Below are positions 1 through 64,000 of a stretch of 64,000 nt of DNA, piece after piece. The notes below the pieces were generated by a model. That model worked only from the letters and a program-made list of their open reading frames with translations. It was not told where the DNA came from and searched no databases. This stretch comes from a virus. Made by a program: the position numbers and the translations under genes. The stretch lies in the IMG/VR virus record IMGVR_UViG_3300046501_000558, positions 17,478 through 81,477 of that record, one strand, 5' to 3'. Within the stretch, counting starts at the first letter, position 1; each line of letters opens with the position of its first letter.

Positions 1-199
1 CGTAACGTAAATCTTGAACTCGATATACACGGCGACCTTCTTCAGCAGAGATTTCATTCAGGCCAATAACTTGAAAATTGTCTTGTTTAAAATATTCAAA
101 AGTCCCCATCTTTTCCAAACAAGTCAAGATCGTTGAAGCATTAACTAAATCGCCGAGTGTATCGATCAGCAAGAGGCCCGTTAAAAATCTGCGTTCCAT
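1..199 (-). CDS. Hypothetical protein, partial (runs off window start)
   Basis: ATG at 199 directly after the stop of the 200..562 gene; frame MERRFLTGLLLIDTLGDL... stays open to position 1. Confidence 0.6.
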   Translation of the reverse strand, partial: MERRFLTGLLLIDTLGDLVNASTILTCLEKMGTFEYFKQDNFQVIGLNEISAEEGRRVYRVQDLRY

Positions 200-562
200 T
201 TATTTCCCCTTAATAATTAGTTCGCCACGAACACGGCGAGCTAAATACAAATGTTTTGCTAACTTAAAAACCCGCATAGGGGTATTGATATATTCAATGT
301 CAGAAAACGAACGCGTATATCCGTAAAAAACCAAATGCAATTCGTCTTGTAAGTAAATTTGAAGCTCTTCAAAAGCTGGTGTTGTATCCCACCCTATTGC
401 ATACCACTCAACTGAACGGAACCAAAACATAAGATTTGGACCACCATCACGGGCAAAATCTTCAGGAAGGGCGTAACCCAACTTGATAAGCATTTCAGCA
501 GCGCGAACATGCAATTTCTTTGTAATACGCGGCTTTCTTTTGTTCTTCACTTTCAATGCCAT
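200..562 (-). CDS. Hypothetical phage protein
   Basis: 120-aa ORF tightly packed with same-strand neighbours. Confidence 0.65.
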   Translation of the reverse strand: MALKVKNKRKPRITKKLHVRAAEMLIKLGYALPEDFARDGGPNLMFWFRSVEWYAIGWDTTPAFEELQIYLQDELHLVFYGYTRSFSDIEYINTPMRVFKLAKHLYLARRVRGELIIKGK

Positions 563-564
563 CT

Positions 565-1041
565 TTATGCAACCGCAGTAACACCACGGATAATATGAAG
601 GACTGCTTCATATGCTTCACGTTGAGCCTTCCAATATTCCGTATTGTTGCTTTGTCCCATACGTAAAGCACACGTATCAATATGGCCTTTAATTTGATCC
701 GATATTTCTTTAATAGGATTTGCGAAAGTACTGTCTGATAAGTTCAAGAGCTTCAATTCAAGCTCTAATAATTTGGCATTAACAATTAAGTAACCCGCGA
801 TTTGTAAATCACTTTTTAGATCATAGAAATCTTTATATCGAGTAAAAGTAAAACCTGCGCCGTCCAGATAGTCTACTTTGATCTGTTTACCTGATGTGTC
901 ATAAACAATTGAGCCTGCTCGATCTTTATGAAAAGCGACAAAAATAGATTCTGTTTTTGAATCATTTTGAATAATTTTGGATAGTGTGGTTGTAATCCGT
1001 TTTGGATCTACAAGCTCAATAATCAATTTTGCATTAGACAT
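565..1041 (-). CDS. Hypothetical phage protein
   Basis: ORF 565..1110; start moved to MSNAK (1041) because the upstream part is an AT-rich operator-containing spacer. Confidence 0.6.
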   Translation of the reverse strand: MSNAKLIIELVDPKRITTTLSKIIQNDSKTESIFVAFHKDRAGSIVYDTSGKQIKVDYLDGAGFTFTRYKDFYDLKSDLQIAGYLIVNAKLLELELKLLNLSDSTFANPIKEISDQIKGHIDTCALRMGQSNNTEYWKAQREAYEAVLHIIRGVTAVA

Positions 1042-1172
1042 GGGTTTGATTCTCAATAAAACCCGTGCATTATATACATTTGTGTATATTTTTAAATACA
1101 ATTTATGCATTAATGTATTTTTATGCTTAAAAAAACCCTCTAGTGATTAAACTAAAGGGTTTATTTATGCAC

Positions 1173-3209
1173 TTATGCATTATAACTAGAGCCTAAACCT
1201 CCCGTTATGACATGAGCTAAATTACGGTCAGAAATATTTTGAGCAATCATTCCATCTTGCTTATTAATTACTACCTGCGCTTGTTGAGGTGCCGGGCTAT
1301 TCACTTTTGATAATTGATTAACTTGAGGTACTTGGAGTTTTTGACCCTTTGACGCTTGTGGGCTTGGTTTTGAATTAATTATGCCTCTTTGTTCTGGTAG
1401 CGCATAAGGGACTTTCACATCAGTTCGAACGTTTTTACTTGAGATGTTTGAATTGTTTTTATCTTGTAGTTGAGCATCAATGCTATCTCGATAGTTATAT
1501 TCCTTAGCAAGATGTTTTCGATAATCGAATGATTTCCCATTTCTTAATCTCGTTTGGCCGTATGCCCACTTCACAAAACGTTTACCCATCACCCGTGCAA
1601 TATCTTCCTCTGAAGCATTAGGGTTATTCTTTATATATTCTCTTACATCTGCATACTCGGGTTTTGTATCAATTTCTTGTTTCAAGTAAGCGCCTTGGGC
1701 ATTTAAAGCGGCTTGACCTCTAATAATATTACCATTGCCATCAATCAAGCCCCGTTGACTCATATAGTTGGCTAAACCCTGTCTACGCGGACCCTGCCAT
1801 GAAATCATGCCCATGTTTGTACCGCCAGCTTTATCCTGGTGTTTACCAAAAAGGTACTTATCTTGATAATCATTTTCTCGACCAATCGTCGCCGTAATAC
1901 CAGCGGCCCAATTTTCATTAAACCCTGCACCTTTCATGGCATTAAATACGGCCATCTGCTTTTCTTTGGTTTTGCGACCGATAGGAGAATTAGAAGCAGC
2001 AACGTCTGTGCCTATTGCACCACCAGAAAGGTTGTATGCTCCTTGGCTGGTTTTTTCCCATAGTGACTTCCCCCATCCCGCAATTGATTGAAATGGATGA
2101 GCCGCAAATTCTTTTGTACTTTTTCTAATTGATGAAATGGCATCGGTAAAGAGTTGACCAAAGTCGATTTTTTTCAGGTCATCAGTCCATTCACCAACTT
2201 TTTGACCAAATATACCGCCTAAATAAACCCCCAAACCGCCGCCAGCAATAGTTCCAACTGGTCCGAAAAAAGTACCTAAGGCAGATCCTACTAATCCCCC
2301 TACAATTTCCCCAATACCTTTCCCTTTCCCGCCTGAATTTAGCGTATTCCAATCTTTAGCCAGTAACCCTCCACCAATTAAGGCACCAAGCAAAGGTAAG
2401 CGTTTAAGCACGCCACGACCTAATTTAAGTAATCCTTTGCCTCTTCCTACACCTCCACCTAACAAACTAGATAATAGATCCGTTGGCTTTAAATGACTCT
2501 TAGCACCTCGCACCACATCAATTAACCGTTTAAGAAGCTTATTACGCTCCTTATCACTGGCTTCTTCACGGCGGTTAGATTTCGCTTGCTCATCAGGAAG
2601 TATTTCATCAGAACGTCGTTTACGCATACGACCACGAAATAAGCCTACCGCTTTACCTGTCATTTTAGAGAAAACAGACCCGACCGGTGATACAACATCT
2701 TTTAATTCTGTTAGCGCGTCTATTGTTGGATCATACCCATGTACATCACCATCGATACGACCAAAATTAACAATGTCTTTTACTTGGTTAATCAGGTTTC
2801 CATTGTCTTTGTTCTGCCCAATAAAACGACCTTTCTCGTCTCGTTGTCTCTCGCGTGAAGCTTGTGCCCGGTCTGAGGCGCTATTTGTTACCCGTGGTCG
2901 CTCAGAGGCATCCTGAGGTATAACAATTGTAGTTTTGCTTTCTTTATTGCTGTCTCTTACAGGTACTCTTCGCTGTGTAGGTTCATCACTTAGCTTGTTA
3001 TTATTCTCAGTGCTGTCAATCGCATCAATGACTCTGTTTATTACTCTATTAAAGCCCTGTCGGTCACTATCTACTGCCTCTTTTAAATTACTTACTAAGA
3101 CATTGAGAATGTTCTCTGTATTGTCACGTGTCTGATCAATACTCGCTGCCATTTCCTTGAATTGTTTTTCACCAACGATAAAACCTAAATCATCTGATTG
3201 AATTGCCAT
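1173..3209 (-). CDS. Tape-measure/Sit-like virion protein with phage tail lysozyme domain
   Basis: Gly-rich hydrophobic tape-measure-type segment (GGLVGSALGTFFGPVGTIAGGGLG) plus C-terminal AAGITATIGREN...GMISWQGPRR tail-lysozyme motif; late-promoter motif upstream. Confidence 0.7.
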   Translation of the reverse strand: MAIQSDDLGFIVGEKQFKEMAASIDQTRDNTENILNVLVSNLKEAVDSDRQGFNRVINRVIDAIDSTENNNKLSDEPTQRRVPVRDSNKESKTTIVIPQDASERPRVTNSASDRAQASRERQRDEKGRFIGQNKDNGNLINQVKDIVNFGRIDGDVHGYDPTIDALTELKDVVSPVGSVFSKMTGKAVGLFRGRMRKRRSDEILPDEQAKSNRREEASDKERNKLLKRLIDVVRGAKSHLKPTDLLSSLLGGGVGRGKGLLKLGRGVLKRLPLLGALIGGGLLAKDWNTLNSGGKGKGIGEIVGGLVGSALGTFFGPVGTIAGGGLGVYLGGIFGQKVGEWTDDLKKIDFGQLFTDAISSIRKSTKEFAAHPFQSIAGWGKSLWEKTSQGAYNLSGGAIGTDVAASNSPIGRKTKEKQMAVFNAMKGAGFNENWAAGITATIGRENDYQDKYLFGKHQDKAGGTNMGMISWQGPRRQGLANYMSQRGLIDGNGNIIRGQAALNAQGAYLKQEIDTKPEYADVREYIKNNPNASEEDIARVMGKRFVKWAYGQTRLRNGKSFDYRKHLAKEYNYRDSIDAQLQDKNNSNISSKNVRTDVKVPYALPEQRGIINSKPSPQASKGQKLQVPQVNQLSKVNSPAPQQAQVVINKQDGMIAQNISDRNLAHVITGGLGSSYNA

Positions 3210-3239
3210 AAATCTAGAACCACTTTTACTGATATAGGC

Positions 3240-3280
3240 ATTATCAGTCTTTAAAATTATGTGGCTTTTTCTAAGTTCCA
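3240..3280 (-). promoter_or_regulatory. Putative late promoter (TGGAAC-N29-GATAAT)
   Basis: One of eight copies with identical 29-bp spacing upstream of virion operons. Confidence 0.7.
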
Positions 3281-3438
3281 GACAAAAAAAAGCCTCACTA
3301 AAAAATTGGAGTGAGGCTTACTTTAAAACGTAAATTGGATATAGCCATGACCAAATGGCTATGATGCAATTTTACTAAACTTTATATAAATATAAAACGT
3401 ATTTTTTTACTTAACCCAAAGAAATAAAACAATTTTTA

Positions 3439-4392
3439 CTATTCCTCTAAATCTTCATCACTTACATCAGCGCCGTCGTCCATGGCTGCCATTTGCGCCC
3501 TTACATCTGCCATGACTTCCTCCTCCATCTGACCAGACTCAATGTACTCACGCCGTGTACGGACCATCCTTACTTGTTCGTCTAATTTACGTTTTTGGGC
3601 TTCATATGCTTCGTCGTCGTTTAGATCTTGCATACGATTACCTGTTTCGGGTTCTTTCAGATCTTCAGGTGTAAGACCGTAGAGAGCGAAATCAGACTTA
3701 TGCAGTTTTTCAATACTTGCGACCGTTAAATTGATTTTATCCAAAAATGACATATTGAGGTTTAAAGTCATTTCTAGATTCGATTTATCAATATCATTGC
3801 TTAATAGTCTGTATTGAACATTCGTCATAAGCTCTTTGGACAAAACAATATTGTCCAATGTATGAGCAAGAATAAGATGCGCTCTATCTGACAAATTACG
3901 AGCGCGTTTTATGACTTCGGCTTTATTTTTTTTACGATGTGTGTAGTTAGACAGTAACTTTTTGACTCCATCACCAGCAGCATTAATAATGTTCTGCCTC
4001 TTCTCATGATAGAGCGTGTCTGAGTTATACGCATCTAGCGCCATTTGCTGTTCATAATGTTGATTATCTTCGTGATTTTCCTCTTGCTCAGGTTCATTGC
4101 TTACACCGATCAAATCAAAGTACCCCCTACATCTTTGAATGATTTTTTCCAGTTTGGCCGTAGATAATTGCACTAAACTATCGGGGCGCAGCCATTTTTC
4201 ACGCTTTGCCCGAGCGACTACAGTAGATCTTGAGGGTAAATCGAAGATTTGGGTTGTATTTCGTACAATATCGAGTATTCGCTCAACACTACTTCCCCCA
4301 TCAGCTTCATAAACGGCGCGTATACATGCCCAAACATCATCTGAATAACGCTCTGTATTACTCTTCTTTGTCTTAGCTTGTACTTTTTGCAT
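3439..4392 (-). CDS. Putative terminase small subunit (PacA-like) or HTH DNA-binding protein
   Basis: N-terminal W..IRAVYE...PSRSTVVARAKREKW HTH pattern typical of small terminases; helical body with acidic tail. Confidence 0.45.
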   Translation of the reverse strand: MQKVQAKTKKSNTERYSDDVWACIRAVYEADGGSSVERILDIVRNTTQIFDLPSRSTVVARAKREKWLRPDSLVQLSTAKLEKIIQRCRGYFDLIGVSNEPEQEENHEDNQHYEQQMALDAYNSDTLYHEKRQNIINAAGDGVKKLLSNYTHRKKNKAEVIKRARNLSDRAHLILAHTLDNIVLSKELMTNVQYRLLSNDIDKSNLEMTLNLNMSFLDKINLTVASIEKLHKSDFALYGLTPEDLKEPETGNRMQDLNDDEAYEAQKRKLDEQVRMVRTRREYIESGQMEEEVMADVRAQMAAMDDGADVSDEDLEE

Positions 4393-4416
4393 TGGATTAG
4401 TCAGTATCGGTTAAAG

Positions 4417-5085
4417 TTATATTTGCTCAAGCTGAGCAGGTACGGGCTTGTTAAGCTGATCTCTTGTTATCGAGAGATTCATTTTTTCATAACCTTCAAC
4501 ATGCTCAACCATATTCAGTTCTATGGCTCGTTGATATTTAGCCATCATCGTTTCAAAAGCAATTACATGTGTTTGAAGTTCATGAGCGCCTTCAATTAAA
4601 TCGCCATATACACCCGAAAATGCTAAATCATTGGTATGCATTAATATTTCTTTTACCAAGTTCTTAGCAGCCATATGAAGCATTGCGCCCTGAAATCTAG
4701 GCAAGTTCTGCATCGTTTTTGACATAGAGTGGCTAATAACATCAGCAACTTCTAAGGCTGTACTTCTCATTGTTTCGAGTATTAGGCCATTGTGAGAAGC
4801 CGCTAGATTTGGCTCAATTTCATTACTGATTCCAAAGAGGAAATCGATACTGCATTTATATGCAAGACTTACTTTATAAAGTGTATGAGTCGAAATAGGT
4901 TTAGATCCTTTCTCAAGCTCAACAATTCGATTGAGTTGCTTTTCATCTTTATAACCAAAGATCAAATGCATTGCTTCAAATCGCGTCATGCCATGCCATA
5001 AACGTGCTCGCTTACAGTTTTCACCAATTAAGCGCTGTAAACGTTCTTTATCTACTGAGTCTCTATAAGTGATTGCTACAGTCAT
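4417..5085 (-). CDS. XRE-type HTH transcriptional regulator
   Basis: IGENCKRAR...IVELEKGSKPISTHTLYKVSLAYKCSIDFLFG HTH signature. Confidence 0.7.
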   Translation of the reverse strand: MTVAITYRDSVDKERLQRLIGENCKRARLWHGMTRFEAMHLIFGYKDEKQLNRIVELEKGSKPISTHTLYKVSLAYKCSIDFLFGISNEIEPNLAASHNGLILETMRSTALEVADVISHSMSKTMQNLPRFQGAMLHMAAKNLVKEILMHTNDLAFSGVYGDLIEGAHELQTHVIAFETMMAKYQRAIELNMVEHVEGYEKMNLSITRDQLNKPVPAQLEQI

Positions 5086-5568
5086 TTAGATTTCCAAATA
5101 AGCCTTAATTGTATCGATCGCATCTGCCACTGAGCGGCATACAACTACTTTGTTTCCTAACATTTGTAGTAAAGGAATTTGTTCAATTTGAGAGTCCAGA
5201 AAATCACCATCCTCTGTTTTACATTCCATCCATAGAGCGATAAAACCATGTTTACCGACTGGAAGTAGTAAATCTGGCGTGCCTGCTTTAACCCCCATTC
5301 TTTTGAGCCTAGCCGCTTCTGATTTACTTCTAAGGCCACCATTAGGAATATGCCTAATAATTTCAGATACTCGAAAACCCTTATATTTAAGGTATTGGCA
5401 CTCATTAATGATTTGAGTCTGAATTTCATCTTCAGACGGTTTCAAGCCTAACGCTGCACGCTCCTTAGGAGTAAGGCGTTTCTTTTTAGTTGTCCTTTTT
5501 AATTGATCCATGGGCTTTTTAAATGGGTCCAATTTGAAGCGTGGTTTTGAGTTCAATCTAACGCTCAT
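5086..5568 (-). CDS. VRR-NUC domain nuclease
   Basis: HIPNGG...GVKAGTPDL...WMECK VRR-NUC PD-(D/E)xK motif. Confidence 0.85.
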   Translation of the reverse strand: MSVRLNSKPRFKLDPFKKPMDQLKRTTKKKRLTPKERAALGLKPSEDEIQTQIINECQYLKYKGFRVSEIIRHIPNGGLRSKSEAARLKRMGVKAGTPDLLLPVGKHGFIALWMECKTEDGDFLDSQIEQIPLLQMLGNKVVVCRSVADAIDTIKAYLEI

Positions 5569-5783
5569 GATTGACCTGTCTTTTCTAAGTTTTGTTCTGA
5601 ACGGCGAAAAGCTAAATCATTCATTTTCTTGATCTGCTTTGGACTAAATTTTCTTTTTTGTTTAATTCTATGGGCTTTATATAACAATCCACAAATTATG
5701 ATGCGCCCAATATAGAAAAGAGCTTTAAGCCCTAGAACCCCCAACACAATTCCGAAGAAAAGAATGAATAAATTATCTTTCAT
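5565..5783 (-). CDS. Small membrane protein
   Basis: N-terminal hydrophobic helix and basic tail; stop overlaps next start. Confidence 0.55.
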   Translation of the reverse strand: MKDNLFILFFGIVLGVLGLKALFYIGRIIICGLLYKAHRIKQKRKFSPKQIKKMNDLAFRRSEQNLEKTGQS

Positions 5784-5872
5784 ATATCGCCTATATACAC
5801 TTATGTATAAATTATTTAATAATTATACATTAATGCATTTAAAATCATACATAATTGTATTTTATAGCGCAA

Positions 5873-5904
5873 AAAAAAGGCTACCCATTTGAGTAGCCTT
5901 TTTC
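5873..5904. terminator. Bidirectional intrinsic terminator
   Basis: AAAAAAAGGCTAC-CCATTTGA-GTAGCCTTTTT hairpin. Confidence 0.75.
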
Positions 5905-6036
5905 TGAATCTTTTTTAACGATGCCGTCAATGATAGCCGATTCATACTATCCATCGCACTTCAAGCCTTGCTTAATCTCAGCTTGCCCGAAGTTTTCACC
6001 GATGCAAGCTACATATGGTAATAGCTTGCAAAGCCA
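5873..6036 (-). ncRNA. Candidate small RNA (about 165 nt)
   Basis: TTGACT-N16-TATTAT promoter upstream, TGCAAGCTA/TAGCTTGCA and GATAG/CTATC stems, ends at terminator, no convincing ORF. Confidence 0.35.
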
Positions 6037-6165
6037 ATAATATACAATAATGCATATTAGTCAATACACAAATGCATAATTTTGCGATTCTGATAATTAA
6101 TTTAATAGATTGCTTAATTAAAAGAATTCTAATAATTTCTCAAAAGTAACAGAGGTCCTTAGCAT

Positions 6166-6777
6166 ATGCATACTTTTTATCATGTAAGTTATTCAAAACC
6201 CTACAATCATTTTCCTGATTTTATAGAAAACACACAAATTAAAATTGGTGAACAAATTAATCCTTTTTTTAATTATTTTTATAATACTAATGATATGCGA
6301 ATTGTACCCGCAGGTGGTCAGCAGCAAGAAGTACATTACTCGACTCTCCTAGAACATTTAGCAAAGGGTGAAGGAATTATTCAATATCCCCGTCCTGACG
6401 TAATTCTCCCTTATATGTACGGAAAATTCTTGGATTTATATAATTTAAATCGAGAGATGATTTTAGAAAATATTCGTTTGCAAGATTATCCTCATATGCC
6501 TTCACGAACGAAATGCTTGTGGGTAACTACAACGCCTGAAGAATGTGCGGTTTGGTATAGTCTTTTTTCTGATGAGGTTGATAAAAAACTCATAACTTTT
6601 GAAAGTGAAAATGAACCCAAGATTGTTGATAGTAAATTTGTACCTAATAAAAATGATTCATTAGCTGAAAAAGAAAGAAAAGCTCATGCCTATTGGTCTG
6701 GTGAAATGAGTGAATCACCTATGATTGAACATCTTTTTGTTGGAACTGCTACAGTTAAACGTATCGAAGCAGCGTGA
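6166..6777 (+). CDS. DUF2441-family protein (ADP-ribosyltransferase-like), moron
   Basis: FYHV N-terminus and E.IRLQDYPHMPSRTKCLW...AYWSGE...EHLF motif; opposite strand to neighbours. Confidence 0.65.
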   Translation: MHTFYHVSYSKPYNHFPDFIENTQIKIGEQINPFFNYFYNTNDMRIVPAGGQQQEVHYSTLLEHLAKGEGIIQYPRPDVILPYMYGKFLDLYNLNREMILENIRLQDYPHMPSRTKCLWVTTTPEECAVWYSLFSDEVDKKLITFESENEPKIVDSKFVPNKNDSLAEKERKAHAYWSGEMSESPMIEHLFVGTATVKRIEAA

Positions 6778-6818
6778 AAAGTATGAGGAATAAGGTTTAA
6801 GTCCTTATTCCCTCACCT

Positions 6819-7265
6819 CTAACGAGTAGCTTCTAATATTGATTGAGGGATACTCTTATCAACTTCTTGATTAGGTATTTCCTCACTTTGAACTAAATGC
6901 AATCCTTTAATAGTCATCCTCAATAATGCCATTTGTTCATTAGCTTGCTGTAATTTAGCCTCAGATGAGCTACACCTCAGCTTAAAAGAATCAATTTCTG
7001 ACTGCATTTGTGTCTTATATTCAGCTATAGCGCGTTTCTCAGCCTTAGCGACCGCTAAGCGTACCTTAGGATGCCAACTTAAATCATGATCTGACCAAGC
7101 ATATTTAGAGAATAGATCAAAAACACTTTTCTCATTTGTTTTGTTCAAGTACAAGATCTGAAAAAACAAAAAGCTAATACACCAAAACTTAGGCATATCC
7201 CGCAAATTAAACTCATGTTTCAGTTCAACACGTATACCCGTCCACCCGAAAAAGATAAGAAACAT
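6819..7265 (-). CDS. Hypothetical protein with coiled-coil C-terminus
   Basis: 148-aa ORF in minus-strand operon. Confidence 0.55.
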   Translation of the reverse strand: MFLIFFGWTGIRVELKHEFNLRDMPKFWCISFLFFQILYLNKTNEKSVFDLFSKYAWSDHDLSWHPKVRLAVAKAEKRAIAEYKTQMQSEIDSFKLRCSSSEAKLQQANEQMALLRMTIKGLHLVQSEEIPNQEVDKSIPQSILEATR

Positions 7266-7268
7266 GTA

Positions 7269-7667
7269 TTAATCCCGATCTATACAACGCCAGCCATTAA
7301 AATTCATCGTTCTATATGGGATACAGTCATTAAATGGATAGTATTCATATTCAATGCCTTTTCGTCTTAATAAGTTACTTCTTGAACTTGGTTTACGATT
7401 GGCTGAAAGGTTGTTACTGACAGGTTTTGAAGGTAGTTTGCTTACTGGTTTTAAAGGAAGGTTTTTAGGGCCAGAACTTACAGGTAAAGGGCTAATACTA
7501 CGGATAGTTGAGGGTTTAATTACTGTTACAGTAGGTCGGGAGGTTGAGACGGATGCCCGCGAAAAAGAACTAGATGCCCGTGATACTGAAACGGCTGCCA
7601 TTGCGGTCGTTGGTACTGCGACAAGTACAGCAAGAATTAAAGGTGTTAAACGATATAAACGGCGCAT
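7269..7667 (-). CDS. Exported low-complexity Ser/Pro/Lys-rich protein
   Basis: Signal peptide MRRLYRLTPLILAVLVAVPTTAMA followed by S/P/K-rich linker and Cys pair. Confidence 0.6.
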   Translation of the reverse strand: MRRLYRLTPLILAVLVAVPTTAMAAVSVSRASSSFSRASVSTSRPTVTVIKPSTIRSISPLPVSSGPKNLPLKPVSKLPSKPVSNNLSANRKPSSRSNLLRRKGIEYEYYPFNDCIPYRTMNFNGWRCIDRD

Positions 7668-7781
7668 ATTAGTCCTATTTAACGAATGTGATAAACAGGA
7701 CCTAATATATTTTCAGTTCAAATATAAAATTTAATGTAATTCCACGTATGAAATTCAGATTAATCAAAACATTTTTAAATT

Positions 7782-7826
7782 TATAACTCTGGGGTTATTG
7801 CATTAATATAACTCTGGGGTTATACT
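7782..7826 (+). promoter_or_regulatory. hicAB promoter with two operator copies
   Basis: TTGCAT(7798)-N17-TATACT(7821); two copies of TATAACTCTGGGGTTAT (7782, 7807), an imperfect palindrome overlapping the promoter. Confidence 0.7.
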
Positions 7827-7855
7827 AGCTACATCATGATTGATATGGTGATGTT

Positions 7856-8038
7856 GTGAAAAGCCAAGATTTGATCAAGATGATCGAAGCCGATGGTTGG
7901 TATCAAGTTAGAGTGAATGGTAGTCACCACCACTTCAAACACCCTTCAAAGTCTGGACTGGTAACGGTTCCACACCCAAAGAAGGATTTACCGCCAAAGA
8001 CTAGAGATAGTATCTTGAAGCAGGCAGGTCTTAAATGA
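7856..8038 (+). CDS. hicA: HicA mRNA interferase toxin
   Basis: 60 aa, GW..VRVNGSHHHFKHP..G.VTVPHPKKDLP...SILKQAGL. Confidence 0.95.
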   Translation: MKSQDLIKMIEADGWYQVRVNGSHHHFKHPSKSGLVTVPHPKKDLPPKTRDSILKQAGLK

Positions 8039-8088
8039 CCTGCCCTTTTAGGCTAGGCACTTCAAAGCCAATTTCGGAGATTAGAGAT

Positions 8089-8493
8089 ATGTATTATCCT
8101 GTTGCCATTGAAAAAGGTGATGAAAATAATGCTTTTGGTGTAACCGTACCTGATATACCAGGATGCTTCTCTGCAGGAGATACTTTTGAAGAAGCCATCA
8201 AAGGTGTTAAAGAGGCCATCGCAGGGCATTTAGAGCTACTTGCTGAAGAAGGTGATGAGATTCCTCTTGCATCGAATGCAAGTAAATTTATAGATCTTGA
8301 AGAGTACCAAGGCTATATATGGGCTGTTGTTGATATAGATGTTGGACGTTACTTAGGTAAAGCTGAAAAAATCAATGTCACTTTACCAAGTCGCCTCATT
8401 CATATGATCGATGACAAAGTAAAAGCAGATGCTCGCTTTAAAAGCAGATCAGCTTTTTTAGCGGCTAGTGCTGAGCAACTATTAAAAGCATAA
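8089..8493 (+). CDS. hicB: HicB antitoxin
   Basis: MYYPVAIE...FGVTVPDIPGCFSAGDTFEEA and C-terminal RHH (KINVTLP...SRSAFLA). Confidence 0.95.
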   Translation: MYYPVAIEKGDENNAFGVTVPDIPGCFSAGDTFEEAIKGVKEAIAGHLELLAEEGDEIPLASNASKFIDLEEYQGYIWAVVDIDVGRYLGKAEKINVTLPSRLIHMIDDKVKADARFKSRSAFLAASAEQLLKA

Positions 8494-8518
8494 AAAATGC
8501 CCTAACAGGGGCATTTTT
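8493..8518. terminator. Intrinsic terminator after hicB
   Basis: AAAAAATGCCC-TAACAG-GGGCATTTTT. Confidence 0.7.
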
Positions 8519-8580
8519 ATGTTTCTGATCCAAAGTACTGAATTGCTGTCTATCACAATCTTAGACAGCAATTTTTTTGG

Positions 8581-8955
8581 TTAAACTATGTCAAAATTAT
8601 TCATAATTTCCTTAATTTCACGTTTAACAAACTCTGTTGCCCATACCATAGGCTGATTACCCGTCTTTAAAGCATTCTGATACTTATCTGCCATCATAAG
8701 AAAATTACCCTTCAACCTTGACACCATCAACGTTTCACGCATTTTAAGATTTGATATTTCCTCTTCTAATTCTGTGATTTTTGCTAGTGCTTTTTCTGGA
8801 TCTGTCCAAGGATTAGTAAAGCAAACACCGTCATACACACAAACTTTTTGCTCGGCACATACCCACGGCGCACCTGATGAACATTTACCTATAGCTTTGC
8901 CCCATGTTTCATGATCTTCACTATGTAAATCTGCCTCACAAGGTTTTAAGCTCAT
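8581..8955 (-). CDS. Hypothetical Cys-containing phage protein
   Basis: 124-aa ORF in minus-strand operon. Confidence 0.6.
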   Translation of the reverse strand: MSLKPCEADLHSEDHETWGKAIGKCSSGAPWVCAEQKVCVYDGVCFTNPWTDPEKALAKITELEEEISNLKMRETLMVSRLKGNFLMMADKYQNALKTGNQPMVWATEFVKREIKEIMNNFDIV

Positions 8956-8973
8956 TTCAAAGTTCTCTATATT

Positions 8974-9186
8974 TCATAGGAGGCTCACAGGTATTTTAAA
9001 AAAGACGTTAGATGATCCGGTATATACTTTGTCTTTAGAATCCTTAGCACTAATGACCGTTGCATATTTGCCTTCTTTCAAAGCAACAACCTTTAATGTA
9101 CCGCATGGGTTCCATGCTTTATTCGTTGTTCCTACGCGATCCCCGACTTTCCAAGCACGTGATTGATTTATAACTTCAAGATTCAT
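8974..9186 (-). CDS. Small hypothetical protein (SH3-like WKVGDRV start)
   Basis: 70-aa ORF overlapping neighbour by 4 nt. Confidence 0.55.
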   Translation of the reverse strand: MNLEVINQSRAWKVGDRVGTTNKAWNPCGTLKVVALKEGKYATVISAKDSKDKVYTGSSNVFFKIPVSLL

Positions 9187-9620
9187 TCTTTGCTCAACTC
9201 TGGCTGTGTTAAACGTGCTTTAAGTTCTTCAAGCTTTGTGGGGTTTTCTATACGCCAATCACTCCAACTTTCATGAGTTTCTACATGATTAACCCATGTC
9301 GGATGCTCTTTATATTCGATTTCCCCATGTTGACAGCGAATAATGCCATCGTCTTCCTGAGCTTGCTCATCACGATCAAGTTTTAATGATTGAAGTTCCT
9401 CATCGCCCATATCCTCAAGTTCATCTTCAAAGATATAATTATAACGATGCTCTTCACAGTAAAAGCCTCCGCAATGTTGGGTATGGCTTGGATTTTCACA
9501 GCATGCATACCCCATACCCCGATCAATTTCGTTTAAACAACCTGAATGATCACAAAATGCAGGCACGCTGTATCCTTGAAAACGTCCGTTCTGTTCGTAA
9601 ACCCCATAACCCATATACAA
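9183..9620 (-). CDS. Hypothetical Cys/His-rich phage protein
   Basis: GYSVPAFCDHSGC..EIDRGMGYAC...CGGFYCEEH possible Zn-binding motif. Confidence 0.65.
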   Translation of the reverse strand: MYMGYGVYEQNGRFQGYSVPAFCDHSGCLNEIDRGMGYACCENPSHTQHCGGFYCEEHRYNYIFEDELEDMGDEELQSLKLDRDEQAQEDDGIIRCQHGEIEYKEHPTWVNHVETHESWSDWRIENPTKLEELKARLTQPELSKE

Positions 9621-9704
9621 ACCTATTAAATTGAAATAAAAACCATGGCAAAAAAATAATAAGGTGGTATCTCACTTGAAATACCACCTCTCAGAAACTA
9701 AATG

Positions 9705-10274
9705 TTAAGAATCCATCCCTACGCCGTAACCCTTGAGCATTTTTGTAGATTTAAACTCTCGTTCATGTGCAAAACTTTTAAAACTTGTGAAGCAAGTTAA
9801 ACAGCAATGATTAGTTAGTAGTCTTAGCTGTTTACCGCCACTTACTTCATCAAGAAACGCAAATAACTCGCCGTGAAAACCAAGCCACTGCTCACCGTTT
9901 TCTAAGAAAATTTCAGCATCCTCATCCCCTAAAAATTCCCAAAGCTCTAAATGGGCAGGTGAAGCCACTTGAATTTCATAATCCGATGTTTCGCCTGTAA
10001 CCTCATCTATCGCATGCACTCGACTAACTATATGAAAGCTTTGGGCCGAACTGATAGTTTCTGTTTTTAATGCAAGAGCCAAATCGCCTTTATAAGCGTT
10101 CATCCATACATTCAACGGCGTCACAACATCCTCGGTTGCATTAAAACCACCAAGTAAGTGATGAAGCTCAATTACTCGATTTGCATTATTAGCTTCCCAA
10201 GTCATTTGCAGTTTATGAACCTTTTGCTTAACGACCTGCTTAGGATCATATTTTTTATTTCGCTTTTTCTGCAT
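9705..10274 (-). CDS. Hypothetical phage protein
   Basis: 189-aa ORF with basic KKRNKKYDP N-terminus. Confidence 0.6.
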   Translation of the reverse strand: MQKKRNKKYDPKQVVKQKVHKLQMTWEANNANRVIELHHLLGGFNATEDVVTPLNVWMNAYKGDLALALKTETISSAQSFHIVSRVHAIDEVTGETSDYEIQVASPAHLELWEFLGDEDAEIFLENGEQWLGFHGELFAFLDEVSGGKQLRLLTNHCCLTCFTSFKSFAHEREFKSTKMLKGYGVGMDS

Positions 10275-10318
10275 TTACTTAAACACCCAATGAAAATATG
10301 GATTTAACGAAATTAAAG

Positions 10319-11980
10319 TCATGCTACAGCTCTCATTTGTGAATCTGATTTATCAAAAGGATTATTTGCACGTGCGATCGACATCATTGGGTACGGCGAA
10401 ACACTATTACCGACCATATTGACTTGATCCTTTTTAGAAAATGGCTTCCCATCATGGCCGTGCTCGATGATGTAAGAATCAGGAAAGCCTTGAGCCTTAT
10501 ACAGCTCTCGCGGGTGAAGCATTCGCATTCGAATATCGACTATTAGCCATGGCTCCCCTTTTATCCAAACCGTTACTAACGCTAAGCGGTCTTTTGTAGT
10601 AACTGTATCCATTGGTTGCGTAAGGTCCCGTGCATCCCCATTACCGTAAAAATTGATAAGAAAAGATGCGACACGCAAAGCGCCGTCTAAATTTTCTTTA
10701 CTTAACGTTGCAGAGACTAGCTGCTGCTGACTCCCTGAATTTGTTATTGTTGTTAAAGGTTCATTTAAAGTGCGCCCATCTATTTCATTAAAACCACCGT
10801 TAGCCTGCATCATGTATGCCGCTACTACAGCATGATGCCCCCCTTTAACTTGAGCGCATATAGTCGAAAGAGGGTCTTCAACTGACCAATTTCTTTGCTG
10901 TGAAGCGTTAGCAAACTCGGTTAGATACGGAGCCAAAATTGGACTAACCAAAGCACTATGCCCGCCGTATGCGGATGTCGTTGTAGCTAATGGATCCTTA
11001 ATACTGTGACCTACACCAGTTCTAAAGTCTCTACTGATAAACGGCGCTGCTGTATTAACAAAAAAAGGATCTTTTGCATCAATCACAAACTTCTGCAAGC
11101 CGCGTGCAATGCGTTTCATAGTGGCATCAGCTAAATGCTTTGGCCTACCGAATATTGATTTTCCGAGATCTGAAAAATCTATACATTCCGCTGCCGCTTT
11201 CCATTTCGTTTGACCACGTTTCGGATCCTTATGTAAAAGTGGATCTTCCCAATTAATAGGCTGGCCGTCACAGCGTGCAACCAAGAAAAGGCGGTCCCGA
11301 GTTGTTGGCGCACCAAAGTCCGAAGCTTTTAATCGTTTCCAATCGACCACGTAGCCAAGTTTTTCAAGACTTTTGACAAAATGACGCCATGTTTTGCCTT
11401 TTAATTTTGGATTAGGTACTAAAAATTGATTATGTCGCGGTACTCGCTCTCCTGGTTCTGCAACCCGATTAATGAGTTTGTTATTCACTTTTATTTTTTC
11501 GAGTGTGACAACGCGACCTGTATCTTTATCTCTTTTTGCTATTAAAGGCCCCCAATTAAGGATCTGTCTTACATTTTCCATGCTAATCAGATCTGGCTTA
11601 ACCTTACCCGCAAACTTAATGACTACCCAACTAAGATCCCTTATTTCTTTCTTACGTGGTTGCCCACCTGCAGCTTGAGAGTGATGAGTGCAATCAGGAC
11701 TTGCATGGAACCAGCCAACGGGGTAGCCGTCACATATTGCAATGGGATCTACTGCAAAAACATCTTGTACGTAATGCTTTGTGTGTGGATGGTTCGCCGC
11801 ATGCATCGAAATGGCTTTGGGATTATGGTTTACCGCTGCATATACTGTACGGTTTAAGCCCATTTCAAGGCCTGTGCTTGCTCCACCACCACCAGCAAAG
11901 TAGTCGATGATAATCTTTTCACCAAAATTTAAAGCAAACTGAGTTTTAAAGGTTTTCGAGCAATCTACAAAACTGGTCAT
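10319..11980 (-). CDS. DNA (cytosine-5) methyltransferase, orphan
   Basis: Motif I DYFAGGGG, motif IV ASPDC, motif VI MENV, R.RLF, C-terminal GNSV; repeated (D/E)PL.T.T insert. Confidence 0.92.
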   Translation of the reverse strand: MTSFVDCSKTFKTQFALNFGEKIIIDYFAGGGGASTGLEMGLNRTVYAAVNHNPKAISMHAANHPHTKHYVQDVFAVDPIAICDGYPVGWFHASPDCTHHSQAAGGQPRKKEIRDLSWVVIKFAGKVKPDLISMENVRQILNWGPLIAKRDKDTGRVVTLEKIKVNNKLINRVAEPGERVPRHNQFLVPNPKLKGKTWRHFVKSLEKLGYVVDWKRLKASDFGAPTTRDRLFLVARCDGQPINWEDPLLHKDPKRGQTKWKAAAECIDFSDLGKSIFGRPKHLADATMKRIARGLQKFVIDAKDPFFVNTAAPFISRDFRTGVGHSIKDPLATTTSAYGGHSALVSPILAPYLTEFANASQQRNWSVEDPLSTICAQVKGGHHAVVAAYMMQANGGFNEIDGRTLNEPLTTITNSGSQQQLVSATLSKENLDGALRVASFLINFYGNGDARDLTQPMDTVTTKDRLALVTVWIKGEPWLIVDIRMRMLHPRELYKAQGFPDSYIIEHGHDGKPFSKKDQVNMVGNSVSPYPMMSIARANNPFDKSDSQMRAVA

Positions 11981-12231
11981 ATTGAGAACCCACCAATAAG
12001 AACAGCATTACTTGGGCATTTCTTTAAAAAAAATATTTGGTCCCGAACCCACTGATCAAGATGCCTTTCTATTTGCTCATTGCTTTGAAAAGTTGGTCGC
12101 TTAAACGTTATAGCAACGTTATCAAATTGGTTTTTAACTGATAGAACGGCGTTACTATATTTTGATAAAACTAAGTAACGAATATCTTGTGAAACACTTT
12201 CATTATTGAAAATTAACGGTTTTTCTTTCAT
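11977..12231 (-). CDS. Hypothetical protein
   Basis: 84-aa ORF whose stop overlaps the MTase start. Confidence 0.55.
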   Translation of the reverse strand: MKEKPLIFNNESVSQDIRYLVLSKYSNAVLSVKNQFDNVAITFKRPTFQSNEQIERHLDQWVRDQIFFLKKCPSNAVLIGGFSI

Positions 12232-12247
12232 AAAAGCCTCTTAAAAT

Positions 12248-12301
12248 TGATCAATCAACCAAATGATCATTTATACATATGTGCAAATGATCATTTGTAC
12301 C
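12248..12301. repeat. 8-bp-phased TGNNCA array (candidate parS)
   Basis: TGATCA/TATACA/TGTGCA/TGATCA/TGTACC boxes at 8-bp period. Confidence 0.7.
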
Positions 12302-12366
12302 TATTTTTAATACCTTGATTTGTGGATCAAGCTCCCTAAACTTGATCCTTAATCTTGCTTAGGCTA

Positions 12367-13719
12367 TTAATCCATCACTTCATTTAAGTAACTTACAATT
12401 TGCTCACCAATCCATTTCATAACTGGTACAGCCATGGAGTTACCTAACGCCGCATATCTTCGAGTGTCTGGACAATCACACTCTTTCTTTCCGCGGTAAG
12501 GTATCTGTGTGTAATTATCAGGGAAACCCTGAAGCCGCTCGCATTCGAGCGGAGTTAAACGCCGTACAACACCTTCATGAATAAAATTCTGACAGTGCGT
12601 ACCTTGTGAAGCAGTTAAAGCACCAGCAATATTTCCATCGCCTCCGACTGGTCTAACTTCATCACGGCTATTCTGTTGATAGCTCACCCCATGAACGTCA
12701 GTTCTTGTTAAACAAGCTGTTCTCTCCAAAGTTGGCGTAACAGAGTTACCGCCATTTTCAGCTTTACGGCCAATCCAATTACCAGGAAAACCAAAAACAT
12801 TAGAAATTGGTTTTGTGCCTGTTGAAGCCCTTAATGTTGGTGCTCTTTCAAGCGCCACATCATCTGCAGCATTACTATTACTGCAAAAAATAAGATCTTC
12901 ATTAAACAAAATCTTTCCGTCTTCAACGGATTGATTGCCTAAACCTTTCTCATCGGACTTACATAAAGTACCAATAGGATCTTTATGGCTTATCCAGCTA
13001 TTTGTGCTTGAATTTTTAGCGCTTGCTCGAATGGCTCGGGCAATCTCTTTCCGCGTTTTGCGGACCGGCGCAGAATCCCGTCGCACGCCGTTGAACTCAA
13101 ATAATATTTTCTCGGCACGGAACTCTTCTCTAGCACTTCCGACAACAAAGAGACGCCGCCTACGTTGGGGAACTCCGAAATATTGGGCATCGAGGATCCG
13201 CCAAGATGCTGACCTTTGGGGTCCAAACAAAAAACCTGCGTTTTTCCACTTCTTCCCTGCTGGTTGAAGCTCAATATCTTCTCCGGCAAGTGCTCCCAGA
13301 AAGCACCCGTATGCATTGTCTTTTGTAGACAAGACTCCGGGGACGTTTTCCCACACAACAATAACGGGTTCTTTTCCATTCTTAATTCTCACTTCATCAA
13401 TTGCATTAGCGATATCAATAAACACAAGTGACAGCTGTCCTCTTGAGTCATTTAACGAGTTTCTAAGTCCCGCAACACTAAAAGCTTGGCACGGCGTGCC
13501 ACCTATTAAAATGTCAGGAGCTTCGATTTCCTCATTCCTAATTTTCTCCGCAATACTTGTCATATCACCGAGATTAGGCACATTAGGGTAGTGATGATCT
13601 AAAACAGCACTTGGAAATTGTTCAATTTCCGCAAACCATATCGGATCCCACCCAAGGCTATGCCACGCAACCGTCGGAGCTTCAATTCCCGAACAGACAG
13701 AGCCATACGTCAAAACCAT
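12367..13719 (-). CDS. DNA (cytosine-5) methyltransferase, alpha polypeptide
   Basis: GSVCSGIEA, GGTPCQAFS, WENVPG, QRRRRLF, RRLTPLECERLQGFPD, GNS motifs. Confidence 0.95.
   Translation of the reverse strand: MVLTYGSVCSGIEAPTVAWHSLGWDPIWFAEIEQFPSAVLDHHYPNVPNLGDMTSIAEKIRNEEIEAPDILIGGTPCQAFSVAGLRNSLNDSRGQLSLVFIDIANAIDEVRIKNGKEPVIVVWENVPGVLSTKDNAYGCFLGALAGEDIELQPAGKKWKNAGFLFGPQRSASWRILDAQYFGVPQRRRRLFVVGSAREEFRAEKILFEFNGVRRDSAPVRKTRKEIARAIRASAKNSSTNSWISHKDPIGTLCKSDEKGLGNQSVEDGKILFNEDLIFCSNSNAADDVALERAPTLRASTGTKPISNVFGFPGNWIGRKAENGGNSVTPTLERTACLTRTDVHGVSYQQNSRDEVRPVGGDGNIAGALTASQGTHCQNFIHEGVVRRLTPLECERLQGFPDNYTQIPYRGKKECDCPDTRRYAALGNSMAVPVMKWIGEQIVSYLNEVMD
12990..13379 (-). CDS. Nested out-of-frame MTase beta polypeptide (M.EcoHK31I beta-like)
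   Basis: Alternative-frame ORF inside the MTase with LLSEVLE...VPRKYYLSSTACDGILRRSAKRGKRLP, as recalled for EcoHK31I-type beta subunits. Confidence 0.7.
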   Translation of the reverse strand: MEKNPLLLCGKTSPESCLQKTMHTGAFWEHLPEKILSFNQQGRSGKTQVFCLDPKGQHLGGSSMPNISEFPNVGGVSLLSEVLEKSSVPRKYYLSSTACDGILRRSAKRGKRLPEPFEQALKIQAQIAG

Positions 13720-13939
13720 GAGTTTTCTATCCTAAAATTTGGGGCGGGGATCGTGCTCCAACTCCAAATATTCAAGAAATGAAAATTCCATGCTATTTCA
13801 ACTCTAAAAATGCATTAATTGCATAATTATGCATTTAAGTATATTACATAATACGCATTATGCAATATCGCATATAAACTATTTTAAATATAAAAAAACC
13901 TCCACTTAGGGAGGTCTTTTTTATTTGGCATATCTTCTT

Positions 13940-15196
13940 TTAAATTTCTAACTCATTAACACTACTTTCAATGTCATCCTCTGTACCATCTCGCTCCTTC
14001 TCATTTTTCTGAAGGTTTAAAAGGCCATTGTTTAATTGACAGTGAACATAATAATCAAAGTCGATTAGCTTGATGTCATTTAACAGGCTTGGCTTACTTC
14101 TCAAAAGGGTGGCAAGAATCTCTTTTGCAAGTTTTCGATTACTTACTTCATCATCTGTTGTTGAACCTGCATAAAACTCACTGTAATCATTCAAGAATTG
14201 TGGGCATGACACCAAGAACCCGATTTGCTTAGGTGTAAAGGAATCAATACGGTTAATATACTTCTCACGATCAGGTGATTTAAAGTGAGAGCCATCGTCG
14301 TTGTAAGGTATACCCGCTTTTAACAGCTTAGTTTTGAATTCATGTAACTTATCTTCAATCTTCTTAATACGATCTGAAGCTTTGTATTCGTAATTAAATC
14401 TCAGACCAACAATACTGAGGCCACTTTTAATATTCTCGACCTTTAGAATTGTAATATTAGATAAGTCATTAATTTCTTTTATTGAAGGCTTAATAATACG
14501 GCGCTTTAAATTATCGATGTCATTGTAAGAAGGCTTATCTTCTAAATCTAATGCAAATTTTAGATCATCTAAGGAAATTTCAAGAATATTTGATTTCCAT
14601 TTATTTTCAATTAGCATTCGATAGATTCTCATTGAATAAAAGCCATCAAGTTGTGTCACTTGCTTTAATTCATGTGAAAAATATCCATCAAGCTTTTTAT
14701 CATCTGCTTGATCAACTAATACCCGATAAAAGTATTCATAAAATTCTGGCGCAAAACGAATATCGATACTTTTACTTTTGGCAATATATTTGCAATAAGT
14801 AATCATCGGTACTTTTGCTGGCACAGGTGAATCTGGTTCTTTGACTTTCATTATTAGTGGCTGGAATTTGTTATAAATTCGAAGCAATGCTTTGTCTGCA
14901 GTCTTTTCTATAAGCTTTAATTCAGCTTCTTCTAAAGCAGTTGCTTCGCCACTAATGACTTTTTTATGTGTAAGTTCAGCGTAATTACGCGCAGAGATAC
15001 GAATCTTTGAATTAGGATCAATAGGGCCTTTATTTTCAAGCTCTAACTTCCGTATAACAATCATAGCCGCAAACATTAGCTTTTCTTGGTTTGGATCGTT
15101 ACTATAGCTTGCGTAAGCCATGGTGTTGCGAGTTACTACAAGAGAGTCTTTCTTTACTCGTTTAGCTATTATTAGCTCATCTTTTTGTTCGCTCAT
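13940..15196 (-). CDS. repB: Plasmid replication initiator (Rep_3/RepB family)
   Basis: N...ASY..EKLMFAAM, IRFAPEF, YSMRIYRML, ISLDDLKFAL..Y..IDNLKRRIIKPSIKEIN, K.G.SIVG motifs; adjacent iteron array. Confidence 0.88.
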   Translation of the reverse strand: MSEQKDELIIAKRVKKDSLVVTRNTMAYASYSNDPNQEKLMFAAMIVIRKLELENKGPIDPNSKIRISARNYAELTHKKVISGEATALEEAELKLIEKTADKALLRIYNKFQPLIMKVKEPDSPVPAKVPMITYCKYIAKSKSIDIRFAPEFYEYFYRVLVDQADDKKLDGYFSHELKQVTQLDGFYSMRIYRMLIENKWKSNILEISLDDLKFALDLEDKPSYNDIDNLKRRIIKPSIKEINDLSNITILKVENIKSGLSIVGLRFNYEYKASDRIKKIEDKLHEFKTKLLKAGIPYNDDGSHFKSPDREKYINRIDSFTPKQIGFLVSCPQFLNDYSEFYAGSTTDDEVSNRKLAKEILATLLRSKPSLLNDIKLIDFDYYVHCQLNNGLLNLQKNEKERDGTEDDIESSVNELEI

Positions 15197-15309
15197 ACAG
15201 AAAACCCCAACAAAACCTACAAATTATCATTTTGTACGTTTATAACATCTTTTTAGTTATCATACTTCATTAAGTTAGAATATTTACATACAGAAACACC
15301 GTTAATTTC

Positions 15310-15810
15310 GAGACATATTGTACGGTTTCTCTAAGAATCTCTTTTTTTAGCCCCCTCCCCTCCCGTTTTTAGCCATTTTTTGAGACATGTTGTACGGTTT
15401 CAATGTTCAGCATGGCTCTATATCCAGATAAAAAGCTTATTTTTTATTATAGTTTGTGGTGCTTTCCCCCTAAATGCAGTATTTGAGACAAGTTGTACGG
15501 TTTTAAAATAATTAAGACAAGTTGTACGGTTAATCAATTTTGAATAATTTTTATATAGAAAATGCTCTAAATCATCGATTTGATTACTTTTTATCTTAAT
15601 GTGGATAATTCTGTTGATAAAATGAGACGTTTTGTACGGAGAAAAGACAAGTTGTACGGTTTCTGAGACATGTTGTAGGGTTTCACAGACACGTTGTACG
15701 GGTTTAAAGACGTCCTGTACGGTCATCAAGACATGTTGTAGGGTTTTAAATACACCTTGTACGGTCTTTGAGACATGTTGTACGGGTTTGGAGACATGTT
15801 GTACGGAGGT
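15310..15810. repeat. Iteron array of plasmid origin (AGACA.GTTGTACGG)
   Basis: Nine copies, AGAC core at 15625 then every 21 bp from 15645 to 15792, plus scattered copies near 15310, 15382, 15485, 15514 toward rep. Confidence 0.9.
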
Positions 15811-15829
15811 TGGATTGTAAGATGTTGAT

Positions 15830-15970
15830 TAATATAAATTATTTAACACTCTAAAACCATACCTAAAACCTTCTAAAACCCTCTCTAAAACCTTTTAAAA
15901 CCCTTCTAAAAACTATTTAAAAATATATAAAACCCTCATATTTTTTTTAAATTCATTTTTAAATTTATTT
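15830..15970. promoter_or_regulatory. AT-rich unwinding region of oriV with TAAAACC repeats
   Basis: Several (C)TAAAACC repeats at 15851-15915 followed by a long A/T tract next to the iterons. Confidence 0.6.
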
Positions 15971-16033
15971 CACACGAAAGATACACCTCGAAAGGCATAT
16001 CCATCAGATCTTAAAAAATATTGCTATGTAAGC

Positions 16034-16579
16034 TTACATACTAGTAACTGTGCTTAGCAATGAATCCAGTGATACAAATTTTTCAATTAAGTCTGTATTG
16101 CAATGTGCTGACCCTACCCAACCTGAATTTGAAAAATAAATTTCAGAATCACTAGGCCCTGCTCTGTGATAACACGATGAAAGAAAATTGAAATGAGTTG
16201 CACCAACTGGTGCTTTTTTAAGAATGGAAAGAATATTGTTTTTTGAAAAAAGTTCTTTTATCCATAATTTGAAATAAGCATGTTTAAAATCTGTAGTCTT
16301 AATGATACTTCTTCCTTTAACAAACTCATTCCATTGTTCATAAGTAAGATCTAATGCAAACCAATCATTACTCACTTTATTGAAACAATGAGGGATCTTA
16401 AATTGCCCCATTTTTTGTTCAGGATCAAATTTATAAAAATACACTCCGGTTGTATCAATACATACATCGGTCGCATCTACAGGCATGTTTTTATAAATTT
16501 GATGATCAAATAAAAATACTTTATTCATTGCTTTATTCCGCATCTGAGGTTTTAAAAATTGGTTTAAGACATTTAGCAA
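16034..16579 (-). CDS. Hypothetical phage protein
   Basis: Two copies of a (M/A)P.(D/G)AT motif. Confidence 0.6.
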   Translation of the reverse strand: MLNVLNQFLKPQMRNKAMNKVFLFDHQIYKNMPVDATDVCIDTTGVYFYKFDPEQKMGQFKIPHCFNKVSNDWFALDLTYEQWNEFVKGRSIIKTTDFKHAYFKLWIKELFSKNNILSILKKAPVGATHFNFLSSCYHRAGPSDSEIYFSNSGWVGSAHCNTDLIEKFVSLDSLLSTVTSM

Positions 16580-16965
16580 TTTTTTAACCTTTTTAACCGA
16601 GCATTTTGATATGTGGCCGTTAGGAATGTACAGATATTACATCGACAACCCACATGATAGCCATTACGCCCATGTTTAAGATTAGGTGGTAGAACCCCCT
16701 TTTCTTTAAACTCATTTTTATAGTTTTCCAATCTCTTAGAATTAGCTTGGATGGTTTTATCTTTAATTTCTTTTTTATAAAAATCTACACAGACCGAACA
16801 TCTGCATTGATAAATATTAAAAGCCGTGTAAGAGCCATGTTTTGTTCTTTTTGTGGCGAACTCTCCTGTTTCTTTAAACTTTTGTTGTAGTAAAGCCCTA
16901 GAAGCTTTTTGATTTTGTGGTTTATCATGATTCATGATCATTTTCTCAATTGGGTAAAAGTACAT
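16573..16965 (-). CDS. Putative Zn-finger protein
   Basis: Duplicated HG...CRC..C motif. Confidence 0.65.
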   Translation of the reverse strand: MYFYPIEKMIMNHDKPQNQKASRALLQQKFKETGEFATKRTKHGSYTAFNIYQCRCSVCVDFYKKEIKDKTIQANSKRLENYKNEFKEKGVLPPNLKHGRNGYHVGCRCNICTFLTATYQNARLKRLKNC

Positions 16966-17014
16966 TTGTGTAAATGATCATTTGTACATATGTTTATAAG
17001 TGCAAATGATCATT
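16935..17014. repeat. 8-bp-phased TGNNCA array (candidate parS)
   Basis: TGATCA at 16935, 16975 and 17007 with TGTGTA/TGTACA/AGTGCA boxes in the same 8-bp register. Confidence 0.7.
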
Positions 17015-17019
17015 TTTGG

Positions 17020-17427
17020 TTAAATAAAATCTCTAATGTTTTTCTCTATTTGAAACATTCCATCACGAATATTTTGAACACCGTATTTAATAAGATTGTA
17101 TTTTCCTTCACCTTTGGCATATCCAATCTTTCTTAAAGCTACAGTAGTAATTCCCAAGTAATCAGCTAGAGCTTTTTGTCTTCCACTCCCCAATTTAATC
17201 CAGACCTTTAAACGATTATGCAAATCTATTGCCTGACGTTCTTCACGCTCAATTTTCTTGATATTTACCTTAATTTGTTGCATCAAATCATGATCAACGC
17301 GATAAGTGAAGATCCTGGTATGTAAAGTCTGCCGCTTAATATCCAAAAGGGCAGATAGTTGTGACAAACGTCCACGGCGTTTGCTGATCCATTTATTTAA
17401 AAAAATATAATCTTTAATTAAGGACAT
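17020..17427 (-). CDS. Protein with duplicated HTH-like repeat
   Basis: WI..RRGRLSQLSALLDI and WI.LGSGRQKALADYLGI internal repeat; start taken at MSLIKD. Confidence 0.6.
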   Translation of the reverse strand: MSLIKDYIFLNKWISKRRGRLSQLSALLDIKRQTLHTRIFTYRVDHDLMQQIKVNIKKIEREERQAIDLHNRLKVWIKLGSGRQKALADYLGITTVALRKIGYAKGEGKYNLIKYGVQNIRDGMFQIEKNIRDFI

Positions 17428-17429
17428 TT

Positions 17430-18248
17430 TTAAATCCCATAAAACAAATCTTGTTGACGTTCGGCCTGAGGATTTATCCAAAGAATTTCCTCACGACCAA
17501 CTGAACCTGCTTGACTAGTAGCAGCAACATTTTTTACAGCCTTTTGCCAGCCTAACCGGTTATATAGATCATTTTCATAACCACACAAAATGACCTGTCC
17601 TTTAACATTTTTAAGAACATCTATTAATTGCTCATGCTCTGCAAAAGACATCTCATGTTTATAGGCAGTACCTGCAGTGTTGCGAACATCTAATAAATAA
17701 GGCGGATCAATAAAGAATAAAGTGTCTAGTCGGTCATGATCTTGAATGACCTGAAGGGCATCACGATTTTCAATCATGACCTTACTTAAACGTTTAGCTG
17801 CCTCAAGAATTAAGTTTGGTTGCCGTTGCCAGATAGTTACTAAGTCTGTACAACCTCGACCAGTATCCAGCCTAAACCCCGTATTACCATTTGAAGCCCC
17901 AACGCTACTGAAACCCATTTGTGCCCTAATAACTAAACGTCTTGCGCGTTCTACAGAATCTTCAGCCACTTCACGAGAAAGGTTAAATTCAGTTCTAGAA
18001 TAAGGTGTAAGTTGAATTTGACTAGCCAACGTCTTAGAAAGATTAGGATCACGAAGCACTTCAAAAAAATTAACTACTTCGTTATCTAGATCGTTATAAA
18101 CCTCGCAGCGACTTGGCGTTTTATTCAAGAGAACAGAAGCACCGCCACCAAATGGCTCAACGTAAGTGTCATGCAATGGAAAATAAGAAAGTATCCAATT
18201 AGATAATCTATATTTACCGCCATGGTAGCGAATTAGAGGATGATTCAT
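17430..18248 (-). CDS. DNA adenine methyltransferase (Dam/D12 class), orphan
   Basis: YHGGK, YVEPFGGGAS, YNDL, FFIDPPY motifs. Confidence 0.93.
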   Translation of the reverse strand: MNHPLIRYHGGKYRLSNWILSYFPLHDTYVEPFGGGASVLLNKTPSRCEVYNDLDNEVVNFFEVLRDPNLSKTLASQIQLTPYSRTEFNLSREVAEDSVERARRLVIRAQMGFSSVGASNGNTGFRLDTGRGCTDLVTIWQRQPNLILEAAKRLSKVMIENRDALQVIQDHDRLDTLFFIDPPYLLDVRNTAGTAYKHEMSFAEHEQLIDVLKNVKGQVILCGYENDLYNRLGWQKAVKNVAATSQAGSVGREEILWINPQAERQQDLFYGI

Positions 18249-18261
18249 ATTTCTTATCCTA

Positions 18262-19224
18262 CTAAATCACAGGAATTGGTTTGCGCTGGCGATAACTGCC
18301 CCAATCGCATTTAATAACAAGAATGCGATCGGACTCTAAAAATCGATCAGCTGAGCGGCTACCTATCAATTGATACAATTCATCATGAGCAACATTCGAT
18401 GTCATGATAGTCGGTAAGTGTCGTTTATATCTTTCATCAAGAATTGTTGAGTAGGCTTCAAAAAGATGAGTACTAGATTCTAGGCTGCCGATATCATCAA
18501 TGCACAATATAGGCACACTTGAGAGCCGCTGGATAATGGCTTTAACAGTGTTGTTACTTGTGTTGCTCCATGTCTCTTTGATGTCATGGATAATTTGAGC
18601 TTCTGTAATGAATAAACAGCGCAATTTATTCTTATACTTTATGTCATTTGTGTCATGACTCGTACAGGTAACAGACCGCTTTATGATGTTTTGCATAAAT
18701 ATCGAAGCCATGGCTGTTTTACCTGTTCCCATAGCACCGCCAAGATAAATATTTCGATGATTTAGAGCATCCCCTTTCCCCAACAAATTTTTAATGTCTT
18801 CGATCAATGTTGAGACAATCAGTGTTTGTTTAGAACTTTGAGATAAATCCAAATTTTCAAAAGACATATTCAAAGAGTTTTTAGGTAAATTTGCGTTTAG
18901 GTACTCATCTTGAATACGTGAATTTATTGCTGCTTCAATAGCTGGCTTCTTTTCAAGTAAACGACACTCATCACAAGTATTTTCGACTTTCTCAGAAATA
19001 CTTGAAGGAATTTGTATTTCTTTAAAGCCATGTATTAAACAACCTACTTTCACAGTTTTGATCGAAAGTAGAGATTGAATTGGGTGGTGATTTTTTAGAG
19101 TGTCAGCTTTTGCATCAGCTTGGGCACAATAAGGACAATTAGTATTTTGATCACCATCAAACTTTCTATATTCACCATGTGCAAGGCATGAAAAGTTTTT
19201 AAATAAATTATGCATAGCGCCCAT
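18262..19224 (-). CDS. DnaC/IstB-like AAA+ helicase loader
   Basis: N-terminal Cys/His Zn motifs, Walker A GAMGTGKT, Walker B ILCIDDIG, ILDERY..LPTIMTSN. Confidence 0.88.
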   Translation of the reverse strand: MGAMHNLFKNFSCLAHGEYRKFDGDQNTNCPYCAQADAKADTLKNHHPIQSLLSIKTVKVGCLIHGFKEIQIPSSISEKVENTCDECRLLEKKPAIEAAINSRIQDEYLNANLPKNSLNMSFENLDLSQSSKQTLIVSTLIEDIKNLLGKGDALNHRNIYLGGAMGTGKTAMASIFMQNIIKRSVTCTSHDTNDIKYKNKLRCLFITEAQIIHDIKETWSNTSNNTVKAIIQRLSSVPILCIDDIGSLESSTHLFEAYSTILDERYKRHLPTIMTSNVAHDELYQLIGSRSADRFLESDRILVIKCDWGSYRQRKPIPVI

Positions 19225-19226
19225 TC

Positions 19227-20198
19227 TTAAAAGCCCTCAAAATTAGTGATGTTTGGAGCTGCTACAGGTTCCGGAATTTGCTGTGACATTGGAGTTTGTA
19301 TTGTTTGAGGCAAAATAAATCGATCAAAATTTTTAGTTTTTGAAGAAGTGGGTTTCTTAACATCATTATGAGCAGTACTACCAAGGGCTTTAAGTCTGGC
19401 AACATGTGCTCTTTGGCCTGATGTCGAATGATGAATTTTCAAAAGAAATTTAATGAAGTTATTCAAACGTTGATGATCAGAGATCTTTTTGTATTGATGA
19501 TGATTAACGTTGAAATCAATAAGCAAAGCATCAAGTTGCTTTTGTGTTTGAACTAACAATCCTAAACCAGCCATCTTTATGCGTGCTGCTACAATTGGAT
19601 CATCTAGTTTTAGATGGTAACGCTGCAATAGATCATTTTCGTTTTCCATATCCCCCACCCTCTTATTAAATATTAAATTACTTCTTAACTCATTGTATTT
19701 ATTAGTTAAGGATTTACCGTCAACGGGAAACCCGTTTGCGGTTTCATCTTTTGGATCATTAATCTGTGCTTCAAAGTCGAAGCCGAGTTGAGCCTTTTCA
19801 AGCAATTTTGCAGCATCATTTTCACAAGACTGGCCGTCTTCAATTACAGCCATAATTTTTCCATCTTGAGCGCTTTCAAAAATTTGATATACGACTTTGC
19901 CAAAGGTCCCATCAGAATTTTTAATTTGGGTTTTTTTGATATAACCCGCTTCATCAAGACGGTTAAGCATGCCTTGAATGGCATCTCTCCCCTCTTTACC
20001 TCGATTGATTAAAGCTTGAACACAAACCCGATGTTTATCACCCCATGAAAGGAGTTCAACCAGTAGGCCTTTATCAGACCGTTTAATATTTGGGTCCCTC
20101 AAAAGTTTGTTCGAAATTACCGTGTAAGGGTTGTCTTTACTATGTTCGGCACGAAAGATCGTCCGTTCTAGGATTTCTAGTACAGCTAAATTGGTCAT
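19227..20198 (-). CDS. Lytic replication initiator (HTH, O-like)
   Basis: NPYTVISN.LLRD..I...KGLL..LLS...L.EAGYI N-terminal wHTH typical of phage replication proteins; adjacent to DnaC. Confidence 0.75.
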   Translation of the reverse strand: MTNLAVLEILERTIFRAEHSKDNPYTVISNKLLRDPNIKRSDKGLLVELLSWGDKHRVCVQALINRGKEGRDAIQGMLNRLDEAGYIKKTQIKNSDGTFGKVVYQIFESAQDGKIMAVIEDGQSCENDAAKLLEKAQLGFDFEAQINDPKDETANGFPVDGKSLTNKYNELRSNLIFNKRVGDMENENDLLQRYHLKLDDPIVAARIKMAGLGLLVQTQKQLDALLIDFNVNHHQYKKISDHQRLNNFIKFLLKIHHSTSGQRAHVARLKALGSTAHNDVKKPTSSKTKNFDRFILPQTIQTPMSQQIPEPVAAPNITNFEGF

Positions 20199-20214
20199 GT
20201 TTATATCCGGTTGA

Positions 20215-20496
20215 TTAGCTTCTTATTAGTTGCTCTACAGTCACAGCACCTTTTGATGCTTCGGAGAGTGCTTTTGCAGCTGAATATGAAATTGCTGTTT
20301 CACCGCTTAAATATCTACTCATTGTTCCCTGAGAAACTTTTAGCTTCAAAGCTGCCTCTTCTTGGCTACGAAATAACAATCTAAAGTTAGTCTGTAAAAG
20401 CAAAAGCTTCTCTTGATTATCAGTAGAAAGCCCCATAAAAATTTTATTCAAACGAGCTTCACGTGACGCTCGTCTCACAGTATTAACATTTTGCAT
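20215..20496 (-). CDS. Cro-like HTH repressor
   Basis: SQEEAALKLKVSQGTMSRYLSG HTH; divergent from CI. Confidence 0.8.
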   Translation of the reverse strand: MQNVNTVRRASREARLNKIFMGLSTDNQEKLLLLQTNFRLLFRSQEEAALKLKVSQGTMSRYLSGETAISYSAAKALSEASKGAVTVEQLIRS

Positions 20497-20724
20497 ACTT
20501 GTATTATATATACCAATTATGTATAAAACTGTTTAATAATATGCGTTTGTGTATAAATTTACAATGCCTTTAATTCTACGTACGTACTTTTCTGTCTATA
20601 TGAAAATGTGTATTAAATGCATAAAATGCGAATGTGATTATACGCTAGTGCATTTATATGGTTTTATAATGCCTTTTATAACGTATTGTATTAATTATAA
20701 TTCTTTGACTTTCGAGGATACAAA

Positions 20725-21444
20725 ATGTCAAATATTAACTCTCTTCCTGATAATAAAAATTTAATAGCAAATACAATTGGCGATCGTATTGAAGCACTAA
20801 TGTTAAAGAATAAAATTGATCAAGAAACATTGGCTAAAAGTGCTGGAACAACACAACCAACTATAAGCAGAATTATGTCTGGTAAGACTTCCAATAGTAG
20901 AACCATTCCTAAAATTGCGAACGTTTTAAATACAACTGTTGAGTATTTAGTCTTTGGAACGGGAATTGAATCTCTTTCTTCATCAGAAGCGTCGGAAAGT
21001 TTGCGTATAAAAGAAAATGATTTTATGCTAATTCGCATGTATGACAATGTGTCCGAGAACACAGACCTGCATACGAATAAAAATGCTGAGGACATTTTAA
21101 TGTTAGAAAAGAGTTTGATACCACTGGGGTCCTGTTCAGATGATTTACGTTATTTAAAAGTTGATGATAATTCTATGTCGCCTAAAATACCTGTGTCAGC
21201 GCGAGTATTCTTCAATATGAAAGATACTAATGTTATTGCGGGTAAAGCATATGCTATAAAATACGGACACTTACGTGAACAAGTAAGAATTTTATATCCT
21301 CTACCAGACGGTGGTTATCGAGTTAGAGTAACTACAGAAATGTCAGAAGAATTTCCAGAAATTCAAGTTAGTAAGCAAGAAATTGATAATCAAACCTTCA
21401 AAGTTTTGGGGCGGGTATTTAGTGTTACTTCCCTATGGGAATAA
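20725..21444 (+). CDS. CI-like repressor (HTH plus S24-like domain)
   Basis: IGDRI...QETLAKSAGTTQPTISRI HTH; VDDNSMSP and VLGRV of the S24 domain. Confidence 0.88.
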   Translation: MSNINSLPDNKNLIANTIGDRIEALMLKNKIDQETLAKSAGTTQPTISRIMSGKTSNSRTIPKIANVLNTTVEYLVFGTGIESLSSSEASESLRIKENDFMLIRMYDNVSENTDLHTNKNAEDILMLEKSLIPLGSCSDDLRYLKVDDNSMSPKIPVSARVFFNMKDTNVIAGKAYAIKYGHLREQVRILYPLPDGGYRVRVTTEMSEEFPEIQVSKQEIDNQTFKVLGRVFSVTSLWE

Positions 21445-21459
21445 TGTTTTATGAATAGA

Positions 21460-21482
21460 ACGGGCGAAAGCCCGTTTTTTTA
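21460..21482 (+). terminator. Intrinsic terminator after cI
   Basis: ACGGGC-GAAA-GCCCGT followed by T tract. Confidence 0.85.
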
Positions 21483-21644
21483 TGCATACAAAGGTGAATA
21501 ATTAAATGCTTTTATGTATACAAATCAAAAATATTTACAAATTGTTACGTTTATAAATGCGCATAAAAATAAAACTATTTATGCAAGCTTGCATAAAAAT
21601 ATGCAGTTATGTATATTTAAGACCTGTTACTTAGGAGCTTAAAT

Positions 21645-21992
21645 ATGCAAACAACCCTACATGTACAAGAACCTGTACAGGTTCATGTACAAAAATCTAA
21701 TTCTGTTAAGCTAAATTTAATTTTAGTGCAAATCATTTTATTTGTTTTAACTTGCATTATTCACCTTATTTTAGTTCTTCGTTCAATTAAGTCATTTTTT
21801 ACGTATGTATTTACTATCCCTTTAGTTGGCTACGTTTCTGTGTATGTAATTTTAAGTGCCCTCTCCTTCTTATTTGTTGTACATGTGGTCGATGCTAATG
21901 AAATCGAACAAGAAGGACGATTTCAAGCTAACCAGCATTACATTCAACTAGTTGAGACAAAGAACCCCGAAGGAATATTTATTTATAAATAA
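21645..21992 (+). CDS. Membrane protein with two TM helices
   Basis: AGGAG RBS; two long hydrophobic segments. Confidence 0.65.
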   Translation: MQTTLHVQEPVQVHVQKSNSVKLNLILVQIILFVLTCIIHLILVLRSIKSFFTYVFTIPLVGYVSVYVILSALSFLFVVHVVDANEIEQEGRFQANQHYIQLVETKNPEGIFIYK

Positions 21993-21993
21993 A

Positions 21994-22090
21994 TGATCAT
22001 TTTTCCGTATGTGCAAATGATCATTTACACATTTGATCAAATGTTCATATGTGCAAAGGATCAATCCTAAAAACACACAAAAGATCAAAT
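21994..22090. repeat. 8-bp-phased TGNNCA array (candidate parS)
   Basis: TGATCATT.TTTCCGTA.TGTGCAAA.TGATCATT.TACACATT.TGATCAAA.TGTTCATA.TGTGCAAA. Confidence 0.7.
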
Positions 22091-22117
22091 TTATATTATT
22101 AATTTTAAGGAGCGTTT

Positions 22118-22861
22118 ATGAACCAATTTATACTGCAACAAGATGTCCAGCTTGAGACGAAAGGTTTCGCCGTTTTGAATGGGCTTTTGAATATTCAAAA
22201 AAAACTAGCAATCACGGGTATACCAAAAGATAGACGTACAAAAAGTACAAACCAACGTTTTCAAAACTTCAATTTCCGAAGTATTGATGATTTTTATAAT
22301 GCCATCTCACCTTTATTGGCTGAAGAAAGCATTATATGTATGCCTGATGTTCTTGAACAAACACAGACAACAATCCAAACTCCTAACGGAAGTACTCAGC
22401 GTTTTTCATTTGTAAGAGTTAAATATACTTTTATTTCCTGTATAGATGGTTCATACAAATCAGGTGTATGTGTAGGTGAAGCTATGGACTCAGCTGATAA
22501 GTCTCTTTCGAAAGCAATGAGTATTGCCCAAAAAACTTTTTTTGAACAAGCCTTTTCTATTCCTACGACGCCACAAGAAAATAATCGATTTTTTATGGGT
22601 AGCGAAATAGTTCAAATAAACAATCATCAGTTATCTGAAAACAATACAATTAGTTCAAGTAGTACCTTCCCGACCCAAGAAGAATTTGATCAATTTATAA
22701 AGCTGCTAGGTGCAATAGGAAGGTCTTATCAAGCATATTTAACAAAACGTCAGTTAAGACATGAGCAGATAACGCGAGACATTCTTAGAGTAGAAACTTC
22801 TAAGATTGAAAAATATATCAATAATCAAAATTCCAGTAATTGTGTTGCTGTGTACCAATGA
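22118..22861 (+). CDS. ERF-family single-strand annealing protein
   Basis: NFRSIDD.YNAISPLLAE...DGS...GEAMDSADKS.SKAMS.A.K..F.QAF.IPT. Confidence 0.88.
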   Translation: MNQFILQQDVQLETKGFAVLNGLLNIQKKLAITGIPKDRRTKSTNQRFQNFNFRSIDDFYNAISPLLAEESIICMPDVLEQTQTTIQTPNGSTQRFSFVRVKYTFISCIDGSYKSGVCVGEAMDSADKSLSKAMSIAQKTFFEQAFSIPTTPQENNRFFMGSEIVQINNHQLSENNTISSSSTFPTQEEFDQFIKLLGAIGRSYQAYLTKRQLRHEQITRDILRVETSKIEKYINNQNSSNCVAVYQ

Positions 22862-22930
22862 TCATTTTTTTATATGTGTAAATGATCATTTGCACATATG
22901 ATCATAAATACATTTGATCATTTACACGGT
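22851..22930. repeat. 8-bp-phased TGNNCA array (candidate parS)
   Basis: TGATCA/TGTGTA/TGATCA/TGCACA/TGATCA boxes in 8-bp register. Confidence 0.7.
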
Positions 22931-22994
22931 TGAGTGAATGATCAGTATTGGATTTGATCATTAGGAGATATGATTTTTTAGCCAATAGAGAAAA

Positions 22995-23283
22995 TGATCA
23001 GAAGACCGAATGATCATTTAAACAAAAGATCATATGTTGTTTTGACTTAGTGATCATTATAAGAACTGATCATTTGTGGAAATGATCTTTTATCCAAAAG
23101 TTAAATTGATCAGAAGTTCGAATGATCATTTAAACAAAAGATCATAGGTAGTTTTGAGTTAGTGATCATTATAAAAACTGATCATTTGTGGAAATGATCT
23201 TTTATCCAAAAGTTAAATTGATCAGAAGTTCGAATGATCATTTAAACAAAAGATCATAGGTAGTTTTGAGTTAGTGATCATTA
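22995..23283. repeat. 112-bp tandem direct repeat (about 2.6 copies), GATC-rich
   Basis: TGATCAGAAG unit starts at 22995, 23107 and 23219. Confidence 0.85.
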
Positions 23284-23298
23284 GTTAATTATTGGCTT

Positions 23299-23575
23299 TG
23301 TACAAAAGTGTAAATGATCACAAGTGTAAATGATCATTTGTATGTACTACCAAGGGATCTTTATTTAAGTGGAATTTTTTGGAAATAAGTTTAACTCCAT
23401 AAATATGGATTATTTTCCGTCTACCTTATTTGGAGGTGTAAAAGAACTAAAGATTTAGCGGTCATAAGTAGTTGTAAATTTAAATTGATCAAAAACATAA
23501 ATGATCATATGTACAAATGATCATTTGTAAAATTGATCTTTTGTGTAAATGAACTATTGTACAAGTGAACATAAT
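23299..23575. repeat. Two 8-bp-phased TGNNCA arrays upstream of parA (operator/centromere)
   Basis: Arrays at 23299-23345 and 23486-23575. Confidence 0.7.
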
Positions 23576-23705
23576 GAGTAAAATGATTAAACCCGATGTA
23601 CATGGCACTGCAAATACCTGTTTTAAAAATGCTTGTATTTGCCTAATTTGTAAAAACGTCAAAAGCAAATTGATAAGTGACTATGTAAACAATATGGATT
23701 TCCGC

Positions 23706-24341
23706 ATGAAAACAAAATATATCTCGTCGTTACAGCTAAAGGGTGGGGTTGGTAAATCAACTCTAGCTACTAACCTTGTTGGTTATTTCATCTCAAAAAA
23801 GAAAAAAGTATTAGGTATTGATGCAGATATGAAACAGGGGACTATGTTCGCATGGTCTAAAATGTTCTCTCATGAGAATTATAAATCTGTTGGTGTTCGC
23901 AACATTGATGAGTTATTAGAAGTTCTACGTGATGCTAACGGCGTTTACGATATCGTCATTACAGATCTACCTCCGCGTATTGAAGAACTTGCGAGTTCTG
24001 CACTTTTGTTTAGTGACTTAGTCTTATTGCCTGTCCCGATTTCTGCTCCCGATGTATGGGCTGCCTCTGATCTTGAAAAACTAATAACTGCTGCAAAGCA
24101 AGAGGGTGACGTTACTCTTCGTGTTGTTTGGAATAAATTTAAAACAACGAAACGAAATGTTGAAATGAAAGACGAAGTTAAAGATCTTTTAGGGCATGAA
24201 GAAATCAAACAAGTTATTTCTGATTATATTGCTTATAGATATGTAATAGGTATTGGCTCTTGGGTGGGTGAATATACTCACCAAAAAGCTAAAGCTGAAT
24301 TTTTAGAATTCTGTAAAGAAGTTGAAAAGTTAATTAAATAG
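23706..24341 (+). CDS. parA: ParA partition ATPase (short type Ib)
   Basis: Deviant Walker A KGGVGKSTLA, IDAD.KQG, DIVITDLPP; no N-terminal HTH; start taken at MKTKY. Confidence 0.92.
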   Translation: MKTKYISSLQLKGGVGKSTLATNLVGYFISKKKKVLGIDADMKQGTMFAWSKMFSHENYKSVGVRNIDELLEVLRDANGVYDIVITDLPPRIEELASSALLFSDLVLLPVPISAPDVWAASDLEKLITAAKQEGDVTLRVVWNKFKTTKRNVEMKDEVKDLLGHEEIKQVISDYIAYRYVIGIGSWVGEYTHQKAKAEFLEFCKEVEKLIK

Positions 24342-24351
24342 TGAGGTTGAT

Positions 24352-24618
24352 ATGACGACGACGAGGCCGAAGCCGCAATTTCAGAAACCAGGAGATGCTA
24401 ACGATCGTTTTTCTAGTGCAGCTCAATTTGCTAAGTCTACAAAAGAAATTGACTCTACAACTTCTATTGTTGATGAGGGGCGCGAAAGCTGGGAGTGCCC
24501 GAACGATTTGCGCAAGCAGTTGAAGCACTTTATTGTTGACTCCAGCAAGTTTAAAACCAAAAAAGAATTTTTAAATCAATGCCTCAGAGATGGTCTGGAA
24601 AAATACCAAGGCAAATAA
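24352..24618 (+). CDS. Putative ParG-like centromere-binding protein (RHH)
   Basis: 88 aa directly after parA with GAGG RBS; flexible N-terminus, C-terminal beta-helix-helix pattern. Confidence 0.6.
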   Translation: MTTTRPKPQFQKPGDANDRFSSAAQFAKSTKEIDSTTSIVDEGRESWECPNDLRKQLKHFIVDSSKFKTKKEFLNQCLRDGLEKYQGK

Positions 24619-24623
24619 AAAGG

Positions 24624-24652
24624 AACCTAGGCTGAAAACCTAGGTTTTTTTT
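24624..24652 (+). terminator. Terminator after par operon
   Basis: AACCTAGG-CTGAAAA-CCTAGGTT followed by T tract. Confidence 0.75.
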
Positions 24653-24737
24653 CAATAATAGTTAATTTATACAATAATGTATTATATGCGTTTTACGCAT
24701 ATAGCCTAAGAAACATATGCAATTAAAAAAATTAAAA

Positions 24738-24849
24738 AGATCAATCGTACATATGTACTAATGATCAAATGTAAAAAAAATCATAATGAACTTTGATCAA
24801 ATGATCAAATGATCAAATGATCAAATGATCAAATGATCAAATGATCATT
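24738..24849. repeat. 8-bp-phased array ending in seven consecutive TGATCA boxes
   Basis: TGATCA at 24794, 24802, 24810, 24818, 24826, 24834, 24842, in register with boxes at 24738-24770. Confidence 0.9.
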
Positions 24850-24869
24850 AGTAAATTATTGATTATTAG

Positions 24870-26078
24870 CTAATTAATTACAGAACAAAACTTATTATCT
24901 AAGTAATCTGCCCACCATTGCATCATTTTGGAACGGTGCTCAACATACTCAGCATGGTTGTATGTGCCGCGTACTTTGTTTTCGTCGGCATGTGAAAGTT
25001 GTGCTTCGATCCATTCGCGTTTAAATAATCCTGAATCATTTAGTACTGTGCTCATGGTTGCTCGTAATCCATGGGGAGATAATTCATCGTTTGTATATCC
25101 CATTCGACGTATAAGTTGACAGAAAACATTGACGCCCATTTGCTTATTTGCTTTGTAAGGGCTATTGAAAAGGTACTTTTCGCCAGCGCTCCAAGCCTCA
25201 GCTTCCTTAATAATTTCTATAACTTGGTCTGAAAGCGGGATTAGATATTCTGGAACATTTGGATCTATAAGAGCCAGTTTTCTAAGCTGCTTTACATTCT
25301 CAGGTGGGATTCGCCAAACCTTTTTATCTAAATCAAACTGAGTTATTTGTGCTTGTCGGACTTCGGCACTTCGAACACCGGTATATGCTAAAAGTCTCAA
25401 AGCACGTTTAGTAATTGGAAATGCTTCAGCTTGTTCAAGTCGCGGACCAAAATCACTAAGCTCTGAATCTCTTAAATGCGGGTAATTACGTTTTACTGTA
25501 TTGATTGCTATAAGTGATCTTAAATTGTCTGCAAGGTTGTATTCACAGTATTCATGCAGAACGGCGAATTTATAAATATCTTTAAGATAAGTACATGTCT
25601 TTTCGACCGTATTTTTTGCTTCTCGTACTTCAATTGATCTAATTAGTTGGATTAAATCTAATTTGGTCACTTCACTAAAAGTTTTTTCTCCTAAGGCTGG
25701 CAATATGTCAAAATCAAGTGAATTCCTAGAAGTCTTTATCATTCCAGCCCGAGGAATTTCACCAAGGTATTTTTTTTGTCGGAATGCATGCCAGCTTTCT
25801 GCCACATCTCCAAAAGTTAGAATCTTTGGTTTAATAATAGGTTCAACGCTTTTGTTTTTTTGAAAATTGTCTCTTAATGTGCGGGCTTCTTTTAGGCTAA
25901 TCTCTGGGTACATGCCAATTTTAACAAGTGGTCGTTTTCCCGATGAATCTGTATATCTAACTTTCCATGTTTTTTTCCCAGAGATGTTAATGTATAGATA
26001 TAAGCCATCACCGTCATTCACACAGAAAACTTCTGTTGACGGTTTGAGCTGGCGTATCTTAGTTTCGGTAAGAGCCAT
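24870..26078 (-). CDS. Tyrosine integrase (P4-type, with arm-binding domain)
   Basis: MALTETKIR..DGDGLYL...G.YPEISLKEAR; catalytic TGVRSAE, PHGLR, QLSH, TYNHAEY. Confidence 0.93.
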   Translation of the reverse strand: MALTETKIRQLKPSTEVFCVNDGDGLYLYINISGKKTWKVRYTDSSGKRPLVKIGMYPEISLKEARTLRDNFQKNKSVEPIIKPKILTFGDVAESWHAFRQKKYLGEIPRAGMIKTSRNSLDFDILPALGEKTFSEVTKLDLIQLIRSIEVREAKNTVEKTCTYLKDIYKFAVLHEYCEYNLADNLRSLIAINTVKRNYPHLRDSELSDFGPRLEQAEAFPITKRALRLLAYTGVRSAEVRQAQITQFDLDKKVWRIPPENVKQLRKLALIDPNVPEYLIPLSDQVIEIIKEAEAWSAGEKYLFNSPYKANKQMGVNVFCQLIRRMGYTNDELSPHGLRATMSTVLNDSGLFKREWIEAQLSHADENKVRGTYNHAEYVEHRSKMMQWWADYLDNKFCSVIN

Positions 26079-26146
26079 TTAGAAAGTAGTTAATTGTTTG
26101 ACGGTATGGCTACGATATTTTATTTTTATTCAAAATACAAGAAATC

Positions 26147-26175
26147 ATCGTGATGCTTATTATAAGCATCACGAT
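26147..26175. repeat. Perfect 14-bp inverted repeat upstream of the integrase
   Basis: ATCGTGATGCTTAT-T-ATAAGCATCACGAT. Confidence 0.8.
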
Positions 26176-26279
26176 CTATAGTACGACTGTTTAATATAAA
26201 GGGTTTTGTGCTGGTGTATAAATAAAAGTAGCCGCAAAAGTTGCCAATTAATCAACGGCCACTTTTTTATCAAATTACC

Positions 26280-26990
26280 TTATGACGCGGGAGCAAGACA
26301 GAATGATAAGTAAGGATAACCATTGTCATTTTGTGCAATGTAAGAAGCAGAAGGGTTTGCAGGTATTTCAAATGTTGAAGGCTCACTAGCGTCTACAATC
26401 TCAATTCGAATACGAACATATTTATCAGATGTATTTTCGAAACGGGCACCTTGGGCACCATTGTAGTAACCGTTAACGTTTGCCACTGGTTGCCATGCAG
26501 CATCTACAGCTGTAAGAACTACACCATGAACGTTCATTAGGTAATTTTTAAAATCATCACCTCTAAATATTCTAGTATTAGAGAATTGATCGTCATTCAC
26601 GTATAAGAAATAAGTACCTCCATCTGAAAGAATTTGTGCCCCCATTCTTGAAGTGGCATTAGCACAACCGATAGGTATTACCGTATCGCCATTATTACCT
26701 GTATTTCCGTTATTGATGGGTTCTCCATTTACTCGCAATACTTGAATGCTCGGTATATTGGTATCAAGTGCATCTTGTACGGCGACATAATCTAGATTTT
26801 TAGGATCAAAGCCAAGCATACCGCGAATGTTTGCTTTAGTAATAGTCATTGGTCGATCTAAGCGACCACGCTTAAACTTACCGATCAGAATATTATTAAT
26901 TGATGCGGATCCTGTAGAACCTGTTTTGTCTGTAACGCCCTGGTATTGGATACCGGGTTCGTTGCCTAAAATTGATGTGATTTGTGGCAT
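26280..26990 (-). CDS. Virion module protein A (sheath-like constant N-terminus plus variable C-terminus)
   Basis: First 87 aa nearly identical to 59081..59740; late promoter upstream. Confidence 0.65.
   Translation of the reverse strand: MPQITSILGNEPGIQYQGVTDKTGSTGSASINNILIGKFKRGRLDRPMTITKANIRGMLGFDPKNLDYVAVQDALDTNIPSIQVLRVNGEPINNGNTGNNGDTVIPIGCANATSRMGAQILSDGGTYFLYVNDDQFSNTRIFRGDDFKNYLMNVHGVVLTAVDAAWQPVANVNGYYNGAQGARFENTSDKYVRIRIEIVDASEPSTFEIPANPSASYIAQNDNGYPYLSFCLAPAS
26731..26990. repeat. 260-bp direct repeat, copy 1 (copy 2 at 59481..59740)
   Basis: Colinear near-identical DNA at offset 32750. Confidence 0.85.
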
Positions 26991-27014
26991 AAGTTTTACC
27001 TCTGTTTTTTTTGT

Positions 27015-27055
27015 ATTTTGAGGTAGTTCTTTTGAGCTGATTTATTAAAATTCCT
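27015..27055 (-). promoter_or_regulatory. Putative late promoter (AGGAAT-N29-CAAAAT)
   Basis: Motif copy with 29-bp spacing. Confidence 0.65.
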
Positions 27056-27234
27056 TATAAAAAAGAGGGTAGGACCCTCTTGAGAGATGCACAAAAAATA
27101 CTATATTTTAATAAGTTGCCCCATCTTATTTACCACATTAAAAGTAATTTTTCCGATCGTAGCCCCTTCGGTGCCATTAGTCATTCTATAAGTCATTGAG
27201 GTTCTGGCTCTCCTGGTTGTAGTTCAGGTTGCGG

Positions 27235-27537
27235 CTAGGGATCTTCTGGGAAAAATTGTTCGGTATAAATGCGTAAAACTGATATTTCAGCGATCCCATT
27301 ATCTAGAGCATCATGAACGGCAACGTAATCAGGATTCCAAGGCTCATGACCTAATACGGCGCGAACATTGGCTTTTGTCACTTTCATTGGCGTATCAAGA
27401 CGACCGCGTTTAAATTTTCCAATAAAGACATTGTTAATAGGAGCTTTAGGGGCGTTATCATCGATAACGTTTACCCCATTGTTTTGAATTCCTGATTCGT
27501 TTTGAAGATAGGTAGTTATATGAGCCATGATTATCAA
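27235..27537 (-). CDS. Virion module protein C (constant domain only, possibly truncated)
   Basis: PINNVFIGKFKRGRLDTPMKVTKANVRAVLG..P.NPDYVAV.DALD..I..I.VLR shared with the two paralogues. Confidence 0.6.
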   Translation of the reverse strand: MIIMAHITTYLQNESGIQNNGVNVIDDNAPKAPINNVFIGKFKRGRLDTPMKVTKANVRAVLGHEPWNPDYVAVHDALDNGIAEISVLRIYTEQFFPEDP

Positions 27538-27573
27538 ATAAATGAGCCCTGCAATTCAGGGCTTTAAAAATAA

Positions 27574-28194
27574 TTAAGATACAAAAAGCTGTTTCTCTGC
27601 AGTACGGCGGTTTGCTAAACCTTCCACCTTTCTGCCTGCATCAAACACCCAGCGATCAAACTGTTCAGCTGCGGCGCGACCTTGATTTGCATTGATCAAG
27701 CGTAGCATCGTACTTTTGGTAAATTGGGTTTCACCCACGTTATAGACAAAGCTTGCTAGTGCATCGAATTGATTTTGTGTAATGCTTACAGTCACATATC
27801 GATCAAGACATGCATCAACCCATTTACAATCATTAATAAGCCATTGTGTCGCTTGATCTTCTGTACATGTGTCGCCCTGTTTTACTGAACGGCCATCAGG
27901 ATATTTAATAGTACCGAAGCCAATAGTCCAAACATTGCCTGTATCCAAATATGCGCTTGCTCGAAAGCCTTCTAACTTTTTGATTAGTGCATAACCTTTA
28001 GGTGAGATATCTCGAGAACCTGAAACACCGTTTAGCGTAAAGCTAATTGATTTAGCAAAAGTCTCTAAACCTACGGCTGCAATAATTTGGTCGCTTGCCG
28101 TAACCTGATCATGTGTTAATACTCCGCCAGACATGGCTTTTAACCACGAAAAAGCTGCAGCAATTTGCTCTTTATTTCCGTTCATAAGTCGCAT
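27574..28194 (-). CDS. Endolysin, GH24 lysozyme
   Basis: LIKKLEGFR..AY.DTGNVWTIGFGT, QNQFDALASFVYNVG, GLANRRTAEKQLF. Confidence 0.95.
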   Translation of the reverse strand: MRLMNGNKEQIAAAFSWLKAMSGGVLTHDQVTASDQIIAAVGLETFAKSISFTLNGVSGSRDISPKGYALIKKLEGFRASAYLDTGNVWTIGFGTIKYPDGRSVKQGDTCTEDQATQWLINDCKWVDACLDRYVTVSITQNQFDALASFVYNVGETQFTKSTMLRLINANQGRAAAEQFDRWVFDAGRKVEGLANRRTAEKQLFVS

Positions 28195-28442
28195 CCTTCC
28201 AATTTTTTAAAATAAGTAGCTAGGAAGTGAATAAATAACGTAACTAGCAGAACTAAAAATATGAAAGTTCCAAGTAGATTTTTATTTGCAATGAAGCTAC
28301 ATGAGGAAAGGATTGTTAAAACAATGATCCAACTTCTTTTACAGCTGGCCGTATATAAAATATGGTCGGGTAAAAAAGTACATATACCTGTGATGAGAAT
28401 AATCGTTAAACAAATAACGTTTTTAAGTGTGAAAAAGTCCAT
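28182..28442 (-). CDS. Putative holin
   Basis: 86 aa, three hydrophobic segments, overlaps endolysin start. Confidence 0.6.
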   Translation of the reverse strand: MDFFTLKNVICLTIILITGICTFLPDHILYTASCKRSWIIVLTILSSCSFIANKNLLGTFIFLVLLVTLFIHFLATYFKKLEGCDL

Positions 28443-28444
28443 GA

Positions 28445-28939
28445 TTAAGCCTCATCACGAAAGGTTTTTTTGATTCTTTCTAGATCTTCTTCAGTTACAC
28501 CTGTTTTCTCTTCTGCTTTTTTGATCATTGCAGCGTGGAATAAATGAATAATTGCAGGTGAAACGAAAGAAACGCCAGCTACCCAAAAAATGACACCAGT
28601 TGTAATTTCATTCTCTGAATGGATGTAATACACGAATGCAATAAAACCACAGGTGATAGAGATGAGTAATTTTATTGGCTTAGGTATTGGCTTTGCGCCG
28701 TATTGTGGCGTAGGAAAGAAGTAACCGATTGTTGAGCCTAAGATCAATACAATCACGCAAGCCACAGTCAGAATAAAATCACTATGGCTTGCGGTAGATT
28801 CTCGAAGGACTTCATTTGTTAGCAATGAAGCTGTTTTAGTGTCCTTGTTGAAGGCTGCAAAAGCAGCCTCGGTACAAGGGAGAAATAACCAGACGATGCG
28901 CCAAAGCAATGCACTGATTAGTTTTAAATTGTCGCTCAT
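28445..28939 (-). CDS. Putative holin/antiholin membrane protein
   Basis: Several TM segments and charged C-terminus within the lysis cassette. Confidence 0.55.
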   Translation of the reverse strand: MSDNLKLISALLWRIVWLFLPCTEAAFAAFNKDTKTASLLTNEVLRESTASHSDFILTVACVIVLILGSTIGYFFPTPQYGAKPIPKPIKLLISITCGFIAFVYYIHSENEITTGVIFWVAGVSFVSPAIIHLFHAAMIKKAEEKTGVTEEDLERIKKTFRDEA

Positions 28940-28950
28940 TATTAGCTCGC

Positions 28951-29217
28951 TTATCTGTAATTCGTTAAAAGTCGAATTAATTCAGCGTTCATTTGAGCAT
29001 TCTTCTTATCTTCCTCTTTTTTAACCTTCCACGCCTCTGACGCATAATATTCATCAATAAAGTTAAAAGGCAGATCTAAAACAGCATCTAAGTTGATATT
29101 ACTATCAATACTAAACTGTTGTATTTTCCTCCACCATGATTTCAAAAAGCCGTTTTGCTGGTCCCGTGATTGCAGAATTAATGCGAAATCGAACGGGTGC
29201 ATCATCTGTACCCCCAT
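28951..29217 (-). CDS. Small tail-assembly protein (start uncertain; possible frameshift extension)
   Basis: Overlaps the 3' end of 29111..29830 in another frame; W...Q......VLDLP pattern. Confidence 0.4.
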   Translation of the reverse strand: MGVQMMHPFDFALILQSRDQQNGFLKSWWRKIQQFSIDSNINLDAVLDLPFNFIDEYYASEAWKVKKEEDKKNAQMNAELIRLLTNYR

Positions 29218-29830
29218 TAATCTTGTTTAATACAATTCCTTTGTAATAACTGATATTTACAAGAGTTTGCAGCTGCTCTTCTAAATTGCGAAATTTATAA
29301 ATTAATTCGTTTAAAACTGGCTGATCAAGTTCATTTAATATATCAATTCGGTTTTTGATCATCTTGCCTGTATTGCCGACATCTTTTAATAGATCTGGTC
29401 GGATTGGTGGAAGTTCATCGCAACCAATTTGCATGCTCATGGCTCCTAAGATCCAATCCGCTGAATTTTCACAGCCAATTTCTAAAGCCTCTGCTTCAAT
29501 ACCTGTTAAATGTCTAACTTGAATATTATCGTCTTCAATTGGATCTCGTTTAAAAACACTCAGATCAGAATGAAGGAATTGCTTAATATCGATCGACTCA
29601 TCAATGTTTTTATCTTCAATAGCATCTAAGTAGGTTAGAAGGATTGCGTAACGCTCTTGAGTTGTTAGAGCACGGGCATTAACGTCTGAGCCTATGATTG
29701 CACCCAAACCCCGAGTAAGCATAGCTTCGAAGTGCGTTGATTTGAGTTTTGCCATATCTTGAATGACACTATTTTTTAAGTGATTAAATTTATAGTTGCG
29801 ATTCGCAATAGACTCTTGCATGAAGCTCAT
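29111..29830 (-). CDS. Putative tail/baseplate assembly protein
   Basis: Position in late operon; LT.QERYAILL.YL and VRHLTG.EAE.LE segments resembling P1-type tail proteins. Confidence 0.5.
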   Translation of the reverse strand: MSFMQESIANRNYKFNHLKNSVIQDMAKLKSTHFEAMLTRGLGAIIGSDVNARALTTQERYAILLTYLDAIEDKNIDESIDIKQFLHSDLSVFKRDPIEDDNIQVRHLTGIEAEALEIGCENSADWILGAMSMQIGCDELPPIRPDLLKDVGNTGKMIKNRIDILNELDQPVLNELIYKFRNLEEQLQTLVNISYYKGIVLNKINGGTDDAPVRFRINSAITGPAKRLFEIMVEENTTV

Positions 29831-29833
29831 AAG

Positions 29834-30610
29834 TTACCCCAAATAAAGTTTAGAAATATTGTTTTTATCCCAAGCTTCTCGGCTCAAGAAATTGACAGGT
29901 ATCGTGACAAACATTCGATTCCCTTCAGAATCCTTGGGCATGGTTAAAGATTCTGAATAGGTCTGAATAAGTAGTGGTGCATATCTTTTACCGCCGTAAT
30001 ACAAGGCAACGAACGGTGGAACTAGAGAAGGAAATAGTGATTCAAGTGTTTTTTCTTGCGCAAAGCTTGATAAAAGCGATTGGTCACTTAGATACTCTGG
30101 TAAGGACCACTGTTTTAATACATCTAATTGATCTTCTACTTCAGCCTTTGCATCTTCCCATGTCTCAAAATACAGGGTGAATGGAATGCTCACAGGATTT
30201 GTTGATGTGTAAATTTGCGTAGAGTTTTCTTTAGTTAAGTTGCTACGGCCAGCGAGTGAATTTAATTTTTCTTTAGTCGTATCACTCATATCAAAACCAA
30301 CTGTGCCGAGTACAGTATCAAGTGTATCGGCCCAATTACCAGACTGCAGCTGTCCCATCATAGTAGGAAACTTTTGCTCGGGATTCGAGTTTTCAAATGG
30401 TGATGAGTACTGATTATCAATATTCAGTTCACCATCTAAACCCAATGCTGTTACTTGATCGGCTTCACCTTCGATTAGGTTGCCTTTGTTGTCACAACGG
30501 CGGATCCTAACTAATAGATGGTCGTTTATAGATCCAAAATTAGATGAGTTTTTATATTGGGTTGATTCTTTGGGCGTGTTTTCAGGTTCAACTGGTGGAT
30601 TATAAGCCAT
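29834..30610 (-). CDS. Putative baseplate/tail-tube initiator protein
   Basis: YSSPFEN, TQIY....VSIPFTLYF, L.QWSLP, P.FV...YGG..Y.P..I tube-initiator pattern; first gene after a late promoter. Confidence 0.55.
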   Translation of the reverse strand: MAYNPPVEPENTPKESTQYKNSSNFGSINDHLLVRIRRCDNKGNLIEGEADQVTALGLDGELNIDNQYSSPFENSNPEQKFPTMMGQLQSGNWADTLDTVLGTVGFDMSDTTKEKLNSLAGRSNLTKENSTQIYTSTNPVSIPFTLYFETWEDAKAEVEDQLDVLKQWSLPEYLSDQSLLSSFAQEKTLESLFPSLVPPFVALYYGGKRYAPLLIQTYSESLTMPKDSEGNRMFVTIPVNFLSREAWDKNNISKLYLG

Positions 30611-30640
30611 GATGCACCGATAAAATGAATAATTAAACCC

Positions 30641-30681
30641 ATCTTATCGGCTAACAAACTGAGGTTTTTATTAAGATTCCA
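30641..30681 (-). promoter_or_regulatory. Putative late promoter (TGGAAT-N29-TAAGAT)
   Basis: Motif copy with 29-bp spacing. Confidence 0.65.
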
Positions 30682-30683
30682 TT

Positions 30684-31019
30684 CTATTTTTTAACATAGT
30701 TTGGAAAGGCTTTTAAAATATCTTTGCATAATTGGGCTTTAGGTGTTTCATCTTCGCGTTCTTCGAACTGACTAATACCAAATTTCAAAACTTCTTCAGT
30801 GTACTTATCGCCTAGCTCATGTCTTGAACATTTACCAACATCATGCATGAATTCTTTTGAATAATACCGATATTTACATTCATATTGTGCGCGGCTTAAA
30901 AAACCATGTAGTGCTACAATTTGCTCACAATATGTTGGCTCTTCCCCGTTTTTAGGTGCCAGCGCATATACTGATGTTCCAATGAATAAAGTACAAACCA
31001 TAATTAAGAATTTACGCAT
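30684..31019 (-). CDS. Secreted Cys-containing protein
   Basis: Signal peptide MRKFLIMVCTLFIGTSVYA; four further Cys. Confidence 0.65.
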   Translation of the reverse strand: MRKFLIMVCTLFIGTSVYALAPKNGEEPTYCEQIVALHGFLSRAQYECKYRYYSKEFMHDVGKCSRHELGDKYTEEVLKFGISQFEEREDETPKAQLCKDILKAFPNYVKK

Positions 31020-31159
31020 TATTTTCCCCGATAAAATTATTAGAAAGTAATAGTGATAATGTTGCGGGGCGTATTAAATAATAATTGTTTTTAAGTGTCT
31101 ATTAATAAAAGAAAAAGAGGGGAATTCCCCTCTTTCTAATGAATACTAAGTCACAAAAT

Positions 31160-31369
31160 CTAATTTATTACCTCTGTGACATACTTCATTTCCCAAGTTG
31201 GATGAAAAAATTTTGATTTATTTTCACCATCAAGTTTTATTGTTAAATGCATTGTGCCATCTTTACGTGTGCCAGTGATAACACCCGGTTTACCTGATGC
31301 AACTACATGCATGCCGCGCTTTGCGGGTACGCCGTACATTTTACGGATTGCTTCCATTGTGCCTTTCAT
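31160..31369 (-). CDS. Small phage protein
   Basis: IR..YGVPAKRG..V...GKPG.ITG...HPTW motif common in phages. Confidence 0.7.
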   Translation of the reverse strand: MKGTMEAIRKMYGVPAKRGMHVVASGKPGVITGTRKDGTMHLTIKLDGENKSKFFHPTWEMKYVTEVIN

Positions 31370-31400
31370 AACATTCCCCTAATAATTTATGTCACCCTAA

Positions 31401-31691
31401 TTAATCCTTCTTTTTGGGCTTTGGTATTTCTAAAGAACTAATTGTTTCCAAAATTAAAACCACAGCTTCATACTTAAGCTTATTTAAATCGTCATGAGGG
31501 GGATTAAAAAAACTAATAAAACCCGAAAAACTTGAGCATTCATCTTCCTCTTCAAGATGTATATTGTATTGATACGCTAACTCGAAAACTTCTTTGCGAA
31601 ATCTTAACGTTGCATTTTCATGTTCTATTTCAGCACGGCGATCAAGTATTAAATCCCGCTCTTCATCAGTTAATTCCATCATTGTAGCCAT
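31401..31691 (-). CDS. Hypothetical protein
   Basis: 96-aa ORF in minus-strand early region. Confidence 0.55.
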   Translation of the reverse strand: MATMMELTDEERDLILDRRAEIEHENATLRFRKEVFELAYQYNIHLEEEDECSSFSGFISFFNPPHDDLNKLKYEAVVLILETISSLEIPKPKKKD

Positions 31692-31806
31692 TAAAAACTT
31701 ACTCTATTTGTAGGAAGCATAATTCCTATAATTAACATTAAATATTCTGGTGAAGCAGTATTAATCTTAGTTAAAACTGCTTCACCAATAGAATCAATTT
31801 AAACCT

Positions 31807-32064
31807 TTATTTTTTGGTCATAACAAATTGGTTCGCATTAAAAGCCATATGAACTTTGGCTCTTGCTTGCCATGAAATCCACCCAAAATTGAAACGTTCA
31901 GCTGCTTGCATAACAATTAAGTGGTCTGCATATTGATATTTTGGCATATAAGCATTTAATGCAGCTATATACTCAACACGCTCGAATAGCAGATCAGTTT
32001 TTTGTTCCTGAGCTAATTCAAAAAGTTTTCTTTCCTGAAGCAGATCAATTTGATTACTGCTCAT
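31807..32064 (-). CDS. Hypothetical protein
   Basis: 85 aa; GWISWQARA motif frequent in phage early proteins. Confidence 0.6.
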   Translation of the reverse strand: MSSNQIDLLQERKLFELAQEQKTDLLFERVEYIAALNAYMPKYQYADHLIVMQAAERFNFGWISWQARAKVHMAFNANQFVMTKK

Positions 32065-32632
32065 TTTTAGATTTCACCATTGTTTGACCTGATTCAATGA
32101 GTGCTTTATAAGCCTTTAAGTACTTTTCAGGATTACCATATTTAAAAAACCAAAGAGCATTTAATAAATTAAACCAATCATCTTGTGTTCCAAATTTCGG
32201 CAACCAATAACAAGAAATTTTCTCTTTTAACCTTTCTATGTAAACTTCTTCGCCAGCTTCCCATTTACCCTTATCACCTGTTCGCAAGTAATTTAAATAA
32301 CGTTCAACAATGACCTTAGATTTATCAGCGCAGCATGAACCGCCTTCAAAGAGGGTGCTTAGTTTTTCTATATGATCTTCGTAAAACTGAAAGTCGAGAA
32401 ATATATCTGTATATTCTTCCTTAACCCCTTTTACAGTTTTAACTGCTTCCTCAATCGCGTTATTCATCTTATATAAGAACATGAACTTGAAAGTAGTTGG
32501 TGATTCAAATAGTTCAGGTTTACCGTTTAGTAGTTTAAATAGTGGATGGGTTTGGGCCTCTAGGCTCTGATGTTCCAATAATGCCCCAAAAATTGAATTT
32601 AAGCCCTGTTCGATGTTTTCTGTTTTAGCCAT
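32054..32632 (-). CDS. Hypothetical protein
   Basis: 192-aa ORF with overlapping neighbour. Confidence 0.6.
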   Translation of the reverse strand: MAKTENIEQGLNSIFGALLEHQSLEAQTHPLFKLLNGKPELFESPTTFKFMFLYKMNNAIEEAVKTVKGVKEEYTDIFLDFQFYEDHIEKLSTLFEGGSCCADKSKVIVERYLNYLRTGDKGKWEAGEEVYIERLKEKISCYWLPKFGTQDDWFNLLNALWFFKYGNPEKYLKAYKALIESGQTMVKSKNEQ

Positions 32633-32664
32633 TGCTATGATGTTCCTAATTTAAAAATAATGGT

Positions 32665-33210
32665 TTACCAAGGAAAAATTACCGCTTCATCAGCTGGGTA
32701 ATAGCAAAGAGGCGTTATACAGTTTTTGATTTTTTCGTTTAGCTCATTAAAAGCCTTTTGAATCTCTTCTGGAAGATCAATGCCATCAGGTAAATGTTCA
32801 TCGTAAATGTCTTCAGGTTTGATTTGATCAGCATATTGAGGTGTTACAAAGACAAGCATTAAATCCCTTTCGTTTTGCTGCATTTCCTCCATGTAATCAA
32901 GTAAAGCTTGGCGACTTTCAGAAAAAAACCATTTATCTGCTGCAATTGAATAAATATGCTCCCCTTCCCATACGCGCTTAGGGAACTTCTCATAATTTTC
33001 ACGCTGGTTTATAACCTGACATTCTTCACATGGGCTCTTTTTAGGAATGGTATGACCGCGGTGGCATTTACGGTGTGTAGAACCATCATAGCGAGCTAAA
33101 GACTCATCTAAATATGATTTACCGCTTCTTGATACCCAAATTGTAGTTTGAACAGGATTCGCTGAGATTTGATCCGTTGGCAATATAACTTCAGACATTA
33201 GTTTCCCCAT
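32665..33210 (-). CDS. Hypothetical phage protein with Zn-ribbon-like motif
   Basis: WVSRSG..Y.DE..ARYDGSTH.KC..GH...C..C. Confidence 0.65.
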   Translation of the reverse strand: MGKLMSEVILPTDQISANPVQTTIWVSRSGKSYLDESLARYDGSTHRKCHRGHTIPKKSPCEECQVINQRENYEKFPKRVWEGEHIYSIAADKWFFSESRQALLDYMEEMQQNERDLMLVFVTPQYADQIKPEDIYDEHLPDGIDLPEEIQKAFNELNEKIKNCITPLCYYPADEAVIFPW

Positions 33211-33790
33211 TAGTGCAATAAAATGTTTCTTTCATGGCCTTTTGAAAAGCCTTTATATATTCCTCAAGCTGAATAAACTCGGGGTTAATTTTTTTCTGGA
33301 AAACTGAACCTTCATACCAATTTGAACCAAATAATTTTTCGAAAAATTCATATGTAGATTCATTGTGATAGATGAAGTCCATGCCTAAACAATGCTCGTT
33401 ATTTATTACCGCATCATAGGCATAACGTAGGATATCGTGAAAGTTCGAGTCCTCATCTTCATCACTGAACAATAGTTCTTTAATACGATCCCGATATTCT
33501 CGATATATGAACTTTAAAAAACTTTCGAGGTCTGTATCATCAACTTGATACGGCTTTTTAAATAGCTTTTCGACTAAATATGAAGGTGTTGCGGTCGCTA
33601 GAAATTCTTTCATAGGCATACCCATATTTGCCCAAGAGTATGAACCTAGATAATCATCATCAATATTAAAAAGAACTTTTCCGCTTTTCTCACCTGTAGG
33701 CATCAGGGTTACAGTTATCGGTATATAAAGTTCACGGTCATAAAAGTTAATAACTTCTTCAGTCGTCACAGACAAATTATACTTTTTCAT
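33191..33790 (-). CDS. Hypothetical protein (probable paralogue of 33777..34382)
   Basis: SYSWANMG.PMKEFLA.A...YLV.KLF segment. Confidence 0.6.
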   Translation of the reverse strand: MKKYNLSVTTEEVINFYDRELYIPITVTLMPTGEKSGKVLFNIDDDYLGSYSWANMGMPMKEFLATATPSYLVEKLFKKPYQVDDTDLESFLKFIYREYRDRIKELLFSDEDEDSNFHDILRYAYDAVINNEHCLGMDFIYHNESTYEFFEKLFGSNWYEGSVFQKKINPEFIQLEEYIKAFQKAMKETFYCTNGETNV

Positions 33791-34382
33791 TCATTTGCCC
33801 TTTTAAAAATTGTTGGAATGCGGCAATCATCTTGTATTGATATTTATATGCTTCGCATGGTTTTTCAGGGCTAATTGAAGACCACCAAAAATCCTCCCCA
33901 AACATTCTATTTAGGATTTCATTTGTCTCAGTGGTTAAGTCCTTACATGCAACATTGGGATCATCAAACTCGCCAACTTCCTTTAGTTCATCAAAAACAA
34001 GACGCAGCTCATTTTTAGAAATTTCGCCCGACTGTCTCGCTTCAAAAATCAATTCACGATTATTTGAATAAGCCCATTCTATTAATTCTTCACCGTTTTC
34101 AACATTTGTGGTGCCATAACTCCCAAATAATCGGGTAACTATACTGCTTGTATTGGTATCAGCAAGAAACGCTTTCAAAGTGGTGTTATCGCCGTTGGAA
34201 TAATACGTAGTACCAACATGATTAGGCAGAATGACCGTAAAATTACCGCCTCCTGTACTACCATCTTTTACAGTGGCATCATTCGGTTCAATCATGACTT
34301 TCATCCACTCTTGACCGTTTAACATTTTAGTAAGAGTGAAACACTCAATTAGCTTTAAGTTAGCTTCTAATTTAATTGTCAT
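33777..34382 (-). CDS. Hypothetical protein (probable paralogue of 33191..33790)
   Basis: TTYYSNG..TTLKAFLA.T....IV.RLF segment. Confidence 0.6.
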   Translation of the reverse strand: MTIKLEANLKLIECFTLTKMLNGQEWMKVMIEPNDATVKDGSTGGGNFTVILPNHVGTTYYSNGDNTTLKAFLADTNTSSIVTRLFGSYGTTNVENGEELIEWAYSNNRELIFEARQSGEISKNELRLVFDELKEVGEFDDPNVACKDLTTETNEILNRMFGEDFWWSSISPEKPCEAYKYQYKMIAAFQQFLKGQMNEKV

Positions 34383-34531
34383 TGATTAATACCGGTATTG
34401 AGATTCTTTAAAACGTACGTGGGCGCAATATCTTTCCACTTCATGCAAAGAAACATCCTGAAAGATCCACGGTGTAGCTTTTTTACTATTTATCGTTAAA
34501 ACACGACTTTTAGAGCTATATGTAAAACCCA

Positions 34532-35218
34532 TTACGACACCTGCTCTAAAGCTTTTCTTATGAACTGATCAAGATCATTACGACCAAGCATGTAATGCAC
34601 GTAATCCTTTGGCAACTCTACAATTGGAATACCTTTATGCTTGCCAAATGGCATGATTGAAGGGGTTTGAATGGCTTCAGCTGTAATCACAAAGCTATTT
34701 AAATCTTGTACGGCTAACTTCTGGATAATCTGATTTAGTACACCAGCTGTAAGCATAATATCGACGGCGGCTGAATGAGCCCCACGGATATAATTACGTA
34801 TCTTTTCTTTGTCCTTAGCAAAGTAATATGACAATGCGCTAAGCGAGTGAGAGTCTAGCTCGGGCCACAATTTGCGGGCTAAGGCTAGTGTGCAAATTGC
34901 TTTGATTTGCTTAGTATCTGTGCCTGCACGATTTAAACTTTTAATATCATAATCAATGTTATGGCCGATCATATAAATCGTTTCAGGTGGCAGTTTAAAA
35001 GTGCTGCAGTGCGGTTGCCCTTCTATTTCCGATTCTAAAATGTGATGAACTGCCATGGCACCAAGCTCGATAGGTTCACCACAAGAATAGTATTTTTGAA
35101 ATATCTGCTCTTTTTCGGCTTTAACCTTTCGGTCAACGATGACGCAAGGCATATATGCAATTTCGATTGGCAAGCCATTAAGTTTATGCGTTTCGGTATC
35201 AAGAATGATGGCTTTCAT
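34532..35218 (-). CDS. DEDDh 3'-5' exonuclease (ExoX-like)
   Basis: ILDTET, GHNIDYD, AHSAAVD, C-terminal MPFGKHKG. Confidence 0.92.
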   Translation of the reverse strand: MKAIILDTETHKLNGLPIEIAYMPCVIVDRKVKAEKEQIFQKYYSCGEPIELGAMAVHHILESEIEGQPHCSTFKLPPETIYMIGHNIDYDIKSLNRAGTDTKQIKAICTLALARKLWPELDSHSLSALSYYFAKDKEKIRNYIRGAHSAAVDIMLTAGVLNQIIQKLAVQDLNSFVITAEAIQTPSIMPFGKHKGIPIVELPKDYVHYMLGRNDLDQFIRKALEQVS

Positions 35219-35517
35219 TGCGTAACCTCAACAACTGGTGAGGCTGAATGTACTACGCAAACTTCAGCATGCAGCGTGAAGTCGTTATAAAACTCTTCAT
35301 TAATAAAAACGCTGATTGTTGAAGTAAAGCCTTTCTTTAAGCTTTCTTTATCCTGACTAGCCTTTTCGTCTGAATATAGCTGAATAGCTGCAGAAATATA
35401 TTCATCGTCTAGTCGACCAGCTTCATGAAGCAATTCCAAATACTCATTTTCAATGGCAACGGCGTCTTTAAATTCCCGTAGTCCAGAAAAATCAACGTGC
35501 AATTTTTTAATTTTCAA
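35215..35517 (-). CDS. Hypothetical protein
   Basis: First gene of a minus-strand operon, downstream of an operator cluster. Confidence 0.55.
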   Translation of the reverse strand: MKIKKLHVDFSGLREFKDAVAIENEYLELLHEAGRLDDEYISAAIQLYSDEKASQDKESLKKGFTSTISVFINEEFYNDFTLHAEVCVVHSASPVVEVTQ

Positions 35518-35559
35518 TGATTTCCCCTATTAAAGTTAAATGAAAAATTATTCAAACGA

Positions 35560-35625
35560 ATACATTAATGCATATATTATGCATTAATGTATAAAATGTA
35601 TAGATAAAAATGCATTTAATGTATT
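35560..35625. promoter_or_regulatory. Cluster of ATRCA-N4-TGYAT operators
   Basis: ATACATTAATGCAT (35560) and ATGCATTAATGTAT (35579). Confidence 0.6.
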
Positions 35626-35754
35626 TTTTAAGGTGGGTATTGGGTTTTATTAAGAATAATTGTTTAGAAATCACATAAGTCGTTATAAATATTTATAATA
35701 TTTTATGATTTAAAAAATTAATTCAATTATTTAGAACTTAGATAAGAGACCAAG

Positions 35755-37581
35755 ATGACTACTGACGAAAAATCAAAAAGGGATTTATTTTTAGAATGTG
35801 ATTGGACTTATGATCTTGAAAAATATAAAAACTATAACTACACATCACTTTGTTTGAGCCTTCATCAAGCTGCAACTGGTATGCAGGAATCGGGAAAGGT
35901 TAAACATTATGAAGTTCTTTTATTTCTTTCATATATTGCATCTCTATCTTTTGTTCCTGAAAGACAACATGAGCCATATAAGCATGCTTCAGAGAGTCTA
36001 AGGGAACAATTAGCGGCTTTTAGGCCAGACCATATGATAGATGAAGATTTTATATTTTTAGAGTCAATTTTAGATGATGTTAAACATCCCCTGCTAAAGG
36101 CAAGATTAGCGGATTTGCTATGGGTTTATAATAAACCTAAAAATCATCTTCATGCCCGTAAAGCAATTGATGCTTATATAGAATTACCCATAGATCACCA
36201 TTGGAATGATGGTATTGATATAGGTTGGGACCGAGCGATAACGTTAAGTTTGCAATTAAGAGATAATTCTCGTTTAGATAGGATTAAAGCAGAAATGTTT
36301 GATGCTCTTAAAAGAGAAATATCAAATCCTGAAAATCATTTTTTAAGCCTTACAATTGGGAGAATGCTTAATAGAACTGGGATAGATCAAGATTATAGAG
36401 AGCTGCTTGCAGAATTATTTTTTACTCATGGGGAATGTTTGAAAGGCAAACATAGTTATGGGTTAGCGAGACAATTCTATGATTTGGCAGTTAAGAAATA
36501 TTATCAGGTTAAAGATGAAGAGAGCTGGGCTAATTCACTATTAGCCATTGCAGAATGTTTTGAATTGGAAGCTGAAGCTTATCCAACCCCAATGCAAGCT
36601 CATGAATCATATGAAAGAGCATTACTTGCTTATAGAGCAATTCCTAACGAGAATCGAAAAAAATTAGGGATAGAAGATAAAATAGACGATATTCAGAGAA
36701 AAATAGCCCAAGCTGGTAAAGACTCCTTAGCTTATATGGTTCGAATTCCATATCCAAAGGCTGATTTCTCAGATATTGAGTTAGAGGCCAAAAACTATGT
36801 TAGTGAAAAGAGTGCGCCAATTAATGCTTTATTTTCTTTTGTAAAATTATACCAAGGTCCTAATTGTGAAGAGATTGAAAATATTGCAAAACAATCGTTA
36901 CAACAATCATTTTTTTCAGGTTTATCACCAATAAAACTTTTAGATCGAGGGGGGCGTGTTTTAGCTAGAACTCCTGCAGCTCACAAATTTGGACCATTGG
37001 ACGGTTCAATTAATGAAGAAGCATTAGAAGATAAAATATACGAATTATTTAAATTAGAAGTTTCAAGAATTGTTCAGCATTTGATTATGCCTGCTTTAGA
37101 GCAACTAACTCATGAATATAGAATTAGCAAAGATCTATTAAGGGCTATTTGTGAAGCATCACCGATTATTCCACGTGACCGGATCATGTTAATGGTTGAT
37201 GCACTTTGGTATGGGTTTGAATACGAATTTGCTGCTTCAATACACTTACTTTGCCCACAAATTGAAAATATAGTCAGAAATGAGTTAGATAAAAGAGGTG
37301 CAATAACCCTAACACGTGGTGAGGATGGCGCAACAAATGAAAATGGATTAAGTACATTAATGAAAGACCCCAAAATTGTAGATATTTTGGGTAAAAATCT
37401 TTCTTTTGAAATTGAATTTATTTTTTGTAAAGTACATGGTTTTAACTTAAGAAATAATGTTGCTCATGGTTTATTGGATGATGCTGAGGCTACAAGTTCA
37501 GTTGGATGCATATACGCTTGGTGGATGACGTTAAGAATAATTTTAAAGAACTGGCATTATAAACAAATTAACTTTGGTTGA
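35755..37581 (+). CDS. DUF4209-domain protein (candidate defence moron)
   Basis: LKARLADLLW N-terminal region; SIHLLCPQIEN.VR..L and G.NLRNNVAHG.L (HEPN-like Rx4H) C-terminus. Confidence 0.75.
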   Translation: MTTDEKSKRDLFLECDWTYDLEKYKNYNYTSLCLSLHQAATGMQESGKVKHYEVLLFLSYIASLSFVPERQHEPYKHASESLREQLAAFRPDHMIDEDFIFLESILDDVKHPLLKARLADLLWVYNKPKNHLHARKAIDAYIELPIDHHWNDGIDIGWDRAITLSLQLRDNSRLDRIKAEMFDALKREISNPENHFLSLTIGRMLNRTGIDQDYRELLAELFFTHGECLKGKHSYGLARQFYDLAVKKYYQVKDEESWANSLLAIAECFELEAEAYPTPMQAHESYERALLAYRAIPNENRKKLGIEDKIDDIQRKIAQAGKDSLAYMVRIPYPKADFSDIELEAKNYVSEKSAPINALFSFVKLYQGPNCEEIENIAKQSLQQSFFSGLSPIKLLDRGGRVLARTPAAHKFGPLDGSINEEALEDKIYELFKLEVSRIVQHLIMPALEQLTHEYRISKDLLRAICEASPIIPRDRIMLMVDALWYGFEYEFAASIHLLCPQIENIVRNELDKRGAITLTRGEDGATNENGLSTLMKDPKIVDILGKNLSFEIEFIFCKVHGFNLRNNVAHGLLDDAEATSSVGCIYAWWMTLRIILKNWHYKQINFG

Positions 37582-37612
37582 GTTTTGCAGTAATTGCCCT
37601 CCGTAGAGGGCT

Positions 37613-38185
37613 TTAATCACAGCTTTTTAGCTCAAATGCAGCCACTAAAAAATATCTAAATATACTTTCTCTTTGGTCAAGGTTATCTGTACTTAGTAGT
37701 TGCGTTAAGGTTCCATCCATTATATATAACAACAATAGTGCATCATGTTTGGTTGCACTTACTTTTATCGGGCTAATCAGTTCAAAAATCTCATTTATTA
37801 ACCATTTTCTATATGAAATGATAAAATTATAAGCATCAGGAAAATCATTTTTAATTTCATAAATTCCTTTGAAGAGTAAGAAATAATCACCTTTCAAGTC
37901 GGTATGAGTAAAAAATATCTTTTTTAGTTTATCAACTTCCGAAATATCATGAGTTAAATCTTTGATATGAATGATTTGTTCGGTTAGTTTTTCTTTTTGA
38001 TATTTTACACATGCATTTATTAATTTCTCTTTGGAGGGGAAATATTTATAAAGTGTCATTTTAGAAATACTTCCCTCATTTACAATTGTATTTACGCCTA
38101 CATTATGAAATCCATATTGAGTGAAAAGCATGCAAGATGTTTGAAATAAATTTAATATTTTATTATTACTTATTTTGTTAGACAT
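37613..38185 (-). CDS. TetR/AcrR family regulator
   Basis: LF.QYGFHNVGVNTIV....ISKMTLYKYFPSKEKLI. Confidence 0.88.
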   Translation of the reverse strand: MSNKISNNKILNLFQTSCMLFTQYGFHNVGVNTIVNEGSISKMTLYKYFPSKEKLINACVKYQKEKLTEQIIHIKDLTHDISEVDKLKKIFFTHTDLKGDYFLLFKGIYEIKNDFPDAYNFIISYRKWLINEIFELISPIKVSATKHDALLLLYIMDGTLTQLLSTDNLDQRESIFRYFLVAAFELKSCD

Positions 38186-38418
38186 ATTTAACGTCCTTGA
38201 CGAACTCAATCAGTAAAAAATACATGTAGAAACTCGTTAGGTTGTGATTAAACACAACCCAAAATTAATATTGGATTTATTGAAATAAAACGACAAAAAG
38301 TTTGGCAACAATAAAATTGCCAAACAAAAAATAATTACTAAGTTGTGTTGTATTTAATGATCACGGCGGTAGTTCTCCAATACTTAAATTTGGATTTCTG
38401 CCATGACATTATGAAACT

Positions 38419-38498
38419 GGTGGCAGAACGGAAGAAGGTTGACGGACCAGTAACTCTCTACCAGCACACCCGAAGGTGTCCCTCTCCCGTCCTACCGC
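38419..38498 (-). ncRNA. C4-type antisense RNA
   Basis: GCGGTAGGACGGGAGAGG...CACC-TTCG-GGTG...CTGGT-AGAGAGTT-ACTGG-TCCGTCAACC...CCGTTCTGCCACC C4-like fold, with complementary upstream target. Confidence 0.7.
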
Positions 38499-38560
38499 TA
38501 CGAGAGGGGACGAGTGGTACATCTAAGACAAATCCTCAGAAAAGGATAAGCTCTGATGCG

Positions 38561-38580
38561 AGAGTTAAACAGTCCGTCAA
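38561..38580 (-). promoter_or_regulatory. C4 target (a1/b1-type site)
   Basis: Minus-strand TTGACGGA...TAACTCT is complementary to the C4 segments TCCGTCAA and AGAGTTA. Confidence 0.65.
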
Positions 38581-38609
38581 GACTGCCTGGCAATGTGGCC
38601 AGAATGTGA

Positions 38610-38638
38610 AGAATAATGATCGGTTTAACAACTGTCAA
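38610..38638 (-). promoter_or_regulatory. Sigma70 promoter for the C4-tetR transcript
   Basis: TTGACA-N17-TATTCT. Confidence 0.7.
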
Positions 38639-38694
38639 TAATTCATATTTTTTAATTGTAAAAAAAAATTGACAATAAATAAATACTTAACAAT

Positions 38695-39342
38695 CTAAGT
38701 GTTCTGTATTTGGTCGTATATGGATTGATCTTTAGTCTGAAAAAACACATCAAAGCTTTGACTCATTAGCCAATCTTGTTGACTTTGTTTTTTAAAAATC
38801 GGAGCTAAGCGCTTAATATAGTAATTAATCCATTCATTATTATTATTAAAAAAAGCCCTATCTTTTAAATCTTCGTATAAATCTTGCAAATTGACTGCAA
38901 TCGTTTCAATAGAAGGATTAAATAACCATATGGTTATATCCATTGGCTCCGCTGCCGTGACCTGATACTTATCTTCAGGGTTAAATGCTTCAATCCGATA
39001 AAGCTGTGCGCCTTTTTCAGTGTACGATGAATACATAAGTTTAGTATTTGCAACTTGATAATAGCCCTTACCAATTTCAAATTCACGTAATTTTCTGGAA
39101 ACATCTAAGCAATCTGATAAATATTGAGGTGGTAGATCTTTATAATTATTAAATATTTTTACACTTCGACTAATAACATAATATTCACCTGTGCCTGTAA
39201 TTATCCCTTTTTTCCATAGAAACATTTTTGAGAGATTTCCATTAGATATATTTAAAGATCCATCATTTGATATAGTAACTTTCTTATTATCTGAAGCAAT
39301 GATAATGCTATCGTTTAATTGAATTGCAACAATAAATGTCAT
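38695..39342 (-). CDS. Hypothetical protein, Ntn-hydrolase/proteasome-beta-like N-terminus
   Basis: MTFIVAIQLNDSIIIASDNK start resembles the Thr-nucleophile fold. Confidence 0.55.
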   Translation of the reverse strand: MTFIVAIQLNDSIIIASDNKKVTISNDGSLNISNGNLSKMFLWKKGIITGTGEYYVISRSVKIFNNYKDLPPQYLSDCLDVSRKLREFEIGKGYYQVANTKLMYSSYTEKGAQLYRIEAFNPEDKYQVTAAEPMDITIWLFNPSIETIAVNLQDLYEDLKDRAFFNNNNEWINYYIKRLAPIFKKQSQQDWLMSQSFDVFFQTKDQSIYDQIQNT

Positions 39343-39438
39343 AAAGAAGGTGGAATTAATCACGTTTAAATACTATTATTATGCAGATTATAGTTTAATT
39401 TTAAATCTTTTTAATAAAATAATAGGTAATTCTTAATC

Positions 39439-39639
39439 ATGGCTGGTGGTTCACAGATCATTATCAATAAAAGCGGTATTACTGTTATTACGCCGTCTAA
39501 ATTCGAGGTTAAAGCAGGTCAGCATCTATTTAAGCCCGGTGCTCAAGTACAAATGCCTCAGATTGCACTTCCCCAACCTATTTGTATTGAATGCCTTGTG
39601 AAAGCGGCCAAAGAAGGTGCAGGGATCGTAAGAAGATGA
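39439..39639 (+). pseudogene. VgrG C-terminal (DUF2345 end) remnant
   Basis: AGGSQIIINKSGITVITP.KFEVKAGQHLF..G matches Acinetobacter-type VgrG C-termini; rest of vgrG absent. Confidence 0.7.
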
Positions 39640-40133
39640 GTTTTAAGAATCAAAATTTAGAAAGTTTTATTGCTAATCATCATAAAGATGGACAATTATT
39701 TTTGCTTGTCGATGGCGCACAGATTGACCACGACCATATATCAAATTTAGAAGACTTGTACGGCGATTGTTTCTACTTATTTCAAGGTACATATGAAGAA
39801 GAAGCCTTTCAGTATGGCCCTATATTGTTCGATTTAAGTCAGTTAAATCTAAAGCAAGTAGAAAGCCAAATTAAGCTCATGAAATCCAAGGATTCTATGA
39901 TTTTGATTAAAAGTAAATTAGACATTAAGCAATTGAAAAATAAGCTTCTTGAAAAGCTCTATATTGAACTCGATGACGGCGGCATAGGTATTCTTCGTTA
40001 TTACGATCCACGTGTGTTAAATCGCCTCTCTCTCATCTTTACCAGTGAACAAAAAAAGCAATTGCTTGAAGGCTTTGAGTCCATTTCTTTTATGCTCAAC
40101 GAATTAAGCTATGAGTTGAAATACAATGATTAA
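39636..40133 (+). CDS. DUF4123 T6SS effector chaperone
   Basis: LFLLVDGAQ, LFQGT.EE...YGP.L, LRYYDPRVL. Confidence 0.88.
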   Translation: MSFKNQNLESFIANHHKDGQLFLLVDGAQIDHDHISNLEDLYGDCFYLFQGTYEEEAFQYGPILFDLSQLNLKQVESQIKLMKSKDSMILIKSKLDIKQLKNKLLEKLYIELDDGGIGILRYYDPRVLNRLSLIFTSEQKKQLLEGFESISFMLNELSYELKYND

Positions 40134-40470
40134 GTTAGATAAAAATCAGATTGATAGCCTTGAGAAAGTAAAAGATAGAGAAGAACTCTGTGAAAAAATT
40201 TATCAGTATTTAGTAGATAAAAAGGAATCTTTCAAAGCCTACCCGGTTAATTATGAACAGCTGAAGCCTGATATATACAAGAGCTTTGATTTATTGATAT
40301 CGCTTTTATTGACGGACAATGAGGTCATTTGTCAGTTGATTGTATGGAACACAATCATGAGAAAAGGTGTTCTAAATGATCCTGGTATTCAAAGCTTTGT
40401 TAAAGGCTCAAATGCCCGTGGAAAAGACCTAATAGCAGCTTTTGAATATTACGAACTGAGAGATAAATAA
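40126..40470 (+). CDS. Hypothetical protein (possible co-chaperone)
   Basis: Between DUF4123 and the effector, overlapping the upstream stop. Confidence 0.6.
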   Translation: MIKLDKNQIDSLEKVKDREELCEKIYQYLVDKKESFKAYPVNYEQLKPDIYKSFDLLISLLLTDNEVICQLIVWNTIMRKGVLNDPGIQSFVKGSNARGKDLIAAFEYYELRDK

Positions 40471-40471
40471 T

Positions 40472-41110
40472 ATGTGGGGTTTGATTGCACGAGGATTAGC
40501 GACCGCTGGCGCGAGAGTTGCCGCCCCTGCTGCTGGTGAAGTTGTAGCGACTCAAGGTGGGCGGGTGATTGCTACTGAAGCTGCAAAGGGTATGGCTACG
40601 ATTGTTTTAGCGAAAGAAGTAAGTAAAGACATAACAAAACAACAGCGTTGTAATAAATGCGAGCCTTACCAAAGAGGTAATAAACATGAAATTGAACGCT
40701 CAATGGGCAATGAAATTAATACACAATATCAGTTCAAAATTGCCAACCTATCTAGCTATCCTTTAACGTTTAGAGTGTCCGAACCTTTTTTAAAAACGGG
40801 GAATAAAAAGCCAACTACAAAGGTCCAAGAATGGGTAGTTGGAGGGGTTTCATTTGATGGGTTATGGCCTATGGAATGTATTTTAGTTGAGGCAAAAGGA
40901 AGATATGCCCAATTTTTGGACCCTAAAATGAAAGAGTTCATTACAGATAATGTTTTTAAACTTATGGTTAAAGAAGCTAAGAGCCAAACGGCCGTTGTTT
41001 TGACGCTCAAGGGGGCTAAATTACAATGGTATTTTTATGAAAAAGAAACCAAGGATTATGTAGATGACCTTCTTTTTAATTCGGTTCATACAATTTTTAT
41101 GCCTATGTAA
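40472..41110 (+). CDS. Tox-REase-5 nuclease toxin (T6SS effector)
   Basis: C..C.P, YQ..I, EW..GGVSFDGLWP.ECILVEAKGRY, L.WYF.E. Confidence 0.82.
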   Translation: MWGLIARGLATAGARVAAPAAGEVVATQGGRVIATEAAKGMATIVLAKEVSKDITKQQRCNKCEPYQRGNKHEIERSMGNEINTQYQFKIANLSSYPLTFRVSEPFLKTGNKKPTTKVQEWVVGGVSFDGLWPMECILVEAKGRYAQFLDPKMKEFITDNVFKLMVKEAKSQTAVVLTLKGAKLQWYFYEKETKDYVDDLLFNSVHTIFMPM

Positions 41111-41124
41111 AACAGGAAATTAAA

Positions 41125-41817
41125 ATGAAAAAGTTTTTCGTTAGTACACGTATACCCAAAGCGCTTGGTAATTCATCTTCGGAAATTGAATCCCAATTAA
41201 AAATACTAGACAAAATAGTTAGAGAAATATCTGTCATTGATCCTATTTTTGCTAATTGGTATGTCAATAATTATGATGAGACTGCACCTGAAGCGCCTTT
41301 AGAATATTCGTTCCCTTCAGACCAAGGATTTCAATATCTTTTTGATAAAAAAAGTGCTGACCAATTTGAAAGCTTCTCATTATGGAATGGCTCAGAAGAA
41401 AATAATGATTATGCCAGTATAGATTTGAGTAACCTTGGCCTACTCCTGAAATTTCAGAAAGTCCTATCAGCTGATCAAATTGTTCAAATTTTTGAAGTGC
41501 TTTTAAAATATTTAAAAATTGATTATTTATATGTAAATTATAAATTTTTTAAAGATATTAATGTTTTTGAACATCGTTTACCTACGACCTCAATTTGCTA
41601 TGTCTCTTTAAATGTAGCCGCTGACTATCTCCCACATCTTTATAAAAAAGTAGATGTAGATAATGAAAATAATAAAGGTACAATCTTGGTATTTGATGAA
41701 AATTGGGTTTCTGAAACTGAAGATTTAAAGAAAAAAGTGCAAGAAAATTCTATTGCTCTAATAGAGGTCGGTGCAATTCCTGAAGCTATGATCCCTGATT
41801 CTTTTTATTTAAACTAA
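41125..41817 (+). CDS. Cognate immunity protein (Imm52-like)
   Basis: Directly follows the toxin; I..IDP.F.NWY, SLWNG, VF.HR, GTILV pattern. Confidence 0.7.
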   Translation: MKKFFVSTRIPKALGNSSSEIESQLKILDKIVREISVIDPIFANWYVNNYDETAPEAPLEYSFPSDQGFQYLFDKKSADQFESFSLWNGSEENNDYASIDLSNLGLLLKFQKVLSADQIVQIFEVLLKYLKIDYLYVNYKFFKDINVFEHRLPTTSICYVSLNVAADYLPHLYKKVDVDNENNKGTILVFDENWVSETEDLKKKVQENSIALIEVGAIPEAMIPDSFYLN

Positions 41818-41868
41818 ATCATTGTAAATTAAGTCTATAATCACTTAAAAATATGCATTGGAATATAT

Positions 41869-42420
41869 ATGCTACTTCAAAATTTACATATTGATGTAAA
41901 AGTAATTGCTTTTGATCAAGCGAGACTAACAACCATTTATTCTTTAAATAAAGATAGTAACGGCGAAATTTTTAATGGTGAAATCAAAGTAGTCGATGCA
42001 GATTTGCAAAGTGAAAGCGCCGTATCTGGTTTGGTTGAATTAACACCTAAGCTTTTAGGGTTAAGTATTATTCCTTTTGATACTCATACAGATGAAGCTT
42101 ATACAAACTTTAAGAATGAATTTAGCAAAGGTCTATTAATAGCTCATAAGCACTCAATTGATGACTTTAAGATTATAGTTTCTCAAGCTGGCTATAACTT
42201 TAAGCTGAATGGAATTGAAAGCACTAAAATTCAAAGATTTAAAGCCGGCGATAAAGTGATGATGGTCGGTAGTCATGAAGCAACTTTTCCGGAAAATGAA
42301 TCTAAAGTTTGGACGTGTCTAAATGATAGTTTCATTGATAAAGGTAAAGACGAGTGTGTTCACTTAGAAGGCTTTAGTGGAGCATATTTTTGTAAATACT
42401 TAGCTTTGGTTAAAAGTTAA
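41869..42420 (+). CDS. Hypothetical protein
   Basis: 183 aa; C-terminal FKAGDKV.M..EA...VWTC..DSF...V.LEGFSG.Y.C.YL domain. Confidence 0.6.
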   Translation: MLLQNLHIDVKVIAFDQARLTTIYSLNKDSNGEIFNGEIKVVDADLQSESAVSGLVELTPKLLGLSIIPFDTHTDEAYTNFKNEFSKGLLIAHKHSIDDFKIIVSQAGYNFKLNGIESTKIQRFKAGDKVMMVGSHEATFPENESKVWTCLNDSFIDKGKDECVHLEGFSGAYFCKYLALVKS

Positions 42421-42471
42421 TATTTTAGGCACTATTGCAGGCAGCACACGCTTTATTCTTCAAGTACACCA

Positions 42472-42714
42472 ATGATTGATTTAGACGAAAGTCACCCCTT
42501 AACTCCTAAGCAGCTCGAACAGATTGGAAATTAGCTATTTGGTGAGAAATATAAAATAGCTTTGGCCTACTTTTTGAGTGTAGATAGACGGCTTATCAAT
42601 CATTGGTTAGATAGGGATCGGTCGATACCTGCTGGTATAAGAGATGAAATCATTAAGCTTTTAAATCTAAAAATTGAGTATATGGCTAAGCAATTAAAAA
42701 AAGAAAATGAGTAA
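42472..42714 (+). pseudogene. Small HTH regulator interrupted by in-frame TAG
   Basis: MIDLDESHPLTPKQLEQIGN*LFGEKYKIALAYFLSVDRRLINHWLDRDRSIP...; TAG at 42532. Confidence 0.65.
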
Positions 42715-42800
42715 ATTAACGAAAAAATGAACTTTCTTCTTAGACTGAAATACCACTCATCGGCTTAATTTGAAATCTACAAAAACACCCCTTACGATTC

Positions 42801-42825
42801 ACTTGAATATGTTACGTAATCAAGT
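42801..42825. promoter_or_regulatory. Acinetobacter UmuDAb-type SOS box
   Basis: ACTTGAATATGTTACGTAATCAAGT inverted repeat (TTGAA-N11-WTCAA) 6 bp before umuC. Confidence 0.7.
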
Positions 42826-42831
42826 TTTATC

Positions 42832-44127
42832 ATGGAAAAAAAGGTCTTCGCTCTCGCTGATATCAACAACGCATACTGCAGTTGTGAGAGAGTTTTTAAT
42901 CCTAAATTATTGGGTAAGCCTTTGATTATATTGAGTAATAATGATGGATGTGCAATAAGTCGTTCAGATGAGGCCAAAAAAATTGGCATAAAAATGGGGG
43001 TTCCACTCTTCAAATTAAAAGACATTATCAAAGAACATAATGTAATTGTTCATTCGAGTAATTTTCCTGTTTACGCTGAAATGTCTCGCCGTTTTATGAA
43101 TGTGTTAGCCGAATTTGTGGGCGACAAAGAAACAGAAATTTATTCTATTGATGAATGTTTTCTTGATTTAACGACCTTCCAAAATTTATATGATTTAACA
43201 GACTACACAAGAATAATGAAAAACCGAGTCTATCAGTATCTTGGTTTACCTATTTGCATTGGCATTGGCCGTACGAAAACTGAAGCAAAGCTTGCAAATT
43301 TTATTGCGAAAAAAAACAAACATTACAAAGGTATATGCAATCTACTTGATATAGATTTAACTAATCTTGAAGCTATTTACCAAAGTATACCAGTTGATGA
43401 GGTGTGGGGTATTGGCTCTCAACATGCGAAAAAATTGCACGCTATGGGGCTAAATACTGTTTATGACTTAGCTGTGAGTGCTAACCCCCAACATATACAA
43501 CAATTGTTCTCAGTCGTAGTAAAACGTACTGTTTTGGAGTTACAAGGTACTGCATGCATTGAGCTTGAACATACTAAACCTGATCAGAAACAGATTATTT
43601 GTTCCCGTGCATTTGGCCGTCCGGTTATGAACATTGATGATTTAGGTGAAGCGATATCGCTCTATACACAAATCGCAGTGAGAAGGCTTAGAAAACAAGG
43701 TCTACTTTGTGGAGCAATAACAACTTTTGCACATTCAAACCCATTCGACGAAAACGTTAAATTTTTTAGGTCCACGGCGTCGATTGGTATGCCCACACCT
43801 ACTGATAGCGCGATTATTTTGGTAAAAGCTGCAATGCATACGCTACCAAAACTTTTCAAAGATGATATTGCATTCAAAAAATGTGGTGTATTACTTACGG
43901 CGTTAGAGCCCAAGACTGGCTATATTCATGATTTACTTATTGATCTTGATTTCATTGAACAACAAGAAAACATAATGAAAGCTTTTGATAAAATTACCGA
44001 TCGTTTTGGCAAGAAGAAAATCGGAATTGGCAGCTGTGTTTTGCCTGATAGAAACTGGTCAATGAATCAACAATACAAGACTCAAAATTATTTCAGTTTG
44101 GAAGGTCTGCCGCTAATAAACAACTAA
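42832..44127 (+). CDS. umuC: Y-family DNA polymerase V subunit UmuC
   Basis: ALADINNAYCSCERVF.P, LSNNDGC, YSIDECF, TKTEAKLAN, C-terminal W.M.Q. Confidence 0.95.
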   Translation: MEKKVFALADINNAYCSCERVFNPKLLGKPLIILSNNDGCAISRSDEAKKIGIKMGVPLFKLKDIIKEHNVIVHSSNFPVYAEMSRRFMNVLAEFVGDKETEIYSIDECFLDLTTFQNLYDLTDYTRIMKNRVYQYLGLPICIGIGRTKTEAKLANFIAKKNKHYKGICNLLDIDLTNLEAIYQSIPVDEVWGIGSQHAKKLHAMGLNTVYDLAVSANPQHIQQLFSVVVKRTVLELQGTACIELEHTKPDQKQIICSRAFGRPVMNIDDLGEAISLYTQIAVRRLRKQGLLCGAITTFAHSNPFDENVKFFRSTASIGMPTPTDSAIILVKAAMHTLPKLFKDDIAFKKCGVLLTALEPKTGYIHDLLIDLDFIEQQENIMKAFDKITDRFGKKKIGIGSCVLPDRNWSMNQQYKTQNYFSLEGLPLINN

Positions 44128-44185
44128 AAAACAGATAGTTAAATGTCATATTTGGTCAATGTAATATATTTTATTCTTAACTATA

Positions 44186-44611
44186 TTGATCAAAAAACAT
44201 CAGCTTAATTTAGTTTTGGATAAACTCATGGGAAAAAACGGTGTACCTTTGGGCCTTATTATTTTTGGTCTATTATCTGTTGCGGTAATATATTCAATTG
44301 CTCAATTTTTTCAAGATTCTTTTACTTTGAGCGATTCAATTGCTTTACTTGTCGGTCTAAAATTTAGCGTTTTTGTAGTACTGATCGGCTTACTTTCAAT
44401 AGGGTTTAACAGTGTTTTTACTGTTCTGTTTACCGTTGCCATTCCTACTTCAATTTTTTGGTATCGACCGATACTGAATGAAAAAGCATTACAAACTTTT
44501 GAAAAAACACTAGAAATGCCTTTCTACGGAACAAATAATGGTCAAATTATAATATCTTTAGTTATCGCATTAGCGTCCTATGGTTTTTGGATATATAAAA
44601 AATCTAAGTGA
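44186..44611 (+). CDS. Membrane protein (paralogue of 44739..45122)
   Basis: Four TM segments; RPIL and P.YGT..GQ motifs. Confidence 0.65.
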   Translation: MIKKHQLNLVLDKLMGKNGVPLGLIIFGLLSVAVIYSIAQFFQDSFTLSDSIALLVGLKFSVFVVLIGLLSIGFNSVFTVLFTVAIPTSIFWYRPILNEKALQTFEKTLEMPFYGTNNGQIIISLVIALASYGFWIYKKSK

Positions 44612-44626
44612 GCATAAACAAGTATT

Positions 44627-44655
44627 AAAAAAGCCCTCATTTTGAGGGCTTTTTT
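44627..44655. terminator. Intrinsic terminator
   Basis: AAAAAAGCCCTCA-TTT-TGAGGGCTTTTTT. Confidence 0.8.
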
Positions 44656-44738
44656 ATAAAGTAAAAGTTAATATTAGCCAGTGTATTATATGTTTTTATA
44701 AAGTATATTCCGCCAAAATTACTTTATACCTATTAGAA

Positions 44739-45122
44739 ATGTTAAACGTATCAAATCCAGCAAATATCATCGTTATTACTATTGTTTTACTAATGACATT
44801 AATAAATACAATAACCTTTAATTTTTGGGAATTGATAGGAATCGATATCTATACAAGCCATCAGGTCTTATTTAATACCCTCATTTATGCAGTTGTTACA
44901 GGTCTGTTCAGCTTCAAATTTCGGTATACCGTTAAAGTCCGTACATCCTTAATTCTTTCATTACCTATCTATTTTTTTTGTATACGACCAATCTTAGAAT
45001 ATAAAGAAAATCATTCGATTGGAGTGATTCCTATGTATGTGACACATCAAGGACAAGGATTAATTTTATTGAGTGTTTCTCTGTTGGCTTGTGCTTTGTG
45101 GGTTTATATAGCAGATACATGA
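44739..45122 (+). CDS. Membrane protein (paralogue of 44186..44611)
   Basis: Four TM segments; RPIL and P.YVT..GQ motifs. Confidence 0.65.
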   Translation: MLNVSNPANIIVITIVLLMTLINTITFNFWELIGIDIYTSHQVLFNTLIYAVVTGLFSFKFRYTVKVRTSLILSLPIYFFCIRPILEYKENHSIGVIPMYVTHQGQGLILLSVSLLACALWVYIADT

Positions 45123-45125
45123 ATG

Positions 45126-45148
45126 AAAGCCCTCATTATGAGGGCTTT
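45126..45148. terminator. Bidirectional terminator
   Basis: AAAGCCCTCA-TTA-TGAGGGCTTT between convergent genes. Confidence 0.75.
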
Positions 45149-45157
45149 CTTATTAGG

Positions 45158-48100
45158 CTAAAGCTGCTGCATAGCTTCATCTTCAATTAGTTTGGTGATT
45201 AGAGCGCCTAAAGCTACAGGATCAACGGGATGACCTGCCAACTTAATAGCAGCATTGACTGTACTCCAACTAACCTCAGAACTTTTAAAAATAATGGCTG
45301 GTACCATTCTTTCATTACGATCTTTAGCGAGGGTTAAACGTTCAATACCGTGGACTAAAAAGTACTTACTTCCATTTTCAAGTACAACTATAGGATCTTC
45401 GAGAGAAATTCTACTTTCTTGCAATTTTGGGGCTTTGGCCGTGTTCACTTTACTCACCATGACATGTTCATAATGACCGTCTTGCGACCAGCTGTCATAG
45501 ATACCCTTTAACTGCTTATTCTCTTCAGTAATCTGGTTAAGCCATTGGACAAACTCGTCAAAGCTGTACTGTTCAATATTACCCATACCCGAAAAATTTT
45601 CATCATAATGATTTTGGTACAGTAAAGTAGCCTCAGCTTTGCTATTCGCGCCGATAATGACTTTATGTTCATCAAAGTCACCATGTTCATCATTCTGGTG
45701 AACAACAAAAATAGGTCCCGCATAATCCGATTGAGTACCAGGAACAACGAACACATCGACTTCATCACCATCATGGCCTAGAGAGTCTGTAAAGAATCCG
45801 TAGTGAGCTAACATTTTGGTTTCCCAAGTCTCGCCGTCAGCCCCTACCCCTGACCGTACGCTACCCGCAGGATTCTCTATATGAACATGTAATTCATTAA
45901 TTTTTAACTTGCCAGTAGTGTAATCACCACTCTGCAATTGTTGCTCATTTGGCTCTTGTCCTTGATTTAAACTGCTTGTAGCGGCAGATTGGGCAAGAAT
46001 GTCATTAACACCAAGCTGGTCATCGTCAGTGAAGTTATTAGTGCCAGAGCTACCAATACCATCAAGCAATTGAAAATTTTCATTAGAACCTATGACCATT
46101 TCAAAATCAGGATCATGGAATGCATGCGTAAATAATGCATCCATGAATGCTTTATTTTGACTTGCTGTTTCAAGAATTTTTTTCTCTTTAATTACATGAA
46201 AGAGCTGATCGAATGCAGCATTTACAGCTTCACGTTCAACGCCCTGCGGGTACGCAACTTCACCAACACGATTATTGCCCCCTTGTGTTGAGTAAGCTAA
46301 ATAATCATTTTTACGGCCCATAGTAGCCAAACGATCTTGTAAGTATGCAGAAAACGAACGCGCAGCCATTTCAAGTTCTTGGGACCAATATTTGCCCATT
46401 TTGCCTTGATCTAAAAGTAATGCTTTATTATAAAAATCACTATGAGAATCAAAACCCTCTATAGCGATTTGTACACCGCCGTCAGCTGTAAGAGAAACGT
46501 CGCCTTTTATAAAATGGCGAGCAATCAAATATTCACCTAGTTTATGTTGTGCAAAAGAATCAACATAGACTCTCGACTTTGCTTTAAGAGCATCAAACCA
46601 TGCTTTAAATTTTTCAACAACAATACTCAAAGGCTGTTCAAATGGTGCTTCAGGGTCTAAACCCATATCTTTAGCAAATTCTTTACCTGTTGAAGCATAG
46701 TTAGATAAATCAAACTCATCAGCTTCTTTAGATAAATCCTTATATTTATTCTTATGAACAAGTCGATTTTTATGGAAGCGTAAAGCATACGTTAAGTTTT
46801 TGAATGCTTCAGAAAGCTCTTTATCTTCAATCTTTGCGTAGTCACGTGTACCAAAAAAGCCCAACGCACCAACTTTCTGAGTTGATAAGTCATTGATTAA
46901 ATTATCAAGGGCATGGAAATATTCATGGCCTAAGGAACCTCCCCCCTTCATTTTAGTGATATTAATGACTTTGGCGCTTGGTTCATAATGAGCTAAAGCC
47001 CCACTCTTACCACGCGCACCGAAAGCTAAAGCTAAATTTCCGTTTAGACCAAGATTTTTGACATCAATGCCGAGAACGTCGGACATATCAATCATAGCCT
47101 CAGCGGTCGCTTGCATATGAAACTCAGCACTCGACTTATCTTTTAATACCCAATTGCCTGATTGAATACCACGGAAATTACAGAGTTGTTCAAGCTCTTT
47201 TGAAGATCTTACCTGTACAGCTGGGCCGCCAACACGTTCAATGTCTGCAGCTGCTTCAAGTTGAAAACTCGGGGCCTTAGGTTTTTTAGGTTTACCCTCT
47301 TCATCAGTTAATTTTGGCTCTTTATCAAGCCAAGCCCACTCTAAGCCTTTAGATTGTTGATATGTACGAGGTACGCGCCCGGTTCTGGCTTCTTGTAGAG
47401 CAGAGTTACCAGTGTTAAAAATCCAAGAATAAAATTTTTGCCCAAGCTCTGAAATTACCCGTGTTTCCCATTTATCGAAATTCATAACCTCAGCAAAAGC
47501 AGATTTATCGTAATATTTGACTAAGCCTTTAGGATTTTCAATTTCATAGCTAATATCAACAATTATTTTTTGAACTTGTTCATATTTACGGCATTTTTCA
47601 AGACGCTCACGTAGATTTGAAATAGCTAAAACATAGTTTTTACGGCTTTCAGCATTGGTTGGAACAACGGGTTGTTTCGCAACGGCGTCATAAACGCGTT
47701 TAATCAAATAAGCGACTTCAGAAGGCATTCCATCATCACGTAATTGGCTCCAATCAACCACACCAAACACATTTTTTTTGTTGATTAGTGCTTGAGCTAG
47801 ACGATCGTCTTTATTGAGTTCATCCCAATCAATATCACTAATAACAATGTTTCGGCCTTCTTTTTTCGCTACATCAAAAGTTTGGGTTAAGAATTTACGA
47901 GCACCAGCAATCACGGCGGTATCTTTCCAACGGTAATTTTCCGATGTTGTTACACTCGATAGGCCATCACCTTCATCAATAATATTTGGTTCAGCATCAG
48001 GCTCTTCCGAAGAAATTACACCATCAAGCAAAACTGTAATTTCATTAACTCGACGAGAAATTTTTACCTTTTCAAGAGGCGATAATTCACCTTCTTTCAA

Positions 48101-48160
48101 CTGAGCAACTAATTGGATACTTTCACGGGAAAGTTTGATTTTTTCTAACATCGTCAACAT
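45158..48160 (-). CDS. DdrB-like polyvalent protein (metallopeptidase/LPD1, pyrophosphatase-like and ParB-like domains)
   Basis: LALAFGARG...AHYEP..INITK..GGGSLGHEYFHALD; YWS..LEM.ARSF; IENPAGSVRSG...HYG...DGDEVDVF...DEHKV; follows darA-like gene. Confidence 0.7.
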   Translation of the reverse strand: MLTMLEKIKLSRESIQLVAQLKEGELSPLEKVKISRRVNEITVLLDGVISSEEPDAEPNIIDEGDGLSSVTTSENYRWKDTAVIAGARKFLTQTFDVAKKEGRNIVISDIDWDELNKDDRLAQALINKKNVFGVVDWSQLRDDGMPSEVAYLIKRVYDAVAKQPVVPTNAESRKNYVLAISNLRERLEKCRKYEQVQKIIVDISYEIENPKGLVKYYDKSAFAEVMNFDKWETRVISELGQKFYSWIFNTGNSALQEARTGRVPRTYQQSKGLEWAWLDKEPKLTDEEGKPKKPKAPSFQLEAAADIERVGGPAVQVRSSKELEQLCNFRGIQSGNWVLKDKSSAEFHMQATAEAMIDMSDVLGIDVKNLGLNGNLALAFGARGKSGALAHYEPSAKVINITKMKGGGSLGHEYFHALDNLINDLSTQKVGALGFFGTRDYAKIEDKELSEAFKNLTYALRFHKNRLVHKNKYKDLSKEADEFDLSNYASTGKEFAKDMGLDPEAPFEQPLSIVVEKFKAWFDALKAKSRVYVDSFAQHKLGEYLIARHFIKGDVSLTADGGVQIAIEGFDSHSDFYNKALLLDQGKMGKYWSQELEMAARSFSAYLQDRLATMGRKNDYLAYSTQGGNNRVGEVAYPQGVEREAVNAAFDQLFHVIKEKKILETASQNKAFMDALFTHAFHDPDFEMVIGSNENFQLLDGIGSSGTNNFTDDDQLGVNDILAQSAATSSLNQGQEPNEQQLQSGDYTTGKLKINELHVHIENPAGSVRSGVGADGETWETKMLAHYGFFTDSLGHDGDEVDVFVVPGTQSDYAGPIFVVHQNDEHGDFDEHKVIIGANSKAEATLLYQNHYDENFSGMGNIEQYSFDEFVQWLNQITEENKQLKGIYDSWSQDGHYEHVMVSKVNTAKAPKLQESRISLEDPIVVLENGSKYFLVHGIERLTLAKDRNERMVPAIIFKSSEVSWSTVNAAIKLAGHPVDPVALGALITKLIEDEAMQQL

Positions 48161-48171
48161 TTTACTTTCCC

Positions 48172-49656
48172 TTATTTTGAAGCGTTTTCAATAGCAAACT
48201 GCGCGTATGCTTCAGCGGCTTGGTTAAATAGATCTGTTAAGTCTTCGCTTAATCGCTCCCCAATTTCTTCAAGTTTTGCACCTGTTTCGTCATCGGCAAG
48301 GTTTACTGAGCCATCAATAACACCCGTTAAGAATTCCTGATCTGGATTAACGTCAGGCTTAGGCTCTTCAGGTACAACAACCGGATCTATTGAAGGGGTG
48401 CTTTCATCAATTGTTGGATCCCCTTCAGTATTATCGACGGGTTCAGCTTCTTGCTGATTTGGTTCATTACCTTCATCGGGTAAAACACCAGGTAAACCCT
48501 CTTCAGCTTCACCGTTTTCTACGGCCAGTGTGTTTTCAAACTTTTCTTGTTGTTGCTGAGCATGCTCATCAATTAACTTTTGTTGGTCGGCAATTTGTTG
48601 ATCTAACGAAGCCAAAGTATCTTGTGCAGTAGTTAAGGCTTCGTTTGCATTATCAAATTCTTGCTGAATACGTAATTTTTCGGCTTGTGCGCGGATATAG
48701 CGAGGATGAGTACTTACAAGTAATTTCATCATGCGCTGAGCAATCAAATTGAATTTCTTAGAGTCTACGGCGCGAGGTTGTAGAGCAGCTGTAACATCAC
48801 GGCGGTTTAACATCCATTTCCATGATGTGAGAACATCATCTTGTGAAAGTTTGGATGGTGTAGAGTCGGGATTATTGAGAATTACAGTAATTGTTTGAGT
48901 GTCAGACATCGTAAATACTGCAGCTACGTTTGCGACCCCTAAGCGCTTAAAAGGCTTTAGTTTGGTAACTTCTTCAACATAAAAAGTTTTGTCACTTATG
49001 GCTTGCAGCTGCTTCGCAATTTTATCAATTACTTTGTCAAATTCACGATATTGAATCACCATGGCGTCATGAATAGCCACTTCACATTGCTCATCAATCA
49101 AGATTTCGGCAATCTGTTTCGGTGTCACCGAGTCAAATAATTCTGCATGGGCATCATTTTGCACAATATCAAACATGAACTGAGCAAAATTACCGCCGTG
49201 TGATTTGATAGAGCACTCATCCCAAATGGGTTGCTCTTTGCAGATCCGGTGATTGAAATGCTCGGCATCATCTTTCAATAAGTACTGAGTGTTAGACGGG
49301 ATCTGTGCGCTATCAAGAAAGCGCTTCATACCGATATCTGTCAATGATTGAGAGCTGTGTAAACTCCCATTCATTAACGGCAATAAATAGCGCTTTACAA
49401 GCCGTTGGGCTTGATCTTCACTTACAGCACCAGCTACGGCAACTTGATCAGTACGATCAGCATTAACAACATTGAATACTGACCAGTTTGAAGATCCAGC
49501 ACTATCGCAAAGAATTGCTGGAATCTGTCTAGATTGGCCTTGTAGGTGCCCGATATTTGCAATGCAATGATCATTTTGCATTGTGCCATCGGGCATTTTT
49601 AAATTGCGCTCATCACCTGTTTGATAAAGGGCATTAAAAAGGGCATTTTTTGACAT
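48172..49656 (-). CDS. DarA-like defence-against-restriction protein
   Basis: F.MSD.QTITV...NPD.TP.KL...D.L.SWKW.LN.RDVT DarA N-terminal-domain motif, coiled coil, acidic linker. Confidence 0.78.
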   Translation of the reverse strand: MSKNALFNALYQTGDERNLKMPDGTMQNDHCIANIGHLQGQSRQIPAILCDSAGSSNWSVFNVVNADRTDQVAVAGAVSEDQAQRLVKRYLLPLMNGSLHSSQSLTDIGMKRFLDSAQIPSNTQYLLKDDAEHFNHRICKEQPIWDECSIKSHGGNFAQFMFDIVQNDAHAELFDSVTPKQIAEILIDEQCEVAIHDAMVIQYREFDKVIDKIAKQLQAISDKTFYVEEVTKLKPFKRLGVANVAAVFTMSDTQTITVILNNPDSTPSKLSQDDVLTSWKWMLNRRDVTAALQPRAVDSKKFNLIAQRMMKLLVSTHPRYIRAQAEKLRIQQEFDNANEALTTAQDTLASLDQQIADQQKLIDEHAQQQQEKFENTLAVENGEAEEGLPGVLPDEGNEPNQQEAEPVDNTEGDPTIDESTPSIDPVVVPEEPKPDVNPDQEFLTGVIDGSVNLADDETGAKLEEIGERLSEDLTDLFNQAAEAYAQFAIENASK

Positions 49657-49683
49657 CAGTTTCGCCTTATGAGTGTTTAACTC

Positions 49684-49724
49684 ATTGTCGCTGATGTAAA
49701 TTTTGCCCTTTCTGCGTTATTCCA
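49684..49724 (-). promoter_or_regulatory. Putative late promoter (TGGAAT-N29-GACAAT)
   Basis: Motif copy with 29-bp spacing. Confidence 0.7.
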
Positions 49725-50385
49725 AGCTAAAAGGGCGTAAAACTTTCAGTGTTACAGGCACTCTAAGAGATTCAAAATTATTTGAAGCAAGGTTATCTAG
49801 AGAGGCCAAAGTTGGGGCAACTAAAAACGTACGGTCGAAAGGCTTGTCTTCAAGTCCTAGCTCACGTGAAAAAAGCCCTACTGTTATCTCCATGGCGTAA
49901 CTTGCTGGTGGGTTAAGAGTACCATCGTTATTAACCATCATTTCACGCCACTGCATAAAGCTTGTAAGGATTCGAGCGTCTTTTGTTTCAAGTAGAGTGA
50001 GTTGAATATCAGGATCTTGCACCCCGCTTAAAGTATTGAAATAAAAAGCCCCTACTTTGACTTGTTCATAATCGGCTTCGATCACAGATAGGTTTGTTTC
50101 AGTCGCCAAATAACCAGTTAATTGATCATCAAAAAATCTAAGGTCCTTAGTGTCATTGTCGTTGTAAGGATTCATTTCTACAAAGTAATGAGCACTGACT
50201 ATATCCCCCAAATCATAAAGCTCTCGATACAATTGTTGGGCTTCAGCTGCCGAGTGACCTGCCCATAATTTCTTACTTCCTGATGCTTGAACTGTGATTG
50301 TTTCTAGCTTTGCATCAACCGGTGTTGGTGAGACTTGGGGTTGTGACTGCCCGACACTTCTAACTTCATTAAAATTAAACGCCAC
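49717..50385 (-). CDS. Tail-tube-fold baseplate protein
   Basis: IQLTLLETKD..I...F.QW..MMVN.DGT.NPP..Y pattern; GTG start after a purine-rich RBS. Confidence 0.5.
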   Translation of the reverse strand: MAFNFNEVRSVGQSQPQVSPTPVDAKLETITVQASGSKKLWAGHSAAEAQQLYRELYDLGDIVSAHYFVEMNPYNDNDTKDLRFFDDQLTGYLATETNLSVIEADYEQVKVGAFYFNTLSGVQDPDIQLTLLETKDARILTSFMQWREMMVNNDGTLNPPASYAMEITVGLFSRELGLEDKPFDRTFLVAPTLASLDNLASNNFESLRVPVTLKVLRPFSLE

Positions 50386-51994
50386 CCTGTTCCCCTTCAT
50401 CAGCGTTAGGATCTTCACTAGGATCTGAACCACCTTCGCTGCCAGTAAAACCATTTTGTTGCTGTTGCAAACGTCTTTCTTCAGCTTTTGCCTTCTCTAT
50501 AGATTCAGCAATTAGATCTGCTTTTGTTGTATCCATGCCTAGATATTCATCAAGGAGTACGGTGTTTGCTTGGCTTGGCAAATTCAGCTCTTTAAGTGAT
50601 TGAATACTTTGAGCAGTCATCATCAATGTATTTGCTCGAGTATTTTTATTATTTAAAGCTTCTGTGGCTGCTGCACTGATATCACTGTAGAACTCAATTT
50701 TAAAAGGCAAATCACTGCGCAGATAAATTTCATCATACTTGTAGGCAAAATGCAGAATGCATAAGTCAATTAAAGGTTCAGTTAAAGCTTGGCGAATTAA
50801 TGCAGAGCGTTGCATTACCTGTGCGCTTGTATGGAACGCTGCGCCATCACCTAGACCACCTGCTAACATATCAGCCCAGCCGAGCAATGATATGTCTAGG
50901 CCAAGCGCTCCGACCGCACGACGCATATGCGTCATGACCAATTCCATACTTAGAGGTGTGCTACGCTGAGCTATATCCCCCAAAGGGTTCATGACTTGTT
51001 TGTCACCCCACTGTGGAAGCACAATCCAATTTGTTGCCCAAAGCGGATCCCCGCCCATTAATGCATCTTTGGCTTTTTCATGCTGCTTTAAAATTGCATC
51101 TGTTAGACCTTCTTTATAAATTTTTCGGTTCTCAGGCGGCATGCCAGAGACATCAATAGTTAAAAATGCTGTTTTGACACTATCGACAATTTGCTGAGTA
51201 TTGAGTGCGGTGAAGTTAAGAACGACATCACGCCATGCTGTTTCAACATTTTGTAAAAAGGATCCACCAACCGGACTCGGGATCACTGGTACTTTGCTGA
51301 TGTCGTCTTCTTCTAAAAGCCGCTGAGTATAAATCTGATCAACTCGGAACTGAGGAACGGGGGCAATACGCTGCATTTTCATGCGAATCATTTGCGAACG
51401 CGTCAATTTCGTAAGAACACGATTATCAATATTGCCTTTTTCTAGAACGTGATAGCCAACGGTTTGTCCCGCTTGTTCATAAGCTTGGATATTTGGTGGC
51501 TCTACATGCTCATCACAAAGTACGTGATGTATGCCATAACCCTTTGCTGCATAAATACGTGCATAAGAATCACCGTAGGTAATCCCATTTCGAGAAAAGG
51601 CGAAAACGAATGAATTAATGAGTGATTGTAAATGCTTCGATTCTTTTTCTACGATCGCACGCAATTTTTGGGCTCTAATCCCGTCATTTCGTATGTGGTC
51701 CGCAGGTGAGATAAATACGACTTCTCCGCGGGTTTCATGCCCTCCAAGTGCTGCCGTAACTAAAAGGTTTAAAGCAGCATCAATGGTCGGATCCGTCTGC
51801 ATAATCTTATAGGTTGTATAGATCTGCTTTCGGTCACGCTGTTGTAATTCTTTTGAGGAATAAGTACCAAGTGAATACGGCGCAAAATTCTCATAAACTT
51901 TATTAATTGAATTAAGATCACTTGTTATATGTGTCTGCATTTCGGCTTGCCGTGCGCCAAACGCAGCGGACAAGAGATTGCCAAATGTACTCAT
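50375..51994 (-). CDS. Portal protein (P1 Prt-like)
   Basis: R..IY..Y..MQ.DPTI.AAL.L.VT.ALG, YGDSY.RI, LGLD.S.LGWAD.L.GGLG.G..F.TS.Q. Confidence 0.8.
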   Translation of the reverse strand: MSTFGNLLSAAFGARQAEMQTHITSDLNSINKVYENFAPYSLGTYSSKELQQRDRKQIYTTYKIMQTDPTIDAALNLLVTAALGGHETRGEVVFISPADHIRNDGIRAQKLRAIVEKESKHLQSLINSFVFAFSRNGITYGDSYARIYAAKGYGIHHVLCDEHVEPPNIQAYEQAGQTVGYHVLEKGNIDNRVLTKLTRSQMIRMKMQRIAPVPQFRVDQIYTQRLLEEDDISKVPVIPSPVGGSFLQNVETAWRDVVLNFTALNTQQIVDSVKTAFLTIDVSGMPPENRKIYKEGLTDAILKQHEKAKDALMGGDPLWATNWIVLPQWGDKQVMNPLGDIAQRSTPLSMELVMTHMRRAVGALGLDISLLGWADMLAGGLGDGAAFHTSAQVMQRSALIRQALTEPLIDLCILHFAYKYDEIYLRSDLPFKIEFYSDISAAATEALNNKNTRANTLMMTAQSIQSLKELNLPSQANTVLLDEYLGMDTTKADLIAESIEKAKAEERRLQQQQNGFTGSEGGSDPSEDPNADEGEQGGV

Positions 51995-52024
51995 TTTTAA
52001 CCAACTATTTAAATCATTGGCCGT

Positions 52025-52065
52025 ATTGTCAAATGATTTAAAAATCAGCCATTTTGGTTATTCCA
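52025..52065 (-). promoter_or_regulatory. Putative late promoter (TGGAAT-N29-GACAAT)
   Basis: Motif copy with 29-bp spacing. Confidence 0.7.
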
Positions 52066-52067
52066 CC

Positions 52068-52583
52068 CTAACTTGGACCAGGACTATTTCCGTGTTTATG
52101 AACATCAAATTCAATGCCATTTATCGTTGCACCGCCCACTAAATTAGATTTTCCTACAACTTCATGTTTACCTGTTGTTTTAGAATCACCTTCATTAATA
52201 ATATTTGTGGCCTTAAAGCGTATGGTTTCAGCTTCAAGAATTATTTCGTTATTAGCTTTCAATGAAATATTTGCTTCGGCAAGCAGCTCTATGTTTTCTT
52301 GGCGGATCCGACGATGGCCCACTTCAGCACCTTCCCCACGTGAACGATAGCCACTGATTACAGGACTATAGGGATCACCTTGCAAGAAAAAGACATAGAC
52401 ATCAGCACCTTCTAATATTTGTACTTCGGTGTCAAAGTCGTCCTCTCCAATTGCATATTGAAAGGTCGCCTTAATGCCAGTTTCTAAACCATCTGTGATA
52501 GGTGATATCTGAACGTTTGCAGTTCGTCCCTTACGATCGACTGAGACAATTTTTGCAGGCCAAAAACCATTGTAATTATTCAT
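52068..52583 (-). CDS. Baseplate spike (gpV/gp5-like)
   Basis: OB-fold G.DVYVFF.QGDP.SPVI.G, beta-helix repeats, terminal HKH metal-binding motif. Confidence 0.8.
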   Translation of the reverse strand: MNNYNGFWPAKIVSVDRKGRTANVQISPITDGLETGIKATFQYAIGEDDFDTEVQILEGADVYVFFLQGDPYSPVISGYRSRGEGAEVGHRRIRQENIELLAEANISLKANNEIILEAETIRFKATNIINEGDSKTTGKHEVVGKSNLVGGATINGIEFDVHKHGNSPGPS

Positions 52584-53476
52584 AATGAAACAACCTGAGC
52601 AATCCAAAATTTTGAGGCTGAAGCAGTCGCGTCGCCTAAGGCTCCAGAGTCAAATCTATGTGCCGCCGTTAAAATGACATACTTCTCTTTATTGATCAGG
52701 ACAACATCACCTGCGTTAAGTGTTGGGCTCAATGAACGCTGAATAGTGCCTTTCACTACCAACGCAGTACTTAAATTCTTCAAACGGCGTGGATCTAAAG
52801 ATGGCTGAAACTTGGCAAGTTGACCGGGTTTAATCTCGCCTTCAATCGTTTTACCGTCAGTATTGACTGTTATATAGGAAGGTATTGAGTGTGTGATTTG
52901 ATGCTGGTTATTAACCCAGCTTACAGCTGAAGCATCGAGTTTAAGTTTAGGATCACTCTGCATTACATTCGCTAAGCGCCGAATAGCAATTTTTCCATCT
53001 GAATTTATAAACATTATCGCAGCTTCTTCAGCACAAGCTCGGGCAATCAAATAAGTCGGGATGGCTCCATTTGGCACAAAAAACTTCATCAGTGGCACAT
53101 CTTCAGATATAGCAGCTTTGATACCGCTTGCACGTAATGCAGCCCCGATTGAAGTACTTTCTAAATATATCGCTTTGGATGCGGGCTTAATTAATTTCTC
53201 ACAGCCAGCCAATACAGCAATAAATGAGCCGATAACTTGACGCTCATCACCGCGAATAATTGAAGTTCTATTGATTACTGCTTTGATGATTTTCATTTCT
53301 ACATAATCATCGGTCATATAGATAATGCTATCTTCTTTTAACTGTGCTTCCAGATCCGCATTTAAAGAAGCCTGAAACTCAACGGTTAAAGGCACAGGAA
53401 CACAATCAGAGCGAAGTACTACCGATACCAGCCGATTTAAAGGGATTGTTGACGAGTCTGAAAGCACAATACGCAA
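52580..53476 (-). CDS. Baseplate hub protein
   Basis: Directly upstream of the spike; LRSD.VPVP.T.E and LTAAH motifs of P1-type hub proteins. Confidence 0.6.
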   Translation of the reverse strand: MRIVLSDSSTIPLNRLVSVVLRSDCVPVPLTVEFQASLNADLEAQLKEDSIIYMTDDYVEMKIIKAVINRTSIIRGDERQVIGSFIAVLAGCEKLIKPASKAIYLESTSIGAALRASGIKAAISEDVPLMKFFVPNGAIPTYLIARACAEEAAIMFINSDGKIAIRRLANVMQSDPKLKLDASAVSWVNNQHQITHSIPSYITVNTDGKTIEGEIKPGQLAKFQPSLDPRRLKNLSTALVVKGTIQRSLSPTLNAGDVVLINKEKYVILTAAHRFDSGALGDATASASKFWIAQVVSL

Positions 53477-53490
53477 GGTCTTAACTCACT

Positions 53491-53943
53491 CTACATAAAG
53501 CGCTGAGGCTTGTGATAGTCGTAATCAATGGTAAAAGGCTTTTCTAAAAAAGCTTCTTTTTTCATTGTTTCTTTTGCTAATGAGTAGGCTTGTTCAGCTT
53601 CACTTGAAGTTAGACCAAAACGATCCCCACCCATGGCCCCACTTGCTTCCATTCGTTGAGCTTGAATGAAATTAATGTGAGCACGCACAATGGGCTCTAA
53701 AATGCCCCATTCGCCAACGGAAATTACTGAGTTTTGATCGATCGGAAATGTTGTCTGCAGCTGGCCCTTTGTAACGGCCCAACCAGCATAAAATAAAAAG
53801 TTCATTTTGAGGACTTCAATAATGTCCTCTTTCACTAAGCTATAGCCGATCGCTAAGTAATGATCTGAAAGCAGCTCAGCAAGTGCATAAATTGCACCTG
53901 CTGAGCTGATTTGAAGGGTTCCATCACATTGTTTTAATAACAT
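53491..53943 (-). CDS. Putative head-tail adaptor/morphogenetic protein
   Basis: I...EWG..I.P......Q...MEAS..MG.D.FG..SSE pattern; position between tube and hub. Confidence 0.5.
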   Translation of the reverse strand: MLLKQCDGTLQISSAGAIYALAELLSDHYLAIGYSLVKEDIIEVLKMNFLFYAGWAVTKGQLQTTFPIDQNSVISVGEWGILEPIVRAHINFIQAQRMEASGAMGGDRFGLTSSEAEQAYSLAKETMKKEAFLEKPFTIDYDYHKPQRFM

Positions 53944-53946
53944 GAT

Positions 53947-54573
53947 TTATAACTGCCCCAACGCTCGAACAAGTGAATTACCAGCTTGAACAAAGTTTAA
54001 AATGTCGTTTGCATCTCGTAGGAACTTGTCAAAAGCTGGGGTTGCATTCTGCATTTTTCCAACGGCGGGGCTTGACGAACCTAGGCTTGAGTTCATACCA
54101 AAATACATATATTTGATTGGGGCATTAATTTTCATAATTGTATTTCTGCCCTCTGCATCAATTTCACCGCCTTCAAATGTAATAGCGCAGTCAGTTAATT
54201 GGTAGGCAAGTGTAAAACGATCTCTACGGCCATCAAAAACGATACAGTCTGTACTACCGCCGTTTGCCATGAGAAGTTCAGCAAAACCCGCAATTTGACC
54301 AGTATCCGTTTCGATCATCTGCATTTGACCTTCATGACTTGTTTTCGGCACACCAGGGCGGTGAGCTTGTAGACCACCTGCAAAAACGATCTCAGCCGGT
54401 TCTGTATAAGTGGTCACAGGTCGAGGCGCTTGCGGAATTAATAGCGCAATATCAGGAGCAATAGCTGGGACAATCATGGCATTACATGCCAACATTGCTG
54501 TACCTAAGCTTTTGGCTGTTTCGTAGTCCTGACAGTAGTCTAGAAGTGTTTGCTCGAAGTTACTTGCTCGCAT
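53947..54573 (-). CDS. Tail tube protein
   Basis: LLI.Q.PRP, Q.IET..G, Y.YFG as in P1-type tube proteins; start at MRASNF downstream of late promoter. Confidence 0.65.
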   Translation of the reverse strand: MRASNFEQTLLDYCQDYETAKSLGTAMLACNAMIVPAIAPDIALLIPQAPRPVTTYTEPAEIVFAGGLQAHRPGVPKTSHEGQMQMIETDTGQIAGFAELLMANGGSTDCIVFDGRRDRFTLAYQLTDCAITFEGGEIDAEGRNTIMKINAPIKYMYFGMNSSLGSSSPAVGKMQNATPAFDKFLRDANDILNFVQAGNSLVRALGQL

Positions 54574-54609
54574 AGTTTGAATATTCCGAAAATATGAAAT
54601 GTTCGGAAT

Positions 54610-54650
54610 ATTCTGCAAGCATTCAAAAATGGCCTTTTAAAGCAATTCCA
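54610..54650 (-). promoter_or_regulatory. Putative late promoter (TGGAAT-N29-CAGAAT)
   Basis: Motif copy with 29-bp spacing. Confidence 0.7.
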
Positions 54651-54667
54651 CCCTAAAACGTTGAAAT

Positions 54668-55282
54668 TTATCGATACTGAAAAGCTCCTACTTTCGCTCC
54701 AACCATAGCCGCGCCCATGTTAATGTTAATTGAATCGCCTAGATTGATACGTATTCCTACGGTCGGGTAAATGTGTGCCGGTACTAAATTTTGAAGCGTA
54801 GGCGTCAACTCAATTAATTCCTGACGGTCAACTTCATCATCCATGAGAATAAAAATACGTGACGTTAAGAAACTGTTTTCTGTTTCATACTCTGTTGCCA
54901 AAATAGGATATCGATTAATCCGTGAAATACTGTGATAGAGCCTAATAATTTTCCACTGGTTAGGCCATAGCATTTGAAGGATGAACTCCAAAAATGCGAG
55001 TCCTTGTTTTGAAGATAAAGATTTCCAATTTGCATAGATAACCCTCATGATTAAAGCGCTTACTTGAGGTCGTCTAAGTACAACTAAACCGTCCTGTTTT
55101 GTAAAACGCTCGACCACATTGGCGCTACCCAGATGAGGCATGCCGTAATAATAAATGTCGTTGAGCTGATCTTTAAAAAGTAGTTCAAATAAACGAATAA
55201 AATACTCTTTTAAGAAAGCTTCATCTTCATCGAAGGTATCTGACTGCTTGAGAGGGTAAAGTAGGTCTAGATTATCGACCAT
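54668..55282 (-). CDS. Baseplate wedge protein
   Basis: GL.FLEFIL.MLWP, FLTSRI, VPAHI motifs; follows J-like gene. Confidence 0.6.
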   Translation of the reverse strand: MVDNLDLLYPLKQSDTFDEDEAFLKEYFIRLFELLFKDQLNDIYYYGMPHLGSANVVERFTKQDGLVVLRRPQVSALIMRVIYANWKSLSSKQGLAFLEFILQMLWPNQWKIIRLYHSISRINRYPILATEYETENSFLTSRIFILMDDEVDRQELIELTPTLQNLVPAHIYPTVGIRINLGDSININMGAAMVGAKVGAFQYR

Positions 55283-56718
55283 CGGCTTCCCCCTGTATTC
55301 TTAGTTTGTTTAATATCTAAAGTAATACTATTCGCCGTTAAATAGGTCCACTGATGCGGTTTTATAGGGTTATCTTCTAGATCCTCCATCATCATTTTAA
55401 AATCGCTCGTACGATCTTGAAAAGCGCTGATATTGTCACTTAAAAGTTTTCCGATTTCTTGGGAGTTAAAACCATCAGCAATATAGTAGCTCGTTGCTGT
55501 TGTTTCACGGCCATAAAACTTTAAGAGTAGGGTTTTGATCTGTTCTTTAACAGCTTCAGCATTGTGAACAGGTGATAGTAGCCCTTGAATTGTTAAATTA
55601 AAGGGTCTTTCTTCAACTGCATGAAAGATAACCTTGCCCTTATACAAGTTATTCAATAATCCAATATAGTTAGCCAAATCTTCTTGCAATAAAGATTGTT
55701 CTGCAGGTGTTTTTGCAGCTACGGCCACAAACATTTTATTAATACTTGTATAACTCGGTCCGTAATTCGCTTCTTGTTCAACTTCATTCCAAACATTCAA
55801 ATAATGTGAACGTGGTAGAAAGCTTTTTAAACATGAAGCGTTATAATTGCCCAAGAATACTGCATCATCAAAATCAGGATATGAAGAAAGTAAGCGTAGT
55901 TGCTCGATATTAAGAGAATCAGCGCCAGTACGAAATAACCCACCAGTTTTAAAGCGAATTACAGCACGTTGTTCTGTTGCTGTCTCGACCGTCTCTAAAG
56001 ATGCCTCACGCAATAACGCTGCATCAATATCCCCAAAACTTTCAATAATCTGAATAGTTAAAACCGAGCCCGCTTGTAAAGTTGTGCCAAAACGTGAGCT
56101 GTCTCCGAATTGCATGGTCATCTTACGGCGCGTATTGGTTGTAAGGACGATTGCTTTATCATTCGCGTTTGTATTCATCCAACGCTTAGCAAAGCTATAT
56201 ATGTTTCCGTCTTGGTCATTAACTGACAATTGCACTAAATCTACATCGCTTTGCAGGTCAAGCGGGTAAAAATGAAATGGTTCTGTTACGGTTGGGCTAT
56301 ATGTAACCTCTCTTAATTCAGATTGTTCAGCTAGAACAGCTACCATTTCACCTTTTGCAGCATTAACACTCTGCAGTAAACGCCATGGACGACCTTGTCC
56401 ATCGAGAATTACGCGCCCACTTGCAAGCGATAAGTTGTTGTTACCATTATTTATGACTTCTATATAGTGCTGACATGGGGTACATAAGGGCAGAATGCCT
56501 TTATTACTTGCATCAGCCAGTATGGTAGCATCACGTGTCTTCTTGAAGGGTTCAAGTTCTGAAATATCAACATCACGGCCAAACTCGCCTAAAACATGCT
56601 GAATCACTTGCAACGGTGCCGTAATAGTCGGATCCCCAGCCGCATAACGAGCTGCATAAGCTGGATAATCTTGCAGTACTTGTAAAGATAATTCCTGAAT
56701 TCTAGCCAGCGTTGGCAT
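55267..56718 (-). CDS. Baseplate J-like protein (P1 BplA-like)
   Basis: EPF..TRDATILADA.NKGILP, FGD..RFG, G.D.L..EQLR, VWNE..QE. Confidence 0.75.
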   Translation of the reverse strand: MPTLARIQELSLQVLQDYPAYAARYAAGDPTITAPLQVIQHVLGEFGRDVDISELEPFKKTRDATILADASNKGILPLCTPCQHYIEVINNGNNNLSLASGRVILDGQGRPWRLLQSVNAAKGEMVAVLAEQSELREVTYSPTVTEPFHFYPLDLQSDVDLVQLSVNDQDGNIYSFAKRWMNTNANDKAIVLTTNTRRKMTMQFGDSSRFGTTLQAGSVLTIQIIESFGDIDAALLREASLETVETATEQRAVIRFKTGGLFRTGADSLNIEQLRLLSSYPDFDDAVFLGNYNASCLKSFLPRSHYLNVWNEVEQEANYGPSYTSINKMFVAVAAKTPAEQSLLQEDLANYIGLLNNLYKGKVIFHAVEERPFNLTIQGLLSPVHNAEAVKEQIKTLLLKFYGRETTATSYYIADGFNSQEIGKLLSDNISAFQDRTSDFKMMMEDLEDNPIKPHQWTYLTANSITLDIKQTKNTGGSRWSII

Positions 56719-57043
56719 CGTAAGTGTCTCCTGTCGGATTTCTTAAATCTGCTTGTGAAGGGAGTGGTATCAAAATAGAGCCGATTGCAATAAAAAATTC
56801 TTTTTTATCAATATCGATAGGGCGACTCTTAATATTCAATGTTTCAGTAGGCAACCCTCTAAATAAAGGGATATCTTCTCGCATCCATTGCAAAATCAAA
56901 TCAGCACTATCTTCAGTCATGGGTTTAAGTAAAATTTCTTGCCAGTTTCGGCCATAGTTCACGCCGATATAGCCATTTGGCCTTGCGCTTAGCCAGTGGT
57001 TGACTATTTTCTTAATGTCTTCAACGGTTAATTGATAGCTCAT
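56702..57043 (-). CDS. Baseplate protein (gpW/gp25-like)
   Basis: HWL...PNGY.G..YG....LL.P.....AD......REDIP. Confidence 0.6.
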   Translation of the reverse strand: MSYQLTVEDIKKIVNHWLSARPNGYIGVNYGRNWQEILLKPMTEDSADLILQWMREDIPLFRGLPTETLNIKSRPIDIDKKEFFIAIGSILIPLPSQADLRNPTGDTYDANAG

Positions 57044-57408
57044 AAATAACGCTCTACGATGGAAAATGCTGTTTGATAAATAACAACACGCCACAAAAGC
57101 ATGAGCGCCTGAATGAATAGAAAAATCCAAATTTCGAGGGACCATAGCCCTAATATTTCTAATACTCTTGCCTCAGCGTAGAGGACGTATAAGAATGGGG
57201 TGCAGCTCGCTAGAAGTCTAAAAAAAAGATTTAATTTGTATGTCTGTAATACGGTTTCGAGTAATGCCCTGTTCTGCTTATTACAAATCACTGAAAACCG
57301 AGATAACAGTGATTGGCCCTCAGATTTTTTAAACATGAGTTGATATTGAAGAAAGCTAAACCAAAGAAAACCAAGGCAAATTACGCAGATATGAAATTTT
57401 AAAATCAT
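57040..57408 (-). CDS. Membrane protein
   Basis: Three hydrophobic segments; overlaps both neighbours by 4 nt. Confidence 0.55.
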   Translation of the reverse strand: MILKFHICVICLGFLWFSFLQYQLMFKKSEGQSLLSRFSVICNKQNRALLETVLQTYKLNLFFRLLASCTPFLYVLYAEARVLEILGLWSLEIWIFLFIQALMLLWRVVIYQTAFSIVERYL

Positions 57409-57932
57409 GGTGTACCTGCATTTATCAAAGCTGCATATTCATTTTGTTTTGATTCTAAGAGCTGCTGTTTCTCAGCAATTGTTTTATTCGCTTCATCAAC
57501 CAGCATCAAAACACTTTCCGTCTGTTTTTTGATGGATTTTTTGCGGCTTGCGGGGTCATTTGGAACTTGAACACGCTGTTTTTGGCGTGCTTGATCAAAC
57601 TTAGGCTGTTCAGCCTTTATTTTGAGGGCTAACTCTTCAATTCCAGCTTTGAAGTCATCAAGATTGTCATAGTCCATTACACGGCGTAATGGGATCTCTT
57701 TTTTATTGAGATACGTCTTAATAACGTCGCCGTCAGTTCTTAACGAAAGTGTAAGCGCTTGCCCCTCTTCTAAATTAAACAGGGCGTCTTTTGTTGCTAC
57801 ACCTGCAACCTTACGCATTTTATCGACAAGAATATACGCAATTTTTTGCTGTGTTGCTTTCTCAAGCGTATCTTTGATAAGCGTGATTAATTCATGAGTT
57901 TCTGATAATGAAGCCAGTTCAAAAGTTGCCAT
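57405..57932 (-). CDS. Hdf-like protein (DarA N-terminal homologue)
   Basis: RKVAGVATK...F.LEEGQ.L.L..R.DGDV....LN.K.IP plus coiled coil. Confidence 0.7.
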   Translation of the reverse strand: MATFELASLSETHELITLIKDTLEKATQQKIAYILVDKMRKVAGVATKDALFNLEEGQALTLSLRTDGDVIKTYLNKKEIPLRRVMDYDNLDDFKAGIEELALKIKAEQPKFDQARQKQRVQVPNDPASRKKSIKKQTESVLMLVDEANKTIAEKQQLLESKQNEYAALINAGTP

Positions 57933-57961
57933 AGCATTTAACCAAATAATCTTTAATCACT

Positions 57962-58002
57962 ATTTTGGGCTATGGCAAAAATTGAAAATTAAGGATATTC
58001 CA
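57962..58002 (-). promoter_or_regulatory. Putative late promoter (TGGAAT-N29-CAAAAT)
   Basis: Motif copy with 29-bp spacing. Confidence 0.7.
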
Positions 58003-58007
58003 CGCTA

Positions 58008-58382
58008 CTAGCTGTTATTAAAATCATGCTCAAAACGTTTTGGAATGGTAGAAAGGATCTCATCAGTAAAGCCTTTCATATTTTCGAAGCAATAGTATTG
58101 GTCTGATAATGTGCTAAACGGATTCTTAGCATCTGAAGCAATGAAAAGGTTGGAAAATCTAAGGCCTTCATCAAGTCTTAAATCACTTTCCCAAATAAAA
58201 ATATATTGTTGGAAGTCTCTTGGAATGGTCCGTACAAGCCCCGCTTCAGCGCCAAACACCATGATCACAGTATCTTTTTCTATAAGACTTAGCAAAATAT
58301 CTGTGAGCCCATGTTCTAGGCCCTTTGCAGAAATAACTATTCGCTTTTCAGGCTTTCCGAACCATCCCATAAAGACACTCAT
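58008..58382 (-). CDS. Hypothetical protein
   Basis: Starts immediately after the glycosyltransferase stop. Confidence 0.55.
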   Translation of the reverse strand: MSVFMGWFGKPEKRIVISAKGLEHGLTDILLSLIEKDTVIMVFGAEAGLVRTIPRDFQQYIFIWESDLRLDEGLRFSNLFIASDAKNPFSTLSDQYYCFENMKGFTDEILSTIPKRFEHDFNNS

Positions 58383-59066
58383 TTAGCCCACCTTGATCAT
58401 CTTTCCAAGACGGTCAATCACATCAGCTTTACCCCAGATTTGAGGGTAATTTACTGGTGGACTTGGCTTGTCATAATTTTTGATCTCACCGTTATTTACA
58501 TACATATCTTTTTGCTCACGCGTGTTTTGAATCGCCGGAACTCGATAAGATGCATGAATTGGATAATATTTAAATTTATGAGCCCTGACTCTAAGGTCGC
58601 CATCATCTCCTTTTAAACCGACTAAGGTTTCGTTGTAGCCCTGTAAACGGTAGAAAGCATCTCGGGTATAGCCCACTCGCCCAAGAATTCCCTCGTTTTC
58701 AATCCCTAATCTTGGCAAAAAGAGCTGATAATCTTTGAGCAAGCGCAATTCATATAAAAGCCCGTCATATATGTAATTATCGCCGTCTAAATTGAATAGA
58801 ATGTCACCAGTAGCGAGACGATGAGCTACATTTTTCGCATAAGCTGATGTATAGGCATAATCATCGACCATTTGAAAATATTTAAGTTGGCCGCTCTCTA
58901 AATAGTCTTGAAAATTATTAAAAACCCAATCTTTTAAGCCATCAGGCGACTTGTAATCTAACAAAATAATCTCTGAATGCTCATCGAGCATTTTTAAATT
59001 ACCAGGTAAGGTTTGGCTCAATTGCCACAAACGGCCTTTACACGTTGTGCAGAATGAAATACGCAT
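58383..59066 (-). CDS. GT-A fold glycosyltransferase (GT2/GT7-like)
   Basis: ISFCTTCKGR, EIILLDY.SPD, AKN.A..LATGDILFNLDGD (DxD), F..L.GYNE...G..GDDGD. Confidence 0.85.
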   Translation of the reverse strand: MRISFCTTCKGRLWQLSQTLPGNLKMLDEHSEIILLDYKSPDGLKDWVFNNFQDYLESGQLKYFQMVDDYAYTSAYAKNVAHRLATGDILFNLDGDNYIYDGLLYELRLLKDYQLFLPRLGIENEGILGRVGYTRDAFYRLQGYNETLVGLKGDDGDLRVRAHKFKYYPIHASYRVPAIQNTREQKDMYVNNGEIKNYDKPSPPVNYPQIWGKADVIDRLGKMIKVG

Positions 59067-59080
59067 CTAAAAATTCCTTT

Positions 59081-59740
59081 TTAACGTGGCTCATAAGCAC
59101 AAAGCTCTAAGTTATCGATTAATTTTATGGTGCTATAAACTGGATCATTCAAACTATTCGTACTATTACTTTGCAGAACGAGGCTCGCCGTTAAATTAAT
59201 TTTTAAACAATCATTCGTAGTGTTTTGAAGATAAATTGTTCCGTTTTCGTCTGAACTCAATGAGTAGGATACTATTTCATAAATATTGTGAGCTTCTGCA
59301 AAAATTGAATTTAAACCATCCATAATTGAATAGGATGATGTACTAGCTGTAATTCCATGAAAAACTTGATTATTTAAACTTAATGTATAAATAACCGATC
59401 CGTATTGTGTTGGATAATAAAGATTATAACTATTCGTTAATTTGTAAAAATCTGATTGGCAGTTACAACTAGGTATTGCAACTCGTAACACTTGAATACT
59501 AGGTATATTTGTATCAAGTGCATCTTGCACAGCAACATAGTCTAGATTCTTAGGATCATAGCCGAGCATTCCACGTATGTTGGCTTTGGTAATAGTCATC
59601 GGTCGATCTAAACGGCCACGCTTAAATTTTCCAACAAAGATATTATTTATCGGTGCGGATCCTGTAGATCCTGTTTTGTCTGTAACTCCGCTGTATTGAA
59701 TACCCGGTTCATTGCCTAAAATTGAAGTGATGTGTGGCAT
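59081..59740 (-). CDS. Virion module protein B (sheath-like constant N-terminus plus variable C-terminus)
   Basis: First 87 aa nearly identical to 26280..26990; S/T/N/Y-rich C-terminus; late promoter upstream. Confidence 0.65.
   Translation of the reverse strand: MPHITSILGNEPGIQYSGVTDKTGSTGSAPINNIFVGKFKRGRLDRPMTITKANIRGMLGYDPKNLDYVAVQDALDTNIPSIQVLRVAIPSCNCQSDFYKLTNSYNLYYPTQYGSVIYTLSLNNQVFHGITASTSSYSIMDGLNSIFAEAHNIYEIVSYSLSSDENGTIYLQNTTNDCLKINLTASLVLQSNSTNSLNDPVYSTIKLIDNLELCAYEPR
59481..59740. repeat. 260-bp direct repeat, copy 2
   Basis: Matches 26731..26990. Confidence 0.85.
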
Positions 59741-59767
59741 GGTGTTAGCTCATTAAAAGACTAACTA

Positions 59768-59808
59768 ATTATTCAACTTTTAAAACTGGCCGTATTTTTA
59801 AAGTTCCA
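59768..59808 (-). promoter_or_regulatory. Putative late promoter (TGGAAC-N29-AATAAT)
   Basis: Motif copy with 29-bp spacing. Confidence 0.7.
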
Positions 59809-59812
59809 TAAA

Positions 59813-60739
59813 TTATTCGCGTGTTTTAGAAACTTTATGTACAAAAAGACCGAATTCTTTCAAGTAATGGATCTGAATATCAAATTTATCAATTCTAAGT
59901 AAATCATTTTTATTTGTTTCTAAATTGATAATCTCAACATTTGTAATTGTACAATTCGTTTCTAACTTGAACTTCTTAATATACTGATTAACCATGAAAT
60001 AAATTTCTCTGGTAGTGAGCATCATGCGATTCATATGCTCTACAGCTAACATAGAGTTTTTTCTCTTATTTGATGATCGAACAGTAACAGACCCTAATTT
60101 TGATGGCATTAAAACGGATCCATCATCGAGAGTAACTACAAATGAATAGCCAGCAGTACGAAGATTTTTTATAGTTTCTGCATCAGAATATGTGGGAGAT
60201 ACATCTTTTAGAAGTGTAGTTTTATTTCTTGCAATAAAGTGTGGCCTTTCTTCATTAAGGATTTCTAGCACACTTTTATCAGTCCATGTATAAGGGTGAT
60301 CCTTGCCATGAAGCTTAGTCTCAATAAAAAATATCTCATCAATTGTGACAAATGCTAGAGCTATAGGGCCTGTACGCTTTATATATCCACCTTTCAAAGA
60401 ACTTCCTAGATGAAAATGCACACAACCAAAATCATCTAGAAAACGATCAGAAAACATTGTTTTCTCAATCCCTTTGCTTAGGTACATATTTATATCTTCA
60501 CCATTTTTAATTTTTTCAACTAATTTTACATATCCTTCTGATAAATCTTTAGGTACTTTAAATTTTTTCGATACAGCGACTTTTCTAGGTAAAGGCTTAA
60601 TTCTTTTACTTAAATAATTACTTAACTGCATATATGCAGGAGCTTCGGGATCCAAGTCAATCCCAAGGTTAATAGCATTTTTTTTTGCGGCTAAATTTAC
60701 AGCTAATTGAACTAAGCCATATGGGTATTCTTTTATCAT
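59813..60739 (-). CDS. AT-rich moron, hypothetical protein
   Basis: 308 aa with D.FL.DFG..HFHLG...RTG motif; very AT-rich upstream spacer. Confidence 0.65.
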   Translation of the reverse strand: MIKEYPYGLVQLAVNLAAKKNAINLGIDLDPEAPAYMQLSNYLSKRIKPLPRKVAVSKKFKVPKDLSEGYVKLVEKIKNGEDINMYLSKGIEKTMFSDRFLDDFGCVHFHLGSSLKGGYIKRTGPIALAFVTIDEIFFIETKLHGKDHPYTWTDKSVLEILNEERPHFIARNKTTLLKDVSPTYSDAETIKNLRTAGYSFVVTLDDGSVLMPSKLGSVTVRSSNKRKNSMLAVEHMNRMMLTTREIYFMVNQYIKKFKLETNCTITNVEIINLETNKNDLLRIDKFDIQIHYLKEFGLFVHKVSKTRE

Positions 60740-60974
60740 TCACTAAAATATTGATCAGGGTTTATAAGCATAGCACTTATTTTTTTTAATTTAATACAAA
60801 ACTTCATCGCCTTAACTACTAAAATATAAATTATTATTTTAAATGTATTTATAATTATTAATTGAAAAAGGTGATGGAAGATAACCACTTTCATATTAAT
60901 AGTTAATCTTTCATCACACACGTTTATTATTACTTCAACTACAAAGAATTAAAGGTGTTTTTATAGGTAAACGA

Positions 60975-61748
60975 TTAGTACAAGCCTGCTCGTTTGCCCT
61001 TTTTAACAGAATGGAAACGGCGGTTCAAAGCAGCGCTTGAAAAGGCTTTTACACGTGCTTTAGTTAAAGCAGCCTTCTGTTTTACTGAAAGCTTCACTTT
61101 ACCGCCTACACGCTTATTTACGACCGTGATTTTACCGTTACGTACCGCTTTGATGGCTTTATAAATCACTTTGCCGAATTTACCCTGTTTTACAGTAGTT
61201 TTACCGATACCAGCAGAATCCAGAATCATACCTGAGTCATCAATATCACCATCAACGTCGCCGTAAACGAATGCTTGAACAAATGAGCTTAGCTCTTCAT
61301 CATCGGTTGGTACATTAGATTCTACGATTTCAGCAATTGACTGAAGCGCTTGATCAGCCTCTTCAACACTATCACCAAAAGCCGCATTAATCATGCCGCT
61401 GTCAGAAACGCCAAGAGATTCCATAGCATCTTTTACGTGTGCTGTAATGATGTCTAGAGTCGTTGGATCAATTTCAATATCATCCCCATCATCACTGCCA
61501 CTAAATCCAGCGAGTAAAGCAGCAAAGCGGTCCGATGGTAACTCATCTTCATCTAGATCATTACTTACAATTGAATCTGTAAAGACTAATACAAGAGATA
61601 ACGCAGATAAGCGCAACATACGGTTTTGTTGGTTTAGTTCAGCAATATCAAGGTCAGTTGTATCATCTGCGATTTTTGCGGCTGCATCAGCTGCAGCACT
61701 GTCTAAAACTGGTAAAAAAACTGGATTTAGAGAATCAAATAAATGCAT
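60975..61748 (-). CDS. Acidic/basic bipartite virion or scaffolding-like protein
   Basis: Acidic N-terminus, highly basic C-terminus, repeated (L/F)DS motifs; downstream of sheath. Confidence 0.55.
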   Translation of the reverse strand: MHLFDSLNPVFLPVLDSAAADAAAKIADDTTDLDIAELNQQNRMLRLSALSLVLVFTDSIVSNDLDEDELPSDRFAALLAGFSGSDDGDDIEIDPTTLDIITAHVKDAMESLGVSDSGMINAAFGDSVEEADQALQSIAEIVESNVPTDDEELSSFVQAFVYGDVDGDIDDSGMILDSAGIGKTTVKQGKFGKVIYKAIKAVRNGKITVVNKRVGGKVKLSVKQKAALTKARVKAFSSAALNRRFHSVKKGKRAGLY

Positions 61749-61750
61749 TT

Positions 61751-63073
61751 TTATTGTCCTGGTTTAACTACAGCAAAATTAGAGAAAGCGGCACGTGAAG
61801 CACCATTAGTACAGTAATTACAAGTTACGTCTGAAGCATCAAACGGACGATCAGAACGAGGTACAATTGAAAGCTCGTAATAACCATTGATTTCGGTTGA
61901 ACGAACTAATAATGGGCGGTCTTTTGTGACGCATGAATCAAGAAATTTGGTACATTCTTTAGTGGCATCTTCAATGTAAGTTGACATGCCTTTTAATAAA
62001 TGGCGCATGACAATCGCGTTTAATGTATTGTCAATAAACAGTGAAATATCAGAAGAGTTCACTAATTTTAAAGCAGATGAATGGTCGCCATTCGCTGTCA
62101 GCACATCACCTAGAATGAAGCGTTTACCTGTACGGAAAGTTTGGCGTTCAACCACATTAACTTGTACGTTTGCCAGACGCTTACGCGCGGTGTCATCAAG
62201 CACAATATCATCACGTTTTTTCATGCCAATGTACGTGAATGGAAAATCATAACCAGCGATCGGAGTATGATACGGCGGGATCCCCTTAACGTTCGTTTGT
62301 GCATCACGGCGAGCATTTCTACCTAACAAAGTGCCAATTGCTAAACGTGGCACTAACTTGCCCTGTAAGCCTTGCGCGTTAAGTGGGCGTGCTAAATTTG
62401 GATTCCAAATAAAAGAAACTCGATGATCAAGCGGTGATAAATCTTGGGCAACTTGCTCGACTTGATCAACGTTTAAAGTAGGATCCAATTCAACCAATAA
62501 ACGAATATTTAAATTATCTGCCACACGTAAAAGCTCGGTATATAGAGCAACATCATCAGTGAACGCATAACCTAAGCGAGTCGGCAAGTCATCTAATTGA
62601 GTTAAGATGTTGAAAACAGAATTTATGTTTGATTCAATTGGGTCACTATCCCAATTCAAATCAAGGTATTTACGATTGAGAGTGTTATAGGAATTAAATG
62701 CATCACATAGCTGAATATATTGAATCAACTGATCTACATTTGGGACTGAAACACTAAATTCTTTAAACTCTTGAGAAGCTTCTGCAATAGCCATAATTGA
62801 ATTTTTAGCAGAATCAGAAGGATCTAAAGTACCAATAAACTTATAAATCTGGTCATTAGTGGCAGTGTCAAAAAACGTCAATTCCATTTTGATATTTTCT
62901 AACGTTAATTGGGGATCAGTGGCCGTAAGCTTAACCCGGACCTTTACCCCGTCACCTAAATGACTATGGGGGTCCATCATAATGACCAATGGTGTTCCTA
63001 GAAACATCTCATCTAGTTCATTGTCTCGTTTAAGAAACAAATAACCCTGTGGACCTATATATAAGTAATGCAT
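61751..63073 (-). CDS. Contractile tail sheath protein (P1 gp22-like)
   Basis: PIAGYDFP, LA...VNVV, C-terminal RPFD..DV......G..RA pattern of sheath proteins. Confidence 0.7.
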   Translation of the reverse strand: MHYLYIGPQGYLFLKRDNELDEMFLGTPLVIMMDPHSHLGDGVKVRVKLTATDPQLTLENIKMELTFFDTATNDQIYKFIGTLDPSDSAKNSIMAIAEASQEFKEFSVSVPNVDQLIQYIQLCDAFNSYNTLNRKYLDLNWDSDPIESNINSVFNILTQLDDLPTRLGYAFTDDVALYTELLRVADNLNIRLLVELDPTLNVDQVEQVAQDLSPLDHRVSFIWNPNLARPLNAQGLQGKLVPRLAIGTLLGRNARRDAQTNVKGIPPYHTPIAGYDFPFTYIGMKKRDDIVLDDTARKRLANVQVNVVERQTFRTGKRFILGDVLTANGDHSSALKLVNSSDISLFIDNTLNAIVMRHLLKGMSTYIEDATKECTKFLDSCVTKDRPLLVRSTEINGYYELSIVPRSDRPFDASDVTCNYCTNGASRAAFSNFAVVKPGQ

Positions 63074-63076
63074 AAA

Positions 63077-64000
63077 TTACCCTTCCACTTTGAAACGTGT
63101 CTTTCCAGACAATGCATTTAATTGTGCAAAGTTTTTCTGAGCCAATGTTTTAGCTCCAATCGTTTTATAGGTAATAATTACACGTTTGTTTTGGCTAAGC
63201 TCTTTACGAGAAACATTACAGTGAGTATTTGCACCAAAATTGGTTACAGCTAGATCTAATGGGCCTAGAACATCCTTTTGTAAAGGTGCAGTGGTTTCAG
63301 TTTTTACAACTTCATCGACCGCAGGTGCAACGACTTCGGTTTCTACAGCTGCTTCAGCTGCAGGCGCAGCGGTTTCAGTTTCTACAGCTGCTTCGACTGC
63401 AGGCGCAACGACTTCGGTTTCTATAGCTGCTTCAGCTGCAGGCGCAGCGGTTTCAGTTTCTACAGCTGCTTCGACTGCAGGCGCAACGACTTCGGTTTCT
63501 ACAGCTGCTTCAGCTGCAGGCGCAGCGGTTTCAGTTTCTACAGCTGCTTCGACTGCAGGTGCAACGACTTCGGTTTCTACAGCTGTTTCAGCTGCAGGCG
63601 CAGCGGTTTCAGTTTCTACAGCTGCTTCGACTGCAGGTGCAACGACTTCGGTTTCTACAGCTGTTTCAGCTGCAGGCGCAGCGGTTTCAGTTTCTACAGC
63701 TGCTTCGACTGCAGGCGCAACGGCTTCAGTTTCTACGGCTGCTTCAGCTGCAGGCGCAGCGGTTTCAGTTTCTACGGCTGCTTCAGCTGCAGGCGCAGCG
63801 GTTTCGGTTTCCACAGCTGCTTCAGCTGCAGGCGCAGCGGTTTCAGTTTCTACAGCTGCTTCGACTGCAGGCGCAACGGCTTCAGTTTCTACGGCTGCTT
63901 CAGCTGCAGGCGCAGCGGTTTCAGTTTCTACGGCTGCTTCAGCTGCAGGCGCAGCGGTTTCGGTTTCCACAGCTGCTTCAGCTGCAGGCGCAGCGGTTTC
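63077..64000 (-). CDS. Repeat-rich Ala/Glu/Thr/Pro protein, 5' end beyond window
   Basis: At least 17 units of ETE(T/V/A)(A/V)APA(A/V)E(A/T)AV then a unique C-terminal domain; frame appears open to window end. Confidence 0.75.
   Translation of the reverse strand, partial: ETAAPAAEAAVETETAAPAAEAAVETETAAPAAEAAVETEAVAPAVEAAVETETAAPAAEAAVETETAAPAAEAAVETETAAPAAEAAVETEAVAPAVEAAVETETAAPAAETAVETEVVAPAVEAAVETETAAPAAETAVETEVVAPAVEAAVETETAAPAAEAAVETEVVAPAVEAAVETETAAPAAEAAIETEVVAPAVEAAVETETAAPAAEAAVETEVVAPAVDEVVKTETTAPLQKDVLGPLDLAVTNFGANTHCNVSRKELSQNKRVIITYKTIGAKTLAQKNFAQLNALSGKTRFKVEG
63290..64000. repeat. 39-bp VNTR with 78-bp higher-order alternation
   Basis: GCAGGCGCAGCGGTTTCAGTTTCTACAGCTGCTTC-type units repeated to the window end. 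Confidence 0.95.

Follow-up and report, generated by a model that had tools for sequence, protein, structure and literature searches.

In the type VI secretion system (T6SS), the protomer of the contractile sheath comprises a small and a large chain, TssB and TssC (VipA and VipB), with the small chain providing an N-terminal linker strand. To our knowledge, TssB occurs without variable display domains and without sets of paralogues, unlike the small pieces considered below, and the N-terminal arm of all known sheaths pairs with the C-terminal arm of a neighbor in a 'handshake' mesh. Display of host-binding domains on a virion surface is exemplified by T4 Hoc, with its Ig-like decoration modules. 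In phage N4, gp65 serves both as the major subunit of a non-contractile sheath and as a receptor-binding protein, according to the accessible portion of the report (PMC13434306). For the P1 sheath, the accessible portion of the published account assigns residues 3-34 to the N-terminus engaged in the handshake, residues 35-99 and 243-425 to domain II and residues 100-242 to domain III, which reaches outside (PMC10304247). No description of a split sheath with exchangeable display subunits was found in print.

The window considered here, namely, the whole stretch of 64,000 nucleotides that was analyzed, comes from a complete 81-kb temperate P1-like myovirus of the Acinetobacter type. The contractile sheath of this phage is probably encoded as two separate proteins, which would form an obligate two-chain protomer, analogous to T6SS TssB/TssC, that acts as a modular display scaffold. 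The several versions of the small piece probably place differing surface-binding domains on the tail exterior. The relevant features of the window are as follows.

61751..63073, minus strand: putative sheath large subunit ('C-piece'), 440 aa, assigned by phrog_1036, AF2, Foldseek and superposition on P1 gp22
60975..61748, minus strand: conserved phrog_1053 gene downstream of the sheath gene, 257 aa, unknown function
59081..59740, minus strand: putative small subunit copy B, 219 aa (constant module 59480..59740; variable domain 59081..59479)
53947..54618, minus strand: tail tube protein (phrog_1120, E 6e-52), part of the contractile-tail module context
27545..27563 and 26147..26175: further terminator-like hairpins
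27235..27537, minus strand: putative small subunit copy C, 100 aa, a distinct older paralogue cut down to the constant module
27101..27234, minus strand: decayed remnant of the Pro-rich linker and C-terminal domain of copy C, assigned by alignment to an orthologue, BLAST breakpoints and three-frame reading
27063..27081, minus strand: terminator-like hairpin between copies C and A
26280..26990, minus strand: putative small subunit copy A, 236 aa (constant module 26730..26990; different variable domain 26280..26729)

Complementary parts of a sheath on separate genes

The 440-aa protein matches the PHROG tail-sheath profile phrog_1036 over positions 121-530 of 531 (E 3.5e-90). When its AF2 model (pLDDT 82) was compared by Foldseek, the three best matches were all P1 sheath chains (E 8e-17 to 2e-15). 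Indeed, model residues 1..426 superpose on residues 103..518 of P1 gp22 (8jan_m; Z 17.9, 382 residues aligned), and the fold is shared with the pyocin, PVC, T4, phiKZ and T6SS sheaths (Z 12-16). Beginning at the equivalent of gp22 residue 103, this polypeptide is without the N-terminal arm and the opening segment of domain II, and contains domain III, the later part of domain II, domain I and the C-terminal arm. As the initial annotation had proposed, the protein lacks a sheath N-terminus, having no counterpart to the ~100-120 opening positions of sheath profiles or structures. Because the start codon lies 3 nt past the stop of the upstream gene, a hidden N-terminus is impossible. The short form is the usual one, with all 24 of 24 close homologues being 427-443 aa long, and a single such core gene was found in each of the five IMG/VR records searched (G000, G001, G002, G004 and G005).

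The three other minus-strand ORFs named in the initial annotation, here copies A, B and C, were all found as described. Copies A and B have residues 1-87 in common (92% identity across 88 columns) and part directly after ...IPSIQVLRV, each ending in a Cys-containing tail (..LSFCLAPAS and ..LELCAYEPR), while copy C consists of the constant module alone (59% identical; ~60% identical to A and B in nucleotides). The likeness of this module to the N-terminus of contractile sheath proteins, previously put forward from the letters only, was borne out by several comparisons, each addressing the ~100 N-terminal residues. In all three of the three copies, the module matches phrog_1036 at positions 4-87 (E 3e-5 to 3.5e-4, copy C being the best at E 3e-5). 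In HHalign comparisons to the fused sheath of metagenomic P0055, the module corresponds to residues 6-99 (95.7%, E 1e-8) and the core to residues 121-538 (98.9%), while for the fused sheath of Xanthomonas phage Rb1 the corresponding regions are residues 9-99 (82.5%) and 125-546 (99%). Residues 24..91 of copy B superpose on P1 gp22 30..100 (Z 6.4, 23% identity), and both the best eight re-aligned Foldseek matches and the best seven among 48,161 PDB representatives are all sheath N-terminal segments (chain residues ~21-100). These matches, with Z of 5.0-6.7 to the N-terminal segments of seven to eight different sheath entries and with matching residue numbers, are modest for a module of 65 residues, as Z below 8 can reflect a common arrangement; the case therefore rests on the consistent positions and on the profile matches (E 1e-5 to 1e-8). 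In the AF2 model of copy B (pLDDT 80.9 overall), module residues 1-30 fall below 50 and are predicted to be disordered, as expected of an arm, with residues 100-219 reaching ~90.

In Pfam, no domain match to the module was obtained. All three copies match PHROG families of unknown function (phrog_14345, phrog_5283 and phrog_24956; E 1e-19 to 2e-73), and only via the N-terminal module, save for copy A, whose entire length is covered by phrog_14345 (E 2e-73). Across the profile, HHalign and structure comparisons, module and core map to single-chain sheaths without overlap. Given the P1 domain limits in the accessible portion of PMC10304247, this mapping places the cut at the junction of domains II and III, on the outer face of the sheath.

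An alternative is that the core polymerizes alone, with the small proteins being accessory, whether binding special places such as a neck or baseplate handshake cap, or serving as optional decoration or fiber-like adhesins. The core is predicted to fold confidently by itself (pLDDT 82) with no obviously incomplete fold, a point against the split reading, and in P1 both N- and C-terminal strands of the terminator gp24 also enter the sheath mesh, such that non-sheath proteins can use this interface (available part of PMC10304247). The number of small-subunit genes varies as well, from one to about seven, and one relative bears receptor-binding domains typical of tail-tip proteins. Against this, the module holds the first part of domain II (gp22 35-99) and not the arm alone, a part that is missing from the core in each of the 24 close homologues; every element examined has at least one small subunit, including a minimal cultured phage with a bare one near its sheath gene; and in the fused relatives both parts are one protein. 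An accessory role is accordingly considered improbable, and the two-chain protomer is preferred.

Conservation of the module and exchange of C-terminal domains

Related elements carry from one to about seven small-piece genes, with 2-4 in each of six IMG/VR records (G000-G005). At least 297 protein clusters (E<=1e-3) begin with the module, which was N-terminal in 150 of the 150 clusters among the matches listed, with none of 167 members also carrying the core. Between copies A and B of the window, dN of 0.04 and dS of 0.95 for the module give a dN/dS of ~0.04, showing strong purifying selection on the module. By contrast with this fixed N-terminus, 148 C-terminal parts fell into 69 BLAST groups, 50 of them singletons, pointing to at least 69 unrelated types. 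That C-termini change over a constant module in relatives is seen in G001, a near-identical relative that has another cassette at the copy A locus within flanks of 84-95% identity. When C-terminal types were placed on a tree of the module, 48 changes were counted, as compared to a minimum of 18 and to 56.4 +/- 1.1 for shuffled labels; the tree, built with FastTree from 87 residues, inflates the apparent shuffling. This near-random scatter supports interchangeability of the C-terminal parts. Together, the complementary mapping, the cassette swap at an orthologous locus and the scatter favor the earlier proposal of a split sheath with interchangeable N-terminal pieces.

Two subsidiary claims fared less well. 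The DNA shared by copies A and B, earlier called near-identical, matches at 220 of 264 nt (83%), with a longest exact run of 17 nt. With such identity and a dS of ~0.95, there has been no recent conversion between the two, and the suggested swapping of alleles between these copies in this genome is not supported. Over evolutionary time, recombination where the constant and variable parts meet probably exchanges the display domains as cassettes.

Copies A and B have unrelated variable domains, both of them acidic and ~130-150 aa long. Neither gave a match in Pfam or NCBIfam, and fold matches were weak; for copy B, the variable part matched FliD D2-D3 (Z 5.0) and Ig/FN3-like folds (Z below 4). 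Cysteines are found at positions 109 and 231 in copy A and at 92, 94, 178 and 214 in copy B. More can be said of relatives. A 717-aa small subunit of G004 contains NCTSP_N (E 1e-24) and TIM-barrel_NCTSP (E 5e-75), described in Pfam as domains of 'non-contractile tail sheath protein' and, judging from that name, presumably of the N4 gp65 type; a Pfam search did not find these domains in copies A, B or C and, among relatives, found them only in this protein. BspA-type LRR_5 (6) or DUF285 (5) domains occur in 11 of 147 members. By extrapolation from such relatives, the variable domains of A and B may likewise have a binding role.

Locus organization and the state of the three copies

The gene order is core, then the phrog_1053 gene, then a small piece, or else a small piece at a distant locus. 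In the window, a distance of 32 kb separates the sheath gene from copies A and C, which neighbor the lysis genes and the integrase and have terminator-like hairpins between them. This is a typical moron position, which counts against the two-chain reading; a neighboring moron, a PD-T4-7-like gene, is present. The genome also contains DarA/DarB/Hdf-like genes, as does P1. Since terminator-like hairpins (27081..27063 and 26175..26147) flank copy A, its expression would need its own promoter or read-through. The late promoters previously assigned to each full copy could not be recovered, as a sigma-70 scan of the gaps directly upstream (27063..26991 and 59812..59741) gave no promoter-like site on the minus strand. 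A 14-nt motif does precede both full copies, as well as the ORF at 29834..30610, at a distance of 51-57 nt. With one mismatch allowed, six matches were found as compared to 2.2 expected, a number reached in 3 of 100 shuffles, for a motif derived from the two full-copy sites themselves.

Copy C, which likely starts at the ATG at 27528 and stops at the TAG at 27237..27235, has orthologues of 285 and 287 aa in two relatives. It is restricted to the module because a stop codon and a frame-shifting deletion of ~420 bp, with a junction near 27195, removed the former C-terminal domain. When the remnant was aligned to the 285-aa orthologue of G001, the old 3' end could be read down to 27101, the last position of the former stop. 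The display domain of copy C, at least, is hence dispensable.

This truncation, taken with the terminator-like hairpins that enclose A and C at the end of the prophage and with neighboring morons such as the PD-T4-7-like gene, could mean that copy B alone works, with A and C being decaying duplicates or decoys expressed in lysogeny that might poison sheath assembly by superinfecting relatives. Yet copy A is intact, with a module dN/dS of ~0.04, and its variable type is kept in G002, G004 and eight family members. G001, G002 and G004 likewise have a distal locus, with one to three intact small-subunit genes, and the two such genes of G005 both lie ~27 kb away from the core, such that distal copies must suffice there. 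Sole reliance on copy B is thus judged to be slightly less probable even than an accessory role for the small proteins. The broken copy C and the origin of the sequence in a metagenome-derived virus record could also raise the suspicion of a misassembly, or of a defective element in which an ordinary sheath gene was recently broken and inactivated. Independent records share this layout, however, as do isolates, plasmids and a cultured phage that forms plaques. The small piece follows the core, a conserved gene standing between the two, rather than lying frame-shifted upstream, and selection on the module is strong, making such an artefact extremely unlikely.

Proposed protomer and comparison with known systems

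In the two-chain protomer proposed here, the small subunit would supply the N-terminal arm together with the ~65 residues that open domain II, and the large subunit would supply domain I, which forms the tube-facing wall, along with domain III, the bulk of domain II and the C-terminal arm. One small subunit would therefore be needed per protomer. The cut in the gene would fall precisely at the point where a one-piece sheath passes from domain II into domain III, which is directed outward; the small subunit is therefore expected to end freely on the outer face of the tail, where its C-terminus could bear an extra domain. The three small-subunit products may co-assemble with the single large subunit to yield a sheath decorated by mixed display domains, whose most likely role is adhesion to, or receptor binding on, the host surface. 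The heterodimer, its 1:1 stoichiometry, mosaic assembly, outward display and binding function are what we infer from these comparisons.

More speculatively, and with considerably less confidence, the tail could constitute a programmable multivalent array of ~180-300 protomers in which randomly co-assembled paralogues present mixed receptor- or glycan-binding domains, including ones of the N4 type. Cassette exchange at the junction would then offer a second route to host-range and adsorption diversification beside the tail fibers, with a conserved Cys pair acting as a disulfide clasp. If so, such a pair at the start and end of unrelated cassettes would keep any inserted fold compact at the junction.

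At the gene level, the likeness to the T6SS lies in a small and a large chain encoded separately, the heterodimer itself being presumed. The core aligns to TssC/VipB chains over the conserved part (model 148..426; Z 12.3-13.0), while the module gave no TssB sequence match in Pfam and no TssB chain among the fold matches listed. The gene order is reversed relative to tssB-tssC, with the large piece first and the small piece later or distant. The split looks like an independent fission in a phage lineage. P1 gp22 (PDB 8JAN, 8JAJ, 9AY3; phrog_1036) shares the fold and belongs to the same P1-like tail lineage, yet is one chain of 529 residues that is here cut at the domain II/III junction; unlike in gp22, the N-terminal piece is encoded downstream or far off, by several paralogues with extra C-terminal domains.

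The fused sheaths of Rb1 (547 aa, annotated as a 'tail connector protein') and P0055 (543 aa) are single chains homologous over both pieces and likely show the ancestral state. Rb1 has the same downstream phrog_1053-type gene, a synteny marker also common to Acinetobacter phage vB_AbaM_ABMM1 (OQ471969). There, Gp12 and Gp14 present the same split and synteny, with a 431-aa core, a phrog_1053-like gene and a small piece, but only one small subunit is encoded, of a bare 92 aa with no display domain. ABMM1 is cultured and plaque-forming, its tail is contractile by TEM, and the portion of the report available lists both proteins as 'tail sheath proteins' with no comment there on the split (PMC10345192). 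Finally, a tail surface displaying host-binding domains recalls the gp64/gp65 sheath of N4. Unlike in N4 or in decoration by Hoc, the anchor here would be an integral piece of a contractile-sheath subunit rather than a separate decoration protein.

Relationship of the module to the sheath core

The three ORFs of the initial annotation are present in the window. They encode putative small subunits of the sheath with a related N-terminal module (87 residues in copies A and B), and a further ORF encodes the putative large subunit, here termed the core:

26280..26990 (-): copy A, small subunit, 236 aa
27235..27537 (-): copy C, small subunit, probable ATG start at 27528
59081..59740 (-): copy B, small subunit, 219 aa
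61751..63073 (-): core, 440 aa

When compared to a PHROG tail-sheath profile, the match of the core started at position 121 of 531 (E 3.5e-90), and all three modules matched the same profile from position 4 to positions 64-87 (E 3e-5 to 3.5e-4). As the profile, two fused, single-chain sheaths and the structure of the P1 sheath protein gp22 all agree, the earlier proposal that the module resembles a sheath N-terminus was upheld. Likewise, the start of the profile match and of the gp22 match (residue 103) confirmed that the 440-aa protein is without its N-terminal part.

Table. Positions of module and core in single-chain sheath proteins
Fused metagenomic sheath P0055 (543 aa): module, residues 6-99, 95.7%; core, residues 121-538, 98.9%
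Fused Xanthomonas phage Rb1 sheath (547 aa): module, residues 9-99, 82.5%; core, residues 125-546, 99%
P1 gp22 structure: module, residues 30..100, Z 6.4, 23% identity; core, residues 103..518, Z 17.9, 382 aligned (Z values are modest for a unit as small as the module)

The best PDB matches of the AF2 model of the core (pLDDT 82) were the P1 sheath chains 8JAJ, 8JAN and 9AY3, and alignments of other sheaths to this model likewise started at sheath residues 94-106. In the AF2 model of copy B (pLDDT 80.9), residues 1-30 are disordered, residues 31-91 form a small folded unit and residues 98-213 a confidently predicted domain. The folded unit (residues 24..91) matched the KP1, phiKZ and phiCD508 sheaths, T4 gp18 and other sheaths at residues 21-100, and when 48,161 PDB representatives were searched independently of Foldseek, its top seven rows were all sheath N-terminal segments. 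PDB sequence searches, whether by the core or by the module profile, returned chance-level matches alone, and Pfam and NCBIfam yielded no match for copies A, B or C or for the core. In BFVD, two small unnamed viral proteins (91 and 115 aa; 43-50% identity) were followed by sheath proteins, the best of these with an E value of 2e-4. The predicted sheath identity of module and core rests on their exact complementarity by three methods. Fold neighbours of copy B in BFVD also included short 'tail sheath monomer' proteins of 162-271 aa from T4-like and other phages (Aeromonas phiAS4, Klebsiella KPV15 and Salmonella phage 38); free sheath N-terminal pieces may occur in other phage lineages too.

In gp22, the N-terminus (residues 3-34) takes part in an inter-subunit 'handshake' with the C-terminus of a neighbour, domain II comprises residues 35-99 and 243-425, domain III (100-242) protrudes outside the sheath, domain I (426-516) contacts the tube and residues 517-528 form the C-terminus (PMC10304247). 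By the domain limits given in that description, the chain is therefore broken precisely where domain II gives way to domain III: the small piece comprises the arm of the handshake and the initial segment of domain II, and the large piece is all else. Because the Rb1 and P0055 sheaths are fused and the downstream gene is shared, sequence comparisons indicate the split to be the derived state.

Genomic setting and conservation of the split

The source record is a single sequence of 81,477 bp, of which the window is bases 17478-81477; its ends overlap by 127 bp, placing it in the direct-terminal-repeat class, and its completeness is rated at 100%. Genes of the minus strand form a P1-like myovirus set that includes portal, tail tube, baseplate and sheath; DarA_N, DarB-like and Hdf-like genes; and genes for a lysozyme and a tyrosine integrase. 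Close homologues are found on 76-88-kb Acinetobacter contigs and plasmids; other relatives come from Acinetobacter lwoffii, other Acinetobacter species and Alkanindiges.

Several neighbouring genes were noted:

45158..48160 (-): 1000-aa protein with LPD1 and InPase domains and a DarB-like PHROG match, part of a P1-type anti-restriction set
48172..49656 (-): DarA_N protein of the same set
57405..57932 (-): Hdf-like protein of the same set
58383..59066 (-): GT2-like glycosyltransferase (Glyco_tranf_2_2, E 5.5e-7, just above the Pfam cut-off), 15 nt downstream of copy B and followed by a 124-aa ORF with no assigned function
59813..60739 (-): 308-aa ORF inserted between the sheath gene block and copy B, matching the PADLOC candidate defence protein PD-T4-7 (E 3.3e-24), with no PHROG or Pfam match
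63077..64000 and onward over the contig end (G000 C1 1..325): repeat protein directly upstream of the core, with many ~16-aa Ala/Glu/Thr/Pro-rich repeats (..AAVETETAAPAAE..) and a C-terminal phrog_37171 domain, crossing the 127-bp terminal overlap

The PD-T4-7-like ORF is likely a defence moron within the late structural region, and it may be speculated that the glycosyltransferase glycosylates a virion protein, such as the displayed domain.

Among relatives, the core measures 427-443 aa in 24/24 close homologues. The cultured, temperate Acinetobacter phage vB_AbaM_ABMM1 has a single 431-aa core gene, followed by the same phrog_1053-type gene as in the window and by one small piece that is bare, at 92 aa; its tail is contractile by TEM, and the available text of its description names 'tail sheath proteins (Gp12; Gp14)', with no remark on the split there (PMC10345192). 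Beside such recurrence, an artefactual split is the least likely of three rivals to the two-chain reading.

The most likely of the three holds the small pieces to be accessory or cap proteins. To be weighed on its behalf is that small-piece genes vary in number; to be weighed on the other side is that the module corresponds to a part of domain II that the core is missing. The core gene is single in 5/5 IMG/VR records searched (G000, G001, G002, G004 and G005), and small-piece genes number 2 to 4 in each of the six records of this type (G000-G005). The largest set of small-subunit genes was seen in A. lwoffii BE44, where contig 12 (81.8 kb) carries six to seven adjacent genes with frames of 165-574 aa, at positions 1464-4915 and 80888-81836.

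Second in likelihood is the possibility that the distal copies are decoys or remnants, a description that copy C partly fits. Copy C is a distinct paralogue (~60% identical in nucleotides, 59% in amino acids) in which, as first reported, the constant part alone is present, yet this shortness reflects breakage, since its orthologues in three other records (G001, G002 and G004) are of 285-287 aa, with a linker of PEPQPEP type after ..FFPEDP and then a domain of ~185 aa. Three marks of decay were found:

27237..27235 (-): TAG stop
near 27195 (-): ~420-bp deletion, out of frame
down to 27101 (-): old 3' end, still recognisable

In another record (G005), ~27 kb separate each of the two small-piece genes from the core, and adjacency to the core is therefore not needed.

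Copies A and B share 92% identity over residues 1-87, and right after ..IPSIQVLRV no alignment is possible, in agreement with the divergence point assigned earlier. The description of the underlying repeats as near-identical DNA was an overstatement, as 220/264 nt match (83%) and the longest exact run is 17 nt. With dN 0.04 and dS 0.95 between the two modules, their likeness is kept by protein-level selection rather than recent conversion. Recent gene conversion or recombination between A and B within the genome was accordingly rejected, and with it any recent swapping of alleles through the 260-bp repeats.

Nor could a late promoter for each full copy be substantiated, as a sigma-70 scan revealed no promoter-like site directly upstream of either. 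A 14-nt motif, GGAAYTTYAAWAAW, occurs at 27041..27054, 59794..59807 and 30667..30680 (-), in each case 51-57 nt ahead of a gene start, those of copy A, copy B and ORF 29834..30610, respectively; it might serve as a phage promoter element, though it is statistically weak (6 matches vs 2.2 expected; 3/100 shuffles reach 6). Sequencing runs searched with 25800..28300 contained at most 8% of the sampled words in any run, all being kept as contigs, with no RNA run among those listed.

Variable domains and cassette exchange

A module profile detected 297 clusters at E<=1e-3, 264 with E<=1e-10, among 1.84 billion representatives of clusters at 50% identity. The module is N-terminal in 150/150 of the matches listed, whose lengths span 90 to 762 aa. 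None of 167 module-bearing members matches the core HMM as a fused form would; the long members among those listed (470-762 aa) carry other domains in place of the core, and 16/167 are bare modules (<=127 aa). BLAST sorts the C-terminal parts of at least 40 aa (n=148) into 69 groups, of which 50 are singletons, and Pfam assigns 11/147 members, with BspA-type LRR_5 in six and DUF285 in five. A 717-aa small subunit of G004 (L029:810-2963, (-)) contains in its C-terminal part the domains NCTSP_N (E 1e-24) and TIM-barrel_NCTSP (E 5e-75), which Pfam assigns to a non-contractile tail sheath protein, presumably N4 gp65; here, a receptor-binding module appears to have been grafted onto a contractile-sheath subunit. 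The variable domains of A and B, acidic with a pI of about 4.3, gave no family match, with weak Ig/FN3/FliD-like or CBM-like fold leads. In the Atlas, the variable part of copy A reached TM 0.39-0.45 to BACON, CBM6, Big and F5/8-type clusters, all below the bar, and copy B feature scores of at most 0.90, which are leads only.

The interchangeability of C-termini proposed at the outset found support at the copy A locus. In the near relative G001, whose flank is 95% identical, the alignment spans the intergenic region and module, stops at the constant/variable junction and resumes downstream, a different 201-aa protein being encoded; G002 retains the copy-A type. When 144 modules were placed on a FastTree tree, 48 changes were required by the 19 C-terminal types that are not singletons (94 rows), as compared to a minimum of 18 and to 56.4 +/- 1.1 in 200 label shuffles, although an 87-residue tree is weakly resolved and so overstates the shuffling. 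Together, tree and locus comparison support cassette exchange.

Cysteines recur in these cassettes: 71/148 variable parts, copies A and B included, have one within the first 35 residues and another within the last 12. A terminal cysteine is found in 75/148, given an overall cysteine frequency of 1.3% in the variable parts, and 41 of these 75 have exactly two cysteines. The pair could possibly form a disulfide clasp joining both ends of any cassette. Cys381 of the core is invariant in 25/25 split-type cores aligned, and fused P0055 and Rb1 have no cysteine at the aligned position. An intermolecular disulfide from the terminal cysteine of a cassette to Cys381 seems unlikely, because bare small subunits are without cysteine and alignments place Cys381 in the inner core.

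Proposed architecture and comparison with known sheaths

In the proposed model, the protomer would be an obligate heterodimer of core and small subunit, the latter supplying the handshake arm and filling out domain II. Several small-subunit paralogues would compete for the single core, yielding a mosaic, decorated sheath. By analogy with gp22, a domain added at the C-terminus of the small piece would lie on the outer surface, beside domain III, and such decorations might attach to host-surface structures, with phages trading cassettes through recombination at the constant/variable junction. With ABMM1, a relative is in culture in which the idea can be tested directly.

Such a lineage would mean that the fold of the sheath can withstand a chain break between domains II and III, and that this junction is a natural attachment site for foreign domains at which neither assembly nor contraction is blocked, a site of value in the engineering of phage tails, tailocins and injection systems. 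It would also suggest an unrecognised layer of host interaction along the tails of temperate Acinetobacter phages and phage-plasmid-like elements. A full-text literature search for split, two-protein or decorated sheaths, and for Acinetobacter, P1-like and phage-plasmid tail sheaths, returned no description of the split. To our knowledge, descriptions of contractile sheaths, whether from phages, pyocins or extracellular injection systems, present the protomer as a single chain, the T6SS sheath being the sole two-chain sheath of which we are aware.
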